A DNA stretch of 64,000 nucleotides, from positions 85,698 through 149,697 of the forward strand of contig CAVTIO010000009.1 in assembly GCA_963734935.1 (NCBI GenBank). Direction: 5' to 3'. The notes under the pieces are model-generated. The model was not told the DNA's origin. It made no database searches and worked only from the letters and a program-made list of their open reading frames with translations. Positions within the stretch are counted from its first letter, which is position 1; every line of letters begins with the position of its first letter. Positions 1 to 64,000 of this stretch are shown one piece after another. The stretch comes from an uncultured Chloroflexia bacterium. GTDB lineage: Bacteria; Chloroflexota; Limnocylindria; Limnocylindrales; CSP1-4. The position numbers were made by a program, and so were the translations under genes.

Positions 1-3000
1 CGAGTCGCCGCCGGTGCTGGACGGGAGCGGCAGGTCGAGCAGCAGCCGGATCCGCTCGGTCGCCTGCCAGGCACCGGCCTCGTCGATCCCCTCGAGCCGG
101 AGCGCGTCCGCGATGGCCGTGGCAAACCGGAGCTCGTCGAACCAGGCGCGGCTCGTGGGTCCGACGGGCGCGCCGAGGGCGAGCGACCCGATGGGTGCGA
201 GCAGAGCCCAGGTGCGCAGGGCGGCCGCGTGGGAGGGATCCGCGATCGTGGCCACCTCCGGACCTGCCTGCGCCTCGTGCGTCTCGATCTCGTCGACGGT
301 CGCGGTCACATCACCGCTCACCCCGGTGGCCTCGGCCACCGCTCCTGCCAGGCGCTCGATCTCCGGGCGCGACGGAGCAGCGATCGCTGCGCGCAATGCG
401 TCATGGACCGGCGCGAGCTGCAGGTCGCGGAGAGCGCCCTCGAGAGACGGCACTCCCTGACCGCCGAGCCGCTCGGCCAGCCGGCTCCAGACCCCGCTGG
501 CATCCAGGACCTCGCGCATGTCCCAGTAGACGCGCGACTCATACGCCTGGAGCTGCACGTGCAGGCCGCGCTCGCGGATCTCGGCCACCGACCGCAGGTG
601 CTCAAGCCCGGAACGCTGCTCACGGAACGCAAGCCACCGTCCGTCGGCCGATCCCTCGGCCAGTCCCAGCGCCTCGGCCAGCGTTCGGCGCACGAGTCGC
701 TTCGACCCGTCGCCATCCTTGACTGCAAAGGCAGCCGAGTCCCGGACCCAGCCTGACGTCTCCGCATAGCGGTTGTGATAGACGACCAGCGACCGGGCTC
801 CACCGCTGCCGTTGGAGTACGCGAACACGTTCTCGTCAACACCGCCGAAGTCGTGCGCCACGTCGTACAGGAGGAAGTCGTGGGCCTCGGCGAAGTCGCC
901 CCGTCGGTGGAGCAGGGGCACGATCTCTCGCTCGTGCCGGCCGACCAGCCAGTCGTCGACGGCCTCGTCGTGGGTGGCCCGGCGGAACTCCATGCCGTAC
1001 TTCTCGGCAAAACCCTCGAACTGACCGTGGCCGAACATGGGCAGCCCCGGCAGCGTCGCGAGCAGCGTCGCGACCCCGAAGTACTTGTCGCCCTTGCCGA
1101 ACTGCTCGACCGCCGACTTCTCGTCCGGGTTGTTCATGAAGTTGACGTAGCGCTTGAGGATCTCGGGGTCGAACTCGAGCGTCTCCTTGAGCACCCGCCG
1201 GTAGCCGGCGTTGTCCTCGTCGCGGAGCATGTGCATGAACGCGCTGTTGTAGACGCGGTGCATGCCCAGGGTGCGCACGAAGTAGCCCTCGAGCAGCCAG
1301 AACGCCTCGGCCAGCAGGAGCGTGTCAGGCACCTCCGCCGCCACCCGATCGACGACCTCGCGCCAGAACTCGTGAGGCATCGCGGCATCGAACTCGGCCT
1401 GGGTCATCGTCCCGTGCTCGGCTCGTGACGGGATCGCACCACCGCCCTCGCCGGGGGCGGGGAACCACAGCCGGCGGACGTGCTTTCGGGCGAGCACCAT
1501 CGCCGCGTCGAACCGGATCACGGGGAACCGGCGCGCGACCGCGAGGATCGTCTGGATGACCTGCTCGCGGACGTCGGCGCGGCTGAAGTCGAGCTGCGCG
1601 GTGTCGTTCCAGGGGAAGCTGGTGCCATCGTTGCCGTGGTAGATGTAGCGCCGCTCTCCGGACCAGCGCTCACGTCGCTCGAACACCACCGCCGCGTCGC
1701 TGTTGTCCCAGTAGTGGTCCTCGATCCGGACCTCGACCCGGTCGTCGTTGCCCAGGTTGTCGCCACCGAACGTATAGCCGGGGTAGGGGGGCTCAGGCAC
1801 CGACAGGAACCATTCCGGGTGCTCCGCGACCCAATGCGAGTCGATGCCCATGTGGTTGGGCACCATGTCCGATGCGAGTCGGACGCCCCGCGACCAGGCC
1901 CGCTCGCGGAGGTTGGCCCACGCACCCTCGCCGCCCAGGTCGTCAGCGATCCGGTAGTCGTCGAGCGAGTAGGCGGACGCCGCCGCGTCAGGGTTGCCTC
2001 GCCAGGCCTTGATCCGCTGCGACGCGCCGCTCCGCTCCCACAGCCCGATCAGCCACAGGCCGGTGATGCCCCAGCGGGCCAGCCGGTCGAGCTCCCCGTC
2101 CGGGATCGCGTCCAGGGTGTGGATGTCGCGCTGGTAGCGGCGAGACAGCTGGTCCAGCCAGACATGGGTGCTCTTGGCGATCAGGACGAGGCGTGGCATC
2201 CAGGCCGAGTCGGACGAGAAGCGCTCGGGCTCAGCGTCGAGGCCCGACAGGTCGGGTGCTTCGCCGTGCCCGCCGCCATCGCCCGCGCCGCCGCCGAACC
2301 GCATGTGCAGCCCGCGCTCCTCCTCGGCCATCACGTCGAGCGTGAGCAGCAGCTCGTCGAGCAGGTCGTCGAGCGCGGTGCCCAGCAGGGGTCCCCAGCG
2401 CTCCCGGACGTAGCGGAGCTGGCCGGCGAGGGACGTTGGGTGGGCACGGGCCGGGGCCCGCAGCAGCTCCACCAGTCCCTCACCATCGGGACCGATCGGC
2501 GGGAGCGCGGCCTGGTAGCGCTCCAGGGCGCTGAACACCGTCGCTCGCTCGGTCGCCGGAAGCGGAGAATCGTCGACGAGGTCGCGCAATGGCCGCGCAG
2601 CCGGGTTCTCGTTGGCAATCCGGATCAGCAGCAGCTCCTCGAGTCGGACCGGGGCGGCCGCGCCGGCAACATCGGGGAACTCCTCGCCCAGCGCATCGAG
2701 CAGCTGGTCCACGAGCTCCGCGCCCAGGTCCCGGCGGAGGGTGGTGCCGGTTGCGTCCATGGCGGCTGGCGGCACGAGCTCGGCGGCTCGGGCCACGAGC
2801 AGGTGCTCGATCTCGTGGAGCAGCTCGAGCGCCGCCAGCTCACCAGCCTGGGCGCTGGGTTCGCTCGCGCGGCGGGTGGCGTTGACCGCAAGGGTTACCC
2901 GGCGGGCGTTGGCGATGTTCGCCGCCAATCGACGGCGCGGCGCGGGCGCGGTGGCCGACGGAGTGGCCGACTGCGGCGCGGGCGGTGGAACGATCGTGTC

Positions 3001-3048
3001 CAGGGTGAAACGGCGTCGTGCCGTACGTGAGATGGGAAGAGAGCGCAT
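1..3048 (-). CDS. GH13 alpha-amylase-family protein (partial; C-terminal end lies beyond window start)
   Basis: My own reverse-complement translation gives a continuous protein-like frame with no in-window stop, which is why it is absent from the ORF track. It contains ...LWLIGLWERS...RLASDMVPNHMGIDSHWVAEHPEWFLSVPEPPYPGYTFGGDNLGNDD, a GH13 region-I-like D-x-VPNH motif (TreY/branching-enzyme-like). The plus-strand ORFs 775..1428 and 1480..3030 are its antisense shadows. Start codon uncertain; ATG at 3048 is the most upstream candidate. Confidence 0.55.
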   Translation of the reverse strand, partial: MRSLPISRTARRRFTLDTIVPPPAPQSATPSATAPAPRRRLAANIANARRVTLAVNATRRASEPSAQAGELAALELLHEIEHLLVARAAELVPPAAMDATGTTLRRDLGAELVDQLLDALGEEFPDVAGAAAPVRLEELLLIRIANENPAARPLRDLVDDSPLPATERATVFSALERYQAALPPIGPDGEGLVELLRAPARAHPTSLAGQLRYVRERWGPLLGTALDDLLDELLLTLDVMAEEERGLHMRFGGGAGDGGGHGEAPDLSGLDAEPERFSSDSAWMPRLVLIAKSTHVWLDQLSRRYQRDIHTLDAIPDGELDRLARWGITGLWLIGLWERSGASQRIKAWRGNPDAAASAYSLDDYRIADDLGGEGAWANLRERAWSRGVRLASDMVPNHMGIDSHWVAEHPEWFLSVPEPPYPGYTFGGDNLGNDDRVEVRIEDHYWDNSDAAVVFERRERWSGERRYIYHGNDGTSFPWNDTAQLDFSRADVREQVIQTILAVARRFPVIRFDAAMVLARKHVRRLWFPAPGEGGGAIPSRAEHGTMTQAEFDAAMPHEFWREVVDRVAAEVPDTLLLAEAFWLLEGYFVRTLGMHRVYNSAFMHMLRDEDNAGYRRVLKETLEFDPEILKRYVNFMNNPDEKSAVEQFGKGDKYFGVATLLATLPGLPMFGHGQFEGFAEKYGMEFRRATHDEAVDDWLVGRHEREIVPLLHRRGDFAEAHDFLLYDVAHDFGGVDENVFAYSNGSGGARSLVVYHNRYAETSGWVRDSAAFAVKDGDGSKRLVRRTLAEALGLAEGSADGRWLAFREQRSGLEHLRSVAEIRERGLHVQLQAYESRVYWDMREVLDASGVWSRLAERLGGQGVPSLEGALRDLQLAPVHDALRAAIAAPSRPEIERLAGAVAEATGVSGDVTATVDEIETHEAQAGPEVATIADPSHAAALRTWALLAPIGSLALGAPVGPTSRAWFDELRFATAIADALRLEGIDEAGAWQATERIRLLLDLPLPSSTGGDS

Positions 3049-3092
3049 CCCCACCAGTGTGACACCCGAGCCAACTCCCCACCGGGCAGTGC

Positions 3093-6000
3093 TCATGCGT
3101 GCTCGGCGGTGGCCTTCGGCTCCAGGATGTCGGCGATGCCGCGCAGCGGGATGATCAGCCAGTCGGGCCGCGCGCTCAGCTCGTACTGGAGCTCGTAGGC
3201 GGCCTTCTGGAGCAGCAGCACGTCGAGCATGACCTCGCGACCCTCGTCCGTCGGCGGGAGGATGCCGCTGGCGTCGGTCTCACGGAAGTAGCCGCGCAGG
3301 AACGCTGCCGCGGACTCCACGTACCAGGCCTCGGCCCAGGCGTCGAGCGCGGACCGCTGTGGCTCACCCCGGATCACAAGGGTCCCGACCGCGGCGTAGT
3401 GCAGCGAGCGGATCATCCCGGCGACGTCGGTCAGCGCGGGCCGCATCAGCCGTCGCTGGCTGATCGCGTTGAGCGGCTGTCCCTCGAAGTCGGTGATCAT
3501 CAGGTCGTCCCCGGTCACGAGCACCTGACCTGCGTGGTAGTCGCCGTGGCACCGGATCCGGATGCCCCCGATCCCGCCCTTGAGGAGACGACGCAGGTGC
3601 TCGTCGACGCGGGCGCCTCGGGCAAGCACGACCTGCGCCTGCTCGACAGCGGGTCCGGGCAACGCCTCCATCTCATCCCTGAGCTGGCGCAGCGCGTGTC
3701 CGGTGCTGGCGCGGACCGACTGGTAGAGCGCGCGCTGGTGGAACGGCGTCATCGGCTCGGGCGCGAACGCGGGATCATCGCTCTTCTGGGCAAGCACGCG
3801 ATGGAGCTCGCCGGTCCGCTGGCCGAGCAGCTCGGCCGTCGGGAGGAATGAACCCACCAGCGACGCGTGGGGCCCGGCATCGCTCGCCTCGCGGCTGCGC
3901 GCGATGATGGCCGACACCGAGCGGTCCACGATCGGCGGGTCAATGCCCAGCCCGACGGCCGACTCGAGGTAGCCCTCGACCGCGCTGCGTGCGACGTCGA
4001 ACGCATCTCCGCGGTTCTCCACGTACGCCTGCAGGACTGCCGCCGACGCCTTGCCGCGCTTCGTCCGGTACTCCAGCCAGCCGCCCAGCGCGGGAGCGTG
4101 CCGGAACCCGCGCTGGGTCAGCGCGCGGCCCATCTCGATCTCGGGGTTCTCACCAGCTTCGATCACCCGGTACAGCTTGAGGATGCCCCGGTCGCCCCAC
4201 ACCACGGACGTGTTGGTCTGCTCGCCCCGCAGCGCCTCCACCGCTGGTTTCGCACCCGGCTTCCCGGCGACCCTGGAGGTGGCGCCGGTTGCCTTGCCAA
4301 CGAGCTCTCCATCCCGGCCGGCGATCCGGCGGCGACCGGTGAGGAGGGCGACGAGCGCGCGCACGAACTCCGGCTCGCCCGCGGCGTCGATGAGGTACCC
4401 GGTCGGCATGTGATCGCCGATCAGTCGCGCGATCAAGCGCGCGTCCTCAGGCTCCGGACCCGTGGCATCGACGATCCCCATCGGGATGCTGTACATCTCG
4501 GGCTCCCCGTCAGAGTAGGTCACCTCGAACAGCAGGAGACACAGCGTCCGCTCGTGCCCGGGGATCGGCAGCAGATCCGCGATGCGCGATGTGCGGATGC
4601 GCCTGCCCCGGCCGCGAAACCAGCGGCGATCGGCGATCCACTCGACCAGCCGCTCGGCCAGCTCGCTGACGACCGGCGGGTTGACCAGGTCGGACATCGT
4701 TCGTGGTCGCTCGAGCGTTCCCGGCGTACGCTCGCTCGTGGTTCCCCCGGGGTTGGTGCTGGGACGCAGCTGGAACCAGTAGAAGGCGTGCGGCCCGAGC
4801 GTCAGCGGATACGACGGGCCCTCGATCGCCGGGAACTCGACCGATCCGAACAGCTCGACGGGGACCATCCCGATGAACAGGCTGAGATCGAGCGAGGTCC
4901 ACTGAACGTAGCGCGAGAGGTTGGCGACGATCAGCAATGTCTCGTGCTCGTGGCGCCTGACGAACGCGATCACCTTGCGGTTCTCGGGGTTGAGGATCGC
5001 GATCGAGCCCTGCCCGAATGCCGGGTGTCGCCGACGGAGGGCGATCAGCCGGCGCATCCACCACAGCAGCGAGTGCGGGTTCGCCAGCTGTGCGTCGACG
5101 TTGATCGCTTCATGGTGGTACTCGGGATCCACGATTGGAGGCAGGTAGAGCCGCTGGCGGTTGGCAGTCGAGAATCCGGCGTTGCGATCCGGGCTCCACT
5201 GCATCGGCGTCCGCACCCCGTTTCGGTCGCCGAGGTAGACGTTGTCACCCATCCCGATCTCGTCGCCGTAGTAGATGACGGGCGTCCCGGGCAGCGAGAA
5301 CAGGAGCCCGTTCATGAGCTCGATGCGTCGCCGGTTGTTGCCCAGGAGCGGTGCGAGCCGGCGGCGGATTCCGAGGTTGATGCGGGCCTGCGGGTCGCTC
5401 GCATAGGCGCGGTACATGAAGTCCCGCTCCTCGTCGGTGACCATCTCGAGCGTCAGCTCGTCGTGATTGCGCAGGAACATGGCCCACTGCGCGGTCTCCG
5501 GAATCGACGGCGTCTGCTCCAGGATGTCGAGGATCGGGAACCGGTCTTCCATCCGGATCGACATGAACAGGCGCGGCATCACCGGGAAGTGGAACGCCAT
5601 GTGGCACTCGGGACGCTCGTCGGTCCCCAGGTACTGGACGGCCTCCTCGGGCCACTGGTTCGCCTCGGCCAGCAGCATCCGGTCGCCATAGCGCTCGTCC
5701 ATATGCTGCCGAAGGTCTGCCAGGAATGCGTGGGTCTCGGGGAGGTTCTCGCCGTTGGTCCCCTCGCGCTCGTAGAGGTAGGGGATCGCGTCGAGGCGGA
5801 TCCCGTCGATGCCCATGTCCAGCCAGTAGTCGAGGGTCTGGAGCACCGCTTCGCGAACGCGCGGGTTGTCGAAGTTGAGATCCGGCTGGTGGCCGAAGAA
5901 GCGATGCCAGTAGTACGCGCCGGCGACCGGATCCCAGCTCCAGTTCGACGTCTCGTAATCCTTGAAGATGATCCGGGCGTCGGAATAGCGGTCGGCCGTG

Positions 6001-6443
6001 TCCGACCACACGTAGAAGTTGCGGTGCGAGCTGCCGGGCGGCGCGTGCCTGGCGCGCTGGAACCATGGGTGCTGATCCGAGGTGTGGTTGCACACGAGCT
6101 CCGTGATCACCCGCAGTCCGCGGCGATGGGCTTCGCGGACGAAGGTGCGCACATCCCGAAGCGTGCCGTAGTCGGGATTGACCTCACGATAGTCGGCGAT
6201 GTCGTATCCGTCGTCGCGACCTGGCGAGGGGTAGAACGGGAGCAGCCAGATCGCCGTGATTCCCAGGTCGGCGAGGTAGTCCAGCTTGGTGGTCAGCCCC
6301 TGGAAGTCGCCGATCCCATTGCTGTCGCTGTCCATGAACGCGCGGACGTGGAGCTCATAGATGATGGCATCCTTGTACCACCGCGGATCTTTGGCCAGCC
6401 CATTGCGACCCGGGCTGGCGGGAGGCGGGGATGGGCGTTTCAC
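3093..6443 (-). CDS. treS: Trehalose synthase (maltose alpha-D-glucosyltransferase) fused to maltokinase (TreS-Pep2/Mak fusion)
   Basis: 1116 aa. The N-terminus is [18 protein letters not shown]...[16 protein letters not shown]...[15 protein letters not shown] (GH13 TreS signature). The C-terminal ~450 aa is kinase-like (...[26 protein letters not shown]), as in TreS-Mak fusion proteins. Confidence 0.9.
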
Positions 6444-6615
6444 CAGCTACAAGCCTCCCTGGCAGACGGGTCACGGCCAAAGGTCCGGTCAGCTCACCCT
6501 ATGGGGCGCCGGCAGCGCCTGTCAACGCGCAGGCACCCGGCTCGCCGTCAACCTCGCCGGGTGACACGCGCGGACGCACCGTCGGGCGTGCGGATCATGG
6601 TTTGCCGGACGGGCC

Positions 6616-7692
6616 TCAGCGCTCGCCCGTGATCAGTGGATCCAGCTCGATGGGCCCCGGATCGGGCGCCCGGGCGGACTCGACCCGTTCCACGGCCCGC
6701 CGCAGCAGCTCCAGGCCGGCCGGATCGAGCTCGTAGCTCCATTCGCGCAGCCGGGCGGGTCGGCTGAACCGGGCCTCGAGGCCCAGCGCGGTGGCCTCGC
6801 GCGACAGCAGCACGAGGTCCGCGTCGCGGTCGACGAGCGCGAGCTCGGTCTCCGTATGGGCGACGGCCGGGATGAGCTCGACGCCGGTTGCCCCGGAGCT
6901 CTCCAGGACCTCGGCGACGTTCGCGACCCCGCGCTCCGAGCCGCACACCAGGCCAACCTTCGAGCCCGCCGGCAGGCTGGCGACCTCCTGGACCAGATCA
7001 ACGTACCCGGGGCCAACCAGCATCGCCACCAGTGGCAACCGGCCACCGACGATCGCGTGGGCCTCGTCCGCGTGGAACGTGGTGGTCGCAACCAGGTCGT
7101 AGTGATAGCGATCGAGTCGCTCAGGGATCTCCTCGAGCAGTACCCCTGACACCGCGACGCGGTCGGGGAATGCCTCGACGATCTGTTCTGCATCGTAGGT
7201 GGCGTCAGCAGTCGTGCACTCGGCGAACAGCAGGTGCACCCGCTGCCCCGGTCGCCGGCGCGCGCTGGCGGCGGTGAAGGTCGCCTGGGCCACCTCATCG
7301 GGCGAGAACCCGAGCTGCGCCGCCCGTCGCAGCGTCTCCGCGACGATGCCGGCCAGGGCGTCCGAGCCCCGTCGAACGGGCGGGCGATCGACCACCCGGG
7401 TGCCGGCCCCATGGCGACCCACCACGTAGCCCGCCTCGGCCAGGCGTCGGTACACCGCGCGGATCGTGTTGGGGTTGACGCGCATCGCGGCCCCGAGCTC
7501 ACGCACGGGCGGCAGGCGCGTTGCGGGCTGGAGGCGCCCGGACTCGATCTGGTAGGCCAGCTGCCAGTAGATCTGGGTCGAGATGGGCACGTCGGAATCG
7601 CGCTCGATGTCAAGCTCATGCGAGCTCGTATTCGAGGGGGTGAGCACCGGCTGGGCGTCGGTGGTGCCCCGATCGTCCTGCGCGCTTGACAT
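6616..7692 (-). CDS. GntR-family transcriptional regulator with C-terminal ligand-binding domain
   Basis: N-terminal winged HTH PISTQIYWQLAYQIESGRLQPATRLPPVRELGAAMRVNPNTIRAVYRRLAEAGYV; 358 aa. Confidence 0.8.
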   Translation of the reverse strand: MSSAQDDRGTTDAQPVLTPSNTSSHELDIERDSDVPISTQIYWQLAYQIESGRLQPATRLPPVRELGAAMRVNPNTIRAVYRRLAEAGYVVGRHGAGTRVVDRPPVRRGSDALAGIVAETLRRAAQLGFSPDEVAQATFTAASARRRPGQRVHLLFAECTTADATYDAEQIVEAFPDRVAVSGVLLEEIPERLDRYHYDLVATTTFHADEAHAIVGGRLPLVAMLVGPGYVDLVQEVASLPAGSKVGLVCGSERGVANVAEVLESSGATGVELIPAVAHTETELALVDRDADLVLLSREATALGLEARFSRPARLREWSYELDPAGLELLRRAVERVESARAPDPGPIELDPLITGER

Positions 7693-7695
7693 AGT

Positions 7696-7734
7696 GGACT
7701 AGTCCAACTAATCTTGCCTTGGCCTAGTTGACTA
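7696..7734. promoter_or_regulatory. Candidate GntR operator: perfect 10-bp palindrome GGACTAGTCC plus imperfect inverted repeat TAGTCCAACTA(N14)TAGTTGACTA
   Basis: Seen directly in the sequence, immediately upstream of the GntR start codon (7692, minus strand) in a locally AT-richer divergent region. GT..AC-type palindromes are typical GntR-family operators. Confidence 0.4.
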
Positions 7735-7774
7735 TACCAACCCGGCCACAACACTCGACGTTACGAGATTGAGA

Positions 7775-7900
7775 ATGGAATTCCTCCTGCCGCTGATCGT
7801 CCTGATGGTGCTCGCCGTGATTGCGCTCGAGGTGGGTGTCGATTCGCGTGACGGGTCGCCCGATCCGCGCCGCTCCAACTACCCGATCGGGCTCAACTGA
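7775..7900 (+). CDS. Hypothetical small membrane peptide (41 aa)
   Basis: ATG..TGA ORF encoding MEFLLPLIVLMVLAVIALEVGVDSRDGSPDPRRSNYPIGLN, one hydrophobic helix. It is divergent from the GntR gene, has a weak GAGA-type SD, and is not in the ORF track because it is under 60 aa. Confidence 0.25.
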   Translation: MEFLLPLIVLMVLAVIALEVGVDSRDGSPDPRRSNYPIGLN

Positions 7901-8041
7901 TCGCCCGCTGATCTGCCCCGCATGTGGGGCGCCGACCCACCCCTCCTTCTCGGCGCCTCACGAACGACCCCCGGACACCCATCCGGGGGTCGTTCTGCGT
8001 CTCCAGCAGCCCCACCGTGATGGCGCGACGCAACGGCACGG

Positions 8042-9461
8042 TCAGGCACCGGGCGGTGGCTGACCGACCTCGCTGAGCGCCTGGCGGTAGATCGCTTCGC
8101 CGTCGATGCCGAGCGCTGGCGAGCTGACGCTGGCGAGGTCTGCGACGAGTCTCAATTCCAGGTGCTCGTGGGTGAGGGTGTCGATGAGACGGACGGCGCG
8201 TGCGGCGGCCCGCATCACCTGGTGCGTCTCGGTCCGTGCCGGGTCGTCCCAGAACCAGCCGTCCGAGGCGAACATCGCAAGGCGCCAGCGCTGCGCCTCG
8301 AGCAATGTCAGCAGGTGGCGACGATCTCGCGGCCGTGCGTCCCGGCCGAGGATATCCAGCGCGAACGCCTTTGCCGTTGTCGCACCCGTGACCACGTCCA
8401 CGTAGCGGTCCCTCGCGTCCCACACGTCGTCCAGGCTGCGAACCTCGAGCGCGCTCGTCTCGGTGGCCTCGTCGATGGCGCCCGCCAACCGGTCGAACGC
8501 GGATCGCAGCGGCGCCTTCCATCGTCCGTCCGGGACGTCCGGGCACTCGGCGTGCCAGCGAAGGACCCCGTGGTGGCAGCTCCACGAGGAGCGATCCCGG
8601 ATCCGGATCTCCGGACGAACGGCGTCGCCCCCAAGGCCGACTGCAGTGGCTATGTCGGTCACATCGAAGCCTCGGTCGACGCCACCCGAGCCCGGATCCA
8701 CGAGCCGCTCGAGGAACAGGTCTCGGAAGGACTGGTGGTGCCCGTAGAGCTCGCCGTCGGTGGCGATCACGACCATCGGCGGGTTCCCGTCCGGCAGCGG
8801 TTGCGCGAGGCGCGGCGCGACGCGCTCGCGGGCGAAGCGATCGGCATCGGCAGTCGCCGCCGGCTCGAACGACACGGCGCCCGACAGGTCGCCATCGTAG
8901 AACGCCACCGTGAGATGCTGACCCGCTCCGAGCTCGACGCGATACGGCTGTCGGGTGTCGAGATGCGGGTCGTCGGACTGCCACGGTGCCAGGAGTCACG
9001 GCCTCGATCCCGGCTGACCCGAGCGTTCGCAGGGTGGCCATGTCCACGGCCGCCTCGGGCAGCCACATGGCCCGCGGACGGCGGCCGAACCGGAGCTCGA
9101 AGTCACGAATCCCCCAGGCCACCTCGGTCCGACGGTCGTGCGCGGCTGACAGGGGCAGGATCGAGTGGTGGAAGGCCTGCGCGATCCCGGTCCCGCCGCC
9201 ATCCCGGTCGCCCGCCGCGAACCCGGCCAGCACCTCCGGTGCCTCGGCAGCGAGATAGTCGGTGAGGGTGGGGCCGGCATCCCACGAGATGTGGCCCGGG
9301 ATACCGTGCTCGGCGATCGGCCGGTAGCACTCCTCGGTGATCCGGGCATTCCAGTCCCGGTATGGCGCGGCCGATGGATCGGGCGGGATCTGGTTCGAGA
9401 ACGGGTCGATGCGGAGGGGCTGATAGAAGTGGGCGTGGACGACCAGCCGGCCCCGCGTCAC
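8042..9461 (-). pseudogene. GH57-family glycoside hydrolase, disrupted by a frameshift (or sequencing error) near 8990-9010
   Basis: The 5' part (frame of ORF 7893..9461) reads LVVHAHFYQPLR...WGIRDFELRFGRRPRAMWLPEAAVDMATLRTLGSAGIEAVT, a GH57 N-terminal HxHxPxxR motif. Translation then degenerates. Shifting +1 gives LLAPWQSDDPHLDTRQPYRVELGAGQHLTVAFYDGDLSGAV...VVIATDGELYGHHQSF (GH57 catalytic region) continuing to the stop at 8042 (ORF 8042..8908). Confidence 0.6.
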
Positions 9462-9474
9462 CAGACTCCGCCGG

Positions 9475-11682
9475 TCATGTCAGCTCCACCTCGTCGGCCG
9501 TCCGATCGCGGGCAGCGCTGACCGCCTGGCGGAACGAGAAGCGACGGGACTCGCCGGGCGCCAGCTGGAGCGGCCACGACACCAGGAGCTCGCTGCCCTG
9601 GTAGGCACGCTCAAAGCCAGCCTCGGACTTGGACACGGTATCGATCGGATGCCACCAGGCGTCCGCCGGAGGGTCCGCGGCGGCCGTGATCGCCACCCCG
9701 ACCCAGTCGTTGCCGTAGCCAAGCTCGCGCATCGGGCCGGCCTGGCCCGCGCCATCATGTCGGGAGCGCGATCCGTCGACCGCGTACCATGCCTGCTCGT
9801 TCCCGCCCCCACCCAGAAGGTGGATCGACCATTCGAGCCCGAACCGGCAGTCGATCGCGGCGCTGCCACGATGGTGCAGCTCGACCTCGACCGCCAGCTC
9901 GGGATCCTGCCTGCCCCCGGTCAGGCGGATCGTCCTCCTGACCGTCACGTCCTGGTCGGCGACGGTGCCGTCTCGCGACATCGACACCTGCCCGGGTGCG
10001 ACGTGGTCGACGGTGAAATCGCCGTCAAAGGCGTCACCGAGCTCGGTCGCAGCTGCGACGGCGAATGCCTCGGGCGTCGTGTCGGGCGCCAGGAAGCGGA
10101 CAAGGGCGGATCGTCGCTCGTGGTCGTCGTATACGAGCATGCGTGCGAGCCCTTCCTCCTTGGCCGCCACGAGCTCATGGATGGGGGTGACACGGTCATC
10201 GCCGGTTCCGCCGTCCTGCTCGCCGACGTCGCTCCCGCCGTCGGTGGCCTCGCGCGCGAGCTCCACGGCTCGCAGTGTCTCGTGATAGGCCTCGGGCCGG
10301 CGCCGCAGCACGGCGCCCAGCGCATGACGGGCTGCGCGGATGTCCCATGCGCCGATCCCGCCGCCCTCGGACGGCTTGACGGTCACGACCTGGCCGGTGT
10401 CCGCCAGCAGGACCTCCGGTCGGCCGTCCAGGTCCAGGTCGCTCAGCATCGCCGCGTGCGTCGATCCCAGCTCTTGATCGGCCATGTCCTCGGCAGCGAT
10501 CAGGTGCTCATGGGTGGCCAGCCGCATGTGCGAGATGTAGATGCCGCCGAACAGCCCGTGCCAGTAGCAGTCATTGGACTGACCCCGGTGGAGGTGATCC
10601 TCGGCCAGCGTCCGTGTGGGGCCCGCCGGCATGCGGGCGACCTTGGATGAGATGCGCAGCATCTGCTTGTGGAGGTCGTTGACCTCGCGGTACTTGACCT
10701 GGAAGTTGCGCCAGAACCCGCCGCGCAGCCAACGAGCCTCGGGACGGTGTGCGGCGATCGCATCGTGTAGTGCCGACGAGAACGCGGTCGACTCGTCGGG
10801 CGGCAGCGCCCATTCGCCCATCTCCGCGTACGACGAGGTCGGCACATAGACACGACCGATCGGTGGCTCGCGATCCAGCCAATCGGAGGGCGTGACCATG
10901 GTCAGCCAGTCGGCGTTGGCCTCGAGCGCCTCGAAGAACCGCTCGACCCAGCGCCCGGCTCCCCAGCAGTGGTCATGGGTGGTGGGCCAGGCGCCGAACT
11001 TCTCGCCGTCGTCGCCCATCATTCCGATCCGGTCGCCCGCCTCGGTCGCGTGCGCACGCAGGTGCTCGACCACGTCGTCCACGGTGCCGAACGGGATCCG
11101 GTAGCGGAGGCCCTGCTCGGTGCCGAACACGGTCAGCAGCTGCCCCTGGTCCTCGGTGGTGTATGTGCCCCAGAGGCCTTCCTCGGGGATGGCTGCTGCC
11201 CGGAAGTGCTGGTCGTCGAGGATCGTCCAGCGATAGCCGGCAGCGGTGAGCGAGGCCGGCAGATCCGGCTCCCAGACGCGCTCCGCCAGCCAGGCGCCCT
11301 GCGGTCGGTGGCCGCTGAGCCGCTCGACAGCGTCGGCCATGCGCGTCAGCTGCACCACGCGGTCACGTTCGGGCAGCGAGGCAAGCACGGGCTCGTACAG
11401 GCCCCCACCCATCAGCTCCACCTGGCCGTGGTCGACGAGGGTTGCGAGGCGGTCCAGGAAGTCCCGCTGCTCCGCGTCGAGCCACTCGAGCAGGGGGCCG
11501 GTGTAGTGCAGCGCGACGCGGACCCCGGGGTGCCGCTCGAGCGACTCGACGAGCGGTCGATACGCGCGGTCGTAGACCTCCGCAATGACCCAGCCGAAGT
11601 TGCCGACTGGCTGGTGGTTGTGGATCGCCAGGGCAAGCGAGATCCGGTGGCTCACGCGTGCGTCCTCTCTTCGCGGGTCCAA
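9475..11682 (-). CDS. GH57-family alpha-glucan enzyme (alpha-amylase/4-alpha-glucanotransferase-like)
   Basis: 735 aa; LALAIHNHQPVGNF...HYTGPLLEWL...GGGLYEPVLASLP...WLAERVWEP...MMGDDGEKFGAWP are the canonical GH57 motifs. Confidence 0.85.
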   Translation of the reverse strand: MDPRREDARVSHRISLALAIHNHQPVGNFGWVIAEVYDRAYRPLVESLERHPGVRVALHYTGPLLEWLDAEQRDFLDRLATLVDHGQVELMGGGLYEPVLASLPERDRVVQLTRMADAVERLSGHRPQGAWLAERVWEPDLPASLTAAGYRWTILDDQHFRAAAIPEEGLWGTYTTEDQGQLLTVFGTEQGLRYRIPFGTVDDVVEHLRAHATEAGDRIGMMGDDGEKFGAWPTTHDHCWGAGRWVERFFEALEANADWLTMVTPSDWLDREPPIGRVYVPTSSYAEMGEWALPPDESTAFSSALHDAIAAHRPEARWLRGGFWRNFQVKYREVNDLHKQMLRISSKVARMPAGPTRTLAEDHLHRGQSNDCYWHGLFGGIYISHMRLATHEHLIAAEDMADQELGSTHAAMLSDLDLDGRPEVLLADTGQVVTVKPSEGGGIGAWDIRAARHALGAVLRRRPEAYHETLRAVELAREATDGGSDVGEQDGGTGDDRVTPIHELVAAKEEGLARMLVYDDHERRSALVRFLAPDTTPEAFAVAAATELGDAFDGDFTVDHVAPGQVSMSRDGTVADQDVTVRRTIRLTGGRQDPELAVEVELHHRGSAAIDCRFGLEWSIHLLGGGGNEQAWYAVDGSRSRHDGAGQAGPMRELGYGNDWVGVAITAAADPPADAWWHPIDTVSKSEAGFERAYQGSELLVSWPLQLAPGESRRFSFRQAVSAARDRTADEVELT

Positions 11683-11741
11683 GACGGAGGCGGCGCCGGT
11701 CGACGTCGAGCTCGCCGCCGGTCAGCCGATGGGGAATCCGT

Positions 11742-13922
11742 TCAGGCGCCGTCCGTGTCCGGTGGCTCGTTGGCGGCCGCGGGAAGATAGAGCCGTTCCA
11801 CGTATTCGTGCAGCATCCGCGTCGTCGAGAAGCGCCAGATGGTGCTCGAGATCGAGTTGCGCATGAGCTGGATCCAACGCTCCGGCAGCTCATGCGCGTC
11901 GCGCTCGTAATAGGCGGGAACCAGCTCCTGCTCGAGGATCCGGTACAGGTCCTGGGCGTCGGCCCAATCCTGCGCGCCCTCGTCCGGGTTGGTCTCCCGA
12001 CCGCCGATTGCCCAGCCGTTGTCGCCCGTCCAGCCCTCGTCCCACCAACCGTCGAGCACGCTCAGGTTGAGCACACCGTTCGCGGCGGCCTTCATCCCCG
12101 ACGTGCCCGAGGCCTCCAGCGGCCGGCGCGGGTTGTTGAGCCAGACGTCGACGCCCTGGACCAGGAACCGGCCGATCCGAATGTCGTAGTCCTCGAGGAT
12201 GAACACCCGGCCCCGATGGCGTGGGTTTCGCGAGCGGCCGAAGATGTCCTGGATGACGCCCTGACCGGGACGGTCCGCGGGGTGGGCCTTGCCGGCGAAC
12301 ACGATCTGGATCGGCCGCTCCTCGTCCCACAGCAGCCGCGAGATGCGGTCCGGGTCCGAGAACACCAGCGCCGCCCGCTTGTAGGTCGCGAACCGGCGGG
12401 CGAAGCCGATGGTCAGGATCGACGGGTCGAGGACGTGCTCAAGCTCCTCCAGTGACGAGGGCGCTTCGCCATGGCGCGCGAACTGGTTGCGCAGCCGGCC
12501 GCGCGCGAAGATCGCGAACTCCAGCTTCTGGCGCTGGTGCGCTTCCCACAGATCTCGGGCGGGCACCTTGCCCAGCCGGTCCCAGAAGCGGCGCGAGGCG
12601 GGCTGGTCGTCCATGGTCACCATATCGGCGTTGGTGTACCGCTCGAGGAGGTCGCGCATCGGCTGACCCAGCCACGTGGGCGTGTGGACGCCGTTGGTCA
12701 GGCCCAGGATCTCGTGCGGCGAGATCTGGCTCCAGGTGGCGTTGGCCGTGTGGCCGTGCAGCTGCGACACGGCGTTCGCGCCGTTGGTCATGCGGAGGCT
12801 GAGCGCGGTCATGTCGAACTGGGACGGATCATCGTCCACGCCCCGGCCCAGCTCCAGCAGGCGGGGTGTCGGGACACCGCCCGTACCGGGACGACCGTCG
12901 CCGTCGAGCAGGGGGCCGACCACGCGTCGAACGAGGTCGGCATCGAACCGCTCGTTGCCCGCCGATACCGGCGTGTGGATGGTGAACACGCTGTTGCCGC
13001 TGACCCGCTTCCAGGCGTCGTCGAGCGCGGCACCACCCGCGACCAGCTCCCGGGCGCGCTCCGCGAGAAGGAACGCCGAGTGCCCCTCGTTGAGGTGCCA
13101 CAGGCCTGGCTGGATGTCCAGCGCGCGCAGCGCTCGGACGCCGCCGACGCCCAGCACGAGCTCCTGGTGCAGCCGCATCTCGCGACCACGCACATAGAGG
13201 ATGTGCGTGATCGGGCGATCGGAGTCGTCGTTGTCGGGGACATCGGTATCGAGCAGCAGGACCGGGACCCGGCCCACCTGGACCACCCACACGGCGGCCG
13301 CCAGGTCACGTCCGGGCAGGGGGACCGTCACGATGAGCGGCTCTCCCAGGCGGTCGAGCGCCCGCAGAACCGGCAGCCGTGCGAACTCGTAGTCGGGGTA
13401 GGCGTGCTCCTGGTGGCCATCGGCGTCGATCGTCTGGCGGAAATAGCCGCGCCGGTACATGAGGCCGACGCCCACCAGCGGGAGTGCCATGTCCGAGGCG
13501 GTCTTCATGTGGTCGCCCGCCAGAACCCCCAGGCCGCCGGCGTAGATCCCGAGCGACTCATGGAGCCCGTACTCGGCGCAGAAATACGCGATCGGACCGT
13601 TCAGATCCTTGCCGTGCTTGCGCTGGAACCAGTGGTCGGCGCCGTTGGCCATGTAGGCGTCGAACTCCTGGAGGATGCCCTCGTACTCGGCCATGAACGC
13701 CGGGTTGCCGAGGAGCTGGCCCCACTCGACCGGTCCGGACAGCACCGGGATCGGGTTCCGGTATCTGGCCCACGCTCCGGCGTCGATGCGGGAGAACAGC
13801 ACCCGGGCTCGGGGGTGCCAGCCCCACCACATGTTGTACGCGAGACGACGGAGCCCTTCCAGCTTGGGCGGCACGTGGAAGGGGGCACCGGGTTGGGCCG
13901 GTACGTGAACGAGGGGTTCCAT
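11742..13922 (-). CDS. glgP: Alpha-glucan (glycogen) phosphorylase, GT35, short actinobacterial GlgP type
   Basis: LAYNMWWGWH...YFCAEYGLHESLGIYAGGLGVLAGDHMKTASDMALPLVGVGLMYRRGYFRQ...TNGVHTPTWL...EASGTSGMKAAANGVLNLSVLDGWWDE. The ORF extends to 14108, but the Arg-rich 62-aa N-terminus looks spurious; the ATG at 13922 (MEPLVHVPAQ) is preferred. Confidence 0.85.
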   Translation of the reverse strand: MEPLVHVPAQPGAPFHVPPKLEGLRRLAYNMWWGWHPRARVLFSRIDAGAWARYRNPIPVLSGPVEWGQLLGNPAFMAEYEGILQEFDAYMANGADHWFQRKHGKDLNGPIAYFCAEYGLHESLGIYAGGLGVLAGDHMKTASDMALPLVGVGLMYRRGYFRQTIDADGHQEHAYPDYEFARLPVLRALDRLGEPLIVTVPLPGRDLAAAVWVVQVGRVPVLLLDTDVPDNDDSDRPITHILYVRGREMRLHQELVLGVGGVRALRALDIQPGLWHLNEGHSAFLLAERARELVAGGAALDDAWKRVSGNSVFTIHTPVSAGNERFDADLVRRVVGPLLDGDGRPGTGGVPTPRLLELGRGVDDDPSQFDMTALSLRMTNGANAVSQLHGHTANATWSQISPHEILGLTNGVHTPTWLGQPMRDLLERYTNADMVTMDDQPASRRFWDRLGKVPARDLWEAHQRQKLEFAIFARGRLRNQFARHGEAPSSLEELEHVLDPSILTIGFARRFATYKRAALVFSDPDRISRLLWDEERPIQIVFAGKAHPADRPGQGVIQDIFGRSRNPRHRGRVFILEDYDIRIGRFLVQGVDVWLNNPRRPLEASGTSGMKAAANGVLNLSVLDGWWDEGWTGDNGWAIGGRETNPDEGAQDWADAQDLYRILEQELVPAYYERDAHELPERWIQLMRNSISSTIWRFSTTRMLHEYVERLYLPAAANEPPDTDGA

Positions 13923-13954
13923 GAGCCGCCCATGATAGCGGCGCGATCTGCGCC

Positions 13955-15550
13955 GTGACAGCGACCGTTGCGGAAGGCCTCTCTCGTAGGATGGGGGCCA
14001 TGGTGTTTCCCGACCCGTCTCCCCGGCCCGACGCGTCGCCGGCGCCGGGCGCTCGAGCACCCCGTGGGCGGCTGCGCGTCGTGATGATCGCCGCCGAGTG
14101 CGAGCCATGGGCGAAGGCCGGCGGCCTGGCGGATGTCGTCGATGGTCTGGCTCGCGGCCTCGGCCGGATGCCCGGTCACGCGACCGCGCTCGAGACGCCG
14201 CTGGATGTCTTCCTGCCCCGCTACCGGACCGTGCCGGTTCCCGCCTCCGCCGAGGCCGAGCCCGCGCTGGAGATCGAGGACCCCGACCTGGATCACCCGG
14301 ACAGTCGACTCGGCGTCCGTGTGATCAACGTCCCGGCCGATGGCTACCGGCTCCGACTGGTCGACGTCGCGCGCGCGTTCGACCGAGATGGGATCTATGA
14401 CCAGCCCGACGACGCGTGGCGGTTCGCCGTCCTGGCCCGAGCCACGCTGGCCGCCCTTCGCCGCGACGGTCGCCCCCTGGACGTGCTCCACGTCCACGAC
14501 TGGCACACGGGTCCGGTGCTGCTGGAACGGGCGCGTGCCGTGGCCACTGGCGACCGGTTCGTTGGCGGGATGGCGGTGCTGGCCACGCTCCACAATCTCT
14601 CGTACCACGGCTGGACGCCGCGAGAGCGCCTGCACGAGCTCGGGCTGCGTGAGGGCGATGCGCTGGCAGGCCCCAATCCGGATGGCATCGACCTGCTCCG
14701 GACCGTTGTCGATGGTGCGGACCTCGTCAACACCGTCTCACCCGGGTACACGAGGGAGGCCCGCACGACCGAGTACGGCATGGGACTGGACGAGCCGCTT
14801 CGCGGGAGGGGCGACCGGTTCTTCGGCATCCTCAACGGGCTTGACCCCGACGTTTGGGATCCGGAGACCGACGATGCCCTCTCGGCGCGGTACCGGTGGG
14901 GCGCGATGGGTGGCAAGGCCACCTGCCGCCGTGAGCTGCTGACACAGCTGGGCTTCGATGGCGAGGACGATGGCCTCGTCGTCGGCTCGATCGGTCGTCT
15001 CGACCCGCAGAAGGGCTTCGATCTGATCGCTGCCGCCGGCGGGGACCTGCTTGCGGATGGGGTCAGGCTGGTGGTCCTCGTCGATCGGCCGGGCGAGCTT
15101 GCCGCTCCGTTGCGAGCGCTGGCGGCCGCGCACCCGGATCGGGCGGTCCTCATCGAGCGTTTCGATCGCGCCCTCGCCCGCCGCATCTACGCTGGTGTCG
15201 ACGCCTTCCTGATGCCGTCCCGCTTCGAGCCCTGCGGCCTGGGCCAGATGATCGCCCTCCGCTATGGGACGCCGCCGATCGTGCGCCGGACGGGCGGTCT
15301 CGCCGACTCCGTGATCGACGTCGACGAGCACCCCGGTGGCGGCACGGGCTTCCAGTTCGACGATGCCACGCCGGAGGCGCTCGTGGGTGCCATCGGCCGC
15401 GCGGCCACGCTGCGCTCCAGCGCCCCCGCCGCGTGGTCGGCGCTTCAAGCGCGGGCGATGGCCGTGGACCTGCGCTGGGACACCGGTGCCGCACCCCGGT
15501 ATCTCGAGGCGTATCGGCGAGCTGTCGCGATCAGACGAGGCGAGGATTGA
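13955..15550 (+). CDS. glgA: Glycogen/starch synthase (GT5, NDP-glucose type)
   Basis: VVMIAAECEPWAKAGGLADVVDGLARGL...HVHDWHTG...FLMPSRFEPCGLGQMIALRYGTPPIVRRTGGLADSV. True start possibly internal (around residue 40). Confidence 0.8.
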   Translation: MTATVAEGLSRRMGAMVFPDPSPRPDASPAPGARAPRGRLRVVMIAAECEPWAKAGGLADVVDGLARGLGRMPGHATALETPLDVFLPRYRTVPVPASAEAEPALEIEDPDLDHPDSRLGVRVINVPADGYRLRLVDVARAFDRDGIYDQPDDAWRFAVLARATLAALRRDGRPLDVLHVHDWHTGPVLLERARAVATGDRFVGGMAVLATLHNLSYHGWTPRERLHELGLREGDALAGPNPDGIDLLRTVVDGADLVNTVSPGYTREARTTEYGMGLDEPLRGRGDRFFGILNGLDPDVWDPETDDALSARYRWGAMGGKATCRRELLTQLGFDGEDDGLVVGSIGRLDPQKGFDLIAAAGGDLLADGVRLVVLVDRPGELAAPLRALAAAHPDRAVLIERFDRALARRIYAGVDAFLMPSRFEPCGLGQMIALRYGTPPIVRRTGGLADSVIDVDEHPGGGTGFQFDDATPEALVGAIGRAATLRSSAPAAWSALQARAMAVDLRWDTGAAPRYLEAYRRAVAIRRGED

Positions 15551-15688
15551 CGCGGTCAGCTCGCTCCGTCCGCGCACCGGTTCTTGGTGAGCCGCGCCGG
15601 GTCACGTTCGCCGCGGCTGTCCGCACATGCGAGAATCGCCCTCGACCCGCCCAGCCCCTCCACGGGGCCAGCCGTCCGGAGGTGATCG

Positions 15689-16075
15689 ATGCCCAGGCAG
15701 TTTGTCGTCCAGGTCACCAACAAGCCCGGCCAGATGGCCGATCTCGCGGAGCAGATGGCCGCGCGAGGCGTGGACCTGCGGGCAATCGGCGGCGGCGGGA
15801 TCGGAGAGGTCGGCCACATGATCATGACCACCGCCGACGATGATGCCGCCCGCCAGGTCCTCGAGGAAGGCGGCTGGACGTTCATCGAGGGCGAGTCGCT
15901 GCTGGCCGAGGTCGACGACCAGCCGGGTGGGATGGCGCGCATCGCCCGGGAGCTCGCCGAGGCCGGCGTCAACGTGATGGGCCACCTGTTCCTCGGCCGG
16001 TGGAGCGACCGCGCGACGTTCGCGTTCGTGGTCGACGACCCGGACAAGGCGCGCCCGATCCTGGAACGCCGGTAG
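15689..16075 (+). CDS. ACT-domain protein (tandem ACT, about 128 aa)
   Basis: Strong SD GGAGGTGATCG immediately before the ATG. The composition and pattern are typical of an ACT-domain protein: FVVQVTNKPGQMADLAEQMAARGVDLRAI...GMARIARELAEAGVNV. Confidence 0.6.
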   Translation: MPRQFVVQVTNKPGQMADLAEQMAARGVDLRAIGGGGIGEVGHMIMTTADDDAARQVLEEGGWTFIEGESLLAEVDDQPGGMARIARELAEAGVNVMGHLFLGRWSDRATFAFVVDDPDKARPILERR

Positions 16076-16097
16076 GGCTCGGACGAGGCTGACCGGG

Positions 16098-16988
16098 ATG
16101 CGTGTCGGGATCATCGCGCCACAGGGCTGGACGGGCGAGTACGACGGTTGGGATCCGACGCGCGCCTGGGCGCGCACGGTTGCGGTCGCGCACGAGGCCG
16201 AGGGGCTCGGGTTCGATTCGGTCTGGCTGTTCGACCACCTCCAGACCGAGCCTGTCCCGACCGACGAGATCGTGTTCGAGTCGTTCGTCGGGCTGTCGGC
16301 CCTGGCGGTCGAGACCGCGCGCGTCCGGCTCGGCCACCTCGTCCTGTGCGCCGGCTACCGCAACCCCGCGCTGGTGGCCAAGATGATCTCGACGCTCGAC
16401 GTCGTCTCCGGAGGCCGCGCGGAGCTGGGTATCGGCGCCGGCTGGAAGGAGGACGAGTACGTGGCGTACGGCTGGGGCTTCCCGCCGCTGCGAACCCGCA
16501 TGGAGGCGCTCGAGGATGCGCTCGAGATCACGTCGCGGATGCTCGCACCCGGGCGCACCACCTACTCGGGTCCCACCGCCGCCGTCAGCGAGGCCATCAA
16601 TGTGCCCGCCGGCCTCCAGCAGCCGCGCATCCCGATCCTGGTCGGCGGCAATGGGCCCAACCGCACCTGGCGCCTGGCGGCCCGCTTCGCGGACGAGCTC
16701 AACCTCGACTGGCTGTCACCCGAGGAGATCGTGGCGGCGCGGCCCGTGATCGCGTCCCGGTGCGAGGAGATCGACCGCGACCCTGCGACCCTGCGAGTCT
16801 CGGTCAACATCGGCCGTCCCCACTCCGAGCCGGAGGGCCAGGAGAGGGTGGATCTGCTGCGGGCCTATGCCGACGCCGGCGTGGATCGGGTGATGACCCT
16901 GGTCCGGGCGTCGGCCGGGGATGACGGGGCCCTCGAGCGGTTCGCCGAGGACTGCGTGAAGGCTGGAGCCGAGCTCGACATCGAGTGA
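16098..16988 (+). CDS. LLM-class (luciferase-like) flavin/F420-dependent oxidoreductase
   Basis: MRVGIIAPQGW...GFDSVWLFDHL...LGIGAGWKEDEYVAYGW...PILVGGNGPNRTWRLAARFADELN is the typical LLM TIM-barrel pattern. Confidence 0.75.
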   Translation: MRVGIIAPQGWTGEYDGWDPTRAWARTVAVAHEAEGLGFDSVWLFDHLQTEPVPTDEIVFESFVGLSALAVETARVRLGHLVLCAGYRNPALVAKMISTLDVVSGGRAELGIGAGWKEDEYVAYGWGFPPLRTRMEALEDALEITSRMLAPGRTTYSGPTAAVSEAINVPAGLQQPRIPILVGGNGPNRTWRLAARFADELNLDWLSPEEIVAARPVIASRCEEIDRDPATLRVSVNIGRPHSEPEGQERVDLLRAYADAGVDRVMTLVRASAGDDGALERFAEDCVKAGAELDIE

Positions 16989-17030
16989 GCCGGCGCTCGT
17001 CTCACGCACGGCGAACCGGCGATCAACAGC

Positions 17031-18152
17031 TCAGCCGGACGCGGCGACAACCACCCGGGATCTCCCGTTCGGTGCCAGGAGCGTCAGGAGGTTGGTCGCC
17101 TCAGCCTCCGCCGCCTGCCGGTGGGCAGGCTCCAGCCGCATGATCGGCTCGATCGTCAGCGTGGTCACCCGGTCGCGTGACTCGCGGCCCGGACGCTCCA
17201 GCTTCCAGAAGCCAGCCAGAAACCCGTCGACGAGGAATGAAGGGCGACCGATGATGCCCGAGGCGCCGACGGCACGGAGGACGTCGGGCAGGACTCGGCT
17301 CCGGTCGGCGTGGCCGAGGAGGACGTTGTCGTAGTCGGGCAGGAACCGCACCGGGACCGGAACATCGCCCTCGACGAACAGCCAGTCGGGCACATCGAAC
17401 AGCTCCCGCCCCTGGTCATCGTGCACCACGGCAAGCCGCGGTCGGAGCCGCTCGACCGCATCGCGCAGACCGCCGAGCCTCGACCATGCCGCCATGTCGG
17501 CGACGGTCGCCGGGCCGAATGCCGCCAGGTAGCGGAGGATCGTGGCATCGGGCTCGGTCTCGGATCCCAGCGTGCGGCCGGTCCAGGCTTCGATCGTCGT
17601 GAGCCGCGGAGCGCCGGGCATCCCCCACACGCCACGGGGCGGGACCTGGAGGGTCGGCAGGAGGTTGCGAATCGCGTAGGCGAGGCTGGTCGCGTCGCGA
17701 TCCGGCCAGCGGTGCGCCATGGCCGTCCGGAGCTCGGCGAGCGTCCGCGCCTGCTCGTCGACGAGCGATCGCCCGAACGCAAGGACCGGCTCGAGGTCGA
17801 TGCCCTCGAGTCCCGCCCTGTATGTCCGGTTTCGGAACAGCTCTCCGTTGAGCACCGGCTGCACGACGGGCCGCAGCGCGAGCGCATCATCGACCGAGAC
17901 CAGGTGGATCGTGCCACGCATCAGGACCATGCGGACGACGCGTCGGTCGAGGAGCATGCGCCCGAGCTCCGCCGGATCGAAGGACTCGATGCGCGACCAG
18001 AGGGCGACGTACGGGGACATCGGCACCTGGGCCTGGAGTCCGACCAGATGCTCGATCACCTCCAGCATCGGCCGCTCGACGCGCGCGAGCAGCAGCTGGC
18101 GGGCCAGCAGGGTCCGGTTGAGATCGCGGGTGGACAGCCGCGCACTCTTCAC
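17031..18152 (-). CDS. Winged-helix DNA-binding protein, YcaQ/AlkZ-like (DNA glycosylase family)
   Basis: ...LEVIEHLVGLQAQVPMSPYVALWSRIESFDPAELGRMLLDRRVVRMVLMRGTIHLVS...WKLER. The ORF to 18437 has an Arg-rich N-terminal extension that would nearly reach the tRNA, so the GTG at 18152 (VKSARLSTRDL) is preferred. Confidence 0.65.
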   Translation of the reverse strand: MKSARLSTRDLNRTLLARQLLLARVERPMLEVIEHLVGLQAQVPMSPYVALWSRIESFDPAELGRMLLDRRVVRMVLMRGTIHLVSVDDALALRPVVQPVLNGELFRNRTYRAGLEGIDLEPVLAFGRSLVDEQARTLAELRTAMAHRWPDRDATSLAYAIRNLLPTLQVPPRGVWGMPGAPRLTTIEAWTGRTLGSETEPDATILRYLAAFGPATVADMAAWSRLGGLRDAVERLRPRLAVVHDDQGRELFDVPDWLFVEGDVPVPVRFLPDYDNVLLGHADRSRVLPDVLRAVGASGIIGRPSFLVDGFLAGFWKLERPGRESRDRVTTLTIEPIMRLEPAHRQAAEAEATNLLTLLAPNGRSRVVVAASG

Positions 18153-18493
18153 AGCGCGCAGCGTACGGCATCCGGCCCGTGCGACGCACCACCCGAGACC
18201 CACATGCCGCCGGCCGCCCCGCGACAGGTGGAGCGGGGGGTGACCGAGCGCCGGCCTGCGCGTGGATGCAGTGAGCCGAGGAGCGTGGCCGGCAGGCTGT
18301 GACCCCGCCGGCTCGCGGCCTTGGACCACGGCGGTGCGCCAGCGCACCACAAGGTGAGCGTCCGCGGTGCGAAGGCGGTGCGTTCGCGCACGCTGGCGCG
18401 CACCGAGCGCGGTTTGTGAGCGGCGCCTGGTCGACATCGCCTGCGCCCATCAACAAGCGTCGCCGACGGCTCCGCTATAGTTGGCCGCCGCAA

Positions 18494-18569
18494 GCGGGAG
18501 TAGCTCAGTTGGCAGAGCGGCAGCCTTCCAAGCTGCATGTCGCGGGTTCGAACCCCGTCTCCCGCTCCA
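18494..18569 (+). tRNA. tRNA-Gly (anticodon TCC), genomically encoded CCA
   Basis: GCGGGAG-TA-GCTC-AGTTGGCA-GAGC-G-GCAGC-CTTCCAA-GCTGC-ATGTC-GCGGG-TTCGAAC-CCCGT-CTCCCGC-T-CCA. Hand-folded cloverleaf with 7-bp acceptor stem, D arm, anticodon loop C-T-TCC-A-A and T arm GTTCGAA. Confidence 0.85.
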
Positions 18570-18805
18570 ATCGCATTGCAGGCTGCCGGCGCGGCAGGTG
18601 GGCAACTGGTCGGGGAGAGATCGAGCGATGCCCTCCAGTGTCGGACCACATCGACTGCGCGGCGCGCGCACGAGCACGTGGGTGAGATGAGGCATTCGTT
18701 CCGGCCCGGGGGGCGGCTCAGGACGGCGCGATCCAGGGCGGCTGATCTGGGGCCGCTGCGTCGACGCGGTGCAGCTCAGCGCGTTCGGACCAGTACCGGC
18801 GTCCA

Positions 18806-20380
18806 GTGATCGTCGGTGGCTCGGACCTGCGTGCGTCAAGTGCGCAGGCGGCGGAGCGACGGCTGACGCTGATCGCGTTGGCTGCCATTCTCGTGCTGGG
18901 CGCGGTGATCCGCCTGTGGAGCCTCGATGCCGTAGGCCTCAACAGCGATGAGGCCGTGTATTCGGGTCAGGCTGCCGCCCTCGCGGGCGATCCCATCTAC
19001 CGGGGGTTCTTCGCGATCTTCAGGGCGCACCCGCTGCTGGTGCAGTTCGCACTCGCCCTCGTGTACCAGCTCGGTGTCAACGACATAGCCGGCCGCCTCG
19101 TGAGCGTCGCCTTCGGTGTCGCTGCAATCCCATTGATGTACGCGCTCGGCAGCCTCATGTATGGGCGCAAGGCGGGAGTGATCGCGGCGGCCATCCTGGC
19201 GTTCATGCCTTACCACGTGATCGTGACCCGACAGGTCCTGCTCGATGGCCCCGAGACGACGCTGTGGCTCGCGACGATCTACGGGATCGCGCGCTACGCG
19301 GTGACGGCGCGACCGCGGTGGTTGTACGCGGCCGCGTTCGCCGGCGGGATGACCGTGCTGGCGAAGGAGACCGCGATTCTGGTCGTCGCGGTGGGCTTCG
19401 CCTTTGCGCTGATGACGCCGACTGTCCGGCTCACCCTGCGACGCATCGTGATCGCAAGTGCGGTGTTCGTGCTCGCGATCATTCCCTATCCAGCGGCGAT
19501 CCTGGTGGGCGGCGCGACGGGCACGGCGCAGCAGTACTTCGTGTGGCAGCTGCTACGGCGGCCGAACCACACGGGGACGTTCTACTTCGAGGTGCTCGGC
19601 GGCGCGATGGGCCTGGTGCTGCTGATCCTCGTGGCGCTCGGCGTGATCGCCGCCATCCGGCTTGCCACCTGGCAGGACCGGTTGCTGCTCGCGTGGCTGC
19701 TGGTGCCGTTCGCGTTCTTTGAGATCTGGCCGGTGAAGGGCTACCAGTATCTGCTGCCGATCGCCCCGGCCTGCGCGCTTCTCGCGACGCGGGCGCTCCA
19801 GGCGCCATGGTCCACGTGGCTCGCGCGATGGACAGGGCGACTCGATCTCGACGCGCGGCAGCTGTCAGGCGCGCGCGCCCTCGCCACGATCGCCGTGCCG
19901 TTGCTGCTGGTGGTCACGTTGGTGGTGCCATCCGTCAACGCTGTTTCGACAACCACCACGCAGGGTTCGCTGGCAGGCACCGGGGGCCTGCCCGGTGCGC
20001 GAGAAGCCGGCCTGTGGGTGCGGCAGAACGTGCCCGCCGGGTCGACATTCATGACCATCGGGCCGACGATGTCGAACATCATCGAGTTCTACGGCCAGCG
20101 AGAATCCCATGGGTTGAGCGTGAGCCCGAACCCGCTGCGCCGAAACCCCTCATACGACCCGATCATCAACCCTGATCGCTCGATCCAGACGCTGAAGCTC
20201 CACTACGCGGTCTGGGATATCTGGTCCTCATCGCGGTCCACGTTCTTCGCAGACATGCTCCAGCGCTACATCGACAAGTACCATGGGCGGCTCATTTACC
20301 AGCAGCATGCGATAGTGCGCGACGCAAACGGCAACCTGAGCGACCAGGTCGTGGCCGCCATCTACCAGCTCCAGCGATGA
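18806..20380 (+). CDS. GT-C fold glycosyltransferase, GT39/GT83 family (protein O-mannosyltransferase/ArnT-like)
   Basis: 524 aa polytopic membrane protein. First extracytoplasmic loop carries the DE motif ([10 protein letters not shown]), followed by ...[27 protein letters not shown]...LAKETAIL...; many TM helices and a soluble C-terminal domain. GTG start. Confidence 0.75.
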
Positions 20381-21762
20381 CGATGACATCCCGCATTCCG
20401 CATTCCCGAGCCACCGCCGTGGTGCTGGCGGCTGGGCTGCTCGCGGTGACCTTCACCGGCGCAGGCCCCGTGTCGAGTGTGGCCGCGGCGGGCCCTGACG
20501 CCGGCCACGAGCCGGCCACGCCGATTGAGCATCTCGTGGTCCTGATGCAGGAAAACCACACGTTCGACAACTACTTCGGCACGTACCCGGGTGCCGACAC
20601 CCCACCCAGCGACGTCTGCATGCCCCGGGACCCGACCGACCCGTCCCTGGGCTGCGTGGCGCCGTACCACCTCGACTCGCACCGGACGATTGACCTCAGC
20701 CACGGCCCGGAGGTCGCGAAGGCCGTCATCAACGACGGTGCGATGAACGGGTTCATCTCGGCGCAGAACAAGCGGAACCTGCCGGGCGAGGTCGCGATGG
20801 GCTACTACGACGGCAGTGACCTTCCCTTCTACTGGAACCTGGCCTCGACGTCCATCCTGGCCGATCGGTTCTTCAGCTCGGATGCGGGGGGTAGCCGCGA
20901 GAATCACATGTTCTGGGTGGCGGGCCAGGCCGGCAGCGCACAGGCTGCTCCTCCTGGCGGCTACCAGTTCGACACGATCTTCGACCGCCTCGAGGAGGCC
21001 GGCGTCTCCTGGCGCTTCTACGTGCAGAACTACGACTCGACGATCACCTACAGGACGCTCACGGGGGAGCCACAGGATTCCCAGACGATCTGGGTGCCCT
21101 TGCTCAACTTCGACCGCTTCATCGACGACCCTGCGCTGTCGTCGCACATCGTGGACGTGAGCCAGTACCACGAGGACCTGGCCGCCGGCACGCTTCCGGC
21201 CGTGTCGTACATCGTGCCGTCGGGCGCGAGCGAGCACCCGCCCGGTGACGTCACGATCGGGCAGGTGTACGGGGCGTCGCTCGTGACCGCGCTGATGCAG
21301 AGCAGCAGCTGGTCGAACAGCCTGTTCGTCCTGACCTGGGATGACTGGGGTGGCTGGTACGACCATGTCACCCCACCGCAGATCGATGTCGATGGACTTG
21401 GTCTGCGTGTTCCGGCCCTGTTCATGTCGCCGTACGCCCCACCTGGTCGCATCGACAGCACGGCCTATGACTTCACCTCGATCCTGCGGTTCATCGAGGA
21501 CAACTGGGGTATCGCCCCGCTCACGGCGCGGGACGCGACCGCCAGCAGCGTCGCGACGGAGCTGGACTTCCAGTCCCCGCCGAATGCAGCGGTGTTGCCG
21601 GGGTCCGTCTACCCGCCCGTTGAGAAGACCGACGGCGCAGCTCGGCTGCTGCTGTTCCTGATCTACGGCGTGATCTGCCTTGCCGTTCCGATCGGCGCGG
21701 TCGTGGTGTGGCGGCGGCGCCGGCCCCGCTCGCCCGTCGTGGAGCCGGGGGTCAGGGTCTGA
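20377..21762 (+). CDS. Phosphoesterase-family protein (PF04185; phospholipase C/acid phosphatase AcpA-like), secreted with C-terminal TM anchor
   Basis: [25 protein letters not shown] signature; signal peptide [13 protein letters not shown]; C-terminal [22 protein letters not shown]; ATGA overlap with the upstream gene. Confidence 0.75.
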
Positions 21763-23492
21763 TGGTCGCTTCGATCCAGCCGCGCGGCCCCGCCTTCGGT
21801 GGCGCTCGCGCGCAGCTGGCGCGCACGCTGGCTCCAGTGCTGATGCTGGTCCTCGCGGTGCTTGTCGCCCTGAGCACTGCGGCGCCCGCCCTGGCCGCCA
21901 AGAACACGACCGTCTCGATCAAGCTCAACGCGCCTCGTACCGCTCCGATCGGATCCGAGGTCTCGGTGACCGGGAAGATCCAGCGTGCCGATGGGAAGTC
22001 ACCTCGGGGCCTCCGGGTGGTCCTGTACATCGGCGGCCAGTACCTCGCGAGCGCACGAGCGGACGGAGCCGGTCGTATCCGCTTCACGATCCGCGGGGCG
22101 AACACGGAGGTCGCGCGTGACCTGCGCCTCCGCGCGGCTTTCGAGGGGGCAACCGGGATCTCGCCGAAGTCGGTCAGGAAGACGGTGACGATCCGGCCGG
22201 CCCACATCAGCGTGACCACAGTGCCCGCCGTCCCCGGCCTCCCGATCTCGATCGGCGATGTGGACAAGGTCACCGACGAGAGCGGTATGGTGACATTCGA
22301 CGTCGACCAGGTCGGCAACGTGAAGCTCGTTCCGCAGCTCGATGCCCAGGGCGATCCATTGACGCGGATCAGCTTCATCCGGTGGCAGGACAGCGTCTAC
22401 TCCCTCGCCCGGACGATCTCGGTGCGTGGCGACGCCGACTATGTGATCGGGCTCAGGGTTGCGTACCAGGGGAGCGTCGACTTCGCGGACCTCGACGGTC
22501 AGGCGGTGGACCCGTCGCTCATCGAAAGTGCGCGATTCACGTCATCCGGAGGCGGCGAGCTGAGCCTCACCAGCTTCGAGGACGTGTGGTGGGTGGCGGC
22601 CACCGCCGTGAGCCGGACTGGCGGCCTCCAGGAGTCGGACACCCTGTGGCGACTCGCCGAGGTCCAGATGTCCGGGGCGAACGTTGTCCACCGCGGCCAG
22701 CAGGCATACACCCCCACGCGCGGCGGCAAGTGGACCATCAACCTCCTGCTGTATGACCTTGCGATCAGAGCGAGTGACGCGGTCACCGGGGCAACCATCC
22801 ACGGGCCGGTGGTCCTGACCTACCCGGACGCCACCACGCAGACCGGCGAACCCGGTGACGATGGTCTGGTCAGGTTCAACGCGCTGCCGCGCGGGCAATA
22901 CACCGTCGTTGTCGACGTGGCTGGCGTGTCGCCCAAGACGCCGATCGCGCTGTCACGGTCGCAGGAAGCCGAGATCCGGATCATCTCCGCGCTGGATATC
23001 GCAGTCGCAGCCCTCCTCGCCGTGACGATCCCGATCCTGCTCTACGTCGTGGGTCGGGGCGTGCCCCGCGTCCAGGTCACTCGCCTCAAGGAGGCTGGTC
23101 GGCGCGGCGGTGCGCTGACCACCCAGGCGGGCGTGGCCGCTATGAGCCGGGGCCGAGCGGCGAGTGACGCCGTCAGGCGTGTCCCGTCCGACCTGACCAC
23201 GGTTGACCAGGGTCGCATGGCCGCAGCGCTCGAGTTTGCCGGGCTGATGGGCCGCCGATCATGGGCCGAGGCGCAATGGATCGTGGCGCGCCTCCGCTAT
23301 CGGGTCGCCGTCGCGCGCGGTCAACCCATGGACCCACCTGTGAAGCCGGTGGTCTCGCCCGCTCACGCCGCGACCTCCGGAGCGGGCGAGCCGACGCTTG
23401 AGTGCCCTCGATGCCATGGCCAGGTTCCGGAAGGTGCCTTGTTCTGCCGCACCTGCGGGCGCCTGCAGTCGAGCGCGCCCAAGGGTCGATGA
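21762..23492 (+). CDS. Hypothetical secreted/membrane protein with C-terminal zinc-ribbon (CxxC...CxxC)
   Basis: TGATG overlap with upstream stop; signal peptide LAPVLMLVLAVLVALSTAAPALAA; internal TM IAVAALLAVTIPILLYVVG; C-terminus ECPRCHGQVPEGALFCRTCGRL. The ORF-track start is a GTG at 21708 inside the upstream gene, so I prefer the ATG at 21762. Confidence 0.55.
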   Translation: MVASIQPRGPAFGGARAQLARTLAPVLMLVLAVLVALSTAAPALAAKNTTVSIKLNAPRTAPIGSEVSVTGKIQRADGKSPRGLRVVLYIGGQYLASARADGAGRIRFTIRGANTEVARDLRLRAAFEGATGISPKSVRKTVTIRPAHISVTTVPAVPGLPISIGDVDKVTDESGMVTFDVDQVGNVKLVPQLDAQGDPLTRISFIRWQDSVYSLARTISVRGDADYVIGLRVAYQGSVDFADLDGQAVDPSLIESARFTSSGGGELSLTSFEDVWWVAATAVSRTGGLQESDTLWRLAEVQMSGANVVHRGQQAYTPTRGGKWTINLLLYDLAIRASDAVTGATIHGPVVLTYPDATTQTGEPGDDGLVRFNALPRGQYTVVVDVAGVSPKTPIALSRSQEAEIRIISALDIAVAALLAVTIPILLYVVGRGVPRVQVTRLKEAGRRGGALTTQAGVAAMSRGRAASDAVRRVPSDLTTVDQGRMAAALEFAGLMGRRSWAEAQWIVARLRYRVAVARGQPMDPPVKPVVSPAHAATSGAGEPTLECPRCHGQVPEGALFCRTCGRLQSSAPKGR

Positions 23493-24718
23493 CCCTCCGC
23501 ACCGAGGGTTACCGGCAATCGATGCGACACAGCTCGATCGGTACCCGGGTGGTGCTGGTCGCGATGCTCGCCGCCGTGTGCTTCATCGGCGTCAGCCCCG
23601 GGGGTGTGGACGTCGTATCAGCCCGCCCGGCGGGCACGGCTGACGTCCTGTCGCGACACCAGGTCGCGGCGGGTGCCGCAACGAATCGGCCACTCGTGCT
23701 CGCCTACTACTACATCTGGTATCGAGAGGCCAGCTGGCAACGTGCCAAGACCGACCTCCCGGCGCTTGGACCGTACAGCTCCTCCGACCCTTCGGTGATC
23801 GCCCAGCACGTGGCCTGGGCGATGGCATCCGGCGTCGACGGCCTCATCGTCAGCTGGAAGCACGAGGCACGACTCGACGAGCCGCTGGAGCTCCTGGTCG
23901 ACGAGGCCACGGCCTCGGGGCTCAAGCTCGTCCTCCTGTACCAGGGCCTGGACTTCGATCGGCAGCCGCTGGATGTAGCCAAGGTCGAGGACGATCTCCA
24001 CTGGTTCCTCGATACATACGAGGCCTCGCCCGCGTTCGCGGCGTTCGGGCAGCCCACGGTCATCTGGTCTGGATCGTGGGGATACACGGACGCACAGATC
24101 GCGCGCGTGCGGGCGAGCATCGGCGCCCCGGAGCGCGTCCTGCTTCTCGGTTCGGAGAAGTCGGCCGCGGCGTACGCGTCCCGAGTCGACCTGTTCGACG
24201 GCGACGCGTACTACTGGTCATCACCTGACCCCCTGACCACGCCCCGCTACCAGCGCCGGCTCGACGAGCTGACCGCCGCAGTACGGGCCGACGCCGGACT
24301 GTGGATCGCACCCGCGGCTCCCGGCTTCGACGCCCGATTGGTGGGCGGGACCAACGTCGTCCCGCGGCGTGATGGGCAGACGTACCGGGCGGCATGGCAG
24401 GGTGCCCTCAACTCGAGCCCTGATGCCATCGGGATCATCAGCTGGAACGAGTTCAGTGAGAACTCACAGATCGAGCCGAGCCAGCTGTACGCGGACCAGT
24501 ACCTTGGGCTGACCGCCCAGCTGGTCTCGGAGCTGCCGGGCGGCGACCCCGCGGCACCGCCGCCCACGTTCGCGCCTGCTGAAACGGTTGCGCCGCGTGC
24601 GCCGGTCGCGCCGTCCAGCCCAACCGAGGGTGGCCTCGTCGCACTGCTCGCAGGTGCCGCCGCGATCCTGGTCCTCGTCGGCGTTGGCGCGGCGGCCCGT
24701 CGGAGGGTCGGCGAGTGA
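23489..24718 (+). CDS. GH99-like (endo-alpha-mannosidase-like) domain protein, secreted, C-terminal TM anchor
   Basis: LVLAYYYIWYREASW...LGPYSSSDPSVIAQHVAWAMASGVDGLIVSWKHE...GIISWNEFSENSQIE parallels the GH99 motifs YYxWYG, LGxYSSxDPSVI and SFNEWHEGTQIE. ATGA overlap with upstream stop; C-terminal LVALLAGAAAILVLVGVGAA. Confidence 0.6.
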   Translation: MTLRTEGYRQSMRHSSIGTRVVLVAMLAAVCFIGVSPGGVDVVSARPAGTADVLSRHQVAAGAATNRPLVLAYYYIWYREASWQRAKTDLPALGPYSSSDPSVIAQHVAWAMASGVDGLIVSWKHEARLDEPLELLVDEATASGLKLVLLYQGLDFDRQPLDVAKVEDDLHWFLDTYEASPAFAAFGQPTVIWSGSWGYTDAQIARVRASIGAPERVLLLGSEKSAAAYASRVDLFDGDAYYWSSPDPLTTPRYQRRLDELTAAVRADAGLWIAPAAPGFDARLVGGTNVVPRRDGQTYRAAWQGALNSSPDAIGIISWNEFSENSQIEPSQLYADQYLGLTAQLVSELPGGDPAAPPPTFAPAETVAPRAPVAPSSPTEGGLVALLAGAAAILVLVGVGAAARRRVGE

Positions 24719-25269
24719 GCCGCGGCCGGATCGGGATCCTCGTGCTGCTCGCGGTCGGTGCGGTGCTCGCGGTGACGTGGTTTGTGCCGACCTTCGCGGG
24801 CCCGGTCTTCGTCACGGTCCGGGCCGTGCTCGTCCCGCTCGACGATGGTGGTGCGGTCGCCAGCGTTCGCCTGCCCGATGGATCCGTGGCGAACGCGAGT
24901 GGCGTCCGGGTCGACCTGGTGGTCACGAACCGCTACCCGCTGCCCGTGATTGCGTCCTTCCAGGGCCCCGCGTTCGTGGCCGTCGCGACCCCAACCGACG
25001 CGGACACGCGTGGCCTGCCCTGGACGGTGACGGCCGATGATCCGACGCTCGAGCAGACGGACGACTCGCCGGACCTGGGCGCCGGCGACCGCGTGGCGTT
25101 GGTTGACCCGGGCGAGCACGCCACGGAGATGACGCCGGGGGCGCCGACATTCGATCTCGCCGCGAGCGGTGGGCGGCTGTTGCCCGGCACCTACTCGGTG
25201 GACGTCAGCGCTTATGGGGTGACCGCCGCGCCGGTGCAGCTTGTGGTGCTCCCCGGTCCGACGGACTGA
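24715..25269 (+). CDS. Hypothetical membrane-anchored secreted protein
   Basis: GTGA overlap with upstream stop; N-terminal TM/signal IGILVLLAVGAVLAVTWFV; no recognisable family. Confidence 0.45.
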   Translation: MSRGRIGILVLLAVGAVLAVTWFVPTFAGPVFVTVRAVLVPLDDGGAVASVRLPDGSVANASGVRVDLVVTNRYPLPVIASFQGPAFVAVATPTDADTRGLPWTVTADDPTLEQTDDSPDLGAGDRVALVDPGEHATEMTPGAPTFDLAASGGRLLPGTYSVDVSAYGVTAAPVQLVVLPGPTD

Positions 25270-25736
25270 CCGACCAATCCGGGTCACCAGGCCCGTTCTC
25301 GGTGCGGCGCGGCACCACATGTTCGCGTGGCGCACCGGCGCGGTCGCCAATCGTCGTGGCTTGCCGGCGTTCGCCGGCCGGTGACCAAGCGTTCTTCACG
25401 GCGGGGATTCAGCATTCCCGAATGGCTGGCCACCGGTGCGCTGCGGTGCCGTTGGGTGCCGTCGGGTAGCCCCATCGAGAGCGAACACGGCCGTCACGCC
25501 GGACCCGATGGATCGCACGGGCTGAGCCGCCAACGCCGCTGGCTGATCTTCGATAGGGCATCTGCCGCCCTGACCATCGCGCCTCTCGACGTTCCGAGCC
25601 AGGCGCCATTCGATGGTGAGCAGCGAACGGCGGCCACGACGTGGCAGCGGGCGAGGGTGGCGAGCGGGCCAGGTCCTCACTGACTGGCGCGTCCCGGGGG
25701 CTCGGACCGGGAGCGGACGAAAGTGGAGGCCACGAC

Positions 25737-28058
25737 ATGCGCTACAAGGCGCTTTCTCCGACCATGCGAACCAGCTCGCCGGCGAGCGCGACCGCGAGTC
25801 TGGTGCCGAGTCGCGGTTCGCGATCGGCCCACCGTTGGCGCTTCGCGGGCGTGGTCATGTCGCTGACGCTGCTGCTGCTGGTTCTGCCCTGGGCAGCAGC
25901 CAGTGCGGCAGCCACCCTGGAGGTCGCCCCCTCGGTCGCGCGAGCGGACACGCAGGTCACGGTTCACGGTCAGGGGTTCGCCCCGCACACGCGGGGCTCG
26001 CTCTCGTTCGACGGCGACGACATCGGGATGCCCACCTACCGGACCCGCCGCGATGGATCGTTCAGTACGGTCATGACCGTGCCGGCGGACGCGACCGTCG
26101 GGGATCACGTCGTCACTGCGGCCTCCGGCGGCAACGGCAAAGGCAAGGGGAATCAGTCCCGGGTCTCGTCCGTCTCCGTGACCATCACCGTCGACGCGCC
26201 GACGCCTACCCCGACTCCCACTCCCAAGCCGACTCCCACCCCCACCCCCACGCCCACGCCAAAGCCAACTCCAACTCCCACGCCGACTCCCACGCCGACT
26301 CCCGCCCCCACGCCAACTCCCACGGGTACGCCGACTCCAGCTCCCACGCCGACTCCCACGGGTACGCCGGACGGCGGATCGGATGTCCAGCCCGCGTTCC
26401 CCATCCGGGCGGCCTTCTATTACCCGTGGTTCCCGGAGGCCTGGAACCAGCAGGGCCTTGACCCCTTCACGAAGTACCATCCGACGCTCGGCTACTACGA
26501 CTCGAGCGCATCCTCGATCCTCGCCGCGCACCTCGCGGCGTTCAGGTACGCGGGAATCCAGGTGGGTATCGCCTCGTGGTGGGGCCCGGACAGCCGCACG
26601 GATAGCCGCATTCCCACGATCCTGGCGGCCACGGCCGGAACGTCCACGCGCTGGACGGTCTATGTCGAGTCCGAGGGGCAGGGTGATCCATCCGTGAACG
26701 AGATCGCCTCCGACCTCACGTATGTGCGGGACCGCTACGGCTCCGATCCTTCGTATCTGCGTGTCGACGGGCGCTTCGTGGTGTTCGTCTACGCGGACGC
26801 CAACGATGGCTGCGGCATGGTGGATCGCTGGAGGAGTGCCAACGCCAATATCAACGCGTACCTTGTTCTCAAGGTGTTTCCCGGTTACCGGGCCTGTGCC
26901 GGCCAGCCCGACAGCTGGCACCAGTACGCCCCGGCCTCTGCGGAGGACAGCCAGGCCGGGTACAGCTTCAGCATCAGCCCCGGGTTCTTCAAGGCCAACG
27001 AGTCGACCCCGCGCCTCACGCGCGACCCGGCCCGATGGGCCCAGAACGTGCGTGACATGGTCGCGTCGCATGCCCCCTGGCAGCTCGTGACCACCTTCTC
27101 CGAGTGGGGTGAGGGCACGGCCGTCGAGAATGCCGCCGAGTGGAACACGATCTCGGGCCACGGAAGCTACCTGGACACCCTGAACCTGGATGGCCAGGTC
27201 TCCACGCCCACTCCCACGCCAACGCCCACCCCCACACCGATTCCCACGCCGGTGCCGACCGGCGACCCGATCCTCGTCGGGGCCGGTGACATCAGCTCCT
27301 GCTCCTCGAGCGGCGACACGGCCACCGCTGCCCTGCTCAGGTCCATCGGTGGCACCGTGTTCACAGCGGGCGACAATGCGTACGAGTCCGGTTCGACGAC
27401 CGAGTACGCCAACTGCTACGACCCGACCTGGGGTCAGGAGCTGGCGCGGACGCGACCCGCGCCGGGCAACCACGAGTACGGCACCGCGGGCGCCGCCGGC
27501 TACTTCTCGTACTTCGGCGCCGCCGCCGGCGACCCGTCGCAGGGCTGGTACGCATACGACCTGGGTGGATGGCGCATCTACGCCCTCAACAGCAACTGCA
27601 GCCAGGTTGGCGGTTGCGGGGCCGGATCACCCCAGGAGGCGTGGCTCCGATCGGACCTTGCGGCCCACCCGGCTGCGTGCGTCGCCGCTTACTGGCACCA
27701 TCCCCGGTTCTCGTCGGGTGAGCACGGGAACCACACCTCCGTCCAGACGTTGTGGCAGGACCTGTACGACGCCGGCGCCGAGATCGTGATGACCGGCCAC
27801 GATCACGACTACGAGCGCTTCCTGCCGCAGACGCCAACGGGCACCATCGACACGGCACGCGGCCTCGTGGAGTTCGTGGTGGGCACAGGCGGCAAGAGCC
27901 ACTATGCGATCACCTCAACGGTTGCCAACAGTGCCGTTCACGACGACTCAACCTATGGAGTCCTGAAGCTGACCTTGCACGCCAACAGCTGGGATTGGGC
28001 GTTCATTCCGGCCTCAGGTGGGACGTTCACCGACGGCGGCAGCGCCAACTGCCATTGA
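25737..28058 (+). CDS. Secreted multidomain protein: Ig-like domain, Pro/Thr linker, GH99-like domain, Pro/Thr linker, metallophosphatase (calcineurin-like/PAP-like)
   Basis: GGAGG SD 7 nt before the ATG at 25737. Hydrophobic signal region [17 protein letters not shown]. Linker [24 protein letters not shown]99-like [12 protein letters not shown]...[15 protein letters not shown]...[14 protein letters not shown]. Metallophosphatase GDISSC...GDNAYESG...GNHEY...GHDHDYERF. Confidence 0.7.
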
Positions 28059-28166
28059 GCGTCGCCAGGGGCGGATCACGAGTTCCCCGTATACTCCGCG
28101 AACCGGACCGCCCCAGTGTCGCAGCCGCATGGCGTGGAGGGCTGCGCGAGCCATTCGTGGAGTGTC

Positions 28167-29267
28167 ATGAGCGACCGCGCAGTGCCCCGTCTGCAAGGTA
28201 CGGGCTCCAAGCCGCATGGCCACCGTGAGGGCCTCCGAGGCGTGGTCGCGGCCGCCGGCCTTCTGGCGATGCTGGTGGTCGCCTGTGGCGGCTCGTCGGC
28301 AACGTCGACGAGCGTCCCCTCGACCGACATGACTGCCGGTCCACCGTCGATCGTTGCGCCATCCGCAACGTCGCCCGTCGGGCCGTCGACGTCGCCCGGG
28401 AGCGCCTCTCCGACCGCAGCAACGACCCCGACCCCGGCCACGCCGCTCCCATCCGGGTCCTCGGCGCCCTCGGCCGGCGAATGGCCGTCGATCGGGCACA
28501 TCTACGAGATCGTGTTCGAGAACCACGCCTTCAAGGATGTGATCGGCAACAGCGATGCACCGTACCTGAATGAGCTCGCCGGGCGCTACGGCCTCGCCAC
28601 CAGCTATCTGGCGATCACCCACCCCTCTGAACCGAACTACCTCGCGCTCTGGTCTGGCTCAACACAGGGTGTGACCGACGACGACGTCCATGACTTCAAG
28701 ACAGGATCGACCCTGGCAGACCAGATCGAACAGGCCGGTCGTGCCTGGCATGTGGCCGCCGAGAACGTTCCGCCGGACTGCTTCACGGGCGCCACGGCAA
28801 AGGGGGGAGCTGACGGGACCGGCAAGTACGTGCGAAAGCACGAGCCGGCCATCAACTGGACGAGCGTGTCGGGTGACGCCCGGCGGTGCGCCAACATCGT
28901 CGACCTCACCCACTTCGATCCCGGCCAGGGCGACTTCTGGCTGATCGTGCCGAACATGTGCCATGACATGCACGACTGCTCGCTGACGGTCGGGGACGCG
29001 TGGCTCAAGTCGTTCTTGCCGACGATTCTGTCGTCGGCCGCCTATCAGGCCGACGGGCTCGTGCTGATCACCTTCGACGAGGGCGTGGGAGATCCGCGCG
29101 GGGGGCGCGTGGCAACCCTGGTCATCAGCCCGGCGGGCAGGATGGGTTTCACTTCGGCGACGCCGCACGACCACTATTCGATGCTGCGGACGATCGAGAC
29201 CCTATGGGGCATGCCATGCCTGGCAAACAGCTGTACCGCGAACACGCTGCGCGAGTTCTTCCCCTGA
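28167..29267 (+). CDS. Phosphoesterase-family lipoprotein (PF04185-like acid phosphatase/phospholipase C)
   Basis: Lipobox LLAMLVVACGGSS followed by a Ser/Pro/Thr-rich linker; IGHIYEIVFENHAFKDVIGNSDAPYLNELAGRYGLATSY...ITHPSEPNYLALWSGST. ATG at 28167 preferred over the ORF-track start. Confidence 0.65.
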   Translation: MSDRAVPRLQGTGSKPHGHREGLRGVVAAAGLLAMLVVACGGSSATSTSVPSTDMTAGPPSIVAPSATSPVGPSTSPGSASPTAATTPTPATPLPSGSSAPSAGEWPSIGHIYEIVFENHAFKDVIGNSDAPYLNELAGRYGLATSYLAITHPSEPNYLALWSGSTQGVTDDDVHDFKTGSTLADQIEQAGRAWHVAAENVPPDCFTGATAKGGADGTGKYVRKHEPAINWTSVSGDARRCANIVDLTHFDPGQGDFWLIVPNMCHDMHDCSLTVGDAWLKSFLPTILSSAAYQADGLVLITFDEGVGDPRGGRVATLVISPAGRMGFTSATPHDHYSMLRTIETLWGMPCLANSCTANTLREFFP

Positions 29268-29316
29268 GTCAGATCGGCGCTCGGGCCGAAGATGACGGGT
29301 CTGCCGGGACGCTGGC

Positions 29317-31911
29317 ATGACCGACGATCGCGCGCCCGGCCGCAGCCCGTCCCGGGAAACGCGCAATCGGGTACTGCTCGCGATCGGCCTGCTCGCGGCA
29401 TCGGTCACGCTCATCGTCGTCGCATGGGCCTGGTCGGGCTCGTCGACCCAGCCGGGCGATCCCGGTGCATCCCCGCTCGCCGCGGCATCGCTGGATCCCG
29501 GCGACTTCAGATTGCTCCCTGCGCTGGCCGGCTCGGATCGCCCGAGTCCGACGCCCAGCCCCAGCCCCAGCCCGAGTCCGCCGTCCGGGCTCCGGGTCAA
29601 GCTCGTGCCGGGCGTTCCCGCGCCGCTCCGGGCCGCGACGATCCGGGTGACGTGGCCCGCCGTTGCCCCTGCAACCCTTGATCGAGGTGCCTGGCTGCGC
29701 ACGCTGGTCGATGGCGAGGACGCGGGGACGGCTGCGCTGGGTGCGGGTGCATCAAGCGAGGTCGAGTCGATCCGCGTCGGGTCCGACTACACGATGCAGC
29801 TTCGGGCACGGCGCGCAGCCCGCGCAGTGCCCGTTGCGGAGGACTCGTTCCGGCTGGAGTCGATCGATGATGCCGCTCCGCGTGTCACGTATGCGGGCAG
29901 CTGGGCTGCCGCGGGATACCCGGGATACCTGCGGCACAGCGCCAGCTACACCAGCAAGCGCGGTGCAACCGCCACCTTGGCGGTGACCGGGCGCAGCGTT
30001 GCCTGGATCGGTCCGGTCGGTCCGGGTCGTGGAACCGCCATCGTTCTCGTCGATGGCAAGGTCGCTGCCACCGTGTCGACCCTGGCGTCCCACTACAAGC
30101 CGCGGCAGACGCTATTCGTGCGCTCGTGGTCGCGAACGAGCAGTCACACCATCACGATCGAGGCACGCGGCGGCGGCAACGTGGCGATCGACTCGTTCAC
30201 GGTCGTTGCCGACGCTGCGCAGCCGCAGCCGACCACCGGTCCGGCCCCCTCCGGCCCCGCTCCGACCGGGAACCTGGCGAGCGTGTCCCTGCCGATCCGG
30301 GCGGCCCTCTTCTACGCCTGGTATCCGGAGGCATGGACGTCGGGACCGGACGGCACGTTCGGCGCGTTCCACCCATCCGCCGGTGCATACGACTCCAGCG
30401 ATCCGGCCATCATCGGCGACCAGATCGAGGCCTTGCTCTATGGTCACATCACGTCGGGCCTGGTCTCCTGGTGGGGCGAGGGGACGCGCTCGGACGGGCG
30501 GATGCCGGCGCTTCTGGATGCGGCGCACGGGACCGACTTCACATGGGCCGTCAATGTCGGCCTGGAATTGGTGGGCGATCCCGATCCGGGTCAGATATCG
30601 AGCATCCTGCGCTCCGTTGCCGACCGTTATGGGGACGATCCATCCTACCTCCGGATCGACGACCGTTTCGTGGTCGCCGTGAGCGGCGACGCGGCCGACG
30701 GATGTGCCATGGCGGAGCGCTGGACACAGGCAAACGACGTCAACGCCTACCTCATCCTGCCCGCCGTCGATGGCTACGAGGGGTGCGACGCCCAGCCCGA
30801 CCTGTGGTACGGCGCCGATCCTGCACAGCACGCCCAGGCGGCGGGGAGTGCCAGCTACACCATCAGCCCCGGCTACTCAGCACCCGACGGGTCGACAGAA
30901 CTGGCCCGGGACCCGGATCGCTGGGCGGCAGACGTGCGCGCGATGGTTGCGTCCAGTGCCGGCCTCCAGCTTGTCGCTTCCTTCAATCAATGGGGCGAGG
31001 ACTCGAGCGTCGAGAGCGCGCGCGAGTGGGAGTCGAGCTCCGGCTATGGCCGCTACCTGGACGTGCTCCATCTTGACGGGAATGTGGGCGCCGTTGCCTC
31101 GGCGCCAGGCAGCGACCCCATCCTCGTGGGTGCGGGCGCGATTGCCGGGTGCGAGTCATCCAACGACGAGGCGACCGCCGCGCTGGTCGCCGCAGTCCCG
31201 GGCACGGTGTTCACGGTCGGCGACAATGCCTTCCCGTCAGGTAGCCTCCAGGACTTCGAGGACTGCTACGGACCATCCTGGGGCGCCTTCCTCGATCGGA
31301 CCCGGCCCGCGGTCGGTACGCACGAATACCAGACGCCGGGCGCGGCCGGATACTTCGACTACTTCGGCAACGCGGCAGGCAAACCCAAGAAGGGGTATTA
31401 CGCATACAACCTCGGTCAATGGCGCATCTACGTGTTGAACGCGAACTGCAGTCAGATCGGTGGTTGCAGCCGCGGCTCACCCCAGGAACGCTGGCTCCGC
31501 GCCGACCTCAAGGCGCATCCGAAGGCCTGTATCGGCGCGTACTGGCAGCTCGCGCGTTTCAGCTCCGGACGGTTCGGTGACGACAGCCGGGTGGAGGCGT
31601 TCTGGAAGGACCTGTACCAGTACGGAGCCGAGTTCGTGATCAACGGGCACGACCACAACTACCAGCGATACGCGCCCATGGACCCGACCGGCCAGTCTGA
31701 TCCGACCGGCGGCATTCGAGAGTTCATCGTCGGCACCGGCGGGTACGGCCACACCAGGGTCCAGCCCGGCCCGATCCCGAATCGCGAGGTCGCCAACGAC
31801 CAGACCTACGGCGTCCTCAGGCTGATGCTGCACAAGGATTCCTATGAGTGGCAGTTCCTCGCGACCGGAGATGCGTCGTTCACGGATTCGGGCGCCGAAG
31901 CCTGCCACTGA
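29317..31911 (+). CDS. Membrane-anchored multidomain protein: lectin/Ig-like domain, GH99-like domain, metallophosphatase (paralog of 25737..28058)
   Basis: N-terminal TM VLLAIGLLAASVTLIVVAWAW; linker PSPTPSPSPSPSPP; GH99-like AALFYAWYPEAWTSGPDG...GAYDSSDPAIIGDQ...VASFNQWGEDSSVE; metallophosphatase GDNAFPSG...GTHEY...GHDHNYQRY. It has the same architecture as the upstream paralog. Confidence 0.7.
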   Translation: MTDDRAPGRSPSRETRNRVLLAIGLLAASVTLIVVAWAWSGSSTQPGDPGASPLAAASLDPGDFRLLPALAGSDRPSPTPSPSPSPSPPSGLRVKLVPGVPAPLRAATIRVTWPAVAPATLDRGAWLRTLVDGEDAGTAALGAGASSEVESIRVGSDYTMQLRARRAARAVPVAEDSFRLESIDDAAPRVTYAGSWAAAGYPGYLRHSASYTSKRGATATLAVTGRSVAWIGPVGPGRGTAIVLVDGKVAATVSTLASHYKPRQTLFVRSWSRTSSHTITIEARGGGNVAIDSFTVVADAAQPQPTTGPAPSGPAPTGNLASVSLPIRAALFYAWYPEAWTSGPDGTFGAFHPSAGAYDSSDPAIIGDQIEALLYGHITSGLVSWWGEGTRSDGRMPALLDAAHGTDFTWAVNVGLELVGDPDPGQISSILRSVADRYGDDPSYLRIDDRFVVAVSGDAADGCAMAERWTQANDVNAYLILPAVDGYEGCDAQPDLWYGADPAQHAQAAGSASYTISPGYSAPDGSTELARDPDRWAADVRAMVASSAGLQLVASFNQWGEDSSVESAREWESSSGYGRYLDVLHLDGNVGAVASAPGSDPILVGAGAIAGCESSNDEATAALVAAVPGTVFTVGDNAFPSGSLQDFEDCYGPSWGAFLDRTRPAVGTHEYQTPGAAGYFDYFGNAAGKPKKGYYAYNLGQWRIYVLNANCSQIGGCSRGSPQERWLRADLKAHPKACIGAYWQLARFSSGRFGDDSRVEAFWKDLYQYGAEFVINGHDHNYQRYAPMDPTGQSDPTGGIREFIVGTGGYGHTRVQPGPIPNREVANDQTYGVLRLMLHKDSYEWQFLATGDASFTDSGAEACH

Positions 31912-31998
31912 CGTAGGACGAGGTTGCCGCTGAGATGGGATATCGACGCCGCGCCGGGACGTTGCCGCAGCGCGAGCCCGATCGGCCGCGGTGGGTGG

Positions 31999-32532
31999 TC
32001 ACGGCATCCGATGCGATGATCCGCGCCTGCGAACGACCAGCGACCCGAGCGCGACGACGATGACGATCACCGGGATGATCGCGAGCATGACCACGCTCAC
32101 GTTGGCCTGCGCGCCTGCGTCAGCTGGGCTCTCGGGCGTCGTGACGGGGGAGGGGATCTCCGCTGCGGGGGTGGGAGACGGTCCCGGGGTCACCACGTAG
32201 CGGGCGTGGGCCACGCACGCACGCGCCCCCTTTCCTGCCCGTGCGGTGACCTTCCAGCGACCCTGGTCGCCCCAGGCGGCGGCCAACCGAAGGCGGAATG
32301 CCCCGTTGGCGTCCGACGACACACGGAGGGTCTGGGTACCGGTGGGGCCGACAATCTGAACGGTGACCCGTCGGTCGGCTCCGAACCGGACACCACGGAT
32401 CACGAACGGCGAACCGCTCTCCACGCTGCCGGGGACACGGACGCGGCAGCGCGACGCGGCGTCGGCGGTCCACGTCGGCACGACCGACGTGGCAAGCACG
32501 GCGATGAACGCAAGGATCGCGGCAAGCGCCAC
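31999..32532 (-). CDS. Hypothetical secreted protein with C-terminal TM anchor
   Basis: Candidate GTG start at 32532 giving signal-like ALAAILAFIAVLATSVVPTWTADAA; C-terminal VSVVMLAIIPVIVIVVALGSLVVRRR. The longer ORF to 32751 overlaps the giant gene out of frame. Start uncertain. Confidence 0.35.
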   Translation of the reverse strand: MALAAILAFIAVLATSVVPTWTADAASRCRVRVPGSVESGSPFVIRGVRFGADRRVTVQIVGPTGTQTLRVSSDANGAFRLRLAAAWGDQGRWKVTARAGKGARACVAHARYVVTPGPSPTPAAEIPSPVTTPESPADAGAQANVSVVMLAIIPVIVIVVALGSLVVRRRGSSHRMP

Positions 32533-32588
32533 CCGGGGCGCCGGTCGGGCCGGCGCCCGCGGGACCCCGGCCACCGGCGGGAGGCGTC

Positions 32589-35500
32589 CTATTGCCCGAC
32601 GACGATGGTCAGCGTGGGCGGCGTGGTCGTCTCGCGCGAGGCGAACACCTCCTGGCTGCCGCCCGTACCCTGAGCGACCGTGAGGACGTTGCCCTCCGCC
32701 GCCGCCACGAGGCTGGCGACGTCGGTGGACGTCACGACGCCCGGGCCGCAATGGGTGGCGGTGGTGTCGACGGCGGCGCCGACGGCCGGGCGACTGGCAT
32801 AGGTGATGGTCCCCTCGTCCCAGGCGGATCCATCGGTGTCATACACGGTGTAGCCGATGCCCGCGTTCTTGCTGCACTGGTAGGTCAGGGTGAGCGTGGC
32901 GGACTGCACCGCCCCCGCGACGTTCGAGAGATCGAACGCCATGTAGCTGTACCACGTTGACTGCCCTGATCCCTTGATGCGCAGGCCCGTGCTCGTCCCG
33001 TAGTTCGAGGTCGGGCTGTCGCTGGACACGTAGCTGTCCTGGATCGGGTTGAGCACGAAGGTCTGGCTCGCATCGGTAGTCACCTGGTTCGACGGGTCGC
33101 TGAGCGGCGAGTGGTTGCCCGCCGCGTCGAACGCGTCGACCGTGTAGCTGTGCGTGGAGCCCGGCGCCAGGCCGGTGTCCGTGAACGCCAGGGTCGCCCC
33201 GTCCACGGTCGCGACCGGGGTTGTGTCACTGTCACGGTAGACGTCGTAGCCGGTCACTCCGACGTCATCGGTCGAGGCACTCCACGACACGTCGATGATC
33301 GAGGAGCCATTGACCGTGGCCGTGACCGAGCCTGGCGCCGTTGGCGCCTGGCTGTCGCCACCGACCGTGATCGTGGTCGTCGCAGGCGTGCTGTCCCCGT
33401 ACAGGTTCGAGGCGACGAGGGACACCGTGTAGGGGCCGGCTGCGGCCCAGGCATGGCTGGGATTGGCTTGGGTGCTCGTCGACCCGTCCCCGAAGTCCCA
33501 CGCCCACGCCGTCGGGCTGCCACTGCTGGTGTCCGTGAACTGGACGGGCACGCCCACCGTCGGGCTCGTGGTCGAGGAGGTGAAGGACGCGGCGGGCGCG
33601 TCCGTCGCGCCCGTCCCGACGACGATGGTCAGCGTGGGCGGCGTGGTCGTCTCGCGCGAGGCGAACACCTCCTGGCTGCCGCCCGTACCCTGAGCGACCG
33701 TGAGGACGTTGCCCTCCGCCGCCGCCACGAGGCTGGCGACGTCGGTGGACGTCACGACGCCCGGGCCGCAATGGGTGGCGGTGGTGTCGACGGCGGCGCC
33801 GACGGCCGGGCGACTGGCATAGGTGATGGTCCCCTCGTCCCAGGCGGATCCATCGGTGTCATACACGGTGTAGCCGATGCCCGCGTTCTTGCTGCACTGG
33901 TAGGTCAGGGTGAGCGTGGCGGACTGCACCGCCCCCGCGACGTTCGAGAGATCGAACGCCATGTAGCTGTACCACGTTGACTGCCCTGATCCCTTGATGC
34001 GCAGGCCCGTGCTCGTCCCGTAGTTCGAGGTCGGGCTGTCGCTGGACACGTAGCTGTCCTGGATCGGGTTGAGCACGAAGGTCTGGCTCGCATCGGTAGT
34101 CACCTGGTTCGACGGGTCGCTGAGCGGCGAGTGGTTGCCCGCCGCGTCGAACGCGTCGACCGTGTAGCTGTGCGTGGAGCCCGGCGCCAGGCCGGTGTCC
34201 GTGAACGCCAGGGTCGCCCCGTCCACGGTCGCGACCGGGGTTGTGTCACTGTCACGGTAGACGTCGTAGCCGGTCACTCCGACGTCATCGGTCGAGGCAC
34301 TCCACGACACGTCGATGATCGAGGAGCCATTGACCGTGGCCGTGACCGAGCCTGGCGCCGTTGGCGCCTGGCTGTCGCCACCGACCGTGATCGTGGTCGT
34401 CGCAGGCGTGCTGTCCCCGTACAGGTTCGAGGCGACGAGGGACACCGTGTAGGGGCCGGCTGCGGCCCAGGCATGGCTGGGATTGGCTTGGGTGCTCGTC
34501 GACCCGTCCCCGAAGTCCCACGCCCACGCCGTCGGGCTGCCACTGCTGGTGTCCGTGAACTGGACGGGCACGCCCACCGTCGGGCTCGTGGTCGAGGAGG
34601 TGAAGGACGCGGCGGGCGCGTCCGTCGCGCCCGTCCCGACGACGATGGTCAGCGTGGGCGGCGTGGTCGTCTCGCGCGAGGCCAGGTTGATCGTGCCCGC
34701 ATAGCCGGTGAGGCCGAGGCTCAGCAGGCCACCCTGGGCAGGCGCGACCAGCGAGTCGACATCCGCCGACCCGTAGACACCCGACGTGAGCGGCCCGGAC
34801 GAGTTCACCACCGCGCCCATGTCAGGCGCGGTGTCGTAGACGATGGCGTACTCATCCCAAGTGGTGTCCGCGACCCCGGCCACGCCGAAGCCCTGCGAGC
34901 CCGTCGTCGTGTTCGACAGCACGCCGAGCGTAGCCGACTGGATCTGCCCGACCACGTTGGAGAGGTCGAACTTGAGGTAGCTCGCCGTCCCGCTCGAGTT
35001 GACGTACAGCGAGGTCGCTGTTCCGCGGTTGGTCGTCGGGATCGATGGGTTGACGTACGCGTCCGCGATGGGGGTCAGCACCAGGGTGACCGTGCCGCTG
35101 GGCGTCGTGGCGGACGCGGGCCCACCCGGCGGTGACCGGTTGCCGGCAGCATCGAAGGCCTCAACGGTGTAGCTGTGGTTGGAGCCGGGCGCCACGACCG
35201 TGTCCGCATACGCGAGCGTGTCCGGGTCAAGGGTCACGAGTGGTGTGGTGGCGTCGTCCTTGAACACCTCGTAGCCGGCGACGCCGACGTTATCGGTGGC
35301 GGCGTTCCAGGTGACGTCAATCTCACCCGGACCGTTGGCCGCTGCCGACACGGAGCCGGGCGCTTCGGGGGCGATGCTGTCCGCGGTTCCCTTGCAGGAA
35401 AGGAGGCCGCTGTCCTCCACCGACCCGGTCGGGGTCTGGAACGAGAAGGTCGCGCTGGTCGGGAACAGGTTCAGGCGGAGCGCCCCGAAGTTGGCGAAGT

Positions 35501-36963
35501 CAGCCGCCACCAGCCGGGAGTCCGTGACCACCTGCTCCTGGTGTCCGTGCCCCCCCGAGCCGACGATGATCTCGGTGATCCCATTCGGGTCCGGGTTCAG
35601 GTTGCCGTCGACAGGCTCGAACCGCTGGTAGTTGTGGTCGTGGCCGTTGAGCACCAGCGTCACGTTGTGCTGGGCGAGCAGAGACCAGATGGCCGACATC
35701 GAGGCTGTGGAGCCCTCAGGACCCGTGTTGAGCAACGGATGGTGGTAGTACACGACGGTGCACGGCGACGCGTTGGCGGCGAGATCGGCCATGAGCCACT
35801 TGTACTGACCGGAGTTGGTCGCCGTCTGACCGAACTGGCTGGTCGAGTTGAGCGCGATGAAGTGCCAGCCGCTTGCGTCGTAGCTGTAGTAGTCGGGGAT
35901 GTTGTCCCAATAGTAGAAGTACCCGGAGGCATCGTTGCCCGTGTACTCGTGGTTGCCGATCACCGGGTTGGTGATGCTTCGGAACTTGCCATACATGCCG
36001 GCCGTGCCGTCCGGCCCGTACCAGTTGTCGAACTCCGTGGGCAGCCCGTCTTCGTACACGTCGCCCAGGTACAGGAACAGGTTGGGGTTCCAGGTCCCGA
36101 TCAACCCGACTGTGCCGATCTCACCAGGTTCCCCACCGGCACCGTCGCCGGTCGCGGCGACCACGAACGGCGATCCCGGAGCGGGCGTCGTCCCCTGCGT
36201 GGGCACGAACTGGTTCGGGTTGGGCGGCGGTGTTTGGTAGCCGTTGGCGAAGGTCAGCGTGATGTTGGCGGCGGCGCTCTCCCAGTTGTCCCGCATGAGG
36301 GTGGTTGCGCCCAGCTCGTAGGTTCCATCACCGAACCGGGCGGTGTCGAGGGTGAACGTATAGGGCGAAGTGAAGTCCGTGATGAGCCGTGAGCCGTTGA
36401 GGGTGAAGTAGGCGCGGCGGATGCCGGGGCTGTTCGAGTCCTGAGTGACCTCCAGCGTCACGTCGGTTGTGCCCGTGAGCGTCGCGTTGTCGCCGGGCGC
36501 AGTGATGCACAGCGTCACGCTGTAGCCGCCAGGCCCGCTCGTGTTGCACGTCGCCGTCGGCGTGGGTGTGGGCGTGGGCGTGGGCGTGGGCGTGGGCGTC
36601 GGCGTGGGCGTGGGCGTCGCGGTGGCTGTCGCCGTCGGCGTGGGCGTCGGCGTCGGGCGTCGGCGTGGGCGTCGGCGTGGGCGTGGGCGTCGCGGTGGCT
36701 GTCGCCGTCGGCGTGGGCGTGGGCGTCGCGGTGGCTGTCGCCGTCGGCGTGGGCGTGGGCGTCGCGGTGGCTGTCGCCGTCGGCGTGGGCGTCGGCCGCT
36801 GGTGGCGTTTCGCGTCGACGACGGTCGCTCCCTGGGCGAGGATCCCAGAGGCCAGGATCACGACGCCGAGCACGGCGAGCAGGCGCGGGCCCCTACCGGA
36901 GGCAGGTGGGTTGGGGCGTCTGGGAGACCCGGTCGAGGAATGGCGCTTGACGACGTGGAACAT
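32589..36963 (-). CDS. Giant secreted surface protein: signal peptide, PT-repeat linker, metallophosphatase, FN3, DNRLRE domain, then (PKD-FN3-DNRLRE) x 2. Apparent +1 frameshift in the linker.
   Basis: An intact 1309-aa ORF (32589..36518) has metallophosphatase motifs GDVYEDG...GNHEY...GHDHNYQRF, FN3-like segments, DNRLRE-like ASYLKFDLSNV and PKD-like WAWDFGDGSTSTQANPSHAW. The same frame continues upstream as PTPTPT. The signal peptide MFHVVKRHSS...RLLAVLGVVILASGILAQGA and the TPTPTPTATATA repeats (ORF 36328..37242) are in another frame. A single extra G near 36655-36657 (cgtcGGGcgtcgg vs the cgtcggcg pattern) separates the two frames. Confidence 0.6.
32595..34682. repeat. Exact tandem duplication, 2 x 1020 bp (32595..33614 and 33615..34634) plus a 48-bp partial third copy
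   Basis: Identical secondary ORFs are offset by exactly 1020 bp (32885..33073 = 33905..34093; 33254..33523 = 34274..34543). Sequence comparison at the unit junctions confirms identity. It encodes a duplicated 340-aa PKD-FN3-DNRLRE module. Confidence 0.85.
36560..36795. repeat. 36-bp tandem repeats encoding (TPTPTPTATATA)n Pro/Thr/Ala linker
   Basis: Direct repeats of cgcggtggctgtcgccgtcggcgtgggcgtgggcgt on the plus strand. Confidence 0.7.
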
Positions 36964-37024
36964 GACGAGCCCCCAGTGCCTGTTCAGGTTCGCGGAGTCT
37001 GCCGGCTCATGCCGGTTGATCTTC

Positions 37025-38785
37025 TCATCCATCGCCCACCGTGCCCTCGACGTCCTGCGCATAGGCAACGGACAGGGCACTCGAAGTGGACATGGCACTC
37101 GCTGCACTGGACATCGGTGCGCCACCGGCGGCGAGCGGCGACGGTTGCGTTGCGGGCAGCGTATCTGGCAGGCCCGGGCCGACGGCAACCATTGGACCCA
37201 TCTCGGGCGTGCCGGGGCCCACGGCAACCAGCGGCGGCTCATCGATCAGGGCGGGCAGCCGGTCCGCCCAGCCGTGACCGGGCGTCCGCAGGTGCCAGCG
37301 CCTCGCGTTGGTGATTGCGGACCGCAGCAGCTCGGCCTCGCGCCGTCGGAGCTCCGGGTAGTCGAGACCGTCGATTCGAATCTTCGGCGCGAACAGTGCG
37401 AACGGCGGGAAGCCGTACGCATCGTCCGTGTTCTCGAGCAGAACATCGACGGCCTCGTCCAGGGAGACCTCGGCCTCGCGCTCCTCGCCACGCTCCATCA
37501 GCACGATGTTGCGGATCGGCGCGCGCTCGGCGACCGAGCACTCGAACAGGTCGTTGATCCGATGCTTGGGCGGCGGCACGACGAACTGGACGAGTGAGTT
37601 CACCGTCATGATCGGCAGGTTCCGATCGCCGAGCGCCCGTCCGACCTGGCGACCGGACTTGGAGTGCAGGCGGCTCTGGATTGCCAGCTTGGCCCGATCG
37701 CCCACCGTGAGACGGCCGTCCTTGGCGACACCCATCGTGTGGAACGAGAGTGTCATCGGCTTCGGGTAGCAGATCGCCACCCCGGCGGGGTCGATGATCG
37801 TCATGTCGTCCGAGAGGAACTGATAGCCACGGCGCCGGACAAGGGTGATGACCGTGCTCGTCTTGCCGGTATCAGTCTGTGCTGACAGCAGCGTGGCACC
37901 GTGCTCGCCGGCGAGCGCCGCGGAGTGGAGCAGCACATAGCCCCGCGAGACGAGCAGGAAGCGCAGGAACGCCTCGACGATGTTCGTGTACACGACGTGG
38001 GGCGAGATCGCCAGGATGGGGCTGACCTTGATCTCGATCGGGGTGCCCATGCGGAGCGAGAAGTTGGCGGCCACGGGGCCCAGGTGCTCCTGATAGACGA
38101 GCTCGTCGCCCTGCTCACGGAACGTCACCTTGGTGCGCAGTCCCTTGCCCACGAACCCGATCCGGATGCGGATGTCTGGCGATCGCCCCTCGGCCACTGC
38201 AAAGTGGCGCAGCTCGCGCAGCTCCACGTCGGATTCGATGGCCAGAATTCCGGCGAGGTCGTAGTGATGACGAGCCGCCTGCTCGCTAACGATCGGTCCA
38301 ACCCCCGCCGGCGCCGTACCGGCCAGGGCGGCCTCCTGCCGATTTCCCCACAGCAGCGTGTCGGCAACCAGGAGACGGAACAGGAACAGGACGACGAGGG
38401 AGATGGCGTTGGACAGGGCGTAGTGCAGGCCAAGTCCATCGGTCAGGCCCCAGAGCATCGGGACGCGAAGAACCAGGAGGCCGAAGTTCAGGCCCAGGAA
38501 GGCCAGGTATCGATTGGACCGAGACCCACGAACGCCGCGATCCGCGAACGCCCATGTGTCGGCCCAGAAGAAGTTCCAGGTCGAGGAGCCGACCGTCGCC
38601 AGCACCGCCGACACGAGGTAGTAGATCCCGAGCAGCTCGGTCGCCACGACCACGAGGATCTGATTGACCAGGAGGCCCGATAGCCCCACCAGGCCAAATC
38701 GCACCCAGCTCGCGATCCGTCCCCGCCCGGGGCCCAACGGCGCAAGCTCCGCCGCCTGTCCCACTTCTGCTGCTTCTGCTGCCAT
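37025..38785 (-). CDS. GtrA-like membrane domain fused to HprK-C-like P-loop (kinase-like) domain
   Basis: AGGAG-cgga-ATG at 38785. GtrA-like 4-TM region RFGLVGLSGLLVNQILVVVATELLGIYYLVSAVLATVGSSTWNFFWADTWAF. C-terminal region LLHSAALAGEHGATLLSAQTDTGKTSTVITLVRRRGYQFLSDDMTIID resembles the HPr kinase C-terminal P-loop (LlHgs...G.sGsGKSe.al.L...G..lvaDD). The extension to 38890 is Arg/Ala-rich and is preferred not to be coding. Confidence 0.6.
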   Translation of the reverse strand: MAAEAAEVGQAAELAPLGPGRGRIASWVRFGLVGLSGLLVNQILVVVATELLGIYYLVSAVLATVGSSTWNFFWADTWAFADRGVRGSRSNRYLAFLGLNFGLLVLRVPMLWGLTDGLGLHYALSNAISLVVLFLFRLLVADTLLWGNRQEAALAGTAPAGVGPIVSEQAARHHYDLAGILAIESDVELRELRHFAVAEGRSPDIRIRIGFVGKGLRTKVTFREQGDELVYQEHLGPVAANFSLRMGTPIEIKVSPILAISPHVVYTNIVEAFLRFLLVSRGYVLLHSAALAGEHGATLLSAQTDTGKTSTVITLVRRRGYQFLSDDMTIIDPAGVAICYPKPMTLSFHTMGVAKDGRLTVGDRAKLAIQSRLHSKSGRQVGRALGDRNLPIMTVNSLVQFVVPPPKHRINDLFECSVAERAPIRNIVLMERGEEREAEVSLDEAVDVLLENTDDAYGFPPFALFAPKIRIDGLDYPELRRREAELLRSAITNARRWHLRTPGHGWADRLPALIDEPPLVAVGPGTPEMGPMVAVGPGLPDTLPATQPSPLAAGGAPMSSAASAMSTSSALSVAYAQDVEGTVGDG

Positions 38786-38814
38786 TCCGCTCCTTCGCCG
38801 ACCGCTTCCGGGGC

Positions 38815-39609
38815 CTACTGCTGCAGCTTCGACTGCTCGATCTCTGGATCGTGGGGCGATCCGTCCCAGCGGCGTCGGAGCTCGTCCCATCGCAGTGCGA
38901 TGACCAGCACGAACGCTTCGATCACGATCCGGCGCGACATCTTCGAGGCGCCGAGGCGCCGATCGACGAACACGATCGGGACCTCCTGGATCCGGGCTCC
39001 AGCGCGGCTGGCTCGGTATGTCATCTCGATCTGGAACACGTACCCGCCGGCCCGCACCTCGCCACCGGTCAGTGCCGCCAGAGTGGTCGACCGCCAGGCC
39101 TTGAACCCGCCCGTCAGGTCGTGCGGCTGGAGGCCCAGCACGGTTCGGGCAAACAAGCTGCCTCCGCGGCTGATCACGCGCCGCGCCAGGCCCCAGTCCT
39201 CGACTCGTCCGCCGCGCGCATATCGCGACCCGAGCACGAGATCGGCGGCACCGGACTCGATGGGTGCAACGAGCCGTGGAAGGTCCTGGGGGTTGTGCGA
39301 GAAGTCGGCATCCATCTGAACGACGATGGTCGCGTTTGCATCGAGGGCGACCCTGAACCCGTGGCGATACGCCGGGCCGAGCCCTTCCTTCCGCGTGCGA
39401 TGCAGGACTCGAACGCGCGGGTCCTGCGCCGCGATCCCATCGGCTAGCTCACCCGTGCCATCCGGTGAGCCGTCGTCCACAACCAGCAGCGTCGCGCCAG
39501 GAAGCGCAGTCAGGATCGCCTCGGCAATGCGCGGAAGATTCTCGGCTTCGTTGTAGGTCGGCAGCACGACCCAAGTGCCGTCAGCTGCGGTGACCGCCGC
39601 CCTGTCCAT
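38815..39609 (-). CDS. Polyprenol-phosphate sugar synthase (GT2; Ppm1/GtrB/dolichol-phosphate mannosyltransferase-like)
   Basis: WVVLPTYNEAENLPRIAEAIL...LLVVDDGSPDGTGELA...VLHRTRKEGLGPAYRHGF...IVVQMDADFSHNP...GGFKAWR. A 29-nt gap separates it from the downstream GtrA-fusion gene on the same strand. Confidence 0.8.
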   Translation of the reverse strand: MDRAAVTAADGTWVVLPTYNEAENLPRIAEAILTALPGATLLVVDDGSPDGTGELADGIAAQDPRVRVLHRTRKEGLGPAYRHGFRVALDANATIVVQMDADFSHNPQDLPRLVAPIESGAADLVLGSRYARGGRVEDWGLARRVISRGGSLFARTVLGLQPHDLTGGFKAWRSTTLAALTGGEVRAGGYVFQIEMTYRASRAGARIQEVPIVFVDRRLGASKMSRRIVIEAFVLVIALRWDELRRRWDGSPHDPEIEQSKLQQ

Positions 39610-40438
39610 CGATCTCTGGTCCTCCCCTCAATGCGAGCACCCTGGACGGGTGTCGCCCCTTTGACCCCGGGCCCAGATCCCGATGCCGGGTACCTGAAGC
39701 CGCCGCCGGCCCTGCCGGCGTGCACCTGTACGTGAGCCGGCACCGCCTCCCGTTGCCCGGAGCCGGAATCACATCCGTGGGTAGCCGTCGGCTCGGAATG
39801 CCGGCCTCGCCGTGCCTTCCGTGTACCCCTCCCGGTCGATCCCGGTGTCGCCGATCGAACCAGCCCGCTGATGCCGGTCGCGCCCCTTTGGGCGCACATC
39901 CGTCGGGACGAATCCCGTGATAAGTGCCGGCTCCTCGCACCGAACGCCCTCCGCCCTCGGTGCTATGGAGACCCTGCTCGGACCTATGATTTGAGCCCCT
40001 GTCGGCGGATACCCGCCGGCCGACGCGCCCCGGAGTCTCATACCCCAAAGGTCCTGCGTCAAGGGGGGACTTATGGCAGGGTAGCGGGCCGCTCGGGTTG
40101 CGATGCGTGACCTCGCCTGGCCTCCCACGCGCCGGTTCTGGCCCATGTCTACGTTCACGGAGCGCATGGCAAGCACGACAGGACGCATCCTGGCGAAGTG
40201 ACTGTGGCAGGCACTGGACTAGATGGGAAGGTTGCGGGGTTTCAGCTCCGGGGGAGAAACCGTTGCCGCTGAGCACCATTGGACCGGTCCATGCGACCGT
40301 CGCCACCGCGTCTCAGCTCACGGTCGGCGTGACCCGCCCGGGGCCCATGTCGCGGTGGTTGACCATCGCCAGGATGGACTGACCTCTCCCGCCCGTGAGA
40401 CGATCGCCCTGGAACGGCATTGCAGGAGGAGGGTCAGG

Positions 40439-41440
40439 TTGGCAGCCACGGCCGCACCGGTTGGGCCTGCCGACGGCAGGCGGTTCTGGTCCGCCCTGCG
40501 GGCGGCGGTCGGGTCGGCCGTCGTGGTCGACGACGAGCCCCTCCGCCTCCTGGCGGTCGCGCTGCTGGCGCACGGCCACGCGCTGGTCGAAGATGTCCCG
40601 GGCGTCGGCAAGACGCTGCTGACCAGGGCGTTCAGCCGGGCCCTCGGGCTGACGTCGGCGCGCATCCAGGGCACGCCGGACGTGCTCCCGAGCGACATCC
40701 TCGGTTCGAGCCTGCTCGAGGCCGGTCGGTTTCGCTTTGTGCCCGGGCCGGTGTTCGCCAACATCCTGCTCGTCGACGAGATCAATCGGGCGACCCCGCG
40801 GACCCAGTCGGCGCTGCTCGAGGCGATGGAGGAGCAACAGGTCTCTATCGAGGGCGAGACGCGACCCCTGCCGGATCCGTTCCTGGTCCTTGCCACCCAG
40901 AACCCGATCGAGCTGGAGGGCACGTTCGCCCTCCCGGAGGCGCAGCTTGACCGGTTCCTCGTCAGGCTGCACCTCGGCTATCCGGACCGTGGTGAGGAGC
41001 GGCGCATCGCCAGCCGCTATCAGGCGTCGGCGGACCCGCTCGAGGCGGTGATGCCCGTGGCCGGGACGGAGACCGTGATCCAGATGCGCGAGCTGGTGCG
41101 CACCATCGCGGTCGCCGATCCGGTCGAGGAGTACGTCGTCGCGCTGACGCGGGCAACGCGCGAGCGGCCGGAGCTGCGCCTTGGCGCCAGCCCGCGCGCC
41201 AGCGTCGCGCTCTACCGTGCGGGCCAGGCGGCTGCCTTCCTGTCAGGGCGTGACTTCGTCCTGCCCGACGACGTGCAGTCGGTCGCGTCCGCCGTGCTCG
41301 GCCATCGAGTGCTGCTGGACTTCGATCGCGAGCTCCGCGGCATGACGACCGAGGCCGTCGTCGGCGATCTGCTCGCGACCGTCGAGGCGCCTCCGGCATC
41401 GGACCCGCAGCCCGCGGACGGAAGCCCGCCCGAGCGATGA
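40439..41440 (+). CDS. MoxR-family AAA+ ATPase
   Basis: GGAGGAGGG SD then TTG at 40439. LLAHGHALVEDVPGVGKTLLTRAFSRALGL...ANILLVDEINRATPRTQSALLEAMEEQQVS...FLVLATQNP. The longer ORF from 40223 has a non-homologous N-terminus. Confidence 0.8.
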   Translation: MAATAAPVGPADGRRFWSALRAAVGSAVVVDDEPLRLLAVALLAHGHALVEDVPGVGKTLLTRAFSRALGLTSARIQGTPDVLPSDILGSSLLEAGRFRFVPGPVFANILLVDEINRATPRTQSALLEAMEEQQVSIEGETRPLPDPFLVLATQNPIELEGTFALPEAQLDRFLVRLHLGYPDRGEERRIASRYQASADPLEAVMPVAGTETVIQMRELVRTIAVADPVEEYVVALTRATRERPELRLGASPRASVALYRAGQAAAFLSGRDFVLPDDVQSVASAVLGHRVLLDFDRELRGMTTEAVVGDLLATVEAPPASDPQPADGSPPER

Positions 41441-42666
41441 CGGGGATCGGCGCGGGCCTGCTGCTCATCGCGGCCGGCGCCGTCCTGGGCGCGGGGGGCC
41501 TTGTGGTGACCGGGGTCGTCGTCGGGCTCGTCTGGCTGCTGCGCGGGCTGTGGACACGGTTCGGCCTTCGGGCGCTCACCTACGAGCGTCAGCTCAGTGC
41601 CACGCGCACGGTTGTCGGCGACGACATCTCGCTGGAGCTGACCGTGCGCAACCGCAAGCTCCTGCCGATCCCGTGGCTGGCCGTCGACGACCTGCTCACC
41701 CGTCCGGCGACCGTGGCGGGCCATCACCTGGAGCCTGCCGACGTGCCCGGGTTCGGCTCCCTCCGCACCACCTGGACGGTCGGCTGGTTCGAGCGCGCGA
41801 CCCGCAAGCTGCGGATCGTCAGCGACCGGCGCGGCGTCTACGAGTTTCGCAGCGCACGTCTCCAGGTGGCCGACCTGTTTGCGCGGGAGCTCGTCAGCGA
41901 GGAGCGCGAGGCAACGGTTCGATACTGGGTCATCCCGCGAAGCGTGCCGGTCCGAACCTCCGCGGCCATGAGCCAGCTACCCGGCTCCGCGCGAGCACGG
42001 CGCGGCCTGTTCGAGGACCCGGCGCAGTACGCGGGGGTGCGCCCCTACCTCCCCGGGGACTCGTTGCGCCGGATCCACTGGAAGGCGACGGCCCGCCTCG
42101 GTCGGGCCGTGAGCCGTCGCCATGACCCGGGGCAGGAACGAGAGGTGGTGCTCGCGCTCGACGCCCAGACCATCCCCGGCCCCTTCTGGCAGATGCAGTA
42201 CGACGAGGAGCTGATCGAAGAGGTGTGCACCGCAGCGATGTCGCTCGCGCGCGCGACGATCGCTGACGGTGTCGCATGCGGCCTGGCCGCAAACGGCTAT
42301 TCGCTGGGGGGGCGGCGGGTGGTGCACCTGGCACCCAGCGCTGCGCCCGGCCAGGCGACACGCATCGCCGACGAGCTGGCCGCGCTGAGCCGGTGGGCGT
42401 CGATGCCGTTCGGAACGCTGCTCGGCCAGCTCGCTCGCCGCGTGCGGCCCGCCACGATCATCCTCGCCATCTCGACCCAGGCGCCGAACGCGTTCCTGCC
42501 GATCATGCGCCGCCTGTCGGCCTCGGGCCACCCGGTGCGGTTGTTGGCGCTCGGGCCCGAGGGCCCCGGCGCGATCGTATCCGCGCGTGCGATCGGGGTG
42601 CCGGCGGAGATCGCGCGGCTTGACCCTGACTGGAGGAGGGCCGATGCGCTCGACCTGGTCGGCTGA
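41437..42666 (+). CDS. DUF58-domain protein (MoxR-associated, vWA-like)
   Basis: ATGA overlap with the MoxR stop; N-terminal TM pair; YAGVRPYLPGDSLRRIHWKATARLG is the DUF58 hallmark. Confidence 0.7.
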   Translation: MTGIGAGLLLIAAGAVLGAGGLVVTGVVVGLVWLLRGLWTRFGLRALTYERQLSATRTVVGDDISLELTVRNRKLLPIPWLAVDDLLTRPATVAGHHLEPADVPGFGSLRTTWTVGWFERATRKLRIVSDRRGVYEFRSARLQVADLFARELVSEEREATVRYWVIPRSVPVRTSAAMSQLPGSARARRGLFEDPAQYAGVRPYLPGDSLRRIHWKATARLGRAVSRRHDPGQEREVVLALDAQTIPGPFWQMQYDEELIEEVCTAAMSLARATIADGVACGLAANGYSLGGRRVVHLAPSAAPGQATRIADELAALSRWASMPFGTLLGQLARRVRPATIILAISTQAPNAFLPIMRRLSASGHPVRLLALGPEGPGAIVSARAIGVPAEIARLDPDWRRADALDLVG

Positions 42667-44020
42667 CCGCGTGCTCCGCCTGCTGGCCACCGCCAGCCTG
42701 GAGGCGGCCTGGCTGACGCTCGCGTACCTGGTGCTCGAATGGCTGGCGGGTCGTGACCAGCTGGATCTCGGGATCGCGCAGCTTGGGGCGGCCGCGATCG
42801 TCGGGACGCTGCTCAGTCGTGCGCTGCACCGCCGGTCTCGATCCGCGTACGTGGGCGTGCTGCTCGGCGCCGCAGCGCTCGCGGGTGCGGTCGGGATCTG
42901 GCTGGCCGCCGCGCCCGCGTTGGCAGGCGCGGACAAGGCCGCGTCCCTCGTCGTCAACTCCGGAGGGTGGCTGCTGGGCGTCGCGGTCCTGCGCGGCAGC
43001 ACGCACGCGGACCTCGAAGGGGATGCAGGCCACGCCGAGCGCGTCCTGGACGCAGGCCTCATCGGGCTTGCGGCGTTCTGGATCTTCGCCAGTGCGTCGG
43101 GGCTGGCCACAACCGACCCGTTCGCCGTGACGGCATATGCGGCGACGCTGACCTTCGTGAGCGCGGGGCTCATCTCGCTGGGACTTGCCCGCCTGACCGA
43201 GCTGCGTGTTGAGGGCGTTGATCGGGCCGCCCGCTGGCGCTGGCTGATCCTGGTGGTCGCCGTCAGCGGCGCCGTGTTCGTGATCGGCGTTCCGCTCGCA
43301 GCTGTGCTCGGTGTCCCGGTCTCGGCGGCCCTGATCGGAGTCGCGGGACCGCTGGCCCCGGTGCTCTTCGTCATCGTCGCGCTGATCGCGATCCCCCTGG
43401 GCCTGATCGCCGAGCTGCTGCATCTCCTGCTCCCAGCCGCACCTGGTGCCCCGTTCCCGGACCTCGGTCCTGCGGCCAGCCCCGGGTTCGGACAGACACA
43501 GCCGGGTCAGGGAGCGGCCTCAGCGCCTGATGGCGGCTGGATGCTGTGGCCGCTGCTCGGTGGCCTGGCGGTGCTGCTCGCGATCGGGATCGGCATGCGG
43601 CTGCGTCGCCCGACGCTCGACGACGACCTCGTTGCGGAGGTGGAGATCCGCGAGTCCGAGCCGATCGGTGGCAGCCTGCTGATCGGAGGTCTGCCACGAC
43701 CGCGGATCCCATGGCGTCGTCCAGGTCGAACGGTGCCGCGCACCGCTCGGGACGCGTACCCGCTCGCGCTCACCCTCCTCGTCGGGCGCCCCGAGGAGCG
43801 GCGTGTGGGCGAGACCCCGCGCGATCACGCGCGCCGCGTCGCGTCCACGTCGCTCGGCCGCAGCGTCGGCCGGCTGGCCGTGGACTATCAGCTCATTGCC
43901 TTCGGGGGGCGTTCCGTGTCAGCGGCTGAGGAACGTCGTGCGCTGGAGCGATGGCGGCAGGTCGAACGTGCGAGTCGCAGGCCGCCGCCGGGCTCGGGGG
44001 ATCGGGACCGGTCGATCTGA
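42644..44020 (+). CDS. Membrane protein with C-terminal DUF4129-like domain (third gene of MoxR operon)
   Basis: GGAGGAGGG-ccg-ATG at 42644. Multiple TM helices. C-terminal RRPGRTVPRTARDAYPLALTLLVGRPEERRVGETPRDHARRVASTSLG...AEERRALERW matches the DUF4129 pattern. Confidence 0.55.
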   Translation: MRSTWSADRVLRLLATASLEAAWLTLAYLVLEWLAGRDQLDLGIAQLGAAAIVGTLLSRALHRRSRSAYVGVLLGAAALAGAVGIWLAAAPALAGADKAASLVVNSGGWLLGVAVLRGSTHADLEGDAGHAERVLDAGLIGLAAFWIFASASGLATTDPFAVTAYAATLTFVSAGLISLGLARLTELRVEGVDRAARWRWLILVVAVSGAVFVIGVPLAAVLGVPVSAALIGVAGPLAPVLFVIVALIAIPLGLIAELLHLLLPAAPGAPFPDLGPAASPGFGQTQPGQGAASAPDGGWMLWPLLGGLAVLLAIGIGMRLRRPTLDDDLVAEVEIRESEPIGGSLLIGGLPRPRIPWRRPGRTVPRTARDAYPLALTLLVGRPEERRVGETPRDHARRVASTSLGRSVGRLAVDYQLIAFGGRSVSAAEERRALERWRQVERASRRPPPGSGDRDRSI

Positions 44021-44126
44021 AGCGATCCGGCTTGTCTGCCGCGGGTCCGTGCCGCCCTCGACCGAACGGACTAGCCTTGTGAGGTACCCCCGCACCTCGG
44101 GTCTGTCCGCAGGGAGGTCCGCCCAC

Positions 44127-45343
44127 GTGTCGTCGCCCGGCAAGGTCGCGCTGTTCACGAACGAGTACCCGCCGCACGTCTATGGCGGGGCTGGCGTGCA
44201 TGTCGAGTACCTGAGCCGCGAGCTGGCGAAGCTGGTACCGGTGGAGGTCCGGTGCTTCGGTGACCAGGAGCTGGACGAGCCCAACCTGCGGGTTCGCGGC
44301 TATGGTCCGTGGAGAGCTGCCGCGGAAGACACGGACCCGCGGTTCAAGGGTGCCCTCGATGCTTTCCAGCGGGACCTTGCGATGGCCAAGGACACGCTCG
44401 ACGCGGACGTCGTGCATTGCCATACCTGGTATGCCGACATGGCCGGGTTCCTCGCCAAGCGCCTGTGGGGCGTGCCGTTGGTCCTGACCACTCACTCGCT
44501 CGAGCCGCTGCGCCCGTGGAAGGTGGAGCAGCTGGGCAATGCCTATCACCTCTCCTCGTGGATGGAGCGCACCACCATCCTCGACGCCGACGCGATCGTC
44601 GCGGTGTCCCAGGAGACCAAGGCCGACGTGCTGCGCTTCTTCCCCGTCGATCCCGCTCGCGTCCACGTTATCCACAACGGGATCGACCTCGACCAGTACC
44701 GGGCGGATCCCGCCACCGGCTATCTCGACCAGTACGGTATCGATCCCGACCGGCCCTATGTCCTGTTCGTGGGCCGGATCACCCGCCAGAAGGGGATCAT
44801 CCACCTCGTCAACGCAATCCCCGACATCGACCCCGCGCTCCAGATCGTCCTGTGCGCCGGTGCTCCGGACACGCCCGAGATCGGTGCCGAGATGACGCAG
44901 CGAGTGGGGGAGGTGAGCGCCGACCGTGATGGCGTGATCTGGGTTCGCGAGATGGTGCCGCGCGAGGCGGCCATCCAGCTCTACTCGCATGCCGCGGTGT
45001 TCTGCTGCCCGTCTGTGTACGAGCCGTTCGGGATCATCAACCTCGAGGCGATGGCGTGCGAGACGGCCGTCGTGGCCTCGGCCGTGGGCGGCATCCCGGA
45101 GGTGGTCGTGCCCGGCGAGACCGGGTTGCTGGTCGACCCCCGGATCCGAGAGGGCACCTGGGACCCCGTCGACCCGGCAGCGTTCTCGGCCGGGCTCGCG
45201 GCGGCGATCAACGAGGTCGGTCTGGACGAGGCGCGGCGCAGACGGATGGGGGAGGCCGGGCGGCGACGAGCCGAGGAGCGCTTCAGCTGGGCGGCGATCG
45301 CCCGCGAGACACTGGACCTGTACCGTTCGTTGCTCGGCGGGTG

Positions 45344-45344
<1 letters not shown>
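44127..45344 (+). CDS. glgM: GT4 glycosyltransferase, actinobacterial GlgA/GlgM type (alpha-maltose-1-phosphate synthase / glycogen synthase)
   Basis: AGGGAGG SD 9 nt before the GTG at 44127. VALFTNEYPPHVYGGAGVHVEYLSRELAKL...VVHCHTWYADMAGFLAKRLWGVPLVLTTHSLEPLRPWK...CCPSVYEPFGIINLEAMACETAVVASAVGGIPEVV. The stop overlaps the glgE start (ATGA). Confidence 0.75.
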
Positions 45345-47374
<2,030 letters not shown>

Positions 47375-47451
47375 GGCGGCCCCGCCAATCACCTGAGCCG
47401 GAGCCGGCCGCCCCGCCCCGGGACCCGCCTGATCGCGGAGGAGAACACGCA

Positions 47452-47985
47452 ATGACAGAGTCGCGGCATCGGTTCACGGGTCGGGTGCCCTCTGGGGTCG
47501 TCCCGACCGTTCCCGGACCCGGCCAGGAGTCCGTCTGGGACTATCCGCGCCCGCCTCGCGTTGAAGAGGTGGCCGATCGGATCCGGGTGCTCGTCGGCCC
47601 GCTCACCGTGGCCGATACGACCCGCGCCCTGCGAGTGCTCGAGACGGCCGGCGCGCCCGTGTACTACCTCCCGCGCGAGGACATTCGGTTGGATCTGCTT
47701 CGCCCATCGCCTTCGTCATCCCTGTGCGAGTGGAAGGGCGCGGCATCGTACTGGACGCTGGAGGCCGACGGCCGACGGATCGAGGACATCGCATGGTCGT
47801 ACGAGCGCCCCGCCGCGGGCTTCGAGGCTCTTCGCGGCATGCTGGCCTTCTATGCGGCCAAGGTCGACGAGGCGTGGGTCGGGTCCGAGCGCGCCAGGCC
47901 GCAGCCCGGCGGCTTCTACGGCGGGTGGCTGACCAGCCGCATCGTCGGCCCGGTCAAGGGCGACCCGGGCAGCTCCGGCTGGTAG
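47452..47985 (+). CDS. DUF427-domain protein
   Basis: GGAGGAG SD 8 nt before the ATG at 47452. ESVWDYPRPPRVEEV...RVLETAGAPVYYLPREDIRLDLL...GAASYWTLEADGRRIEDIAWSYERP are typical DUF427 repeats. Confidence 0.6.
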   Translation: MTESRHRFTGRVPSGVVPTVPGPGQESVWDYPRPPRVEEVADRIRVLVGPLTVADTTRALRVLETAGAPVYYLPREDIRLDLLRPSPSSSLCEWKGAASYWTLEADGRRIEDIAWSYERPAAGFEALRGMLAFYAAKVDEAWVGSERARPQPGGFYGGWLTSRIVGPVKGDPGSSGW

Positions 47986-47997
47986 CGGTTCGCGGCG

Positions 47998-48777
47998 CTA
48001 GTCGATCGTCGGGACGCCCATGATGTTGAAGCCGCCATCGACGTAGATGGTCTCGCCCGTGACCGCGCTCGACAGGTCTGAGGCCAGATAGACCGCCGTC
48101 CGCCCGCAGTCCTCGATCGTGATGTGTGACCGAAGCGGCGCGAGCTGGTCGAACGGCCCGTAGAGCTTCCGGAAGCCTGCGATCCCGCCCGCGGACAGGG
48201 TCCGGACCGGGCCCGCCGAGATCGCGTTCACGCGGACGCCCTCGGGGCCGAGGTCGGCGGCGAGGTAGCGGACCGATGCCTCCAGCGCCGCCTTGGCGAC
48301 GCCCATCACGTTGTAGTGGGTCACCACCTTCTCGGCACCGTAGTAGCTGAGGGTCATGATCGAGCTGCCGCGGTGGAGGAACGGCCGGGCCTCGCGGGCG
48401 AGGGCGACGAGCGAGTACGCGGACACGTCCATGGCGAGTGCGAAGCCATCGCGCGACGTGTCCACGAACGACCCGTCGAGGTCCTCTCGCTTCGCGAAGG
48501 CGATCGCGTGCACGAGGATGTCGACCTCGCCGTGCTGCTCGTGCCACTTGGCCAGCACGCTCCTGATCTCGTCGTCCGACGCGACGTCGCACGGCTCCAC
48601 GAACGTGCTGCCGATGGACGCCGCGAGCGGCCGGACGCGACGGTCGATCAGGCTCTCGACCGACGAGAAGCCAACGAGCGCCCCCTCGGCGTGGAGCGCC
48701 TTCGCGATCCCCCACGCGATCGAGTGGTCGTTGGCGACCCCGAACACGAGCGCCCTGCGCCCCTCGAGCAGACCCAT
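47998..48777 (-). CDS. fabI: Enoyl-[acyl-carrier-protein] reductase (NADH), FabI/InhA type
   Basis: MGLLEGRRALVFGVANDHSIAWGIAKALHAEGA...YYGAEKVVTHYNVMGVAKAALEASVRYLAADLGPEGVRVNAISAGPVRTLSA. Confidence 0.85.
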   Translation of the reverse strand: MGLLEGRRALVFGVANDHSIAWGIAKALHAEGALVGFSSVESLIDRRVRPLAASIGSTFVEPCDVASDDEIRSVLAKWHEQHGEVDILVHAIAFAKREDLDGSFVDTSRDGFALAMDVSAYSLVALAREARPFLHRGSSIMTLSYYGAEKVVTHYNVMGVAKAALEASVRYLAADLGPEGVRVNAISAGPVRTLSAGGIAGFRKLYGPFDQLAPLRSHITIEDCGRTAVYLASDLSSAVTGETIYVDGGFNIMGVPTID

Positions 48778-48803
48778 TCGCGACTCCTCCTCCGAGTACC
48801 CTT

Positions 48804-49682
48804 GTGCGCATGATGCCCGAGGGATCGGCGCCTGACACTGGCGTGCGTGCAGCGCTGCACGGTGTCCGTGGCCTCATCCTCGATGCCGACGGCGTGCTGG
48901 TGTCGAAGGGTCGGTCGTTGCCGGGGGCCGAGGAGTCGCTGCGGCGACTGGCTGCCATGGGCGTGCCGTACCGGATCGTGACCAACTTCTCGACCGCACA
49001 TCGCGACACCCTGGCCGCGCACTTCTCAACCGGCGGCCTGGTTGTCGACCCGACGCGCATCATCACGGCCGCGTCCGCGGCGGCCGGCTATACGGCGGAC
49101 GCGTATCCAGGGCGTCCGCTCCTGGTGCTCGCGGCACCGGACGCTGCCCGGGAGTGGGCGGGGCAACGGCTCGTGGCACCGGCCGAGGCTGACGATGACG
49201 ACGCCGGGGTGGCCGCGGTCGTGATCGGAGATGCCGGGGATGATCTGTCGTTCGCGAACCTGGACATCGCGTTTCGCGCAGTGCGTCGTGGTGCGGAGCT
49301 GGTGGCGATGCACCGAAACGCCTGGTGGTTCACGGCCCTTGGCCCGACGCTCGACTCGGGCGCCATCGTCGCGGGGCTCGAGTACGCGCTCGGCCAGCGG
49401 GCGAGGATCCTCGGCAAGCCGGCGCCGGGCGTCTTCCGGCAGGCTGCCACCGGGCTGGCCGCCGAGCTCGGGCTGCGACGGCTTCCAGCCCGCTCGATGG
49501 CCATGGTCGGCGATGATCTGCGCTCGGACCTTGCGCCCGCGCGACGCCTGGGCATGCGCACGGTGCTGACGCTCACCGGCAAGACGTCGCTGGACGGAAT
49601 CGCCGACGCGACCAGACTCGCCCGCTTCACTCCGGACGCGGTCGTCCCGTCGGTGGTCGAGGTGGTCGCCGCGCTGAGCTGA
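48804..49682 (+). CDS. HAD-superfamily hydrolase, subfamily IIA
   Basis: GLILDADGVLVSKGRSLPGAEESLRRLAAMGVPYRIVTNFS...ILGKPAP...MVGDDLRSDLAPARRLGMRTVLTLTG. Confidence 0.7.
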   Translation: MRMMPEGSAPDTGVRAALHGVRGLILDADGVLVSKGRSLPGAEESLRRLAAMGVPYRIVTNFSTAHRDTLAAHFSTGGLVVDPTRIITAASAAAGYTADAYPGRPLLVLAAPDAAREWAGQRLVAPAEADDDDAGVAAVVIGDAGDDLSFANLDIAFRAVRRGAELVAMHRNAWWFTALGPTLDSGAIVAGLEYALGQRARILGKPAPGVFRQAATGLAAELGLRRLPARSMAMVGDDLRSDLAPARRLGMRTVLTLTGKTSLDGIADATRLARFTPDAVVPSVVEVVAALS

Positions 49683-49752
49683 CGGTGGCCTCGAGAGGTG
49701 TGACGCCGGCAAGGTGGGCGAACCTGCGCACGCTGCGTGGCACACTCCGCGC

Positions 49753-50292
49753 ATGGAACAGAGAGCGCCCACGCTGACCGACGGCGTGATCAGCCTCCGA
49801 CGACCGGCCGACGCGGACGCCGCGCCGCTGTGCTCTGCCGTGCTCGCATCGCTGCCGGAGCTGACGCCGTTCATGCCCTGGGCCACCTCCGCCTTCGACG
49901 ACGCTGCGGCGCTCGACTGGATCCGTGGCGAGCGGGAGCCGGACGAGGTGCAGTACCTGATCGTGGGTGATGACGGCGAGGTTGCGGGCGGGTGCGGGCT
50001 CAACCTGTTCAATCAGGTCAATCGCTTCGCGAACCTGGGCTACTGGCTCCGCTCCGATCGCACCGGGCGGGGCTGGGCGACGCGCGCGACGGTGCTGCTT
50101 GCCCGCCACGGGCTCACCCGGCTCGGGCTCGAGCGCGTGGAGATCATGATGGCCATCGAGAACGAGGCCAGCCGTCGGGTCGCCGAGCGGGCGGGAGCGA
50201 CATTCGAGGGCACCCTGCGGCATCGGTTCCTGCTCCACGGCATGTACCACGACGCGTACCTGTACTCGCTGGTCAGGGCCGACCTCGCCTGA
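49753..50292 (+). CDS. GNAT-family N-acetyltransferase (RimJ/RimL-like)
   Basis: LRRPADADAAPL...GGCGLNLFNQVNRFANLGYWLRSDRTGRGWATRATVLLARHGLTRLGLERVEIMMAIENEASRRVAERAGATFEGTLR. Start at ATG 49753 (alternative 49714). Confidence 0.7.
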   Translation: MEQRAPTLTDGVISLRRPADADAAPLCSAVLASLPELTPFMPWATSAFDDAAALDWIRGEREPDEVQYLIVGDDGEVAGGCGLNLFNQVNRFANLGYWLRSDRTGRGWATRATVLLARHGLTRLGLERVEIMMAIENEASRRVAERAGATFEGTLRHRFLLHGMYHDAYLYSLVRADLA

Positions 50293-50407
50293 CTCATCGC
50301 CGGATCCGCACGTGGGCACCCGGAGGCGTGCGATGGTTTGGCGCCTGGGGTCGCTGTCACCCGCTGGCGTCTCCGCGCAGGCGGTTCAGTGAGCACGCGC
50401 CCGGCGG

Positions 50408-52075
50408 TCACCCGGTCGGGCGCGTGACGCGGACGTCGTCCACGCCGGCCTCGACGAGTGACGCTCTGCCGCCGTCCAGGGCCTCGAACCGAATACGGAT
50501 CGTCTGTCCGGCCCAGGCGTTCATGCCAACGGTTGCCGTGCGCCACCGGCCCGCCTTGAGCGTCGGCACGCCGATGCGCTGCCACACGATCGTCTGTGTT
50601 CCGTCAGCCGCCTCGACGATCGCGCGCAGATGGTCGGCAGAGCTCGAGTTCGCCTTGTGCGCCCACAGGTATCGGAAGCTCAGGGTCTGGCCGCTGCCCG
50701 AGGGGAGCGTGATCGAGATCGACCGGACAGTGGTGCGGCCGTCGAGATCGTGGGACGAGGCCTTCGCGCCGGCCGCGAGCCCGGTGACCAGGGCCGCGCG
50801 ACCCGACGGCGTGGTGGTCGGCTGGATCGTGACTCCGGCAGCACGGGTGCCGGTCGGGTTGCCACGGGCCCAGCGACCGGACGATGGAGCGGTGTCAGTC
50901 CCGTCGGGGTTGACAGTCCAGCCTCGGGCCACCTCGAGGTCATCGTCGAACGCCCCGCACCGCGCCTGCCGCACGGTGGTGCCCAGGACGGAGAGGGGGC
51001 ACCAGGCTCGCTCCGCCAGCCACAGCACCGCCTCCCGGTTTCGCCCCGTCTCCCTGGCGATCATCGGTGTCTTCGGGTAGTCCTTTCTCGACAGCTCGAA
51101 GGTGTACGAGAAGATCCGGTACCTGCCGTACTCGTAGTCGCGGCTGGTGCCGGACGTGATGTACAGGTCGCTTGCCTGCTCTGGGCGATAGCCGTTGGTC
51201 GCCGCCATGTGGCGCCCGATCCTGGCCAGGGCGGCATGGTCCTGAGAGGTCATGTCGGCAGGCACGTTCTTCTTCGTGTACCCGTACGGCCACATCACCA
51301 GCCGGCCGTACTCGTGGAACGTGATCGCAACCCGGATCTGCTGGCGGCCATCCACGACCCGGCTGGCCAGGAAGTCGCGGAACGCCCGGGTCTCCGGGGC
51401 TGAGAACGGCGCCGGGCCGCGATAGGTGATCGCGAGCGGGTTTGTGCTCGTGCGCCCGCCACCTCCCCACTTGTAGCCGTAGTTGCGGTTGAGATCCGTC
51501 CCGATCGCTGTCGTGCCCGCGTTCCGTTGACGGTTCTTGCGCCAGAAGTGGAATCGTCCGTCCTTGATGTCGAACTGGGCGCCGTCCGGGTTGACCGCGA
51601 ACACGATCCAGATCTCGCGGGTGTCCACGATGTGGGTGATGCGGGTATCGGTGCCATAGCCATCGGCGAGCCAGTGAAGGACCTGGAGGGTCATCTCGAG
51701 ACCCATGTGCTCATCCGAGTGATGCAGCCCGTCGTACAGGACTTCGGGTTCGCTCTCGTCCACGGCGACGTTGTCGCTCACCTTGGCGGCCCACAGCTCG
51801 CGACCCTTGACGCTCTGCCCGATCGAGAACAGGTGGACGATGTCGGGATGGGCGATTTCGACCGCCCTGATCTCGGCGACCATCTCGGGATAGGTGTGAA
51901 ACCCCTTCCAGCCGGCCGGGAACTCCGATGCGGCCCGGGCAGAGCCGGCGATCGACGACGCCAGCGGCGAGGGCGTGACCACGGCGACCGCAGGGGCCAC
52001 CAGGGCTGCCGCCGGCGAGACCAGGCCGATGGCCAGGACGAGCGGGAGAAGGCGACGGCGGACGCGGCGCGGCAT
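50408..52075 (-). CDS. Secreted M14-family zinc carboxypeptidase with C-terminal beta-rich domain
   Basis: Signal peptide MPRRVRRRLLPLVLAIGLVSPAAALVAPAVA. YHTYPEMVAEIRAVEIAHPDIVHLFSIGQSVKGRELWAAKVSDNV...GLHHSDEHMGLEM (HxxE zinc motif)...LNRNYGYKWG...ITFHEYG. Confidence 0.75.
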   Translation of the reverse strand: MPRRVRRRLLPLVLAIGLVSPAAALVAPAVAVVTPSPLASSIAGSARAASEFPAGWKGFHTYPEMVAEIRAVEIAHPDIVHLFSIGQSVKGRELWAAKVSDNVAVDESEPEVLYDGLHHSDEHMGLEMTLQVLHWLADGYGTDTRITHIVDTREIWIVFAVNPDGAQFDIKDGRFHFWRKNRQRNAGTTAIGTDLNRNYGYKWGGGGRTSTNPLAITYRGPAPFSAPETRAFRDFLASRVVDGRQQIRVAITFHEYGRLVMWPYGYTKKNVPADMTSQDHAALARIGRHMAATNGYRPEQASDLYITSGTSRDYEYGRYRIFSYTFELSRKDYPKTPMIARETGRNREAVLWLAERAWCPLSVLGTTVRQARCGAFDDDLEVARGWTVNPDGTDTAPSSGRWARGNPTGTRAAGVTIQPTTTPSGRAALVTGLAAGAKASSHDLDGRTTVRSISITLPSGSGQTLSFRYLWAHKANSSSADHLRAIVEAADGTQTIVWQRIGVPTLKAGRWRTATVGMNAWAGQTIRIRFEALDGGRASLVEAGVDDVRVTRPTG

Positions 52076-52248
52076 GACCCCATGATGCGCGGCCGCGGGA
52101 AGCCCGACCTCCCCGCCGGGCAAATCCCCTCGACCTTGCCGTCTGATGGTCCCGCGGCGAAGCCGGCCCGGACTACACTCGACCCAACGTTGGCCCAACA
52201 GCCGCGCGCCCGCAGGTCACGCGGGACGCGCCCCACGGGAGCCTTGCG

Positions 52249-53820
52249 ATGACCGCTGAGCGCATCAAGATCACGTATGCCACGCTGCGCGCCGACAACG
52301 AGGAGCTCCACGCCCTGTACGAGACCGGGCTGGAGAAGGCCAAGGGCAGGCTTGGCGCGTACCATCGCAACTTCGTTGACGGCGCCGAGCGCGATGGCGA
52401 CGGCACCTTCGAGATCCGCTCGCCGATCGACACCGACATCCTGGTCGGCACCTTCGCCAAGGGCACGAGGGGGGACGTCCAGGATGCGATCGCCGCCGCC
52501 CGGCGCGCCCAGCCCGCGTGGTTCCGGCTCGGCTGGGAGAAGCGACTCGAGATCCTGCGTCGGGCGGCCGAGCTGATCTCCGAGCGCCAGATGGAGTACG
52601 GGGGCCTGATGGCCATCGAGGTCGGCAAGACCCGGCTCGAGGCCCTGGGCGAGGTCGAGGAGGCGGCCGACCTGGTCCGCTACTACGCGAAGACGGCCGA
52701 GGACAACGCCTTCTACGACCACCCGATGGACAACCTGGGCGATGCGACGGTCCACACGCGGACGATCCTCCGCCCGCACGGCGTGTTCGCGGTGATCAGC
52801 CCGTTCAACTTCCCGATGGCGCTTGCGGTCGGGCCGACCTCGGCGGCGATGATGGCCGGCAACACGGTCGTGTTCAAGCCCGCCTCGGCATCCGCGATGA
52901 GCGCGGTCGCGTTCACCGAGGCATACCGCGATGCGGGTGTGCCTGACGGCGTGTTCAACCTCGTGATGGGCCCCGGCGACACGGTGGGGGACGAGCTCCA
53001 GACCAACCAGGGCATCGACGGCCTGGTGTTCACCGGGTCGTACGAGGTCGGGTTCGATCTCTACCGCAACTTCTCGAAGACCTATCCGCGACCGTGCATC
53101 GTGGAGATGGGTGGCAAGAACCCGGCCATCGTGCTCAAGAGCGCGGATCTCGAGGAGGCGGCCGAGGGGATCATGCGCGCGGCCTTCGGCTATGGCGGCC
53201 AGAAGTGCTCGGCCAACAGCCGCGTGTATGTCGAGCGACCCGTCCACGACGAGCTGGTCCGCATGCTCGTCGAGAAGACCGAGAAGCTGACCGTCGGCGA
53301 CCCGCTGCCGCGCCAGGCGTTCCTCGGTCCGGTCATCGATCAGCGCGCCGTGGACCGGCATCAGCAGGCTGTTGCCGAGGCCAGGCGTGACGGCACGGTG
53401 TTCACCGGCGGCGAGCACCTGACCGACGGGGCGCTGGCTCGCGGCTACTACGTTGAACCGACGGTCGTGGGCAACCTGCCCGCGGACCACCGGCTGTTCC
53501 AGGACGAGCTGTTCGCCCCGTTCACCGCGGTTCATGCGGTCGACTCCCTGGACGAGGCCCTGAGGCTCGCCAACAACGTGGTGTACGGGCTGACCGCCGG
53601 CGTGTACTCGTCGGACCCTGCCGAGGTCCAGCGCTTCCTGGAGGAGATCGAGGCGGGCGTGCTGTACGTCAACCGCCGCGCCGGAGCGACCACCGGTGCG
53701 TGGCCGGGCGTGCAGGCGTTCGGTGGCTGGAAGGGGTCAGGCTCGACCGGCAAAGCCGGCCTGTCGATGTATTACGTGGCCCAGTTCCTGCGCGAGCAGA
53801 GCCACACCGTGGTGGATTAG
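52249..53820 (+). CDS. Aldehyde dehydrogenase family; L-glutamate gamma-semialdehyde (1-pyrroline-5-carboxylate) dehydrogenase RocA/PruA type
   Basis: 523 aa; FAVISPFNFPMAL...VVFKPAS...IVEMGGKNPAIV...GYGGQKCSANSRVYV...AFGGWKGSGSTGKAG. The C-terminal motif resembles RocA-type P5C dehydrogenases. Confidence 0.7.
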   Translation: MTAERIKITYATLRADNEELHALYETGLEKAKGRLGAYHRNFVDGAERDGDGTFEIRSPIDTDILVGTFAKGTRGDVQDAIAAARRAQPAWFRLGWEKRLEILRRAAELISERQMEYGGLMAIEVGKTRLEALGEVEEAADLVRYYAKTAEDNAFYDHPMDNLGDATVHTRTILRPHGVFAVISPFNFPMALAVGPTSAAMMAGNTVVFKPASASAMSAVAFTEAYRDAGVPDGVFNLVMGPGDTVGDELQTNQGIDGLVFTGSYEVGFDLYRNFSKTYPRPCIVEMGGKNPAIVLKSADLEEAAEGIMRAAFGYGGQKCSANSRVYVERPVHDELVRMLVEKTEKLTVGDPLPRQAFLGPVIDQRAVDRHQQAVAEARRDGTVFTGGEHLTDGALARGYYVEPTVVGNLPADHRLFQDELFAPFTAVHAVDSLDEALRLANNVVYGLTAGVYSSDPAEVQRFLEEIEAGVLYVNRRAGATTGAWPGVQAFGGWKGSGSTGKAGLSMYYVAQFLREQSHTVVD

Positions 53821-54035
53821 CGTCCTCCAGGGTCCGCGGGGGATCGCGTCCGTTGCCTGTGAGCGGCGGCAGACCGCCATGCGTCCCGATCGTCGCTGCG
53901 CCCGGGCGCTCTGCTATCCTCCGTATGCAGGATGCATAGGTTCTATGCGCCCGACCAGGGCCTGGGGCCACCGCGCCGCCAGGCCCCGCTGATGGAGAGT
54001 CGCCCACTGTCGGCGAGCCAGCCCAAGGAGGCCCC

Positions 54036-55397
54036 GTGACCACCCCGCTCCAGGCGCGTCCCGTCCCCGACCTCGTCACCGCGGTGCCCGGCCCCAAGGC
54101 CCGGGCGCACATCGAGTTCGACCACGCCTGGACGAGCCCGAGCCTCCCACGCGCCTATCCGCTGGTGCCCGCCCGGGGCCGGGGAGCCGCGCTCGAGGAC
54201 ATCGACGGGAACATCTTCCTTGACTTCGCCGCCGGGATTGCCGTCAACTCGACCGGCCACAGCCATCCTGACGTTGTTGCCGCGATCCAGGCGCAGGCCG
54301 CAGAGCTGCAGCACATGAGTGCCAGCGACTTCTACCTGCCGATCTACGCCGAGGCCGCGGCGGAGCTCGCGCGCATCTCGCCGATGGAGGACGGGGCGCG
54401 GGTGTTCATCGGCAACTCGGGCGCCGAGGCGGTCGAGGCGGGACTCAAGCTCGCGCGCAACCACACGGGCCGGGCGAACATCATCGCGTTCCTGGGCGCG
54501 TTCCACGGTCGGACGATGGGGGCGGTCAGTCTCACGGCCAGCAAGGCGAAGTACCACGCGGGCTTCGGCCCCATGCTGCCCGGCGTCTATCACGTCCCGT
54601 ACGGCAGTGTCGGGCTGGACGAGATGGAGGACCGCATCTTCGCGCGGCTGATGCCCGCCGACGAGTTCGCGGCCGTGATCGTCGAGCCGATCCAGGGAGA
54701 GGGCGGCTACGTGGTCCCCGAGGACGACTTCCTGCCGCGACTCCGGGAGCTGTGCGACCGCCACGGGATCCTGCTGATCGCCGACGAGGTCCAGTCCGGC
54801 GCCGGCCGCACCGGCAAGATGTGGGCGATCGAGCACTGGGGCGTCGAGCCTGACATCCTGCTCACTGCCAAGGGGATCGGATCCGGCATGCCCGTGGGCG
54901 CGATGATCGCTCGATCCGACGTCATGACGTGGGGTCCGGGCGCACACGGCAGCACGTACGGCGGCAACCCGGTGGCGCTGGCGGCGATGCTGGCCACGAT
55001 CCGCCTGCTCGAGAGCGGGCTGGTGGCCAACGCGGCGGTTCGCGGCCGCGAGCTCCTGGACGCCCTGGCCCCGCTCGTGGACCGCTTCCCAACGCTGGTG
55101 CACGATGTCCGCGGCAAGGGCCTCATGATCGGGATCGAGTTCGACTCGGCAGAGACGGCCCATGCGGTTCAGCTGCAGGCCTTCGAGCGGGGTCTGCTGG
55201 TGCTCGAGGCGGGTGACAACGCCGTGCGCATGTCGCCGCCGCTCATCATCAGCAAGTCGGAAGCGGAGACGGCAGTGCGCATCTTCACCGAGGTGGTCGC
55301 CCACGTGGCTGCCCACCGGGAGGAGGACGTCGCGGAGCTGGAGGCCGAGATCAAGGCGGGGTTGGTCACCGAGGGGTTCGGCGCGTCCGGGCGCTAG
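54036..55397 (+). CDS. gabT: Class-III (omega) aminotransferase, 4-aminobutyrate aminotransferase-like
   Basis: GNIFLDFAAGIAVNSTGHSHPDVVAAIQAQA...IVEPIQGEGGYVVP...LIADEVQSGAGRTGKMWAIEHWGVEPDILLTAKGIGSGMPVGA (PLP-lysine region). Confidence 0.65.
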   Translation: MTTPLQARPVPDLVTAVPGPKARAHIEFDHAWTSPSLPRAYPLVPARGRGAALEDIDGNIFLDFAAGIAVNSTGHSHPDVVAAIQAQAAELQHMSASDFYLPIYAEAAAELARISPMEDGARVFIGNSGAEAVEAGLKLARNHTGRANIIAFLGAFHGRTMGAVSLTASKAKYHAGFGPMLPGVYHVPYGSVGLDEMEDRIFARLMPADEFAAVIVEPIQGEGGYVVPEDDFLPRLRELCDRHGILLIADEVQSGAGRTGKMWAIEHWGVEPDILLTAKGIGSGMPVGAMIARSDVMTWGPGAHGSTYGGNPVALAAMLATIRLLESGLVANAAVRGRELLDALAPLVDRFPTLVHDVRGKGLMIGIEFDSAETAHAVQLQAFERGLLVLEAGDNAVRMSPPLIISKSEAETAVRIFTEVVAHVAAHREEDVAELEAEIKAGLVTEGFGASGR

Positions 55398-55474
55398 TGC
55401 CGCCCCGGGACGGTCCTGGAAGGGCCACCGAGGAACGACGAGTCGCCGCCGGCCACGGCAAGGAGCGGAGGAGC

Positions 55475-56401
55475 ATGCCTGGCAAGGTCACCTCGATGCG
55501 CGACGCGATCGCGGACCTGGTCCGCGACGGTGACACCGTGGCAATCGAGGGCTTCACGCACCTGATCGGGTTCGCCGCCGGGCACGAGATCATCCGGCAG
55601 CGAAAGCGCGATCTCACCCTCGCGCGGATGACGCCCGACGTCATCTATGACCAGATGATCGCCGCCGGCGTCGCCCGCAAGCTCATCTTCAGCTGGCTGG
55701 GCAACCCGGGTGTCGGTGGGCTGAACGCGATCCGACGCCGGATCGAGCCCGCCGCGGTGGGCGACGGCACGCCGCTGGAGGTCGAGGAGTACAGCCACTT
55801 CGGCATGGTCGCGCGCTACACGGCGGGGGCGGCGAACCTGCCATTCATGCCGATTCGCTCGTACTTCGAGACCGACCTGCCGACTGCGAACCCGCTGATC
55901 AGGGAGATCCGCAGCCCGTACTCGGACGAGACGGTCTACGCGGTACCGCCGCTCACCCCCGACGTCACGGTCGTCCACGCGCAGCGCGCCGATGCGGCCG
56001 GCAACACCCAGATCTGGGGGCTGCTGGGTTGCCAGAAGGAGGCGGCGTTCGCGGCCGACCGAGTGATCGTTGTGGTCGAGGAGATGGTGGACGAGGCAGT
56101 GATCCGGGCCGACCCCAATCGGACCGTGATCCCGGGTCTGATCGTCGACGCGGTCGTGGTCGAACCGTGGGGTGCGCACCCGTCCTACGTGCAGGGCGTG
56201 TATGACCGCGACAATCGCTTCTACCTCGACTGGGATCCGATCTCCCGGGACGAAAACGCGCTCCAGGCATGGCTTCGCGAGTGGGTTTACGAGCTCGATG
56301 GGCGCGCGTCATACGTGGACAAGCTGGGCGCCGAGCGGATCGAGTCGCTGCGGCCCGGCAGCGCGCCCTCGGGCTCGGTCGAGTACGGGGCGTACGAATG
56401 A
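55475..56401 (+). CDS. CoA-transferase subunit A (glutaconate/3-oxoacid CoA-transferase family)
   Basis: GGAGCGGAGG SD before the ATG at 55475; MPGKVTSMRDAIADLVRDGDTVAIEGFTHLIGFAAGHEIIRQ...; 308 aa is consistent with GctA-like subunits. Confidence 0.65.
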   Translation: MPGKVTSMRDAIADLVRDGDTVAIEGFTHLIGFAAGHEIIRQRKRDLTLARMTPDVIYDQMIAAGVARKLIFSWLGNPGVGGLNAIRRRIEPAAVGDGTPLEVEEYSHFGMVARYTAGAANLPFMPIRSYFETDLPTANPLIREIRSPYSDETVYAVPPLTPDVTVVHAQRADAAGNTQIWGLLGCQKEAAFAADRVIVVVEEMVDEAVIRADPNRTVIPGLIVDAVVVEPWGAHPSYVQGVYDRDNRFYLDWDPISRDENALQAWLREWVYELDGRASYVDKLGAERIESLRPGSAPSGSVEYGAYE

Positions 56402-56453
56402 CTTCGACGGGACCGCACGGGGTGCGCGGCGTGCGCCTCGAGGCATCAGGGAC

Positions 56454-57224
56454 ATGACGTTCTCGAAGAGCGAGATGATGATCGTGGCCGCGGCGCGCGA
56501 GCTGGCCGGCCAGCGAGTGTGCTTCGTCGGCGTCGGCCTCCCCAACATCGCCGTCAACCTCGCCCAGCGCACGGTCGCGCCCGAGCTCGAGCTCGTCTAC
56601 GAGGCCGGCGTGTTCGGCGCTCGCCCGGCGCGCCTGCCGCTGTCCATCGGCGACCCCACGATCGTCACGGGCGCCACGGCGGTGGTGTCGATGTTCGAGC
56701 TGTTCGCCTTCTACCTCCAGCGAGGGCTGGTGGACGTCGGCTTCCTGGGCGCCGCCCAGATCGACCGTTTCGGCAACATCAACACCACCGTGATCGGCGA
56801 CTACGCGGCACCGAAGACGCGCCTGCCTGGCTCGGGCGGGGCGTGCGAGATCGCGATCCACGCTCGCCAGGTGTTCGTGATCATGCGCCAGTCGAAGCGG
56901 TCCTTTGTGGAGCGCATCGACTTCCGGACCTCGCCCGGGAACCTCGGTGGTGCTGAACAGGCCGCGGCCATTCGACGCGCCGGCGGGTGGCACGGGAGCG
57001 GACCGAGCGTGGTCGTGACCGACCTCGGCATCTGGCACTTCGACGAGACTGGCGAGATGCGGCTGGACTCCCTGCATCCGGGCGTCACGCTCGACGACGT
57101 GCGCGCGACGATCGCCTGGGAGCCCCGGATCAGCCCCGAGCTCGCGACGACGCCAGAACCCACCGCCGGGGAGCTGCGGCTGGTGCGCGACGAGCTCGAT
57201 CCAGGGGGCGTCTACACCAGGTAG
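56454..57224 (+). CDS. CoA-transferase subunit B
   Basis: MTFSKSEMMIVAAARELAGQRVCFVGVGLPNIAVNLAQ...PGSGGACEIAIHARQVFVIMRQSKRSFVERIDFRTSPG (conserved SGG-containing glutamate region). The ORF-track N-terminus from 56172 overlaps subunit A out of frame. Confidence 0.65.
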   Translation: MTFSKSEMMIVAAARELAGQRVCFVGVGLPNIAVNLAQRTVAPELELVYEAGVFGARPARLPLSIGDPTIVTGATAVVSMFELFAFYLQRGLVDVGFLGAAQIDRFGNINTTVIGDYAAPKTRLPGSGGACEIAIHARQVFVIMRQSKRSFVERIDFRTSPGNLGGAEQAAAIRRAGGWHGSGPSVVVTDLGIWHFDETGEMRLDSLHPGVTLDDVRATIAWEPRISPELATTPEPTAGELRLVRDELDPGGVYTR

Positions 57225-57272
57225 CCGCTCAGTTGTGGCTAGCCCGCTCAGCCTGGCGCCGGGCGTGGGCGG

Positions 57273-58013
57273 TCAGAAGCCGACGTTCTGCGGCAGGCTC
57301 GCGATGACCACGATCCCGCCGGCGAACAGCAGCACCGCCATCGTGATCATCAACCGTCGAGTGTTCTGGTGCTTGAACTTCGTCCCGACCCCGGCGAAGA
57401 ACAGGACCGACGCCATGATCACGACGACGATCACGAAGTTGTCGCCTGTCTGATTGGCACTCCGCGCTACTGCCGACAGTTCCTCGGCCCGAGCCAGCTC
57501 ATCATCGGCCTGCGTCTGGGCGGCGAGCACGTACTCCGGCCGGACGAACGGCGTGCCGTCGGGGATCGAGCCGGCCGGCACCGTCCCCAGCCAGGCGTCG
57601 AAGGCCGGCTTGAACTCCTCGCGGAACCGCTGCTCGTAGAAGTCACGGAGGGTGGTCTCGTCCGCAGCATATGCCTGCAGCCACGCCACGAACACCGCCA
57701 CGTCGACCTGGCGCTGGGCCGTCGCGAGGTTCGAGCTCCGGACGGACTCGGTTCGAGACGCGCTCGCGGCGCTGAAGGAGTTGGACTGCACGCCTCCCCA
57801 GCGGGTCGCCTGGTAGGCGGACCAGGCCGAGGCGATGGTCGCAGCCGCCAGCAGGATCGCTGCGGCGAGCTCGATCCAGTCGCTCTTGCCGAATCGCTCG
57901 GCGACCGAGTCGGCGCGCGAGGAGAGGGTCGGCGAGGACGCCGCGTCGTCTGCCGGCGGGTTCGTCGAGCCGGCATCCTGGCTCGACGTCAGGGGGCCCT
58001 CCTCGGTCGACAT
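57273..58013 (-). CDS. Hypothetical membrane protein (DUF4337-like)
   Basis: Two predicted TM helices (WIELAAAILLAAATIASAWSAY; FVIVVVIMASVLFFAGVG...MITMAVLLFAGGIVVIASL); acidic Ser/Thr-rich N-terminus. Confidence 0.45.
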   Translation of the reverse strand: MSTEEGPLTSSQDAGSTNPPADDAASSPTLSSRADSVAERFGKSDWIELAAAILLAAATIASAWSAYQATRWGGVQSNSFSAASASRTESVRSSNLATAQRQVDVAVFVAWLQAYAADETTLRDFYEQRFREEFKPAFDAWLGTVPAGSIPDGTPFVRPEYVLAAQTQADDELARAEELSAVARSANQTGDNFVIVVVIMASVLFFAGVGTKFKHQNTRRLMITMAVLLFAGGIVVIASLPQNVGF

Positions 58014-58113
58014 CGGCTCCTCCAGTGCTGCCCCGGGTCGAGGCTCGTCCCGTGGAGGATAGCCCCTGGCGAACGGGCCTTGTGGCCGGGAAGAGCGTTA
58101 CCCGACCGGGCCG

Positions 58114-58596
58114 CTACCCGCGTTCGCGTGGACGCACCACCAGCACCGGGCATGGCGCATGCCGCACGACGTGGTCCGAGACGCTGCCCAGGAAGAACCG
58201 CCCCACCGCCCCGCGGCCGTGGCTACCGACGAGGACCATGTCCACGCCCTCGGCGGTGGCTGCCTCCACGATCATGTTCCCGGGGTCGCCTTCCCAGACC
58301 AGGAACGACACCGTGACACCCTCGGTCCGCCCGCGCTCGACGAGCGTCTGGGCGAGCTGCGCCCGCCGGGCGCGGACCTGGTCCATCCGCGTGCTCGCCC
58401 GGCCGCCCGGCCGCAGCAGTGTTCCAGGGTCGATGACGGACACGACCAACAGCTGGGCCCCGAACCCCCTCGCGAGCTCGAACGCCTCGTCGGTCGCCGC
58501 CGCCGAGGCCTCGCTCAGGTCCGTCGCGAGGAGCAGCTTGTCGTGCCGCGGCGGCGGTCCATGCAGACGCGCCGCGTAGGCAGCGCCCGTCATCAC
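58114..58596 (-). CDS. Universal stress protein (UspA family)
   Basis: LLLATDLSEASAAATDEAFELARGFGAQLLVVSV...MVLVGSHGRGAVGRFFLGSVSDHVVRHAPCPVLVV. Confidence 0.8.
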   Translation of the reverse strand: MMTGAAYAARLHGPPPRHDKLLLATDLSEASAAATDEAFELARGFGAQLLVVSVIDPGTLLRPGGRASTRMDQVRARRAQLAQTLVERGRTEGVTVSFLVWEGDPGNMIVEAATAEGVDMVLVGSHGRGAVGRFFLGSVSDHVVRHAPCPVLVVRPRERG

Positions 58597-58626
58597 GCCC
58601 TGCTCCGGCTCATGGGGCCGGCCGGC

Positions 58627-59922
58627 TCAGCTCGCCGGCAGGATGGCGAGCGCCGTCACCATCCCGAACATCCCGTCCAGCCCTTCGGCATGCGGCAGGA
58701 TATGGCAGTGGAAGGCCCACACCCCCGGGCGGGTGCAGTCGACGATCGCGTCCCAGCGCTCGCCAGGGTTGACGCCCAGGGTGTCGCACATGAACGACGC
58801 GGGGCCGAGATCGGCGCCGTCCCGGGCGACCACCTGCATCCGGAACCCGTGGGTGTGCCACGGGTGGGTCATGATTCCCTCGTTCATGAACCGGATCAGG
58901 ACCTTGTCCCCGACCTTGGCCACGATCGGGGTGGTCGCCGGGAATCCATGGCCGTTGATGGTGAAGCCGCCCAGGGCGTCGTTGTGGATGAACACGACCT
59001 CCTGGGTCACGCCGTGCTTCTGGTCGTAGCGTTGCGCCGGGTTCTTGGGGTCGACGATGAACGCACCCAACAGCCCACGGCCAACCTGGTCGGTGGCGTT
59101 GTGATGCGAGTGGTACATGTGTGAGCCGGCCGGCGTGGCCACGAACTCGTAGGTAAAGGTCTCACCGGGGCCGAACGGGATCTGATTCACGAACGCCACG
59201 CCGTCCTGACGGAAGTCCTCGGGCTCGAGTCCGTGGAAATGGATGCTGGTGGTCTCGGCGAGGTTGTTGGTGAAGTTGATCCGGACCTTGTCGCCCTCGA
59301 CGACGCGCATCATCGGCCCCGGCCACATCTTGTTGTAGCCGAGCGCGGCGACAGGTGGGTTGACCGCATCGATCGGCCATTCCATCTCGTCCACGGTCAG
59401 GTCGAACACCTTGGTGCCATCGGCATCCACGGTGGGATCGAGCGGCTGGTTGCCCTGGGGCACCATCGTGAACTCGGGATCGTCGGGGTTGGGGCCGAGG
59501 ACGTTGTCGAGAATGTCGCTGATGCCCAGCGAGTCCGACAGGTTGCCCACAAACCGCCGGACCTTGATCTGCGCGTTGAGGTCGTGCTCCGTCCAGCCGG
59601 CCGGCAGCGCAACCGACGGCGATGACGACGGCGCCATGGACGGGGCGACGGACGCGCCGGCGGACGGCGCGACCGACGGCGCGCTGCTCGGGTTGCCCGG
59701 CCCGGTCGTCGGGTTGGCGGGCGCGGGACCGAAGCTCCAGGCGGGCGCGCCGGCGGGCTGGCACGCCGCGACCGTGGCCACCACGATGCCGCCGCCGGCG
59801 ATCCCGGCCGCGCGCAGGAAGCCGCGCCGGCTCAGCTGGCTCGTGGCCGGTGGCGCGGAATCCTGCGCGGGCTCGGCCGGGGACGCGTCGGTCGACAGGT
59901 TGACGTTGGGTTCCACGGGCAC
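58627..59922 (-). CDS. Tat-exported multicopper oxidase (two-domain laccase-like)
   Basis: Tat signal SRRGFLRAAGIAGGGIVVATVAA; Ala/Pro/Ser-rich linker; copper-binding motifs HFHG, HSHH, HTHG, HCHILPH. Confidence 0.8.
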   Translation of the reverse strand: MPVEPNVNLSTDASPAEPAQDSAPPATSQLSRRGFLRAAGIAGGGIVVATVAACQPAGAPAWSFGPAPANPTTGPGNPSSAPSVAPSAGASVAPSMAPSSSPSVALPAGWTEHDLNAQIKVRRFVGNLSDSLGISDILDNVLGPNPDDPEFTMVPQGNQPLDPTVDADGTKVFDLTVDEMEWPIDAVNPPVAALGYNKMWPGPMMRVVEGDKVRINFTNNLAETTSIHFHGLEPEDFRQDGVAFVNQIPFGPGETFTYEFVATPAGSHMYHSHHNATDQVGRGLLGAFIVDPKNPAQRYDQKHGVTQEVVFIHNDALGGFTINGHGFPATTPIVAKVGDKVLIRFMNEGIMTHPWHTHGFRMQVVARDGADLGPASFMCDTLGVNPGERWDAIVDCTRPGVWAFHCHILPHAEGLDGMFGMVTALAILPAS

Positions 59923-60056
59923 GGGTTCTCCGGTGCGGGGGGACGACTGGTGTGGGGAATGGTCCGGGCAGCGGTCACCCGGTGCGAAGGGACCAATGGC
60001 CGAAAGCGCGGGGGCCGAACGCCCCGGGGCCGCGGCTGGCTGCTAGTCTGCCACCG

Positions 60057-61691
60057 ATGTCGTCCTCGCCAGCATCCATCTCCGCGTTCCCGATCGTCGA
60101 GATCCTTGAGGCGCTCGACGGCTGGCAGCGTGAGCCAGGGCCTGGCCAGCGTCGTGCGGTGGCGCACGCCCTGGGCAGCGTGCTCGAGATGGTCGCCGTG
60201 CGCGGCGCGATCCTCGAGGTCTCGGCCGAGCCGCTGACCCCGCTGACCGTCGCCGCTGGCAGCCTCACGGAGCGCGCCGGGCATGCGGCCGACCGTGGCG
60301 CTGAGAGCGTCGACGACCACGCCGACACGAGCGGGCTCACCGTGCACGAGCTCTTCTCGAGCGAGAGCGAGCGATCGCTCGGTCGCCTGCTCCTGGACGC
60401 TGACGCGACCGACGTCGCGCGGGACGCGGCGGCGCGGAGCATCGGACTTGCCGTGGACGCGGCCTGGTCGCGTGCGGTCGTGCACACCCGCGTCGAGCAG
60501 CTGGCAGCCCTGGAGTCCGCGACCCGCGCCGTGGCCGCCGAGCTGGACATCGATTGGGTGCTCCAGCTGATCGTGGACCGCGTCCGCGACCTCGTGGGCT
60601 CCCGATACGCGGCCTTGGGGATCGCCGATGCACGCGGTCGGATCGAGCGCTTCATCACCAGCGGCATCGACCCGGAGAGCCGGGCAGCCATCGGCCCCGT
60701 CCCGGCCGGCCGCGGCCTGCTGGGCCTGATCATCCGCGAAGGCCGCACCTACCGGACCGATGACATCTCGAGGCATCCGGCCCACGTCGGCTTCCCACCC
60801 AAGCATCCGCCGATGACGTCGTTCCTCGGTGTCCCGGTGCTGGTCAAGGGACGCTCGGTGGGCAACCTGTACCTGACCGACAAGCGCCTCGGTGGGCCGT
60901 TCACGGCAGATGACGAGCGGCTGGTCGAGATGTTCGCCGGCCATGCCGGTATCGCGATCGACAACGCGCGCCTCCACGACGAGGTGCAGCGGCTGGCCGT
61001 GGTCGACGAGCGCGAGCGGATCGGCAAGGATCTCCACGATGGCATCATCCAGTCCATCTACGCGGTCGGCCTGTCTCTCGAGGACGTGCCGGAGCTGGTC
61101 GAGGCGGAGAGTGATCGTGACGAGGCGATCGCGCGCGTGGACCGGGCGATCGATGCCCTGAACCTCGTGATCGCGGACATCCGCTCGTACATCCTCCGGC
61201 TGGCCGCGGCCGCAGGCCCGGAGGACGATCCGGTGGCCTCCCTTGTGCGCCTGGGCGAGGAGCTCGAGTTGCACGCGATGGTGGATCTCGACCTGGATCT
61301 TGAAGGCGGCGCAGACGCCCTCCGGTCACTCGAGCCCGACCGTCGGTCGGACCTGCTGTTCATCGTTCGCGAAGCGCTGTCAAACGTCTCGCGCCACGCC
61401 GCCGCGTCCCACCTGCTGCTGAGCCTCGATGAGATCGACGGTGATCTGGTGCTGACAATCGTGGACAACGGGCGCGGTTTCGACCCGGATGCGGTCCCCG
61501 GTCCCGATGCCGCTGGGCGCCACCAGGGGCTGGCCAACATGCGCTCACGCGCGGTCGGGATGGGCGGCACGTTCACGATCGGTGGCCCCGATGGCCCGGG
61601 CACGCGTATCATCGTCCGCGTGCCGGCCTCGTCCCAGGCCGACATCGGGGAGCATGCTCCCACCGTACTCGGAGATGCCGATCGTGACTGA
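60057..61691 (+). CDS. GAF-domain sensor histidine kinase (HisKA_3/NarL-type)
   Basis: GAF-like AAELDIDWVLQLIVDRVRDLVGSRYAALGI...GLLGLIIREGRTYRTDDISRHPAHVGFPPKHPPMTSFLGVPV; HisKA_3 ERERIGKDLHDGIIQSIYAVGLSLE; HATPase LFIVREALSNVSRHA...DNGRGF...GLANMRSRA. Start uncertain (ATG 60057; ORF track gives 59952). Confidence 0.75.
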   Translation: MSSSPASISAFPIVEILEALDGWQREPGPGQRRAVAHALGSVLEMVAVRGAILEVSAEPLTPLTVAAGSLTERAGHAADRGAESVDDHADTSGLTVHELFSSESERSLGRLLLDADATDVARDAAARSIGLAVDAAWSRAVVHTRVEQLAALESATRAVAAELDIDWVLQLIVDRVRDLVGSRYAALGIADARGRIERFITSGIDPESRAAIGPVPAGRGLLGLIIREGRTYRTDDISRHPAHVGFPPKHPPMTSFLGVPVLVKGRSVGNLYLTDKRLGGPFTADDERLVEMFAGHAGIAIDNARLHDEVQRLAVVDERERIGKDLHDGIIQSIYAVGLSLEDVPELVEAESDRDEAIARVDRAIDALNLVIADIRSYILRLAAAAGPEDDPVASLVRLGEELELHAMVDLDLDLEGGADALRSLEPDRRSDLLFIVREALSNVSRHAAASHLLLSLDEIDGDLVLTIVDNGRGFDPDAVPGPDAAGRHQGLANMRSRAVGMGGTFTIGGPDGPGTRIIVRVPASSQADIGEHAPTVLGDADRD

Positions 61692-62355
61692 CCTGGCCTC
61701 GCGTCCACTCCGCCTGCTCGTCGTCGACGACCACGAGGTCGTGCGACAGGGGCTTGTCGCACTGCTCGACCGACGGGAGGGGTTTCAGGTCGTCGCCGAG
61801 GCCGGCAGCGCCGCCGAATCGATCGAGCAGGCGCGCCGCTTCCAGCCCGACATCGTCATCATGGATGTCCGACTGCCGGACGGGTCGGGCATAGAGGCGT
61901 GTCGTGAGATCCGGGCGGAGCTGCCCGAGACCCGTGTCGTGATGCTCACCTCGTACCCCGACGAGGAGGCGGTCCTGTCGGCGATCGTCGCCGGGGCGTC
62001 GGGCTACCTGCTCAAGCAGATCCGCGCGCGCGATCTGGTCGCTGCCCTGGAATCCGTCGGTCGCGGCGAATCGCTGCTAGATCCAGCCGTCACCGAGAAG
62101 GTGCTCGAGCGGGTGCGTCGCATCGCCACAGGCGCCTACACCGACGAGATGGCCCAGCTGACCGCGCAGGAGCAGCGGATCCTGCTGCTGGTCGCGGAGG
62201 GAAAGACCAACAAGGAGATCGCGGCCGAGGTCTTCCTGTCGGACAAGACAGTCAAGAACTACGTGAGCTCGATCCTCTCGAAGCTCAACCTCGAACGGCG
62301 CGCCCAGGCCGCGGCGTTCGTTGCCAAGCACCGGCTGGACCGCGGCGGCGCATAG
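61675..62355 (+). CDS. LuxR/NarL-family two-component response regulator
   Basis: LRLLVVDDHEVVRQGL...PDIVIMDVRLPDGSG (receiver domain); LTAQEQRILLLVAEGKTNKEIAAEVFLSDKTVKNYVSSILSKLN (LuxR HTH). It overlaps the HK 3' end by 17 nt. Confidence 0.85.
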   Translation: MPIVTDLASRPLRLLVVDDHEVVRQGLVALLDRREGFQVVAEAGSAAESIEQARRFQPDIVIMDVRLPDGSGIEACREIRAELPETRVVMLTSYPDEEAVLSAIVAGASGYLLKQIRARDLVAALESVGRGESLLDPAVTEKVLERVRRIATGAYTDEMAQLTAQEQRILLLVAEGKTNKEIAAEVFLSDKTVKNYVSSILSKLNLERRAQAAAFVAKHRLDRGGA

Positions 62356-62360
62356 GCGCC

Positions 62361-62777
62361 TTGGAGGATGACCTCGTCCGCTGGGGGCGTGTCCTCCGGA
62401 TCGAGACCCGGGGCCGGCTGACGGGCCACGCGGCTCGGGCGGTCGTGGGTTTCGTGGAACGCAGTGACGGCACCGTGGTGGTCGCCGCCGGATCCCCCGA
62501 TGCAAACTGGGCACGCAACCTGCTCGAGGAACCGCTCTGTCGGATCACGATCGCCGATGCGACCTGGGAGGCGACTGCACGCGAGCTCGCGGGGGCCGAG
62601 CACGCGGGGGCGGTACGGGACCTGATCCTGCGCTACGGAACGCCTTCGGAGAACCTGGGCCCGGGGCCGGCATTCGAGGTTCGGCGAGCTGGCGAGCCGC
62701 TCGCCGCCGCGGTCGAGCCTCCCGAGGCCGAGGACGGGCGTTCCGGCCTCGCACCTGATGTCATCCGGCCGGCCTGA
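62361..62777 (+). CDS. Nitroreductase-family deazaflavin (F420)-dependent oxidoreductase (DUF385/Ddn-like)
   Basis: About 138 aa; GRVLRIETRGRLTGHAARAVVGFVERSDGTVVVAAGSPDANWARNLLEEPLCRITI matches the split-barrel Ddn-like pattern. Confidence 0.55.
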   Translation: MEDDLVRWGRVLRIETRGRLTGHAARAVVGFVERSDGTVVVAAGSPDANWARNLLEEPLCRITIADATWEATARELAGAEHAGAVRDLILRYGTPSENLGPGPAFEVRRAGEPLAAAVEPPEAEDGRSGLAPDVIRPA

Positions 62778-62806
62778 CGGCGGCCGGCCCAACCTAGACT
62801 CGAACC

Positions 62807-64000
62807 ATGCGTATCGTCACCCCCCAGGAAGCCGTGGCCGGCATCAAGTCCGGCGACCAGATCTACGTCCAGTGCGCGGCGGCCACGCCCGAGGTTCTGC
62901 TCCAGGCGCTGGTCGATCGGGCCCAGGATCTGCACGACGTCGGCATCGCGCACCTGCACTGCGAGGGCCCAGGCCCACACCTCGCCCCCGAGATGGCGCC
63001 GCATTTCCGGCATCGCGCGCTGTTCGTGGGTCCCAACGCGCGCCGGGCCGTGGCCGAGGGACGTGCGGACTTCGTTCCGGTGTTCCTCTCGGACGTGCCC
63101 GAGCTGTTCACCTCGGGCGCACTGGCGCTCGACGCCGTGTTCGTCAACGCGACCCCGCCGGACGCGCACGGCTTCTGCTCGCTGGGCGTGTCGGTCGAGG
63201 CGATGCATGCCGCGATCGATGCCGCGAAGACGGTCATCGTGCAGCTCAACCGTGCGATGCCGCGGACGCTGGGTGAGTCGTTCATCCACGTCAGCCAGAT
63301 CGACCTCGGCGTCGAGGTCGACGAGCCCGTGCACGAGGTGCCCAAGCCGGTCATCGGTGACGTCGAGCGCCAGATCGGCCACCACATCGCGGACCTCGTC
63401 GAGGACGGCGCGACGCTCCAGTTCGGGATCGGTGCGATCCCGACCGCGACAGCGGAGTTCCTCGTCGACAAGAAGGATCTCGGGATCCACACGGAGATGT
63501 TCACCGACGCGGTCGTGGACCTGGTCGAGGCCGGGGTCATCACCGGTGATCGCAAGGCACGCAACCGGGGCAAGCTCGTGGCGGCGTTCATGATGGGAAC
63601 GAGCAAGCTGTACGACTTCGTCCGCGACAATCCGATGGTCGAGATGCGGGCGGTCGACTTCACCAACGACACGCACGTCATCCGGTCGTTCCCCAACATG
63701 ACGGCCATCAACTCCGCGATCGAGGTCGATCTCACCGGGCAGGTCGTTGCGGACTCGATCGGATACCGGGTGTACTCGGGCATCGGCGGCCAGATGGACT
63801 TCATCCGAGGGGCTGCGCTGGCGCCCGGTGGCCGGGCGATCATCGCGCTGCCGTCGACGGCTGGTGCCGACGGCTCGGTGTCACGGATCACCCCCGCACT
63901 CAAGGAGGGTGCCGGTGTGGTCACGACCCGCGCGCACGTGCGCACGGTGGTGACCGAGTACGGCGTTGCCGAGCTGTGGGGCCGAAGCCTGCGCGAGCGG
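62807..64000 (+). CDS. Acetyl-CoA hydrolase/transferase family protein (4-hydroxybutyrate/succinyl-CoA:acetate CoA-transferase-like), 3' end beyond window
   Basis: My own translation from the ATG at 62807 gives MRIVTPQEAVAGIKSGDQIYVQCAAATPEVLLQALVDRAQ...ATLQFGIGAIPTA...YSGIGGQMDFIRGAALAPGGRAIIALPSTA. There is no in-window stop, so it is absent from the ORF track. Confidence 0.7.
   Translation, partial: MRIVTPQEAVAGIKSGDQIYVQCAAATPEVLLQALVDRAQDLHDVGIAHLHCEGPGPHLAPEMAPHFRHRALFVGPNARRAVAEGRADFVPVFLSDVPELFTSGALALDAVFVNATPPDAHGFCSLGVSVEAMHAAIDAAKTVIVQLNRAMPRTLGESFIHVSQIDLGVEVDEPVHEVPKPVIGDVERQIGHHIADLVEDGATLQFGIGAIPTATAEFLVDKKDLGIHTEMFTDAVVDLVEAGVITGDRKARNRGKLVAAFMMGTSKLYDFVRDNPMVEMRAVDFTNDTHVIRSFPNMTAINSAIEVDLTGQVVADSIGYRVYSGIGGQMDFIRGAALAPGGRAIIALPSTAGADGSVSRITPALKEGAGVVTTRAHVRTVVTEYGVAELWGRSLRER

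Follow-up and report, generated by a model that had tools for sequence, protein, structure and literature searches.

The stretch of DNA analysed here, referred to as the window, is 64 kb (64,000 nucleotides) long and belongs to a Candidatus Limnocylindria-type Chloroflexota; the genome that carries the locus is that of a soil Chloroflexota. The actinobacterial frame of an earlier note on this DNA is wrong because the organism is a member of the Chloroflexota. The features of the locus are:

18494–18569, + strand: tRNA-Gly(TCC) (ARAGORN; Rfam 70.4 bits)
18806–20380, + strand: GT-C, a GT-C glycosyltransferase of 524 aa (Pfam PMT_2, 68.5 bits)
20377–21762, + strand: PE1, a phosphoesterase of the AcpA/PLC family that carries a signal peptide and is anchored by a C-terminal TM segment (PF04185, 249 bits)
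21762–23492, + strand: Ig/TM protein (weak Pfam matches to CarboxypepD_reg and Zn_Ribbon_1)
23489–24718, + strand: GH99a, a GH99-like (endo-alpha-mannosidase-like) TIM barrel (Pfam GH99 59 bits, GH71 40.6 bits)
24715–25269, + strand: small N-terminally anchored protein of 184 aa with one N-terminal TM helix
25737–28058, + strand: GH99-MPE1 (Pfam GH99 53.5 bits, and Metallophos)
28167–29267, + strand: PE2, a putative lipoprotein with a PF04185 phosphoesterase domain (94 bits)
29317–31911, + strand: GH99-MPE2, paralogous to GH99-MPE1, its linker being PSPTPS (Pfam GH99 45.9 bits)
31999–32751, − strand: orf250, probably a small Ig-like protein that has a signal peptide and ends in a TM anchor
32589–36963, − strand: giant exported protein (Pfam CBM96 three times, PKD twice, fn3, Big_7, Metallophos)
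32595–34682, − strand: perfect tandem duplication in the giant gene (period 1020 nt, 100% identity)
37025–38785, − strand: GtrA::kinase-like fusion, four TM helices and a cytoplasmic HprK/PEPCK-like P-loop domain
38815–39609, − strand: GT2, a DPM1/Ppm1-like polyprenyl-phosphate-hexose synthase (Pfam Glycos_transf_2, 110 bits)

The starts at 21762, 23489, 25737 and 28167 follow an independent gene call; before revision, the frames of GH99a, GH99-MPE1 and PE2 were 23402–24718, 25641–28058 and 28116–29267, respectively. All features listed in the earlier note were recovered in place, the protein domains by Pfam (above gathering score) and the tRNA by ARAGORN and Rfam. Its description of the intervening genes as secreted or membrane-anchored also holds: every protein encoded between GT-C and the GtrA gene begins with a hydrophobic segment, and four of them (GH99a, orf250, PE1 and the Ig/TM protein) carry a C-terminal TM anchor.

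GT2, in which no TM segment was found and which is soluble or interfacial, matches residues 27–249 of the PfDPMS structure 5MLZ (E 3.9e-33) and, more weakly, ArnC (about 1e-10) and GtrB (4e-4). It retains the DPMS residues Glu12, Asp39, Asp89, Asp91, His94, Arg117, Arg131, Ser135, Arg202 and Lys208. Among them are Arg117, Arg131 and Ser135, which are described as conserved among bona fide DPMSs, and, in contact with the mannosyl group, Asp89 and His94. It departs from DPMS at three positions (Gln93 to Ser, Phe177 to Tyr and Lys178 to Val), and a DxD[LF][QS]H motif, in some cases the exact DADLQH, occurs in the cluster GT2s of 38 of 50 loci. The TM domain of the neighbouring gene (Pfam GtrA_DPMS_TM, 55.9 bits, in ORF 37025–38890) matches residues 250–372 of the same 5MLZ chain (E 2.4e-8). 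Together, GT2 and the GtrA domain reproduce the architecture of archaeal type-III DPMS, a likeness that is new; in PfDPMS both domains are in one chain, whereas here they are split over two adjacent genes. Also new is the HprK/PEPCK-like P-loop domain, which is cytoplasmic and always joined to the GtrA domain.

GT-C has about 11–13 TM helices followed by a C-terminal extracytoplasmic alpha/beta domain, with an invariant N46-x-D48-E49 directly after TM1. In a Foldseek search with its AF2 model (pTM 0.81), STT3, ArnT, AglB, ALG9 and PglB rank above Pmt4, the TM-scores being 0.68 for ArnT (0.68/0.66), 0.63 for STT3 and 0.48 for Pmt4. A profile search of the PDB returned only weak matches to Pmt1 (E 2e-4) and Pmt4, and none to ArnT, Emb or Aft. 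The protein is no canonical PMT: Pfam finds no PMT_4TMC in it and its predicted fold is nearer to ArnT/STT3 than to Pmt4. The GT-C fold named in the earlier note stands; as to a grouping with ArnT or with PMTs, which was raised there, the predicted fold is closest to ArnT and the sequence profiles match only Pmt1 and Pmt4. The enzyme is presumed to be a polyprenyl-P-mannose-dependent transferase.

The PE1 start and the GT-C stop share 4 nt, and the two genes are translationally coupled. PF04185 covers PE1 over its full length, its PDB matches are AcpA (2D1G, 1.4e-32) and PLCs, and QENHTFD, GGS(R)ENH and one further motif line up with catalytic motifs, so that it is apparently active. PE2 has a lipobox (VVAC) followed by an S/P/T/A stalk of about 60 aa. 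In the Ig/TM protein a signal peptide is followed by an ectodomain resembling Ig and CarboxypepD_reg domains, a single TM helix and a tail in the cytoplasm that closes with a Zn ribbon; its orthologues match Big_3_5 and Zn_Ribbon_1. The earlier note overlooked both the kinase-like domain and the conserved phosphoesterase.

The three GH99-like domains reported previously are all matched by Pfam Glyco_hydro_99. GH99a (signal peptide, P/A/T-rich stalk, C-terminal TM anchor) matches BtGH99 (4ACY) over residues 90–331 (E 3e-14) and keeps the ExxE catalytic motif (WNEFSEN). GH99-MPE1 comprises a signal anchor, an Ig-like domain, a long PT linker, the GH99-like domain, a second PT linker and a purple-acid-phosphatase-like metallophosphoesterase; it retains both GH99 Glu (FSEWGEG) and five of five metallophosphoesterase motifs, and a second assembly shows 12 additional nt in the PT tract. 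The GH99 catalytic residues are E333 and E336, and E333Q inactivates BxGH99. GH99-MPE2 has Gln in place of the general-base Glu (FNQWGED), and in its metallophosphoesterase motif I is changed from D to A, motif III from N to T and motif IV from HH to QL, so that it looks degenerate in both catalytic domains. The signature residues of GT2, together with the catalytic Glu pair kept in two of the three GH99-like domains, make mannose, as suggested before, the most likely hexose. The two small proteins have no Pfam match: the 184-aa protein has no known domain, and orf250 (GC3 0.78; hydrophobic segments at residues 74–92 and 218–236) probably starts downstream of 32751.

The cluster has 539 relatives among species representatives, and gene order was compared in 80 species-level genomes. 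A collinear order is shared: GT2, the GtrA and P-loop fusion, GT-C, an AcpA/PLC-type phosphoesterase, an Ig/TM/Zn-ribbon protein and a GH99-like hydrolase, to which a metallophosphoesterase is often added. PE1 lies directly downstream of GT-C in 71 of 73 loci, GtrA::kinase immediately upstream of it in 53 of 64 and GT2 upstream in 47 of 62. The Ig/TM protein occurs, in unchanged position, in 68/80 loci, GH99a in 64/80, PE2 paralogues in 44/80 and weakly conserved orthologues of the 184-aa protein, at the same position, in 13/80. In 29 of 50 loci, those of the cultured Thermalbibacter longus and Kibdelosporangium philippinense among them, GT2, GtrA and the kinase-like domain share a single open frame. 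Another new observation is that one chain can hold GT2, GtrA, the P-loop domain and GT-C (P0258), while P0242 and P0272 join GtrA, the kinase-like domain and GT-C; errors of gene calling might account for the long four-domain fusions. The idea that the three functions form one system is thus borne out by their adjacency and collinearity in relatives and by single-chain fusions in some proteins. In the window, GT2 and GtrA sit 16.6 kb from GT-C, a lineage-specific rearrangement, and this version of the cluster is derived, split, rearranged and paralogue-expanded.

GT-C begins 237 nt downstream of the tRNA-Gly, and the earlier note had taken the segment for a horizontally acquired island at this tRNA, building and remodelling its own Pro/Thr-linker glycoproteins. 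This proximity, the slightly lower GC of parts of the segment (0.66–0.69 compared with 0.70–0.72), the concentration in it of the PT-linker proteins of the 64 kb and the flanking AlkZ and MoxR genes, which were not seen beside the cluster in relatives, are in its favour. As already noted there, however, Pfam matches include no integrase and the last 16–25 nt of the tRNA (with up to two mismatches) have no second copy anywhere in the window. Comparisons of the kind proposed to assess island status also argue against it: codon usage matches that of the flanks (RSCU correlation with the flanks 0.939 for the segment, 0.947 for flank genes among themselves; p 0.75 by Mann-Whitney), tetranucleotide correlations are 0.97–0.98, and tRNA-Gly adjoins GT-C in 0/80 related loci of a vertically widespread cluster. 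An island is very improbable because relatives throughout the phylum share the gene order with no tRNA linked to it; the tRNA is a neighbouring landmark outside the system and its adjacency is incidental.

We therefore favour, with some reserve, the reading of 18806–39609 as a chromosomal copy of a gene cluster kept across Chloroflexota and a few Actinomycetota, and devoted to polyprenyl-phosphate-mannose-dependent glycosylation on the outer membrane face. This cluster is widespread yet unstudied, and its task is most likely to place mannose on molecules outside the cell; we infer both the donor sugar and the acceptor. Judging from its DPMS signature residues, cytoplasmic GT2 would move mannose from GDP-mannose to polyprenyl phosphate. 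The GtrA/DPMS-type four-helix domain may then hold or flip the lipid-linked sugar, a role drawn from comparison with GtrA and with PfDPMS, in which Dol-P-Man is seen flipped, and this TM partner would bring along its conserved cytoplasmic P-loop domain. GT-C would pass the mannose to an extracytoplasmic acceptor, as its fold, catalytic DE motif and genetic linkage suggest. Its obligate partners, the PE1-type phosphoesterase, the Ig-like/TM/Zn-ribbon protein and the GH99-type hydrolase, are predicted to be tethered on the outer face, where the last could trim alpha-mannosyl chains. Purple-acid-phosphatase-like metallophosphoesterases, often joined to a GH99-like domain, would be frequent accessories.

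As for the acceptor, our best but tentative candidate is Ser/Thr of the exported enzymes encoded in the cluster, within their P/T/S-rich linkers and the stalks next to the membrane. A six-frame scan of the 64 kb found strict Pro/Thr tracts only at 26196–26369 and 27195–27260 (GH99-MPE1), 29533–29592 (PS/PT, GH99-MPE2) and 36546–36702; these and the S/P/T/A stalk in 28167–29267 agree with the linkers described previously. Their occurrence alongside the machinery extends to accessory exported enzymes of the cluster in other genomes. Tracts are present in 30/380 cluster ORFs against 4/350 other ORFs (odds ratio 7.4, p 1e-5), an enrichment which is confounded because exported proteins are set against cytoplasmic ones, and few of the core partners carry them (PE1 10%, GH99a 11%, Ig/TM 2%). 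Linker O-mannosylation is plausible by analogy with C. bescii, where a GT39 gene adjoins the PT-linker cellulase gene celA, deletion of the GT39 gene abolishes glycosylation of all secreted enzymes, and linker glycosylation shields enzymes from cleavage (PMC6151902). Streptomyces PPM/Pmt is a further precedent for a protein acceptor, and the present system would then work like Ppm1/Pmt and the C. bescii GT39. Known protein O-mannosylation systems nevertheless have no role for the coupling of GT-C to a phosphoesterase or for a kinase-like domain, both present here, which go beyond simple O-mannosylation and are left unexplained by it.

The same machinery might, somewhat less probably, act on a non-protein acceptor, adding or polymerising mannose on an envelope lipid or polymer (a lipomannan/PIM-like lipoglycan or a phosphate-containing mannan), with the tethered phosphoesterases and GH99-like hydrolase processing the polymer or its lipid/phosphodiester anchor. 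The ArnT-like architecture of GT-C, with its best TM-score to that lipid-acceptor enzyme, its obligatory coupling to an apparently active phosphoesterase and the phosphate-plus-mannose theme of several phosphoesterases and a cytoplasmic kinase-like domain are consistent with this, as are the many loci that lack Pro/Thr tracts yet retain the entire core module. Endo-acting GH99 enzymes require at least a trisaccharide and many bacterial O-mannose glycans are shorter; the conserved GH99-like enzyme therefore implies chains of at least three sugars. However, Pfam and the relatives' loci reveal no polysaccharide polymerase, Wzx/Wzy or ABC-exporter genes in the cluster, and we know of no such mannose polymer in Limnocylindria. 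The profile matches of GT-C to Pmt1/Pmt4 rather than ArnT, Emb or Aft, and the protein-acting STT3, AglB and PglB ranking level with ArnT in the fold search, also speak against it.

It is improbable that the exported enzymes constitute a nutrient battery for phosphate scavenging or for the breakdown of exogenous (e.g. fungal) phosphomannan or mannoprotein, with the GT module at their side merely to decorate and stabilise them. The joining of GH99 to a PAP-like metallophosphoesterase, the AcpA-type phosphatases and the giant CBM96 protein would fit, as would PT linkers, typical of secreted multidomain hydrolases, and the protection from cleavage in C. bescii. PE1, the Ig/TM protein and GH99a are, however, not released but tail-anchored in the membrane of the cell itself, PE1 and GT-C are coupled in translation, one fusion paralogue (GH99-MPE2) is apparently dead in both catalytic domains and the cluster has no transporter for breakdown products.

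The giant exported protein is composed of a signal peptide, (TP/TA)n, Big_7, a metallophosphoesterase and fn3-CBM96-PKD repeats, CBM96 being the former DNRLRE domain. The earlier description of a secreted protein with a Pro/Thr tract is upheld, but three-frame translation places the signal peptide and the (TPTPTPTATATA)n tract out of frame with the body. This reflects what looks like a frameshift of 1 nt inside the repeat, near 36630–36660, within a tandem array at 36555–36796. The unit duplicated at 32595–34682 is PKD-fn3-CBM96, and the exact-match run pairs 32595–33662 with 33615–34682.

Reading frames in the window, whose GC content is about 70%, were picked by third-position GC (GC3), and the proteins were scanned against Pfam and NCBIfam. 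A second assembly, the metagenome contig ENA ERZ25039500 contig_27804 (257.6 kb), matches the window. tRNA-Gly(TCC), at 18494-18569, is the sole tRNA of the window according to ARAGORN and Rfam, and Rfam found no regulatory RNA there. The segment downstream of this tRNA contains the following genes.

Genes of the segment 18806-39609 (window coordinates, strand, description)
18806-20380, +, GT-C, a PMT_2 glycosyltransferase (Pfam)
20377-21762, +, PE1, a PF04185 phosphoesterase (Pfam)
21762-23492, +, Ig/TM, an Ig-like/transmembrane (TM)/Zn-ribbon protein
23489-24718, +, GH99a, a GH99/GH71-like protein (Pfam)
24715-25269, +, small anchored protein
25737-28058, +, GH99-MPE1: Ig, PT linker, GH99-like domain, PT linker, metallophosphoesterase
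28167-29267, +, PE2, a lipoprotein-like PF04185 protein (Pfam)
29317-31911, +, GH99-MPE2: PS/PT linker, GH99-like domain, degenerate metallophosphoesterase
31999-32751, -, small anchored ORF
32589 to ~36963, -, giant protein: Big_7, Metallophos, (fn3-CBM96-PKD)n
37025-38785, -, GtrA fusion: GtrA_DPMS_TM and a large C-terminal domain
38815-39609, -, GT2, a DPM1/Ppm1-like synthase

The features on which the earlier note had relied (the tRNA, GT-C, GT2, GtrA, GH99-like domains, Pro/Thr linkers and exported proteins) are all present, as judged by Pfam/NCBIfam, ARAGORN/Rfam, a tract scan and export signals. Strict Pro/Thr tracts are confined to the segment in a scan of the whole 64 kb, and every protein between GT-C and the GtrA gene carries an export or anchor signal; the observation itself is therefore confirmed. 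An ORF at 39581-40306 (-) was set aside as non-coding because its GC3 is 0.64. Upstream of the tRNA (window 1-15550) lies an alpha-glucan metabolism cluster, with two GH57-family, DUF3417/phosphorylase and GT5 starch-synthase-like proteins, which is unrelated to the glycosylation cluster.

We scanned a GT-C alignment against one genome per species, which identified 539 relatives, and examined the 80 best loci by tblastn with the window proteins before counting adjacencies. PE1 lies directly downstream of GT-C in 71 of the 73 loci with room for it, and its gene overlaps that of GT-C by 4 nt in the window. The GtrA fusion is found directly upstream of GT-C on the same strand in 53/64 loci and GT2 upstream of GT-C in 47/62. 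The Ig/TM protein (68/80) and GH99a (64/80) are also common, while a metallophosphoesterase domain occurs in 49 loci and a second PF04185 protein in 44 of the 80. In the canonical arrangement GT2, the GtrA fusion, GT-C, PE1, Ig/TM and GH99a follow one another in this order, with accessory genes after them. Since the GT2/GtrA pair of the window departs from this order, being inverted and located 16.6 kb downstream of GT-C, its separation from GT-C is a derived rearrangement. Occurrence in at least 539 species-level genomes with a near-invariant gene order indicates a core envelope function and not strain-specific cargo. The cluster, which is chromosomal, phylum-wide and uncharacterised, varies the known GT2/GtrA/GT-C scheme by adding two obligate components. 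One is the kinase-like domain joined to GtrA, the other an external phosphoesterase of the AcpA/PLC type. Neither of these additions to the three-part lipid-sugar scheme is known from any described system.

This distribution bears on the proposal that the segment is a genomic island at tRNA-Gly, for which conservation of the gene order without tRNA association had been named as the refuting outcome. It is this outcome that we found: tRNA-Gly lies near GT-C in none of the best 80 of the 539 relatives. No integrase or recombinase occurs among the Pfam matches of the window, and a second copy of the tRNA-Gly 3′ end, allowing up to 2 mismatches, is absent from it. The codon usage comparison proposed at the same time shows no difference between segment and flanks (RSCU correlation with the flanks 0.939 for segment genes vs 0.947 among flank genes; Mann-Whitney p 0.75). 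Tetranucleotide correlations between segment and flanks are 0.97-0.98, and GC3 is 0.80-0.90 in both. The island was rejected on the sum of these findings: an integrase, an att-like repeat and a compositional signal are all missing, and none of the 80 relatives shows an association with the tRNA. The AlkZ and MoxR flanks of the window were seen beside the cluster in none of the 80 loci, and these loci, which come from more distant genomes, include no close relative that shares the AlkZ/tRNA/MoxR setting. The MoxR flank is an operon of a MoxR AAA+ ATPase, DUF58 and DUF4129 (40223-44020), directly downstream of GT2 and divergent from it.

The actinobacterial frame in which the system had been placed does not apply either. 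GT-C and the GtrA protein find their nearest named homologues in Candidatus Limnocylindria/Limnocylindrales and other Chloroflexota MAGs, and an actinobacterial origin was ruled out on these grounds. The closest species-level relative of GT-C (66% identity), on contig JANMRJ010000991.1 (locus L010), is labelled Acidimicrobiales; the other close relatives are all Chloroflexota, and this contig may be mis-binned. Its accessory PT-linker genes lie upstream of GT-C and divergent from it, yet another arrangement.

GT2 matches the catalytic domain of the dolichol-phosphate mannose synthase of Pyrococcus furiosus, PfDPMS (5MLZ residues 27-249, E 3.9e-33, 118 bits), far better than ArnC (~1e-10) or GtrB (5EKP, 4e-4, 23 bits). 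The TM domain of the GtrA gene matches residues 250-372 of the same 5MLZ chain (E 2.4e-8). The two window genes thus match the two halves of one chain, a catalytic GT2 and a GtrA-like four-helix TM domain, and together reproduce the type-III DPMS architecture. Residue roles were mapped from the PfDPMS paper (PMC5526996), whose numbering plus 22 gives that of the 5MLZ chain. In the alignment, GT2 keeps Glu12, Asp39, Asp89, Asp91, His94, Arg117, Arg131, Ser135, Arg202 and Lys208. Both the DxD-then-His motif and the acceptor-phosphate triad (Arg117/Arg131/Ser135) of DPM1/Ppm1-type synthases are therefore present, the former as DADFSH vs DADLQH in PfDPMS. At three contact positions, which bear on GDP-mannose as the putative donor, GT2 has another residue (Gln93 to Ser, Phe177 to Tyr and Lys178 to Val). 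DxD[LF][QS]H occurs in 38 of 50 cluster GT2s, exact DADLQH among them. GT2 reaches the cut-off of no NCBIfam equivalog and has no TM segment.

According to a proposal in a 2026 paper, PfDPMS uses its GtrA-like domain to flip the product, and strictly defined type-III DPMS are reported there from archaeal hyperthermophiles alone (PMC12992685). The cluster represents the type-III architecture in bacteria, with an extra domain. It differs in being encoded in the window by two genes (38815-39609 and 37025-38785) and not by one polypeptide, although many relatives have a single chain, and in its additional HprK/PEPCK-like domain. GtrA/GtrB/GtrC O-antigen glucosylation of enterobacteria and their phages also works in three steps, with a lipid-sugar synthase of family GT2, a small GtrA of four TM helices and a membrane transferase. 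In contrast to GtrB-type enzymes, which have two C-terminal TM helices and DADLQD, the window GT2 has no TM helices and carries DADFSH; GtrA, free-standing and of ~120 aa in that system, is here part of a 586-aa fusion with a large cytoplasmic domain; and the window system is not phage-borne.

In a model of the 586-aa GtrA protein built with 31 homologues (pLDDT 80.4), four TM helices are accompanied by an alpha/beta domain on the cytoplasmic side (residues 173-514). This domain adopts a PEPCK-like fold and contains both a P-loop and a catalytic Asp motif. The P-loop S-A-x-T-D-T-G-K-T-S and the motif L-S-D-D-M-T are invariant among its homologues. The domain recalls HprK/P and PEP carboxykinase in that the Walker-A-like motif S/A-x-T-D-T-G-K-T-S resembles the HprK P-loop, and L-S-D-D the 'ADD' signature. 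TIGR04352 (HprK-related kinase A) and Hpr_kinase_C give weak, sub-threshold matches. Unlike HprK/P, the domain is joined to a GtrA membrane domain, and there is no gene for an HPr-like substrate near it. The gene was previously read as a plain flippase; it is now read as a DPMS-type TM domain fused to a kinase-like one. Our literature search on GtrA/HprK-type fusions returned nothing relevant; PF27840 ('ScmC') weakly matches homologues, and a search for 'ScmC' gave unrelated acronyms only.

An exhaustive HMMER search with the kinase-like domain alone yielded 152 cluster representatives at E ≤1e-30, in which it occurs alone, with GtrA, or with GT2 and GtrA. GT2, GtrA and the kinase-like domain form one chain in 29/50 loci, for example L045 (7298-9793, 831 aa) and L083 (7356-9917, 853 aa). 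Two proteins (P0242 and P0272) combine GtrA, the kinase-like domain and GT-C, and a metagenomic protein of 1310 aa (P0258) combines all four. These fusions provide strong evidence that GT2, GtrA, the kinase-like domain and GT-C act in one pathway. Among the genomes with a single GT2-GtrA-kinase-like protein, here of ~840 aa, are those of Thermalbibacter longus and Kibdelosporangium philippinense, two cultured carriers that make the function testable.

The transferase itself is more difficult to place. GT-C exceeds the Pfam threshold for PMT_2 (PF13231, 68.5 bits) only, while its homologues carry precomputed PF02366 matches. Phmmer found no PDB match, and a 12-sequence GT-C profile retrieved from the PDB only yeast Pmt1 (E 2e-4) and Pmt4 (0.012), over ~100 TM residues. 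The N-x-D-E motif after TM1 is invariant (D48-E49). PMT_4TMC (PF16192) is absent from GT-C at E ≤0.01, and in an AF2 model (pTM 0.81) the C-terminus (residues ~395-524) forms a soluble alpha/beta domain. Foldseek with this model ranks STT3 (E 1e-10, TMq 0.63) and ArnT (4.6e-10, TMq 0.68, TMt 0.66) above Pmt4 (2e-5, TMq 0.48) and Pmt1/2 (4.5e-4, TMq 0.35); AglB, ALG9 and PglB also rank above Pmt4. The suggestion of a canonical PMT (GT39) was accordingly rejected, with PMT_4TMC absent and the closest structural neighbours, ArnT and STT3, not being PMTs. ArnT remained undetected by phmmer or the GT-C profile at E values up to 10, and Pfam revealed no Arn (Ara4N biosynthesis) genes in the window; the resemblance is limited to fold and architecture, and ArnT (GT83) membership was rejected as well. 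GT-C is a PMT_2-superfamily enzyme with ArnT-like architecture that belongs neither to GT39 proper nor to the ArnT family, and its predicted fold leaves the acceptor class unrevealed.

Two further known systems show a comparable arrangement. ArnC/ArnT likewise consists of a GT2 polyprenyl-P-sugar synthase and a GT-C enzyme that carries a C-terminal periplasmic domain, and ArnT gives the best overall superposition, but GT2 is far closer to DPMS than to ArnC (3.9e-33 against ~1e-10). Chloroflexota are assumed here to have no lipid A target. Ppm1/Pmt of M. tuberculosis and Streptomyces coelicolor also uses a DPM1-like GT2 for polyprenyl-P-mannose and a GT-C enzyme with a loop-1 DE motif acting outside the membrane; its classical acceptors are P/T/S-rich regions of exported proteins. 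The partner of Ppm1 is an Lnt-like domain, in contrast to GtrA and a kinase-like domain in the window. The genes for Pmt and Ppm1 are not known to sit in a cluster with those for phosphoesterases or GH99. The window GT-C is of the phylum Chloroflexota, lacks PMT_4TMC and is structurally nearer ArnT and STT3.

Among the extracytoplasmic partners, PE1 aligns with AcpA (2D1G, 1.4e-32) and phospholipases C. It is probably active, because the QENxxFD motif, the nucleophile (Ser) and the DDxxGxxDH motif are kept. The GH99 scores of GH99a, GH99-MPE1 and GH99-MPE2 are 59.3, 53.5 and 45.9 bits, respectively (Pfam cut-off 33). The alignment of GH99a with BtGH99 spans residues 90-331 (E 3e-14), and ExxE is retained (WNEFSEN vs FNEWHEG). 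The catalytic residues of BxGH99 are E333, which acts as general base, and E336, which acts as acid; the E333Q mutant is inactive (PMC6055899). In GH99-MPE1 (25737-28058) neither Glu is altered, and the five metallophosphoesterase motifs are all present. In GH99-MPE2 (29317-31911) the base Glu is replaced by Gln, and metallophosphoesterase motifs I, III and IV are without their metal ligands (Asp, Asn and His, respectively), so that it looks like a doubly inactive paralogue of GH99-MPE1. The likeness to the endo-alpha-1,2-mannosidases/mannanases BtGH99 and BxGH99 consists of a TIM-barrel match of ~240 residues with ExxE in two of the three domains. The window domains differ in their low overall identity, in being membrane-tethered or fused to a metallophosphoesterase, in the inactivating Glu to Gln change of one copy and in an additional GH71-like signal. 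Two independent lines, the DPMS-like synthase and the GH99-like hydrolase, point to mannose as the probable sugar. What stands of the original interpretation is a single lipid-linked, probably mannose-based extracytoplasmic glycosylation system with GH99-like enzymes; its island, phylum and canonical PMT status do not. PE2 (28167-29267) is probably a lipoprotein, with a lipobox (LVVAC) followed by a ~60-aa S/P/T/A-rich stalk ahead of its PF04185 domain.

The Pro/Thr-linker proteins can tentatively be considered as the acceptor, although this is somewhat doubtful. A strict tract scan of four relatives found none. In a looser scan of the 80 loci, tracts recur in accessory exported cluster proteins: ~30% of GH99-MPE-like, 28% of giant-like and 16% of PE2-like ORFs. 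They occur in 30/380 cluster ORFs vs 4/350 other ORFs of the same loci (odds ratio 7.4, p 1e-5), a comparison of exported with mostly cytoplasmic proteins, which weakens it as an argument for the linkers. There is also a precedent in Caldicellulosiruptor bescii. There, the GT39-annotated GT-C Cbes_1864 is encoded beside the Thr-Pro-linker cellulase CelA, and its deletion leaves none of the exoproteins glycosylated (PMC6151902). This GT-C of ~550 aa sits in the Glucan Degradation Locus among multidomain exoenzymes with alternating Thr-Pro linkers; the locus, as described there, is without DPMS, GtrA::kinase, AcpA or GH99 partners. Tract recurrence and enrichment, this precedent and the lack of polymer-synthesis genes in the cluster all favour the linkers. 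A non-protein envelope acceptor is regarded as somewhat less likely still. On the other side, many loci contain the full core without any tract, the core partners seldom carry one, and a linker acceptor leaves both the phosphoesterase coupling and the kinase-like domain unexplained. If the linkers are the acceptors, PPM-dependent protein O-mannosylation would extend to a new phylum. Compared with the window (26196-26369), the ENA contig (locus L001, 17391-17576) has an additional 12 nt, PTPT, in the long PT linker of GH99-MPE1, and the length of this tract therefore varies between assemblies or populations.

The fusion of the kinase-like domain to the DPMS/GtrA unit, and the translational coupling of the tail-anchored AcpA-type PE1 to GT-C, are the basis of a further reading that we consider improbable. 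This would be a pathway not described before, with phosphate chemistry as an integral part of lipid-linked mannosylation and with the kinase-like domain and PE1 acting on the same molecule at opposite faces of the membrane. In one version, a private carrier-lipid cycle, polyprenyl-P freed outside would be dephosphorylated, and the polyprenol would flip back and be re-phosphorylated inside. In the other, the two activities would be responsible for both the assembly and the subsequent processing of a phospho-mannosyl lipoglycan or envelope polymer of Chloroflexota. The envelope biochemistry of this phylum, above all of the abundant soil class Limnocylindria, has hardly been characterised by experiment.

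Two observations concern the giant exported protein. Its signal peptide and a (TPTPTPTATATA)n tract (36500-36963, -) are out of frame with the rest of the ORF. The frame change corresponds to a single +/-1 indel within a repeat of 6-nt period (36555-36796), and reflects either a misassembly of this repeat or a genuine frameshift. Further along the gene, window 32595-34682 is a perfect tandem duplication with a period of 1020 nt (100% identity over 1068 matched positions). It copies a PKD-fn3-CBM96 unit of the protein and is either very recent or an assembly artefact.

Follow-up and report, generated by a model that had tools for sequence, protein, structure and literature searches.

Predicted secreted proteins joining a GH99-like domain to a phosphatase domain in a conserved, probable bacterial cell-envelope glycan locus

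Introduction

Purple acid phosphatases (PAPs) and PF04185 enzymes of the AcpA/PLC type are classic secreted phosphate-scavenging enzymes, and long Pro/Thr linkers are typical O-mannosylation sites in actinobacteria. The characterised bacterial GH99 enzymes break down foreign yeast mannan, and the accepted GH99 catalytic motif is EW[H/G]E (PMC11025385). The E333Q and E336Q variants of BxGH99 and the E404Q variant of MANEA are inactive (PMC6055899; bioRxiv 10.1101/2020.06.30.179523).

An earlier note on a 64-kb stretch of DNA from an uncultured Chloroflexia bacterium (the whole of this stretch is here called the window) described three GH99-like proteins, two of them fused to a metallophosphatase domain, and was not aware of any reported enzyme with such a fusion. 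The literature searched agrees on this last point, as no paper describing such a glycosidase-phosphatase enzyme was found. The features of the locus are given in Table 1.

Results

Table 1 Features of the locus, in window coordinates
Feature	Position	Strand	Basis
tRNA-Gly (TCC)	18494..18569	+	Rfam tRNA 70.4 bits; ARAGORN
g1, multi-pass GT-C glycosyltransferase (PMT_2)	18806..20380	+	PF13231 E=1.1e-18; ~11 hydrophobic segments
g2, PF04185 phosphoesterase (PLC/AcpA family)	20377..21762	+	PF04185 E=1e-73, full profile
g3, conserved membrane protein	21762..23492	+	Pfam matches weak, all below cut-off; hydrophobic segments
p4, standalone GH99-like protein	23489..24718	+	PF16317 59.6 bits; PF03659 GH71 40.8 bits
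p4 GH99-type barrel, residues ~68-344	23690..24520	+	
g5, small protein with N-terminal hydrophobic segment	24715..25269	+	no family match
p6, predicted secreted two-domain enzyme	25737..28058	+	Pfam; PDB sequence/profile searches; AlphaFold and Foldseek
p6 GH99-like domain, residues 216-487	26382..27197	+	
p6 PAP-type domain, residues 509-773	27261..28055	+	
g7, second PF04185-type phosphoesterase	28116..29267	+	PF04185 E=1.3e-26, profile positions 104-356
p8, p6 paralogue, both catalytic centres degenerate	29317..31911	+	site table; 50% identity to p6
p8 Ig-like plus CBM6/35/36-like beta-sandwiches, residues 85-305	29569..30231	+	N-terminal model and fold search
p8 GH99-like domain, residues 321-590	30277..31086	+	
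p8 PAP-like domain, residues 599-864	31111..31908	+	
gx, small membrane-anchored protein	31999..32574	-	weak matches only, including Ig-like; hydrophobic segments
g9, large secreted PAP-type metallophosphatase protein	32589..36963	-	Pfam; L079 orthologue 1501 aa
g10, GtrA-type membrane domain and ~440-residue cytoplasmic domain	37025..38890	-	PF04138 E=6e-15
g11, GT2 glycosyltransferase	38815..39627	-	PF00535 E=1.3e-31; syntenic

All three proteins named as GH99-like score above the Pfam gathering cut-off of PF16317 (Glyco_hydro_99), which is 33 bits (p6, 53.7 bits; p8, 45.9 bits; p4 as in Table 1). Among solved structures, GH99 endo-α-mannosidases are the sole matches of both GH99-like domains: a profile of the GH99-like family retrieved GH99 entries alone (BtGH99, E=9e-25), and no TIM-barrel glycosidase other than GH99 occurs among the 50 best Foldseek matches of p6. 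The motifs quoted earlier align with BtGH99 as described (FYYxW, PxLGxYxSxDP and FNEWxEGTxxE), and E456/E459 of p6 and E321/E324 of p4 align with the catalytic residues E329/E332. In p8 the general base is replaced by Q558; outside the p8 clade the Glu-x-x-Glu pair is nearly invariant.

The standalone protein p4 has a signal at its N-terminus and is anchored in the membrane at its C-terminus (residues 378-405); between them lies a full-length GH99-type barrel, with the glutamate pair in WNEFSEN. Residues 90-331 align to 91-339 of BtGH99 (E=3e-14), and the motifs WNEFSEN, YYYIWF and VSWK are kept in 23 orthologous loci. This protein also exceeds the GH71 cut-off of 34 bits.

In p6, a signal peptide (residues 1-58), a beta domain (59-154) and a Pro/Thr linker (155-211) precede the GH99-like domain, which carries E456/E459 in SEWGE and W282 in SWWG and is followed by a second Pro/Thr linker. 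A profile search gave no family match for the beta domain, and "Ig-like" is a guess here; the proposed N-terminal Ig/lectin-like domain was found in p8 only. Judged by its residues, the C-terminal domain of p6 is a complete PAP-type domain with the full signature of D518, D546/Y549 (GDNAY), N578 (GNHEY), H654 and H688/H690 (GHDHDYER). It scores 24.7 bits against the Pfam Metallophos cut-off of 21.5, and purple acid phosphatases are the sole PDB matches of its family profile. The motifs of p6 are nearly invariant in its homologues, including all seven PAP ligand positions in 45 homologues. The AlphaFold model (pLDDT 85.9) has PAPs as its top Foldseek matches (E~2e-12) and also matches GH99 (E~3e-10); its catalytic loop is of low confidence (pLDDT <50 at model residues 240-248), and the orientation of the domains is unreliable, with no confident inter-domain contact (pTM 0.55).

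The proposed paralogy of p6 and p8 is confirmed by 50% identity over 576 residues spanning both domains. Behind a signal anchor, p8 carries Ig-like and CBM6/35/36-like beta-sandwiches. Its GH99-like domain reads QWGE rather than EWGE, and four of the seven metal ligands of its PAP-like domain differ from those of the family (D→A in GAGAIAG, Y→F in GDNAF, N→T in GTHEY and H→Q in WQLARF). A Pfam profile search gave no Metallophos match even at E<=1, and the complete metallophosphatase once ascribed to both fusions is thus present in p6 alone. The same degenerate sites are common to 13 orthologue clusters, all with a PF16317 match only, while the rest of both domains is well conserved. By this pattern p8 is a member of a conserved, doubly degenerate paralogue clade, and the joint decay of the two domains suggests that both had worked as one unit.

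The architecture had been thought rare, but it is not. We found 7845 matches at E<=1e-5, with fusions of PF16317 and PF00149 making up nearly all of the best 120, and thousands of relatives in metagenomes of Chloroflexota and Actinomycetota. Among the best 150 representatives of the GH99-like domain at 50% identity, a PAP-type domain is present in 38, a PF04185-type domain in another 16 and both in one. Each of these two unrelated phosphoesterase folds occurs on either side of the GH99-like domain; in one related locus (L012, 3792..6110) the p6 orthologue has a PF04185 domain where a PAP domain would be expected, within one protein. Other partners include GH5 and GH16 glycosidase domains, FG-GAP repeats and further modules (P0170, P0181, P0182), the glycosidase partners appearing only as single cases among the matches listed. 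Relatives also form large paralogue arrays with CBM96 modules, and one fusion copy outside the glycosylation cluster adjoins a PPK2 polyphosphate kinase gene. Predicted secreted bacterial proteins that join a mannosidase-like domain to a phosphatase domain are real and widespread. The fusions to two unrelated phosphoesterase folds, in either order, lend independent support to the earlier idea that sugar cleavage and phosphate removal are functionally linked.

The earlier account covered 23489..31911. The unit is wider: a conserved, self-contained and probable cell-envelope glycan locus of ~21 kb (18806..39627) that recurs in at least 14 genomes and in which the three GH99-like proteins are embedded beside a polyprenyl-phosphate-sugar glycosylation set (GT2, GtrA and PMT_2). 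In at least 14 loci the GH99-like-PAP gene is adjoined by the genes for the GT2, the GtrA fusion, the PMT_2 GT-C transferase, PF04185, g3 and the anchored GH99-like protein. The syntenic loci come from Chloroflexia, Thermomicrobiales, Limnocylindria, Thermoleophilia and Acidimicrobiales, with G+C contents of 40 to 69%, and a census of 87 neighbouring ORFs in related loci gave no further conserved families. The fusion gene lies tightly adjacent, and often divergent, to the GT2-GtrA-GT-C set in two phyla. Of the single translationally coupled string proposed before, only 18806..25269 stands, with 4- or 1-nt overlaps (ATGA at g1/g2, TGATG at g2/g3, where the g3 ATG overlaps the g2 stop, and GTGA at p4/g5); 467 nt separate p6 from the preceding gene, and the next two intergenic gaps measure 57 and 49 nt. 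The tRNA-Gly gene directly upstream marks a boundary and is no functional member of the cluster.

Every hydrolase of the locus has an N-terminal hydrophobic signal or anchor. Pfam recovered both phosphoesterases noted before: g2, with hydrophobic segments at residues 12-33 (signal) and 418-447 (membrane anchor), remains the neighbour of g1 across at least 14 loci; g7 covers the C-terminal two-thirds of the PF04185 profile behind a signal/anchor and a Ser/Thr/Pro-rich linker, its start codon is uncertain, and its domain type is fused to the GH99-like domain in relatives. In the g9 protein an intact PAP-type metallophosphatase is combined with Big_7, fn3, PKD and three CBM96 (DNRLRE) modules. 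In the assembled sequence of g9 the N-terminal Pro/Thr repeat is interrupted by a frameshift, and 1020 bp are duplicated exactly in tandem. Neighbours with PAP and CBM96 modules occur in many loci. Immediately downstream of g9 lies gx, whose membership of the unit is uncertain.

The g1 orthologue in L079 also matches PF02366 (PMT). By type, g11 is a polyprenyl-phosphate hexose/HexNAc synthase (GtrB/Ppm1/ArnC-like), with its best NCBIfam matches (AglJ, PpgS, dolichyl-phosphate hexose transferase and ArnC) all below equivalog cut-offs. The g10 gene is syntenic in many loci (35-68% identity), and its cytoplasmic domain weakly resembles HprK-related P-loop kinases (TIGR04352, E=1.2e-6, below cut-off). 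The synteny of g3 extends to at least 14 loci (27-41% identity). Its product has a single transmembrane segment; the extracytoplasmic part includes a region rich in beta structure, with a weak CarboxypepD_reg-like match, and the cytoplasmic tail is a zinc ribbon. For g5 there was no Pfam or NCBIfam match, and no tblastn match in 78 related loci.

Discussion

Our leading but tentative reading is that the locus may couple extracytoplasmic cleavage to dephosphorylation of a phosphate-bearing, probably mannose-type envelope glycan. From the observed domain identities, catalytic-residue states, recurrent fusions and synteny we infer a shared substrate, its mannose and phosphate nature, the order of the two reactions and a role for p8, with roles assigned by family membership. 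The GT2 protein g11 would load a sugar onto polyprenyl phosphate, g10 would help to carry the lipid-linked sugar across the membrane, and g1, a candidate transferase using such sugars outside the membrane, would pass it to an acceptor on the outer face. The exported hydrolases p4, g2, g7, g9 and p6 would then act on the product or a similar polymer: p4 as a membrane-anchored GH99-like endo-glycosidase, g2 and g7 as PF04185 phosphoesterases, g9 as a CBM96-bearing purple-acid-type phosphatase, and p6 as a GH99-type endo-glycosidase and binuclear purple-acid-type phosphatase on one chain, most likely directed at one phosphate-bearing glycan. With its glutamate pair and -2-subsite Trp intact, the GH99-like domain of p6 would cut an α-mannoside-type linkage by the GH99 neighbouring-group mechanism, and the phosphatase domain would afterwards remove an exposed or nearby phosphate. 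Having kept the fold and a CBM-like module, p8 would most likely bind the same polymer uncut, as a lectin-like, scaffolding or regulatory partner. Phosphate-regulon genes, a phosphate transporter and genes for polymer synthesis (TagF, LCP or Stealth, for example) are absent from the 64-kb window and from the census of related loci, and so the phosphate-bearing polymer is hypothetical.

A rather unlikely alternative is that the proteins form a secreted toolkit stripping phosphate from environmental glycophospho-polymers (fungal phosphomannan, teichoic acids or phosphorylated exopolysaccharides), the glycosylation genes being unrelated or serving only to glycosylate the exported enzymes on their Pro/Thr linkers, which are long and resemble typical O-mannosylation sites of actinobacteria. 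Both phosphoesterase families are classic scavengers, several members are piled into one locus, and CBM96-bearing paralogue arrays are typical of polymer-degrading secretomes. Many fusion paralogues, the PPK2-linked copy among them, lie elsewhere than in the glycosylation cluster, and association with it is therefore not obligatory; foreign yeast mannan is, moreover, the substrate of the characterised bacterial GH99 enzymes (PMC11025385). However, neither the window nor the gene set conserved in 14 related loci includes a Pst transporter, PhoU, PhoR/P, a sugar transporter or a downstream exo-glycosidase, one GH99-like member and one phosphoesterase are fixed by membrane anchors instead of being released, and the adjacency of the fusion gene to GT2, GtrA and GT-C across two phyla would be hard to explain if these were unrelated. 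The synteny appears to favour a glycan of the organism's own envelope rather than mere scavenging from foreign polymers. Unrelated activities can be combined in multi-domain secreted hydrolases, and a mannanase-like glycosidase and a general acid phosphatase might merely be co-exported, a combination without mechanistic meaning. The flexible Pro/Thr linkers, the lack of a confident inter-domain contact in the p6 model and the GH5, GH16, FG-GAP and other partners fit such an arrangement, but we consider it improbable: phosphoesterases dominate among the partners in the best 150 representatives, in both orders and two unrelated folds, stand-alone copies of the same three domain types cluster in the window and in relatives, and the shared decay in the p8 clade suggests a former single working unit.

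Identity between the GH99-like domain of p6 and solved GH99 enzymes is only 18-20%. The domain is ~70 residues shorter, with a ~30-residue deletion at the place of BxGH99 Y252, and reads YVESE where GH99 has H[I/L]EPY (HIEPY), keeping only the Glu of that motif (PMC11025385); its specificity may thus differ from α-1,2-mannosidic cleavage. Lysine occupies the -2-subsite Trp position in p4, which also passes the GH71 threshold, and the p8 clade illustrates the fold persisting without catalysis. The GH99-like domains might have another specificity, for a non-mannose envelope sugar or for α-1,3-glucan as in the sister family GH71, or be mainly binding or transglycosylating modules, a reading we likewise consider improbable. 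Against this, sequence profile and fold alike retrieve only GH99 among solved structures, the Glu-x-x-Glu pair, nearly invariant outside the p8 clade, is GH99-type and not the DYGE of GH71 (PMC11025385), and the second Trp of SWWG in p6 (W282), conserved in its relatives, aligns with W126 of BxGH99.

A gene cluster larger than the three GH99-like proteins

The GH99-like proteins p4, p6 and p8 are encoded among eight plus-strand genes (18806..31911), in a window with a G+C content of about 70%. The earlier note had taken 23489..31911 as the unit; the real unit is larger, extending to upstream genes and to g9-g11 on the minus strand. The same region had been described as a translationally coupled string, which holds for the first five genes, with overlaps of 4 nt (g1/g2), 1 nt (g2/g3), 4 nt (g3/p4) and 4 nt (p4/g5), but not for p6, g7 and p8, which are separated by gaps (467 nt 5′ of p6, then 57 and 49 nt after p6). 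Both PF04185 proteins that had been reported were recovered, g2 aligning with the whole profile (E=1e-73) and g7 over the C-terminal two-thirds. An N-terminal signal or anchor is present in every hydrolase of the cluster, and no usable family matches were found for g3, g5 or the N-terminal domain of p6.

Genes of the cluster, in window coordinates
Gene	Position	Strand	Description
g1	18806..20380	+	multi-pass PMT_2 GT-C glycosyltransferase
g2	20377..21762	+	PF04185 phosphoesterase
g3	21762..23492	+	membrane protein
p4	23489..24718	+	standalone GH99-like protein
g5	24715..25269	+	small protein, without family match
p6	25737..28058	+	GH99-like and PAP-type fusion
g7	28116..29267	+	second PF04185-type protein
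p8	29317..31911	+	p6 paralogue
g9	32589..~36963	-	Big_7, intact PAP-type domain, fn3, PKD, three CBM96 modules
g10	37025..38890	-	GtrA domain and large cytoplasmic domain, weakly HprK-related-kinase-like
g11	38815..39627	-	GT2; best matches polyprenyl-/dolichyl-phosphate sugar synthases

The non-coding gap between g5 and p6 (25270-25736) may hold a promoter or regulatory site of the p6-g7-p8 group. Neither an Rfam match nor a convincing consensus for a promoter or terminator was found in it, promoter and terminator scans gave results no better than shuffles, and a tRNA-Gly was the sole match in the search for structured RNAs and regulatory elements. This tRNA-Gly (anticodon TCC; 18494-18569, plus strand) lies directly 5′ of the first cluster gene, and glycogen/trehalose genes flank the cluster (GlgA, GlgP, GH57 and TreS-Mak upstream; GlgE downstream), so that the cluster may be an insertion. 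The flanks of the window encode unrelated functions in addition to glycogen and trehalose enzymes. TreS-Mak is a single ORF (3093-6446, minus strand) in which trehalose synthase-like alpha-amylase domains are fused to a maltokinase N-terminal cap and an APH kinase, and it belongs to a GlgE-pathway gene set scattered over the window.

Two of the minus-strand genes are unusual. In g9 an exact 1020-bp tandem duplication (32595-33662 = 33615-34682, 100% identity) copies a PKD-fn3-CBM96 block of about 340 residues, while the signal peptide and TP/TA-rich linker (36328-37242, minus strand) are out of frame with the gene body (32589-36518), the switch falling inside an 18-nt-periodic Pro/Thr repeat (~36514-36843). 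Both features may be assembly errors; the duplication is otherwise a very recent event, and the frame switch either a sequencing or assembly frameshift or the mark of a pseudogene. In g10 a GtrA membrane domain is joined to a cytoplasmic domain of ~440 residues with a Walker-A-like TDTGKTS, a fusion conserved among syntenic loci. The sole match to the cytoplasmic domain was a weak one, below cut-off, to HprK-related kinase A (E=1.2e-6), with no Pfam match and no PDB sequence match.

The GH99-like domains retain the GH99 fold and, in p4 and p6, the catalytic glutamates

The proposal of three GH99-like proteins was borne out, as all pass the Pfam GH99 cut-off (PF16317, 33 bits) with scores of 59.6 (p4), 53.7 (p6) and 45.9 bits (p8), the alignment for p6 and p8 spanning about one third of the profile (positions ~43-162 of 341). 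The p6 sequence alone retrieved the solved enzymes BtGH99, BxGH99 and MANEA from the PDB (E~1e-9). A domain profile of 17 sequences retrieved GH99 entries only, reaching BtGH99 at E=9e-25 with an alignment that takes in N-terminal, central and C-terminal blocks, and p4 aligned with BtGH99 over nearly the whole barrel (E=3e-14). In the Foldseek comparison of the p6 model, MANEA, BtGH99 and BxGH99 were returned (E=3e-10 to 8e-9; TM (target) 0.55-0.63), and other glycosidase families were absent from the best 50 matches. Assignment to GH71 or another TIM-barrel family was considered and rejected, the PDB profile and fold matches being all GH99 and the glutamate pair GH99-type; p4, and only p4, also passes the GH71 cut-off.

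The three GH99 motif pairs quoted in the earlier note align as claimed. In GH99 enzymes a glutamate pair provides the base and acid of an epoxide-intermediate mechanism, and activity is lost on the substitutions E333Q or E336Q in BxGH99 and E404Q in MANEA (PMC6055899; bioRxiv 10.1101/2020.06.30.179523). This pair (BtGH99 E329/E332, BxGH99 E333/E336) corresponds to E456/E459 in p6 and E321/E324 in p4; p8 reads QWGE, the first Glu being replaced by Gln. Because the accepted catalytic motif is EW[H/G]E (PMC11025385), the EWGE of p6 lies inside known variation. The pair of p4 sits in EFSE and is conserved in 23 orthologues. At the -2 subsite an aromatic residue (human position 189, BxGH99 W126) has been linked to mannose preference. 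The second W of SWWG in p6 and p8 corresponds to W126 and is nearly invariant across the clade, and p4 carries Lys in place of the aromatic residue (VSWK in orthologues). The motif H[I/L]EPY (human 222-226) is conserved in nearly all GH99 clades (PMC11025385); at this position BtGH99 has HIEPF, p6 has YVESE and the family consensus is YYELE, with the Glu alone retained. The site of BxGH99 Y252 (human 323) falls within BtGH99 195-255, to which ~32 unaligned positions of the p6-type profile correspond, and a tyrosine at this site is not essential (PMC11025385).

Given an identity of 18-20%, a shortening of ~70 residues and the loss of HIEPY in the p6-type domain, and the EFSE motif, Lys and GH71 score of p4, we treat the three domains on their sequences as a distant GH99-related clade and not as proven GH99 endo-mannosidases.

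p6 carries a purple acid phosphatase-type domain

Complete metallophosphatase domains had been claimed for both fusions. This was confirmed for p6 but not for p8, in which four of the seven metal ligands are replaced. The five signature blocks of purple acid phosphatases (PAPs; GD, GDxxY, GNHE, H and GHxH) are all present in p6, with seven of seven ligands: D518; D546 and Y549 (GDNAY); N578 (GNHEY); H654; and H688 and H690 (GHDHDYER). These positions are nearly invariant among 45 homologues. The Metallophos score is just above the cut-off (24.7 vs 21.5 bits), and a profile of the domain matched PAPs alone in the PDB (E=2e-10), with GNHE, WHxP and GHxHxYER aligned.

An AlphaFold model covers p6 residues 216-773 with a pLDDT of 85.9 and a pTM of 0.55, at which the inter-domain geometry is unreliable. 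Mammalian and plant PAPs were its best Foldseek matches (E~2e-12) and filled the top 30, the other half being matched best by GH99 enzymes. Within the GH99-like domain, whose surrounding barrel is modelled confidently, confidence is lowest at the invariant catalytic NEWGEGT loop (model positions 240-248; pLDDT <50).

p8 represents a clade degenerate in both domains

p8 and p6 share 50% identity over the two domains. The idea of p8 as a second active enzyme was rejected on the comparison of catalytic sites and on the Pfam scan. Residue Q558 occupies the general-base Glu position, the seven PAP ligand positions read A, D, F, T, Q, H and H, and the phosphatase-like domain gave no Metallophos match in the Pfam scan even at E<=1. 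Thirteen orthologue clusters (52-66% identity; PF16317 the only Pfam match) share this pattern: Gln replaces the first Glu in 10 of the 13, Asp the second in eleven, and every cluster that spans the phosphatase-like domain is without several metal ligands. The degeneracy is therefore not a sequencing accident. In one orthologue, on an Acidimicrobiales contig (L012, 7519..10170), the motifs read FNQWAD, GAGAIAS, GDNAF and GNRDY.

The remainder of both domains is well conserved across the p8 clade. A model of p8 residues 85-305 contains an Ig-like domain followed by a beta-sandwich whose nearest solved relatives are CBM6, CBM35 and CBM36. Because the sites are degenerate clade-wide while the folds are conserved and accompanied by a CBM-like N-terminal module, p8 appears to be a conserved binding protein that arose from the enzyme; with both active sites lost, this conserved paralogue is a clear natural case of a two-domain pseudoenzyme.

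GH99-like domains are repeatedly fused to phosphoesterases

The fusion had been thought rare, and it is not. The two-domain region of p6 matched 7845 proteins at E<=1e-5 (among 8000 candidates scored), and PF16317 together with PF00149 is found in nearly all of the best 120 relatives, many of which also contain CBM96. The GH99-like domain alone, searched against 1.84 billion representatives at 50% identity, gave 2551 matches at E<=1e-3, 1356 at E<=1e-10 and 635 at E<=1e-30, in a family of which many database members are gene fragments. Among the best 150 representatives, 38 have a PAP-type partner, placed before or after the GH99-like domain, and another 16 have a PF04185-type partner, again in either order; one has both types. 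An orthologue of p6 on an Acidimicrobiales MAG contig (L012, 3792-6110) has the same N-terminus and a GH99-like domain that is 77% identical, and ends in a PF04185 phosphoesterase domain where p6 has its PAP domain. Of all the results, the joining of one glycosidase-like domain, on either side, to phosphoesterases of two unrelated folds argues most strongly that both activities take part in a single process; if the two domains act independently, the finding shrinks to one more modular secreted hydrolase.

Other arrangements were also observed. A single gene in a Chloroflexia locus (L031, 10121-12947; tblastn) apparently encodes CBM96, two tandem GH99-like domains and a PAP-type domain. At another locus (L081, 10001-18418) a stand-alone GH99-like-PAP copy has a PPK2 polyphosphate kinase gene as its neighbour and a TMEM260-like GT-C gene close by, an arrangement that may be coincidence. 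Further paralogues of the fusion were found in unrelated gene contexts.

Both domains belong to known superfamilies. A survey of GH99 evolution leaves phosphatases unmentioned (PMC11025385), and no paper on a GH99-like/phosphatase fusion was found in the literature searched, most subscription journals being outside its coverage, in agreement with the earlier statement that no such enzyme was known to have been described.

The cluster is conserved with a glycosylation gene set

A scan of one genome per species identified 78 related loci in Limnocylindria, Chloroflexia, Anaerolineae, Thermomicrobiales, Thermoleophilia, Gaiellales, Acidimicrobiales and Nanopelagicales, the Thermomicrobiales including the cultured Thermomicrobium sp. 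CFH 73360 and Thermalbibacter longus. Identity reached 59-60% at most; the source species is therefore absent from the collection scanned. Using tblastn with the window proteins, a block in the order GT2, GtrA fusion, PMT_2, PF04185, g3 and anchored GH99-like protein was found in at least 14 loci (G+C content 40 to 69%), where it adjoins a (CBM96-)GH99-like-PAP gene, often in divergent orientation. The arrangement of the window recurs on a metagenome contig that encodes a p8 orthologue. The trio of GT2 (g11, PF00535), GtrA (g10, PF04138) and GT-C (g1, PF13231) was also present in at least 10 related loci and in L079, and a Pfam census of 87 other ORFs from 14 syntenic loci revealed no further conserved family. 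The best NCBIfam matches of g11 were AglJ, PpgS and ArnC, all far below cut-off.

Discussion

The GH99 family is small and works through an unusual mechanism with an epoxide intermediate; its known roles lie in animal N-glycan trimming and in the digestion of yeast mannan by gut Bacteroides. What is new here is a large uncharacterised sister clade of about 635 clusters (50% identity, E<=1e-30) in soil and hot-spring Chloroflexota and Actinomycetota, which is repeatedly joined to phosphate-removing domains, occupies a conserved locus with a lipid-linked-sugar glycosylation set and is accompanied by a doubly degenerate paralogue clade. It offers concrete proteins for study, among them the p6 orthologues of the cultured Thermalbibacter longus (L025, ~9458..11749) and Thermomicrobium sp. 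CFH 73360 (L016).

By analogy with known systems, the GT2/GtrA/GT-C set would decorate or build an extracytoplasmic glycoconjugate, with a polyprenyl-phosphate sugar as donor. This glycan would be cleaved, probably at a linkage of the alpha-mannoside type, by the GH99-like enzymes, both anchored and secreted; the PAP and PF04185 proteins would strip phosphate from the same material, and p8 may bind it without cutting. A hypothetical glycosyl-phosphate-linked polymer would be the simplest explanation of the glycosidase-phosphatase pairing, since a phosphodiester cut on its sugar side would yield a phosphomonoester, on which the phosphatase could act. The founding member of CBM96 binds the anionic polymer alginate (PMC9971899), and the commonness of CBM96 in the family is compatible with an anionic target, though it proves nothing.

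The enzyme families also fit the main rival explanation, in which they scavenge phosphate from foreign phosphoglycans; however, the synteny fits scavenging less well, and phosphate-regulon and transporter genes are absent both from the whole window and from the 87 non-cluster ORFs of the 14 syntenic loci. Taken together, the repeated phosphoesterase joining and the lipid-linked-sugar set point to a phosphate-containing surface glycan, or a recycling route for one, in phyla with poorly known envelopes. A further reading is one that we put forward as speculative and, as a whole, rather unlikely to be correct: the fusions would be a new class of phosphoglycan-processing enzymes, in which a GH99-type neighbouring-group cut at a glycosyl-phosphate or adjacent alpha-mannosidic linkage of a phosphodiester-linked envelope polymer (in Chloroflexota and deep-branching Actinomycetota) exposes a phosphate that the attached phosphatase takes, the cluster building or remodelling the polymer and the p8 clade acting as its lectin or regulator.

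Comparison with known systems

Human and Bacteroides GH99 enzymes are about 40% identical to one another. The domains described here share with BtGH99, BxGH99 and MANEA a (beta/alpha)8 barrel, the N-terminal FYYxW, PxLGxYxSxDP and SWW motifs, and a Glu-x-x-Glu catalytic motif within FNEW(G/H)E, but they are 18-20% identical to the solved enzymes, and the p6-type domain has ~270 residues vs ~340, the deletion taking out the BxGH99 Y252 region. They differ further in sequence at key sites (YVESE for HIEPY in p6; EFSE and Lys at -2 in p4; QWGE in p8) and in their fusion to phosphoesterases and CBM96, such fusions being unmentioned in the GH99 survey (PMC11025385).

With the PAPs (mammalian TRAP/ACP5 and ACP7, kidney-bean, wheat) p6 shares the binuclear metallophosphatase fold, and its GHDHDYER aligns with the plant GHVHAYER. 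It also keeps the Tyr ligand, which in PAPs gives the Fe(III) charge-transfer colour. In contrast, identity is 16-21%, the plant-type N-terminal PF16656 domain is absent, a glycosidase-like domain is attached, clade-specific conserved Cys pairs and a C-terminal CH motif are present, and p8 is without four of the seven ligands. The proteins g2 and g7 match the profile of the PF04185 enzymes (AcpA acid phosphatase, bacterial phospholipase C), whose fold replaces the PAP domain beside the GH99-like domain in relatives; they score far below the PC-PLC and Burkholderia acid phosphatase equivalog cut-offs, however, and g2 has a C-terminal transmembrane anchor.

Three-component extracytoplasmic glycosylation is represented by GtrA/GtrB/GtrC, by CsbB/GtcA/YfhO for teichoic acids, by Ppm1/Pmt for protein O-mannosylation and by PpgS/Rv3779. 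The cluster resembles these systems in co-encoding a putative GT2 polyprenyl-phosphate sugar synthase, a GtrA-family protein and a GT-C enzyme; it differs in the large HprK-like cytoplasmic domain joined to its GtrA domain, and in that GH99-like hydrolases, the g3 membrane protein and a PF04185 phosphoesterase always accompany the set. Catalytically dead glycosidase homologues such as chitinase-like lectins serve as binding proteins, and p8 resembles these and pseudophosphatases in keeping both folds and a CBM-like module while lacking, clade-wide, the general-base Glu and most metal ligands. Unlike chitinase-like lectins and pseudophosphatases, in p8 both domains of one chain are degenerate together.

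Follow-up and report, generated by a model that had tools for sequence, protein, structure and literature searches.

A one-base frameshift in the Pro/Thr linker of a predicted secreted phosphatase gene from an uncultured Chloroflexia bacterium: most likely a residual consensus error of long-read assembly

Results

Gene organization at the locus

The window, by which we mean the whole 64,000-nucleotide stretch of contig CAVTIO010000009.1 that was analysed, contains on its minus strand a large gene that, in the sequence as given, is distributed over two reading frames (Table 1). Three-frame translation of the minus strand shows that the signal peptide, which begins at ATG 36963 with MFHVVKRHSSTGSPRRPNPPASGRGPRLLAVLGVVILASGILAQGA, and the ensuing TPTPTPTATATA repeats share the frame of ORF 36328..37242. 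The signal peptide has a basic n-region and ends in AQGA, with a hydrophobic core of 15 residues (LLAVLGVVILASGIL) in between. The body of the protein sits in another frame, which carries the Pro/Thr reading onward before the GTG codon at 36518. Downstream of window positions 36654-36657, the Pro/Thr reading passes to this +1 frame, which runs through the end of the linker to ATCNTSGPGGYSVTLCITAPG and is that of the 1309-codon body ORF (32589..36518). The split had been described in a sequence-only reading of the same DNA, and both the coordinates and the description given there are correct.

Removal of one base at the site yields a continuous ORF with a terminal stop only. The repaired protein consists, in order, of the signal peptide, a PT/TA linker, Big_7, Metallophos (purple-acid-phosphatase-like), fn3 and CBM96 domains, and two copies of a PKD-fn3-CBM96 module. 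The Pfam E-values are 6.8e-10 for Big_7, 2.1e-8 for Metallophos, 1.6e-11 for fn3, 6.6e-48 for CBM96 and 1.5e-15 for PKD_4; PKD is matched as well, and CBM96 is matched twice or more. Among proteins of solved structure, purple acid phosphatases are closest to the catalytic domain. No stop codon interrupts the 1309-codon body, every domain in it is intact, and over 3.9 kb it is 1 nt apart from contig_27804, a conspecific contig described below. The body is called as a 1309-aa ORF in both the source contig and contig_27804. The latter also carries an identical 1020-bp duplication; since the duplication is exact and identical in the two, it is reproducible and must be very recent.

We looked for an alternative start with its own signal peptide in the body frame and found none. 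Upstream of GTG 36518, this frame meets a TGA at 36860, with no ATG, GTG or TTG between and nothing hydrophobic, and the sole alternative start, CTG 36848, leads into an Arg-rich stretch that is not hydrophobic. A separate short gene made up of the signal peptide and the linker was also considered and rejected. Its tail is an out-of-frame reading of Big_7, and no homologue has such a gene; the true frame across this stretch is the body frame, with the Big_7 match and a conserved C-x-TSGP...VTLCI motif. The two arrangements that the sequence-only reading had itself set against a single split gene are accordingly absent in the one case and ruled out in the other.

Several features of the neighbourhood were recorded. 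Between 18806 and 31911 lie genes for a PMT_2 glycosyltransferase, two PF04185 phosphoesterases, a GH99/GH71-like protein and two GH99-like/Metallophos (purple-acid-phosphatase-like) fusions with in-frame PT linkers. They form a cluster of probable secreted enzymes, which may serve extracellular phosphate scavenging or phosphoglycan processing. The PMT_2-family glycosyltransferase is encoded near the phosphatase gene, and in actinobacteria, enzymes of this family add O-mannose to PT linkers. A minus-strand gene (37025-38785) that lies directly upstream of the phosphatase gene and adjoins a GT2 gene fuses a GtrA-type transmembrane domain to a C-terminal part of ~400 aa, which has a Walker-A-like motif (AQTDTGKTST) and no Pfam match. 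No gene is called in the unusually long spacer that separates the divergent GT2 and MoxR genes (39610-40222), and a glycogen/trehalose cluster lies further out from the phosphatase gene.

Table 1. Features of the split phosphatase gene (window coordinates)
Feature	Position	Strand	Description and basis
Whole gene, one base removed	32589..36963	-	1457 aa; translation with single terminal stop, Pfam, homologue architecture
Signal peptide, aa 1-45	36829..36963	-	Translation; equivalent in homologues, in frame with the body
Pro/Thr(/Ala) linker	about 36555..36796	-	36-nt unit of ACGCCS hexamers; TRF, composition, translation
Frameshift site	36654..36657	-	ACGCCC[G]ACGCCG; one base over the hexamer register and relative to the conspecific contig
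Out-of-frame tail of the signal-peptide ORF	36328..36653	-	Reads DADAHADGDSHRD; not real coding
Body ORF as the gene caller sees it	32589..36518	-	1309 aa from GTG 36518, without signal peptide
Exact tandem duplication of the PKD-fn3-CBM96 module	32595..34682	-	Unit 1020 bp; 1068 nt self-identical at shift 1020

Linker repeat and frameshift site

The linker tract is 242 nt long with 81% GC, and its longest homopolymer is G3. TRF reports a period of 36 with 6.7 copies and 87% matches, and a period of 6 across the same span, confirming the GC-rich 36-bp tandem repeat that had been proposed at the site. The plus strand at 36640-36670 reads GTGGGCGTCGGCGTCGGGCGTCGGCGTGGGC, in which a GGG run occupies 36655-36657 in the context CGTC-GGG-CGTC. 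It had been proposed that the two frames can be joined by dropping one base at this run. This holds, the result being the 1457-aa ORF, with one refinement: what contig_27804 lacks is the plus-strand C at 36654, beside the GGG run, and not a G of the run. Deletion of C 36654 or of a G of GGG leads to the identical TPTPTP reading. On the plus strand, opposite the coding strand, a (GGGCGT)n array at 36564-36596 contains canonical G-quadruplex motifs, which may add to replication or sequencing trouble in the tract.

Homologous genes

In 18 of 18 homologues with a readable N-terminus, comprising the best 15 genome loci and 3 ENA/JGI contigs, the signal peptide is in frame with the body. In the genome loci, the body frame extends upstream into a signal peptide directly before a C-x-TSGP..Y-x-VT-V/I-C motif, and full-length database proteins, P0001-P0003, P0010 and P0011 among them, have the same in-frame arrangement. 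PT linkers are likewise carried by the closest homologues; in the closest genome locus (69%), the linker also precedes the motif. These closest homologues are 58-69% identical with the same domain order, and originate from metagenomes and MAGs labelled Limnocylindria or Chloroflexia, some Actinomycetota. The protein search gave 58-68% identity to P0001-P0009 and no match above 68%. With the N-terminal body region, no conspecific copy was found in genome contigs or among the matches listed for metagenome contigs, the best identities being 69% and 61%, respectively.

Three database proteins (P0004, P0005 and P0008) have gene calls that start inside the Big_7 motif, like that of the window, and were considered as further split cases. 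This was rejected, their upstream DNA being open and in frame with a signal peptide, i.e. these are start-codon miscalls. As none of the homologues examined has the split architecture, the split belongs to this lineage or assembly alone, and the upstream ORF does not represent a gene in its own right. The proposal of one gene whose signal peptide and linker are cut from the body by a +1 shift within the PT repeat is borne out by these homologues, in which the parts are fused in frame. A Microflora Danica long-read MAG (MFD06085.bin.1.42) has two mutually cancelling frameshifts in its orthologue, at ~6415 and ~6845 of locus L015, ~430 nt apart, as judged against an intact protein (P0007) that is 95-98% identical.

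Conspecific contigs

Exact look-up of neighbouring proteins led to the ENA assembly ERZ25039500, which contains at least two co-occurring strains with linkers unlike in repeat number. Its contig_5800 is 99.9% identical to the window and stops before the phosphatase gene, and its contig_27804 is 99.6% identical over ~28 kb and covers 21.3-49.6 kb of the window. Opposite window position 36654, contig_27804 has a gap, i.e. the extra base is absent. The reading frame of the contig_27804 linker is broken by three insertions of its own: +C, located 6 nt beyond that position, +CG and +G. Its TP reading accordingly changes frame three times within 150 nt and ends net +1, so that both long-read assemblies share a net +1 offset of the signal peptide versus the body. 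Outside the linker, the window and contig_27804 differ by 40-odd substitutions and one 1-nt indel in ~27 kb. Against that background, four frame-breaking events in 242 nt have a Poisson P of ~3e-10. The single indel outside the linker is intergenic, at 39779.

The PT linkers of these co-occurring, 99.6%-identical strains also vary in frame. The differences amount to 24 and 6 nt in the target linker (36723-36751 and 36572) and to 12 nt, relative to contig_27804, in another PT linker (26274), which looks like ordinary repeat-number polymorphism. A Logan contig (L088, run ERR11594398) matches the window at 99.95% and independently covers the signal-peptide region; it ends at 36767 inside the repeat, short of 36654. 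No short-read assembly that we found spans the site.

A second single-base insertion in the window

A second split gene was detected by a GC3 frame plot together with Pfam hits. In a GH57/DUF3536 gene on the minus strand (9461..8042), an additional base at 8997, GT[G]ACTCC, breaks the reading frame, and repair of the gene extends the GH57 match from profile positions 82-169 to 82-261 and raises the score from 39.9 to 63.1 bits. The gene is whole at 472 aa in four conspecific assemblies, namely a JGI contig (L170, 99.3% identical), contig_27804 and two Logan contigs. Since the base is absent from all four, the window's source, a 437,959-bp contig present in NCBI and ENA, carries at least one private single-base insertion. 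Two genes are broken among about 55 in the window, and ~45 others have full-length domain matches.

Two further candidates were rejected. A third frameshift, hinted at by the GC3 plot at ~26365-26385, coincides with an in-frame PT linker, and the signal is false because the low complexity of the linker gives high GC3 in two frames. A 288-aa JGI fragment of GH57 (P0127), considered as support for the GH57 frameshift, comes from a contig of 904 nt and represents a contig-edge effect. At 8024, in an intergenic region, the window is without 20 nt that are present in the JGI contig L170.

Discussion

We conclude that the frameshift is most likely a residual one-base consensus insertion of a long-read metagenome assembly, located in a length-polymorphic GC-rich repeat and absent from the DNA of the organism. 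The frameshift is most probably not a genuine biological element. An artefact of this kind would be expected to be missing when the same species is assembled independently, and to occur in an error-prone region or in the company of other private indels. The extra base is absent from contig_27804, the linker of that contig contains breaks of its own, and the window contains the private insertion at 8997. The true gene would probably be a single minus-strand ORF of ~1457 aa encoding a secreted or surface protein. Its predicted layout probably comprises a Sec-type signal peptide, a Pro/Thr/Ala linker of ~80 aa, a Cys-bracketed Ig-like Big_7 domain, a purple-acid-phosphatase-like metallophosphoesterase and fn3/CBM96/PKD modules.

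The origin of the assemblies is consistent with this conclusion. The related contigs have Flye-style names, and the exact 1-kb tandem repeat is resolved in them, implying long reads. MAG contigs of the Microflora Danica long-read project are named in the same style, and it is in one of these MAGs that the orthologous gene shows two frameshifts. This project used Nanopore-only data, Flye and one Medaka round, the latter explicitly to cut indel errors (PMC12313526). Presumably, the window's source is an assembly of the Nanopore/Flye/Medaka type, a tie of ERZ25039500 or of the window's source to the Nanopore project being suggested by contig naming and accession proximity. Reads of co-occurring strains with unlike repeat numbers might then have been polished together, and such mixed-read polishing could put hexamer-unit fragments (G, C, CG) into the consensus. 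Each inserted piece (G, C, CG, G) occurs as a sub-string in the ACGCCS hexamer, and no decay of the body is seen downstream of the shift.

Some observations nevertheless speak against a consensus error. The net +1 shared by both assemblies would be a ~1-in-3 coincidence under independent errors, and it also fits a real shared frameshift plus extra noise. In addition, Nanopore errors classically fall in long homopolymers, and this site is not one.

The main rival explanation is that the extra base is real, i.e. that a recent private frameshift has detached the signal peptide, so that the gene in this strain is a young pseudogene or yields a fragment that stays in the cytoplasm and is not exported. 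The shift is, after all, present in the sequence as given, and the net +1 of contig_27804 slightly favours this possibility. GC-rich tandem repeats with G-quadruplex motifs on the plus strand are plausible hotspots of replication errors, and two broken genes among ~55 are within the range for real pseudogenes. However, contig_27804 is without base 36654 and has its own breaks at other positions, and three breaks crowded into 150 nt of a single gene of a single strain suggest a technical rather than a mutational origin. The other broken gene of the window, GH57, is whole in four conspecific assemblies, and the 1309-codon body has remained intact with no downstream decay. On balance, we consider a real private frameshift unlikely.

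Another reading is that the G-quadruplex-forming hexamer array is a true indel hotspot and that both strains are really net +1, with export of the purple-acid-phosphatase-like surface enzyme switched off, or kept low via tRNA-Pro +1 slippage at CCC-G. The linker would then be a contingency locus without a classical non-triplet repeat. We regard this as very improbable.

The sequence-only reading had offered two explanations, a sequencing or consensus error and a slipped-strand phase-variation switch. The former is well supported by contig_27804 and by the private insertion at 8997, and the latter, under which the linker would act as an on/off switch for the export or expression of this surface protein, is more improbable still than the hotspot reading. 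In this large secreted protein the repeats directly follow the signal peptide, which is the layout of Neisseria opa genes, the linker length varies by 24 and 6 nt between co-occurring strains, and both assemblies are out of frame. Phase variation by simple sequence repeats, however, calls for a homopolymer of at least about 7 nt or a non-triplet repeat unit within the ORF or promoter, and for relatives that toggle frame by unit number. The units here are 6 and 36 nt long, so that gain or loss of a unit keeps the frame, and the longest homopolymer, G3, is far under hypermutable tract lengths; slippage there cannot switch the frame. The length differences relative to contig_27804, 24, 6 and 12 nt, are all in frame, including that of the other PT linker of the window, which varies by 12 nt in frame only. 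The 1-nt differences consist of insertions of various bases (G, C, CG, G) at scattered points and not of changes in tract length, and the split architecture is in no homologue examined.

The most improbable explanation is that the extra base is real and is bypassed by programmed +1 frameshifting at ACGCCCGACGCC, some ribosomes making the full-length secreted protein as tRNA-Pro slips from CCC to CCG at CCC-G. CCC-N sites are prone to +1 slippage by tRNA-Pro, as known from work on m1G37 and EF-P, and a P-site CCC to CCG shift at ACG-CCC-G-ACG would restore TPTP exactly; but the slippery codon is followed by neither a stop nor a rare codon (CCC-G, then an ordinary GAC, the zero frame being open for 108 more codons to 36328), the C-rich upstream mRNA has no Shine-Dalgarno-like stimulator, all other CCC-A/G codons of the linker would be equally slippery, and neither the site nor a two-ORF layout is conserved, the site being missing from the 99.6%-identical contig_27804 and from all homologues examined, with 18 of 18 readable ones in frame.

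The consensus error, as the preferred explanation, has a practical meaning for long-read MAGs, in which single-base consensus errors can split large secreted proteins that have PT-type tandem-repeat linkers. The body ORF is then called without its signal peptide (here 1309 instead of 1457 aa) and would be mislocalised as cytoplasmic. When such splits are read as phase variation or recoding without read-level checks, false positives result. The useful outcome in the present case is a corrected gene model, 32589..36963, for a predicted secreted protein of 1457 aa. If the shift is real, the gene would be only a young pseudogene, one member of a putative phosphate-scavenging gene cluster.

Comparison with known systems

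The layout of the locus recalls the opa genes of Neisseria, with CTCTT repeats in the region coding for the leader peptide. In both cases the signal peptide is followed by a repeat tract and then by the mature surface protein, and the frame offset decides the translation of the mature part behind the signal peptide. Unlike opa, the linker described here has 6- and 36-nt units and no hypermutable homopolymer, and its 1-nt differences are not changes in unit number. With programmed +1 frameshifting of the prfB/RF2 type (tRNA-Pro at CCC-N), it shares a +1 shift on a Pro codon that would restore the frame, whereas a stall codon, a stimulator and conservation are all lacking here.

As a linker, the tract resembles the PT boxes of secreted Gram-positive enzymes, such as CenA and Cex of Cellulomonas fimi, in being a low-complexity (PT)n spacer made from GC-rich short repeats, whose length here varies in frame between strains. 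In contrast to the PT boxes, which separate catalytic and binding domains, it links the signal peptide to the first Ig-like domain.

The protein as a whole agrees in domain complement and order, and in the N-terminal Cys motif, with a metagenomic family of secreted Big_7-Metallophos-fn3-CBM96(DNRLRE)-PKD proteins, which JGI annotates as 'PKD repeat protein' or 'chitodextrinase' and whose catalytic domain is nearest to purple acid phosphatases (best solved-structure hits). The window copy differs from the family by an extra, exactly duplicated PKD-fn3-CBM96 module. It also differs by a signal peptide that is out of frame as sequenced and comes into frame, as in the family, once one base is removed.

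The closest parallel to the frameshift itself is found in the residual indels of Nanopore-only Flye/Medaka contigs and MAGs (PMC12313526). Like these, the insertions described here are isolated, 1-2 nt long, and interrupt genes that are intact apart from them. They are confined to one assembly and missing from others of the same species, JGI and Logan contigs among them, and they are clustered in a strain-variable tandem repeat, the related contigs being Flye-named. The site is unlike this error class in that it is a G3/hexamer repeat and not a long homopolymer.

Follow-up and report, generated by a model that had tools for sequence, protein, structure and literature searches.

A GtrA/DPMS-type membrane domain fused to a PEPCK/HprK-fold P-loop domain beside a GT2 synthase: a putative kinase of a lipid-linked sugar pathway

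We found that the window, a 64,000-nucleotide stretch of DNA from an uncultured Chloroflexia bacterium, encodes a 586-aa protein (the target; 37025..38785, minus strand) composed of a transmembrane (TM) domain, a linker, an HprK/PEPCK-like domain (the C-domain), and a disordered tail. The C-domain has the PEPCK/HprK fold of P-loop phosphotransferases, with its catalytic residue set complete. Polyprenyl-phosphate-sugar pathways are usually described without a need for ATP beyond nucleotide-sugar synthesis. Here, a kinase-type domain with intact catalytic residues is hard-wired to a synthase, and this pairing suggests an unrecognised phosphate-transfer step, either carrier recharging or tailoring of the lipid-linked sugar; such a step is relevant to open questions on the supply and recycling of carrier lipids.

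The fusion of the TM domain to the C-domain is genuine and is no artefact. The reading frame is unbroken across 37025..38890 (minus strand), and both halves lie on a single, full-length polypeptide in the 120 best homologues. The 586-aa protein is also 100% identical to one (P0001) already called in public, independent assemblies. An origin by frameshift or misassembly was rejected based on this continuous ORF, the recurrence of the identical protein across independent assemblies, and an architecture shared by more than 100 homologue clusters. For the start site, we read a Shine-Dalgarno sequence, GAAGGAG (38790..38796, minus strand), 4 nt upstream of the ATG at 38785 and inside the 29-nt gap past the stop codon of the upstream gene (38815-38817). 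A 621-aa version starting at 38890 was rejected since it overlaps the upstream GT2 gene and since the ATG at 38785 has the strong Shine-Dalgarno sequence and agrees with public gene calls. At the other end, residues 515-586 (37028..37243, minus strand) form a low-complexity disordered tail with repeated V/P-VGPG motifs, as judged from pLDDT below 50 and from the homologue alignment.

The TM domain (aa 19-146; 38348..38731, minus strand) is of the GtrA/DPMS type with four TM helices, as found by Pfam, by alignment to the P. furiosus Dol-P-Man synthase (PfDPMS), and by AF2. Residues 29-144 match Pfam GtrA_DPMS_TM (PF04138) with E = 5.6e-15 and 56 bits relative to a cut-off of 26.1, and AF2 places the helices at 19-51, 56-79, 89-117, and 122-144 with pLDDT above 90. 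Five residues of this domain are invariant in the homologue alignment (N41, Q42, N71, N126, and R137). Members of the GtrA family (PF04138) are small and stand-alone, whereas the target has 586 aa with a 340-aa soluble domain.

Directly upstream lies a GT2 catalytic subunit of 264 aa (38815..39609, minus strand), identified by PF00535 (E = 1e-31) and by the motifs DADFSHNP and GSRY. Its best solved relative is PfDPMS (E = 3.9e-33, covering PfDPMS chain positions 27-249; in this alignment, the chain index is the residue number + 22), and the TM half of the target aligns to the adjoining PfDPMS chain positions 250-372 (E = 2.2e-8). The pocket and gate residues of PfDPMS have been defined as N248, N277, and R341 (polar pocket) and F338 (gate) (PMC12992685). 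The three pocket residues correspond to N41, N71, and R137 of the target, each kept in 56 of 56 homologues, and the gate corresponds to F134, kept in 42 of 56. Since the GT2 protein covers PfDPMS 27-249, the target continues through 250-372, and the polar-pocket residues are kept, the "GtrA" half is best read not as a flippase standing alone but as the membrane part of a split, type-III-DPMS-like polyprenyl-phosphate hexose synthase whose catalytic part is the upstream GT2 protein.

The likeness to type-III DPMS of P. furiosus (PDB 5MLZ, 5MM1, and 9EP0) runs end to end through the GT2 and four-helix TM domains. The phosphate-binding residues Arg117 (SRY), Arg131, and Ser135 are all kept in the window GT2 protein (GSRY, and the R and S of ARRVIS), whereas Lys178 (KIL) is replaced by Val (GGYVFQ). 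Of the motif DADxQHPP, the window protein (DADFSHNP) keeps DAD, His, and the final Pro, with Q replaced by S and one P by N. By definition, a type-III DPMS has GT2 and TM on one polypeptide (PMC12992685), whereas the window has two genes; orthologues in Actinomycetota, including Streptomyces (for which WP_162655644.1 is a full-length example) and Micromonospora, carry GT2, TM, and C-domain as single proteins of 800-890 aa. PfDPMS also lacks the extra 340-aa P-loop domain and is archaeal, whereas the host of the target is bacterial. Recent work that applied a stricter definition, one the target only partly satisfies, restricted type-III DPMS to hyperthermophilic archaea; our results show that TM domains of the PfDPMS type, including the pocket proposed for translocation, are widespread among bacteria. 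The window GT2 protein also resembles ArnC (E = 1e-10), and its NCBIfam matches to AglJ, PpgS, and ArnC-like models were all below threshold.

The C-domain (aa 173-514; 37244..38269, minus strand) consists of an N-terminal beta sub-domain, a P-loop core, and a helical insertion, and its AF2 model is confident. Its Walker-A-like P-loop, SAQTDTGKT (aa 301-309; 37859..37885, minus strand), contains the invariant K308 and T309, aligns to GLSGTGKT of E. coli PckA, and supplies the family signature TDTGKT. His287 (in LLHSAA; 37925..37927, minus strand) is the equivalent of PckA His232, and Asp326-Asp327 (in LSDDM; 37805..37810, minus strand) is that of PckA Asp268-Asp269. Using hhalign, the C-domain aligned to PckA with E = 1.4e-4 over 74 columns only, pairing H287 with H232, K308-T309 with K254-T255, D326-D327 with D268-D269, and K342 with K288. 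The likeness to PEPCK spans 274 residues, with the N-terminal sub-domain included.

All six of these residues (H287, K308, T309, D326, D327, and K342) are invariant across 56 homologues, and the P-loop/DD motif is retained throughout representatives chosen at 50% identity. Additional invariant polar motifs are PKPMT, SRLHSKxGR, PPPK, and NTDDAYGFPPF. The last of these resembles the PckA motif LTADAFGVLPPV, and this resemblance was not used since hhalign left it unaligned and its predicted secondary-structure context appears to be different. Across phyla, conservation within the protein is highest in the C-domain, with 46-72% identity vs 33-56% for the TM domain. From the four TM helices and the positive-inside loops, we infer that the C-domain is on the cytoplasmic side with the GT2 protein and ATP.

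These results bear on the original prediction, made from the sequence alone, of a GtrA-like flippase domain fused to an HprK-C-like P-loop domain. The four-TM, GtrA-like N-terminal half held (PF04138 at 56 bits, and AF2), with "flippase" refined to the TM half of a split synthase. The HprK-C-like domain with its spacing of Leu-His, P-loop, and DD also held (fold, H287, K308-T309, and D326-D327), as did the adjacent upstream lipid-sugar synthase (GT2, PF00535, PfDPMS-like), and the peptides and positions given for the protein were confirmed. Describing the P-loop as glycine-rich failed, as AQTDTGKT has a single Gly. An unrelated C-terminal fold, or halves that are separate in all relatives, had been named as refuting outcomes; both were checked, and neither refuted the reading.

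It takes curated family HMMs, hhalign, and structure to reveal the relationship of the C-domain to HprK and PEPCK. No curated family model reaches its threshold on the C-domain in Pfam and NCBIfam scans, public records give the domain no name, and we found no publication on it or on its GtrA/HprK-type pairing in the literature searched. When a profile of 30 diverse C-domains was run on the complete set of PDB sequences, neither HprK nor PEPCK was matched at E up to 10, and the PEPCK family gave no match in the Pfam or NCBIfam scans. Among the 30 diverse members, curated HMMs matched as follows: HprK_rel_A in 28, HprK_rel_B and ScmC in 20, HPr(Ser) kinase TIGR00679 in 11 (best E = 4.9e-6), and Pfam Hpr_kinase_C in eight. 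Elsewhere in the same search, E-values like that of TIGR00679 correspond to about 29 bits vs cut-offs of 200, and the HprK-related A/B and ScmC models (TIGR04352, TIGR04355, and TIGR04249) reached 28-29 bits vs a cut-off of 200. The window protein has no PF07475 match (its best relative scores 23.5 bits vs a cut-off of 33.3) and a weak FomB match (E = 6e-4 to 2e-3). PF27840 was rejected as a dedicated family for the C-domain since it is the ScmC family and is flagged weak on most relatives; it is unflagged on the archaeal stand-alone protein P0400.

The C-domain is present in at least 553 species genomes, in Chloroflexota, Actinomycetota (including culturable Streptomyces and Micromonospora), and Dormibacterota, and as a stand-alone protein in Nitrososphaeria. 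Representatives with a complete C-domain comprise 30 stand-alone, 21 GtrA-Cdom, 19 GT2-GtrA-Cdom, and nine GT2-Cdom proteins, along with the rarer GtrA-Cdom-PMT (three) and GT2-GtrA-Cdom-PMT (one), and some proteins carry all four functions on one 1310-aa chain. Permuted orders, Cdom-GtrA and GT2-Cdom-GtrA, also occur. Beyond GT2, the GtrA-type TM domain, and PMT_2 (GT-C), no fusion partner was detected among the representatives. Hence, since there are GT2-Cdom proteins without a TM domain, permuted orders, and stand-alone forms, the C-domain tracks the synthase and its pathway rather than the TM domain.

Gene order supports the same set of partners. Among 80 species loci, GtrA is directly upstream of the C-domain in 72, and GT2 is upstream of the C-domain gene in 45 of 70; PMT_2 is immediately downstream in 37 of 68 and within 10 kb in 56 of 68. 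A PF04185 gene is found no more than 6 kb downstream in 33 of 57 loci, and a conserved unnamed protein (hyp594) in 43 of 57. The recurring operon order is GT2, TM-Cdom, PMT_2, secreted PF04185 phosphoesterase, and hyp594; it is kept in Streptomyces and Micromonospora and also in a lineage in which an LPG_synthase_TM protein substitutes as the TM partner. The gene contexts of archaeal C-domains are looser, and in one of the three examined, a Nitrososphaeraceae contig, the stand-alone C-domain adjoins a GT2+GtrA_DPMS_TM gene.

In the window, the corresponding genes lie on the plus strand. The PMT_2 (GT-C) glycosyltransferase (18806..20380; Pfam), which in most relatives is directly downstream of the TM-Cdom gene, is followed by the secreted PF04185 phosphoesterase of the AcpA/PLC family (20377..21762; Pfam E = 1e-73, PDB matches to AcpA and PLC, signal peptide). 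The conserved secreted protein hyp594 (21708..23492), an operon partner by its synteny, is fused to PMT in some lineages and has no Pfam match and no PDB sequence match. The window PF04185 gene is about 15 kb from the target.

Known systems share parts of this arrangement. GtrB/GtrA/Gtr-type and ArnC/ArnEF/ArnT systems follow the same logic of a GT2 synthase, a small GtrA-type membrane protein, and a GT-C transferase, and the GT2, TM, and GT-C genes are adjacent in most relatives of the target. Mycobacterial PpgS/Rv3632/Rv3779 is another three-component polyprenyl-phosphate glycosylation system. These known systems, however, have no HprK/PEPCK-like domain and no conserved PF04185 or hyp594 partners. 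HPr kinase/phosphorylase shares with the C-domain its catalytic C-terminal fold and the order of catalytic His, Walker-A Lys-Ser/Thr, and Asp-Asp; the HprK P-loop is GxSGxGKS, and the C-domain has AxTDTGKT. Unlike HprK and HprK-like peptide kinases, the C-domain fails every curated cut-off, has no HPr or RiPP context, and is about 340 aa long with extra N-terminal beta and helical parts. The RiPP neighbourhood of lasso-peptide/ScmC kinases is absent, and the neighbours of the C-domain are instead GT2, PMT_2, PF04185, GH99, and Metallophos genes. ATP-dependent PEPCK (E. coli PckA and T. cruzi PEPCK) shares the overall fold and the set of P-loop, His, DD, and Lys288, but the C-domain is about 200 residues shorter than PckA, residues binding oxaloacetate/PEP were not identified, and its gene context is glycosylation rather than gluconeogenesis.

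Our best guess is that the C-domain is an ATP-dependent kinase, acting at the synthase on the carrier polyprenol or on a lipid-linked sugar; this substrate is inferred and has not been shown. The C-domain is inferred to lie next to the GT2 active site on the cytoplasmic face and to transfer phosphate from ATP onto a hydroxyl group of some lipid-linked intermediate in the pathway. In the mechanism that we favor as most likely, that of a carrier-polyprenol kinase, it would convert free carrier polyprenol to polyprenyl phosphate and pass this directly to the synthase. The polyprenyl-P-hexose would then cross the membrane, possibly via the TM domain itself, and the GT-C enzyme would move the sugar onto extracytoplasmic acceptors, for which the many secreted enzymes with Pro/Thr linkers encoded in the cluster are candidates. 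Outside, the secreted PF04185 phosphoesterase would act on phosphate, for example by converting spent carrier to neutral polyprenol, giving a loop of dephosphorylation, return, and rephosphorylation.

For this carrier-kinase reading, a kinase inside and a phosphoesterase outside suit a phosphate cycle, and in the scheme of a recent review, protein O-mannosylation in actinobacteria by the GT2 to GT-39 route begins with a polyprenol kinase (PMC12757957). DgkA-type undecaprenol kinase and CTP-dependent dolichol kinase would be functional analogues only if the mechanism is right; they would share the reaction and the place in the pathway, supplying polyprenyl phosphate for the GT2 synthase (scheme in PMC12757957). 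Known polyprenol kinases are integral-membrane proteins of unrelated folds, whereas the C-domain would be a soluble, membrane-tethered P-loop kinase. Against it, no result identifies the substrate, and the characterised HprK relatives considered here phosphorylate proteins or peptides (HPr, and lasso-peptide precursors, PMC8498205) rather than lipids. The GT-C reaction already sets polyprenyl phosphate free, so recycling does not strictly require a kinase. PF04185 was detected near only 33-38 of 57 C-domain genes and is about 15 kb off in the window, and an active site facing the membrane is only assumed. Taken as a whole, we hold this explanation tentatively and would sooner expect it to need replacing than to stand. 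A bolder reading remains possible, though less likely than not: the C-domain would represent a previously unrecognised class of lipid-carrier kinases in Bacteria and Archaea, membrane-tethered P-loop enzymes of the HprK/PEPCK fold that regenerate polyprenyl phosphate at the synthase, and would form with the secreted PF04185 phosphoesterase a self-contained carrier cycle; if true, it would be an alternative answer to the return and recharging of carrier lipids.

Among the rival explanations, the C-domain could be a kinase of the lipid-linked sugar, with the hexose of polyprenyl-P-hexose phosphorylated at the cytoplasmic face before translocation, at a position like that of ArnD in ArnC/ArnD/ArnEF/ArnT, and with PF04185 or Metallophos enzymes later removing or remodelling the phosphate. 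It rests on the same fusion and synteny evidence as the carrier kinase, and it is supported by the ArnC-like window GT2 protein, by PMT_2 being of the ArnT-type GT-C family, by the two families of phosphoesterase that recur in C-domain clusters, and by the many extra invariant polar motifs, as would be fitting for binding a defined head-group of polar character. Direct evidence for it is lacking, the carrier as substrate fits the data equally well, and we know of no PMT_2-type enzyme with a phosphorylated polyprenyl-P-hexose as its donor; it remains a possibility. Less credible is a regulatory HprK-like protein kinase/phosphorylase that would target Ser/Thr of the GT2 or another pathway protein and might sense ATP, Pi, or PPi, matching the supply of lipid-sugar to phosphate or energy status. 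In its favor, the nearest named relatives (HprK/P, lasso-cluster HprK-related kinases, and ScmC) are protein or peptide Ser kinases, secreted phosphoesterases are abundant in the clusters, which fits a phosphate-related regulon, and kinases are commonly fused to their targets. However, no other part of the protein is as conserved as the C-domain, which has many invariant motifs beyond the nucleotide site, it resembles the small-molecule enzyme PEPCK over 274 residues, and no match to the N-terminal regulatory domain of HprK was seen, the segment ahead of the P-loop core aligning with PEPCK instead; we consider regulation unlikely.

Also doubtful is other phosphate-phosphate chemistry on the carrier, proposed by analogy; for example, ADP or Pi could accept a phosphate from newly made polyprenyl diphosphate on the cytoplasmic side, leaving polyprenyl phosphate. 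HprK/P uses Pi and PPi, and its phosphorylase reaction, which forms PPi, would be the counterpart of this conversion; chemistry of this kind is known in the superfamily, FomB, to which there is the weak match, is a kinase that phosphorylates a phosphonate monophosphate, and the polyprenyl-P product is exactly what the fused synthase consumes. This reading is purely analogical, and the FomB match is weak. Least likely is ATP-powered flipping, in which the GtrA-type TM domain would move the lipid-linked sugar across the membrane, driven or gated by nucleotide binding or hydrolysis in the C-domain. The joining of the TM domain and C-domain in 72 of 80 loci favors it, as does the proposal that the PfDPMS-type TM domain translocates its product (PMC12992685). 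Against it, the C-domain occurs with GT2 but no TM domain, permuted, beside a TM partner of another family, and stand-alone; Dol-P-Man is described as crossing the membrane without energy input (PMC12992685); and PEPCK/HprK-fold proteins are phosphotransferases rather than motor ATPases. Of the functional suggestions in the original prediction, coupling of ATP to flipping thus has no specific support, phosphorylation of a lipid-linked or a protein substrate is kept in both forms as a candidate reading with the substrate not shown, and a new component of extracytoplasmic glycosylation is strongly backed by the fusions and by synteny with GT2 and GT-C.

The window encodes further secreted proteins. 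A GH99/GH71-like protein (23402..24718, plus strand) is a frequent member of the cluster. Directly downstream of the target is a large Big_7/Metallophos/fn3/PKD/CBM96 protein (32589..36963, minus strand), whose signal peptide and Pro/Thr linker are in a reading frame other than that of its 1309-aa ORF; in relatives, homologues of this Big_7/Metallophos protein also come after the target gene.

The G+C content of the window is ~69%, and the frame encoding the target, a protein joining a GtrA/DPMS-type transmembrane (TM) domain to a P-loop C-terminal domain (the C-domain, residues 173-514), is open over 37025..38890 (minus strand). The 586-aa version starts at the ATG at 38785, which has GAAGGAG 4 nt 5' of it and lies 29 nt beyond the stop codon of the preceding glycosyltransferase gene (GT2), and public assemblies hold a 100% identical protein (P0001, 586 aa). 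Both peptide strings quoted in the original prediction were found in the target. In its AlphaFold2 model (56 homologues as input, mean pLDDT 83, pTM 0.72), four long helices lie at residues 19-51, 56-79, 89-117 and 122-144, the C-domain has pLDDT mostly >90, and the linker (156-167) and tail (525-586) are disordered. Taken from residue 515 (37028-37243, minus strand), this disordered tail has repeated (V/P)VGPG motifs, found at the same location in close homologues (consensus VPVGP...PV).

We found that every one of the 120 best whole-protein homologues is 530-630 aa long and spans both halves, which rules out the alternative that the halves are separate in all relatives and the fusion an artefact. 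With the C-domain alone as query, representatives clustered at 50% identity numbered 1187 at E < 1e-3 and 141 at E < 1e-30, and a one-genome-per-species scan confirmed the domain in at least 553 genomes. The 80 best loci include Chloroflexota/Limnocylindria, Dormibacterota and Actinomycetota (Streptomyces, Micromonospora, Blastococcus, Oryzobacter, Jatrophihabitans); stand-alone C-domains of ~352 aa, annotated "hypothetical protein", are common among Nitrososphaeraceae and Bathyarchaeia. Among the 150 best representatives, restricted to those with a complete C-domain, we counted 30 stand-alone C-domains, 21 GtrA-Cdom, 19 GT2-GtrA-Cdom, 9 GT2-Cdom without a TM domain, 3 GtrA-Cdom-PMT_2 (PMT_2 being a GT-C glycosyltransferase) and one each of GT2-GtrA-Cdom-PMT_2 (1310 aa), Cdom-PMT, Cdom-GtrA and GT2-Cdom-GtrA. 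No partner domains other than GT2, GtrA and PMT were found when representatives were examined for these types and the C-domain, and 10 of them against all of Pfam.

Residues 29-144 match Pfam GtrA_DPMS_TM (56 bits, cut-off 26.1), and the sole solved sequence relative of this half is the TM domain of PfDPMS, the type-III dolichyl-phosphate mannose synthase of Pyrococcus furiosus (chain positions 250-372, E 2.2e-8; chain index = residue number + 22). The GT2 directly upstream (38815-39609, minus strand; 264 aa; PF00535, E 1e-31) aligns to PfDPMS positions 27-249 (E 3.9e-33). Hence, the two adjacent genes together make one PfDPMS-type enzyme, a split DPMS-like synthase divided exactly at the catalytic/TM domain junction. 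Streptomyces cyaneus and Micromonospora yasonensis encode the orthologue as one GT2-TM-Cdom chain, and >100 such proteins (800-890 aa) occur in Streptomyces, Micromonospora and related actinomycetes, annotated only "glycosyltransferase". Using the motifs that define type-III DPMS (PMC12992685, 2026), we found SRY, Arg131 and Ser135 kept in the GT2 (as GSRY and the R and S of ARRVIS), DADxQHPP partly kept (DADFSHNP) and Lys178 (KIL) lost to Val. In the target, the TM-pocket residues Asn248, Asn277 and Arg341 are kept as N41, N71 and R137 (each in 56/56 homologues), and the gate Phe338 is mostly kept as F134 (42/56). Since ordinary GtrA proteins reportedly lack these TM motifs (PMC12992685), TM half of a DPMS-like synthase is a better description of this domain than the predicted free-standing flippase; the predicted GtrA family match held. 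By the strict definition type-III DPMS has been found only in hyperthermophilic archaea, and its TM domains are proposed also to translocate the product (PMC12992685). A cytoplasmic location of the C-domain follows from the four TM helices together with the positive-inside loops.

With Foldseek against the PDB, the C-domain matched ATP-dependent PEPCKs (~400 columns, E ~6e-5) and HprK/P (E ~1e-2, target-normalised TM ~0.45). Sequence matches of the target were sub-threshold: HprK_rel_A (E 1e-6, 28 bits against a cut-off of 200), FomB and HprK_rel_B. Across 30 diverse family members, 28 matched HprK_rel_A, 20 HprK_rel_B, 20 ScmC, 11 HPr(Ser) kinase and 8 Pfam Hpr_kinase_C, with displayed scores far under curated cut-offs and best E-values (1.5e-9 to 4.9e-6) of the same order; a profile search of the family against PDB sequences gave no match. 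Hence, the C-domain is a distinct, deeply diverged family of the PEPCK/HprK superfamily, outside every curated family. The predicted HprK-C-like assignment therefore held at superfamily level, with no unrelated fold found by profile or fold searches; its "glycine-rich" P-loop failed, the loop not being glycine-rich.

Aligning the family profile to E. coli PckA (hhalign, E 1.4e-4, probability 52%) paired H287 with H232, K308/T309 with K254/T255, D326/D327 with D268/D269 and K342 (YPKP) with K288 (YAKT), and all six target residues are invariant across 56 homologues. The signature xAxTDTGKTxT...F(L/I)SDD is kept in nearly all 50%-identity representatives covering the region; PKPMTxSxHT, SRLHSKxGR, PPPK and NTDDAYGFPPF are also invariant. 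The catalytic constellation of a PEPCK/HprK phosphotransferase is intact; catalysis itself is inferred. Some family members (P0239, P0254) have lost the P-loop (e.g. STRPSEGTTG or TGRTAAFRT instead of SAQTDTGKT) and the DD pair and retain the remainder of the domain, and could be inactive paralogues.

In relatives, the C-domain immediately follows GtrA in 72/80 species loci, and among the 70 loci with sufficient sequence 45 have a same-strand GT2 upstream. A PMT_2 gene comes directly downstream in 37/68 loci and is within 10 kb of the domain in 56/68, a secreted PF04185 phosphoesterase is ≤6 kb downstream in 33/57, and hyp594, a conserved secreted protein, occurs at stereotyped offsets in 43/57. 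The operons of Streptomyces actuosus and Micromonospora harpali, in which several genes at the start overlap or touch end to end, run GT2-TM-Cdom, PMT, PF04185, an unnamed or GH99-like protein and more secreted proteins (GH99/GH71 and Metallophos in the former; CBM96/NosD in the latter). One distant lineage has LPG_synthase_TM, GT2, stand-alone Cdom, PMT and PF04185, the TM partner being exchanged and the remaining order the same. On a Nitrososphaeraceae contig, a stand-alone C-domain gene adjoins a GT2+GtrA_DPMS_TM gene and a small Metallophos gene. The C-domain is tied exclusively to the GT2, TM and GT-C pathway and secreted phosphoesterases, with some archaeal contexts looser.

The protein hyp594 (21708-23492, plus strand; 13510-17100 in two relatives' loci, L001/L008) follows PMT_2 and PF04185 in relatives, forms the C-terminal part of a fusion with the PMT protein in some Chloroflexia and has no match in Pfam or the PDB; it is a core component of the system that still has no name. 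In one Nitrososphaerota contig, a single case, a VTT/DedA-family membrane protein (13181-13816, minus strand) lies ~2 kb from a stand-alone C-domain gene, which has a Polysacc_synt-like gene directly downstream. The VTT/DedA family is linked to polyprenyl-phosphate recycling.

The window holds the full conserved set divided between two strands. The plus strand has PMT_2 (18806-20380), PF04185 (20377-21762), hyp594, GH99/GH71 (23402-24718) and additional GH99, Metallophos and PF04185 genes; the minus strand has GT2, the target and a large Metallophos/CBM96 protein. Every one of these neighbours carries a signal peptide or an anchor, and several contain Pro/Thr/Ser linkers.

This type of polyprenyl-phosphate-sugar pathway (GT2, TM, GT-C) is already known. 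No curated model covers the C-domain, our literature search found nothing on it, and public names for its proteins are "GtrA family protein", "glycosyltransferase", "dolichol-phosphate mannosyltransferase" and "hypothetical protein". The integral kinase-like module appears to be undescribed, as do the conserved PF04185 and hyp594 partnerships.

We infer that, at the membrane surface, the C-domain would move phosphate from ATP onto an intermediate of the pathway. The substrate we favour is the carrier polyprenol, held tentatively and with more doubt than belief, because the product would serve as acceptor for the fused synthase, because actinobacterial protein O-mannosylation is depicted in a review as beginning with a polyprenol kinase, followed by GT-2 and GT-39 enzymes (PMC12757957), and because a kinase inside and an AcpA/PLC-type phosphoesterase outside would fit a phosphate cycle. 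Biochemistry is needed to separate polyprenol phosphorylation from its rivals.

The C-domain could conceivably phosphorylate a lipid-linked sugar instead, taking the position of ArnD in the Arn pathway. A regulatory HprK-like protein kinase is supported by characterised relatives that act on proteins or peptides (PMC8498205), and we consider it unlikely. Diphosphate/phosphate chemistry on the carrier seems very improbable. Rated lowest, and very doubtful, is the ATP-coupled flipping of the original prediction: C-domain forms that lack the TM domain, are permuted or stand alone speak against it, as does the reported energy independence of Dol-P-Man translocation (PMC12992685).

The two blocks in the window are convergent (18806-31911, plus; 31999-39609, minus) and packed with secreted enzymes, including three GH99-like proteins, Metallophos proteins and two PF04185 phosphoesterases, many with Pro/Thr/Ser linkers; these may be GT-C substrates, or a phosphate-scavenging or phosphoglycan-processing set. 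Beyond GT2, 40223-47374 (plus strand) encodes a MoxR-type AAA ATPase, a DUF58-like protein, a membrane protein and, further on, a GT4 glycogen-synthase-like protein and a GlgE-like maltosyltransferase; judged only by reading translations, these appear to have no connection with the C-domain. A frameshift seems to affect the large secreted protein encoded after the target (36514-36963, minus strand): its signal peptide and Pro/Thr repeat (MFHVVKRH...PTPTPTATATATPTPTP) are in one frame, and the 1309-aa ORF (GTG 36518), with further PT repeats ahead, is in another. The frame changes inside a PT-coding repeat of 18-nt period (36514-36843); the repeat may have been misassembled, or the tract may be genuinely prone to slippage. 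Within this 1309-aa Metallophos/fn3/PKD/CBM96 gene, 32595-34682 is a perfect tandem duplication (period 1020 bp, 1068 nt at 100% identity) that copies a 340-aa PKD-fn3-CBM96 module exactly, and it may be a very recent event or an assembly artefact.
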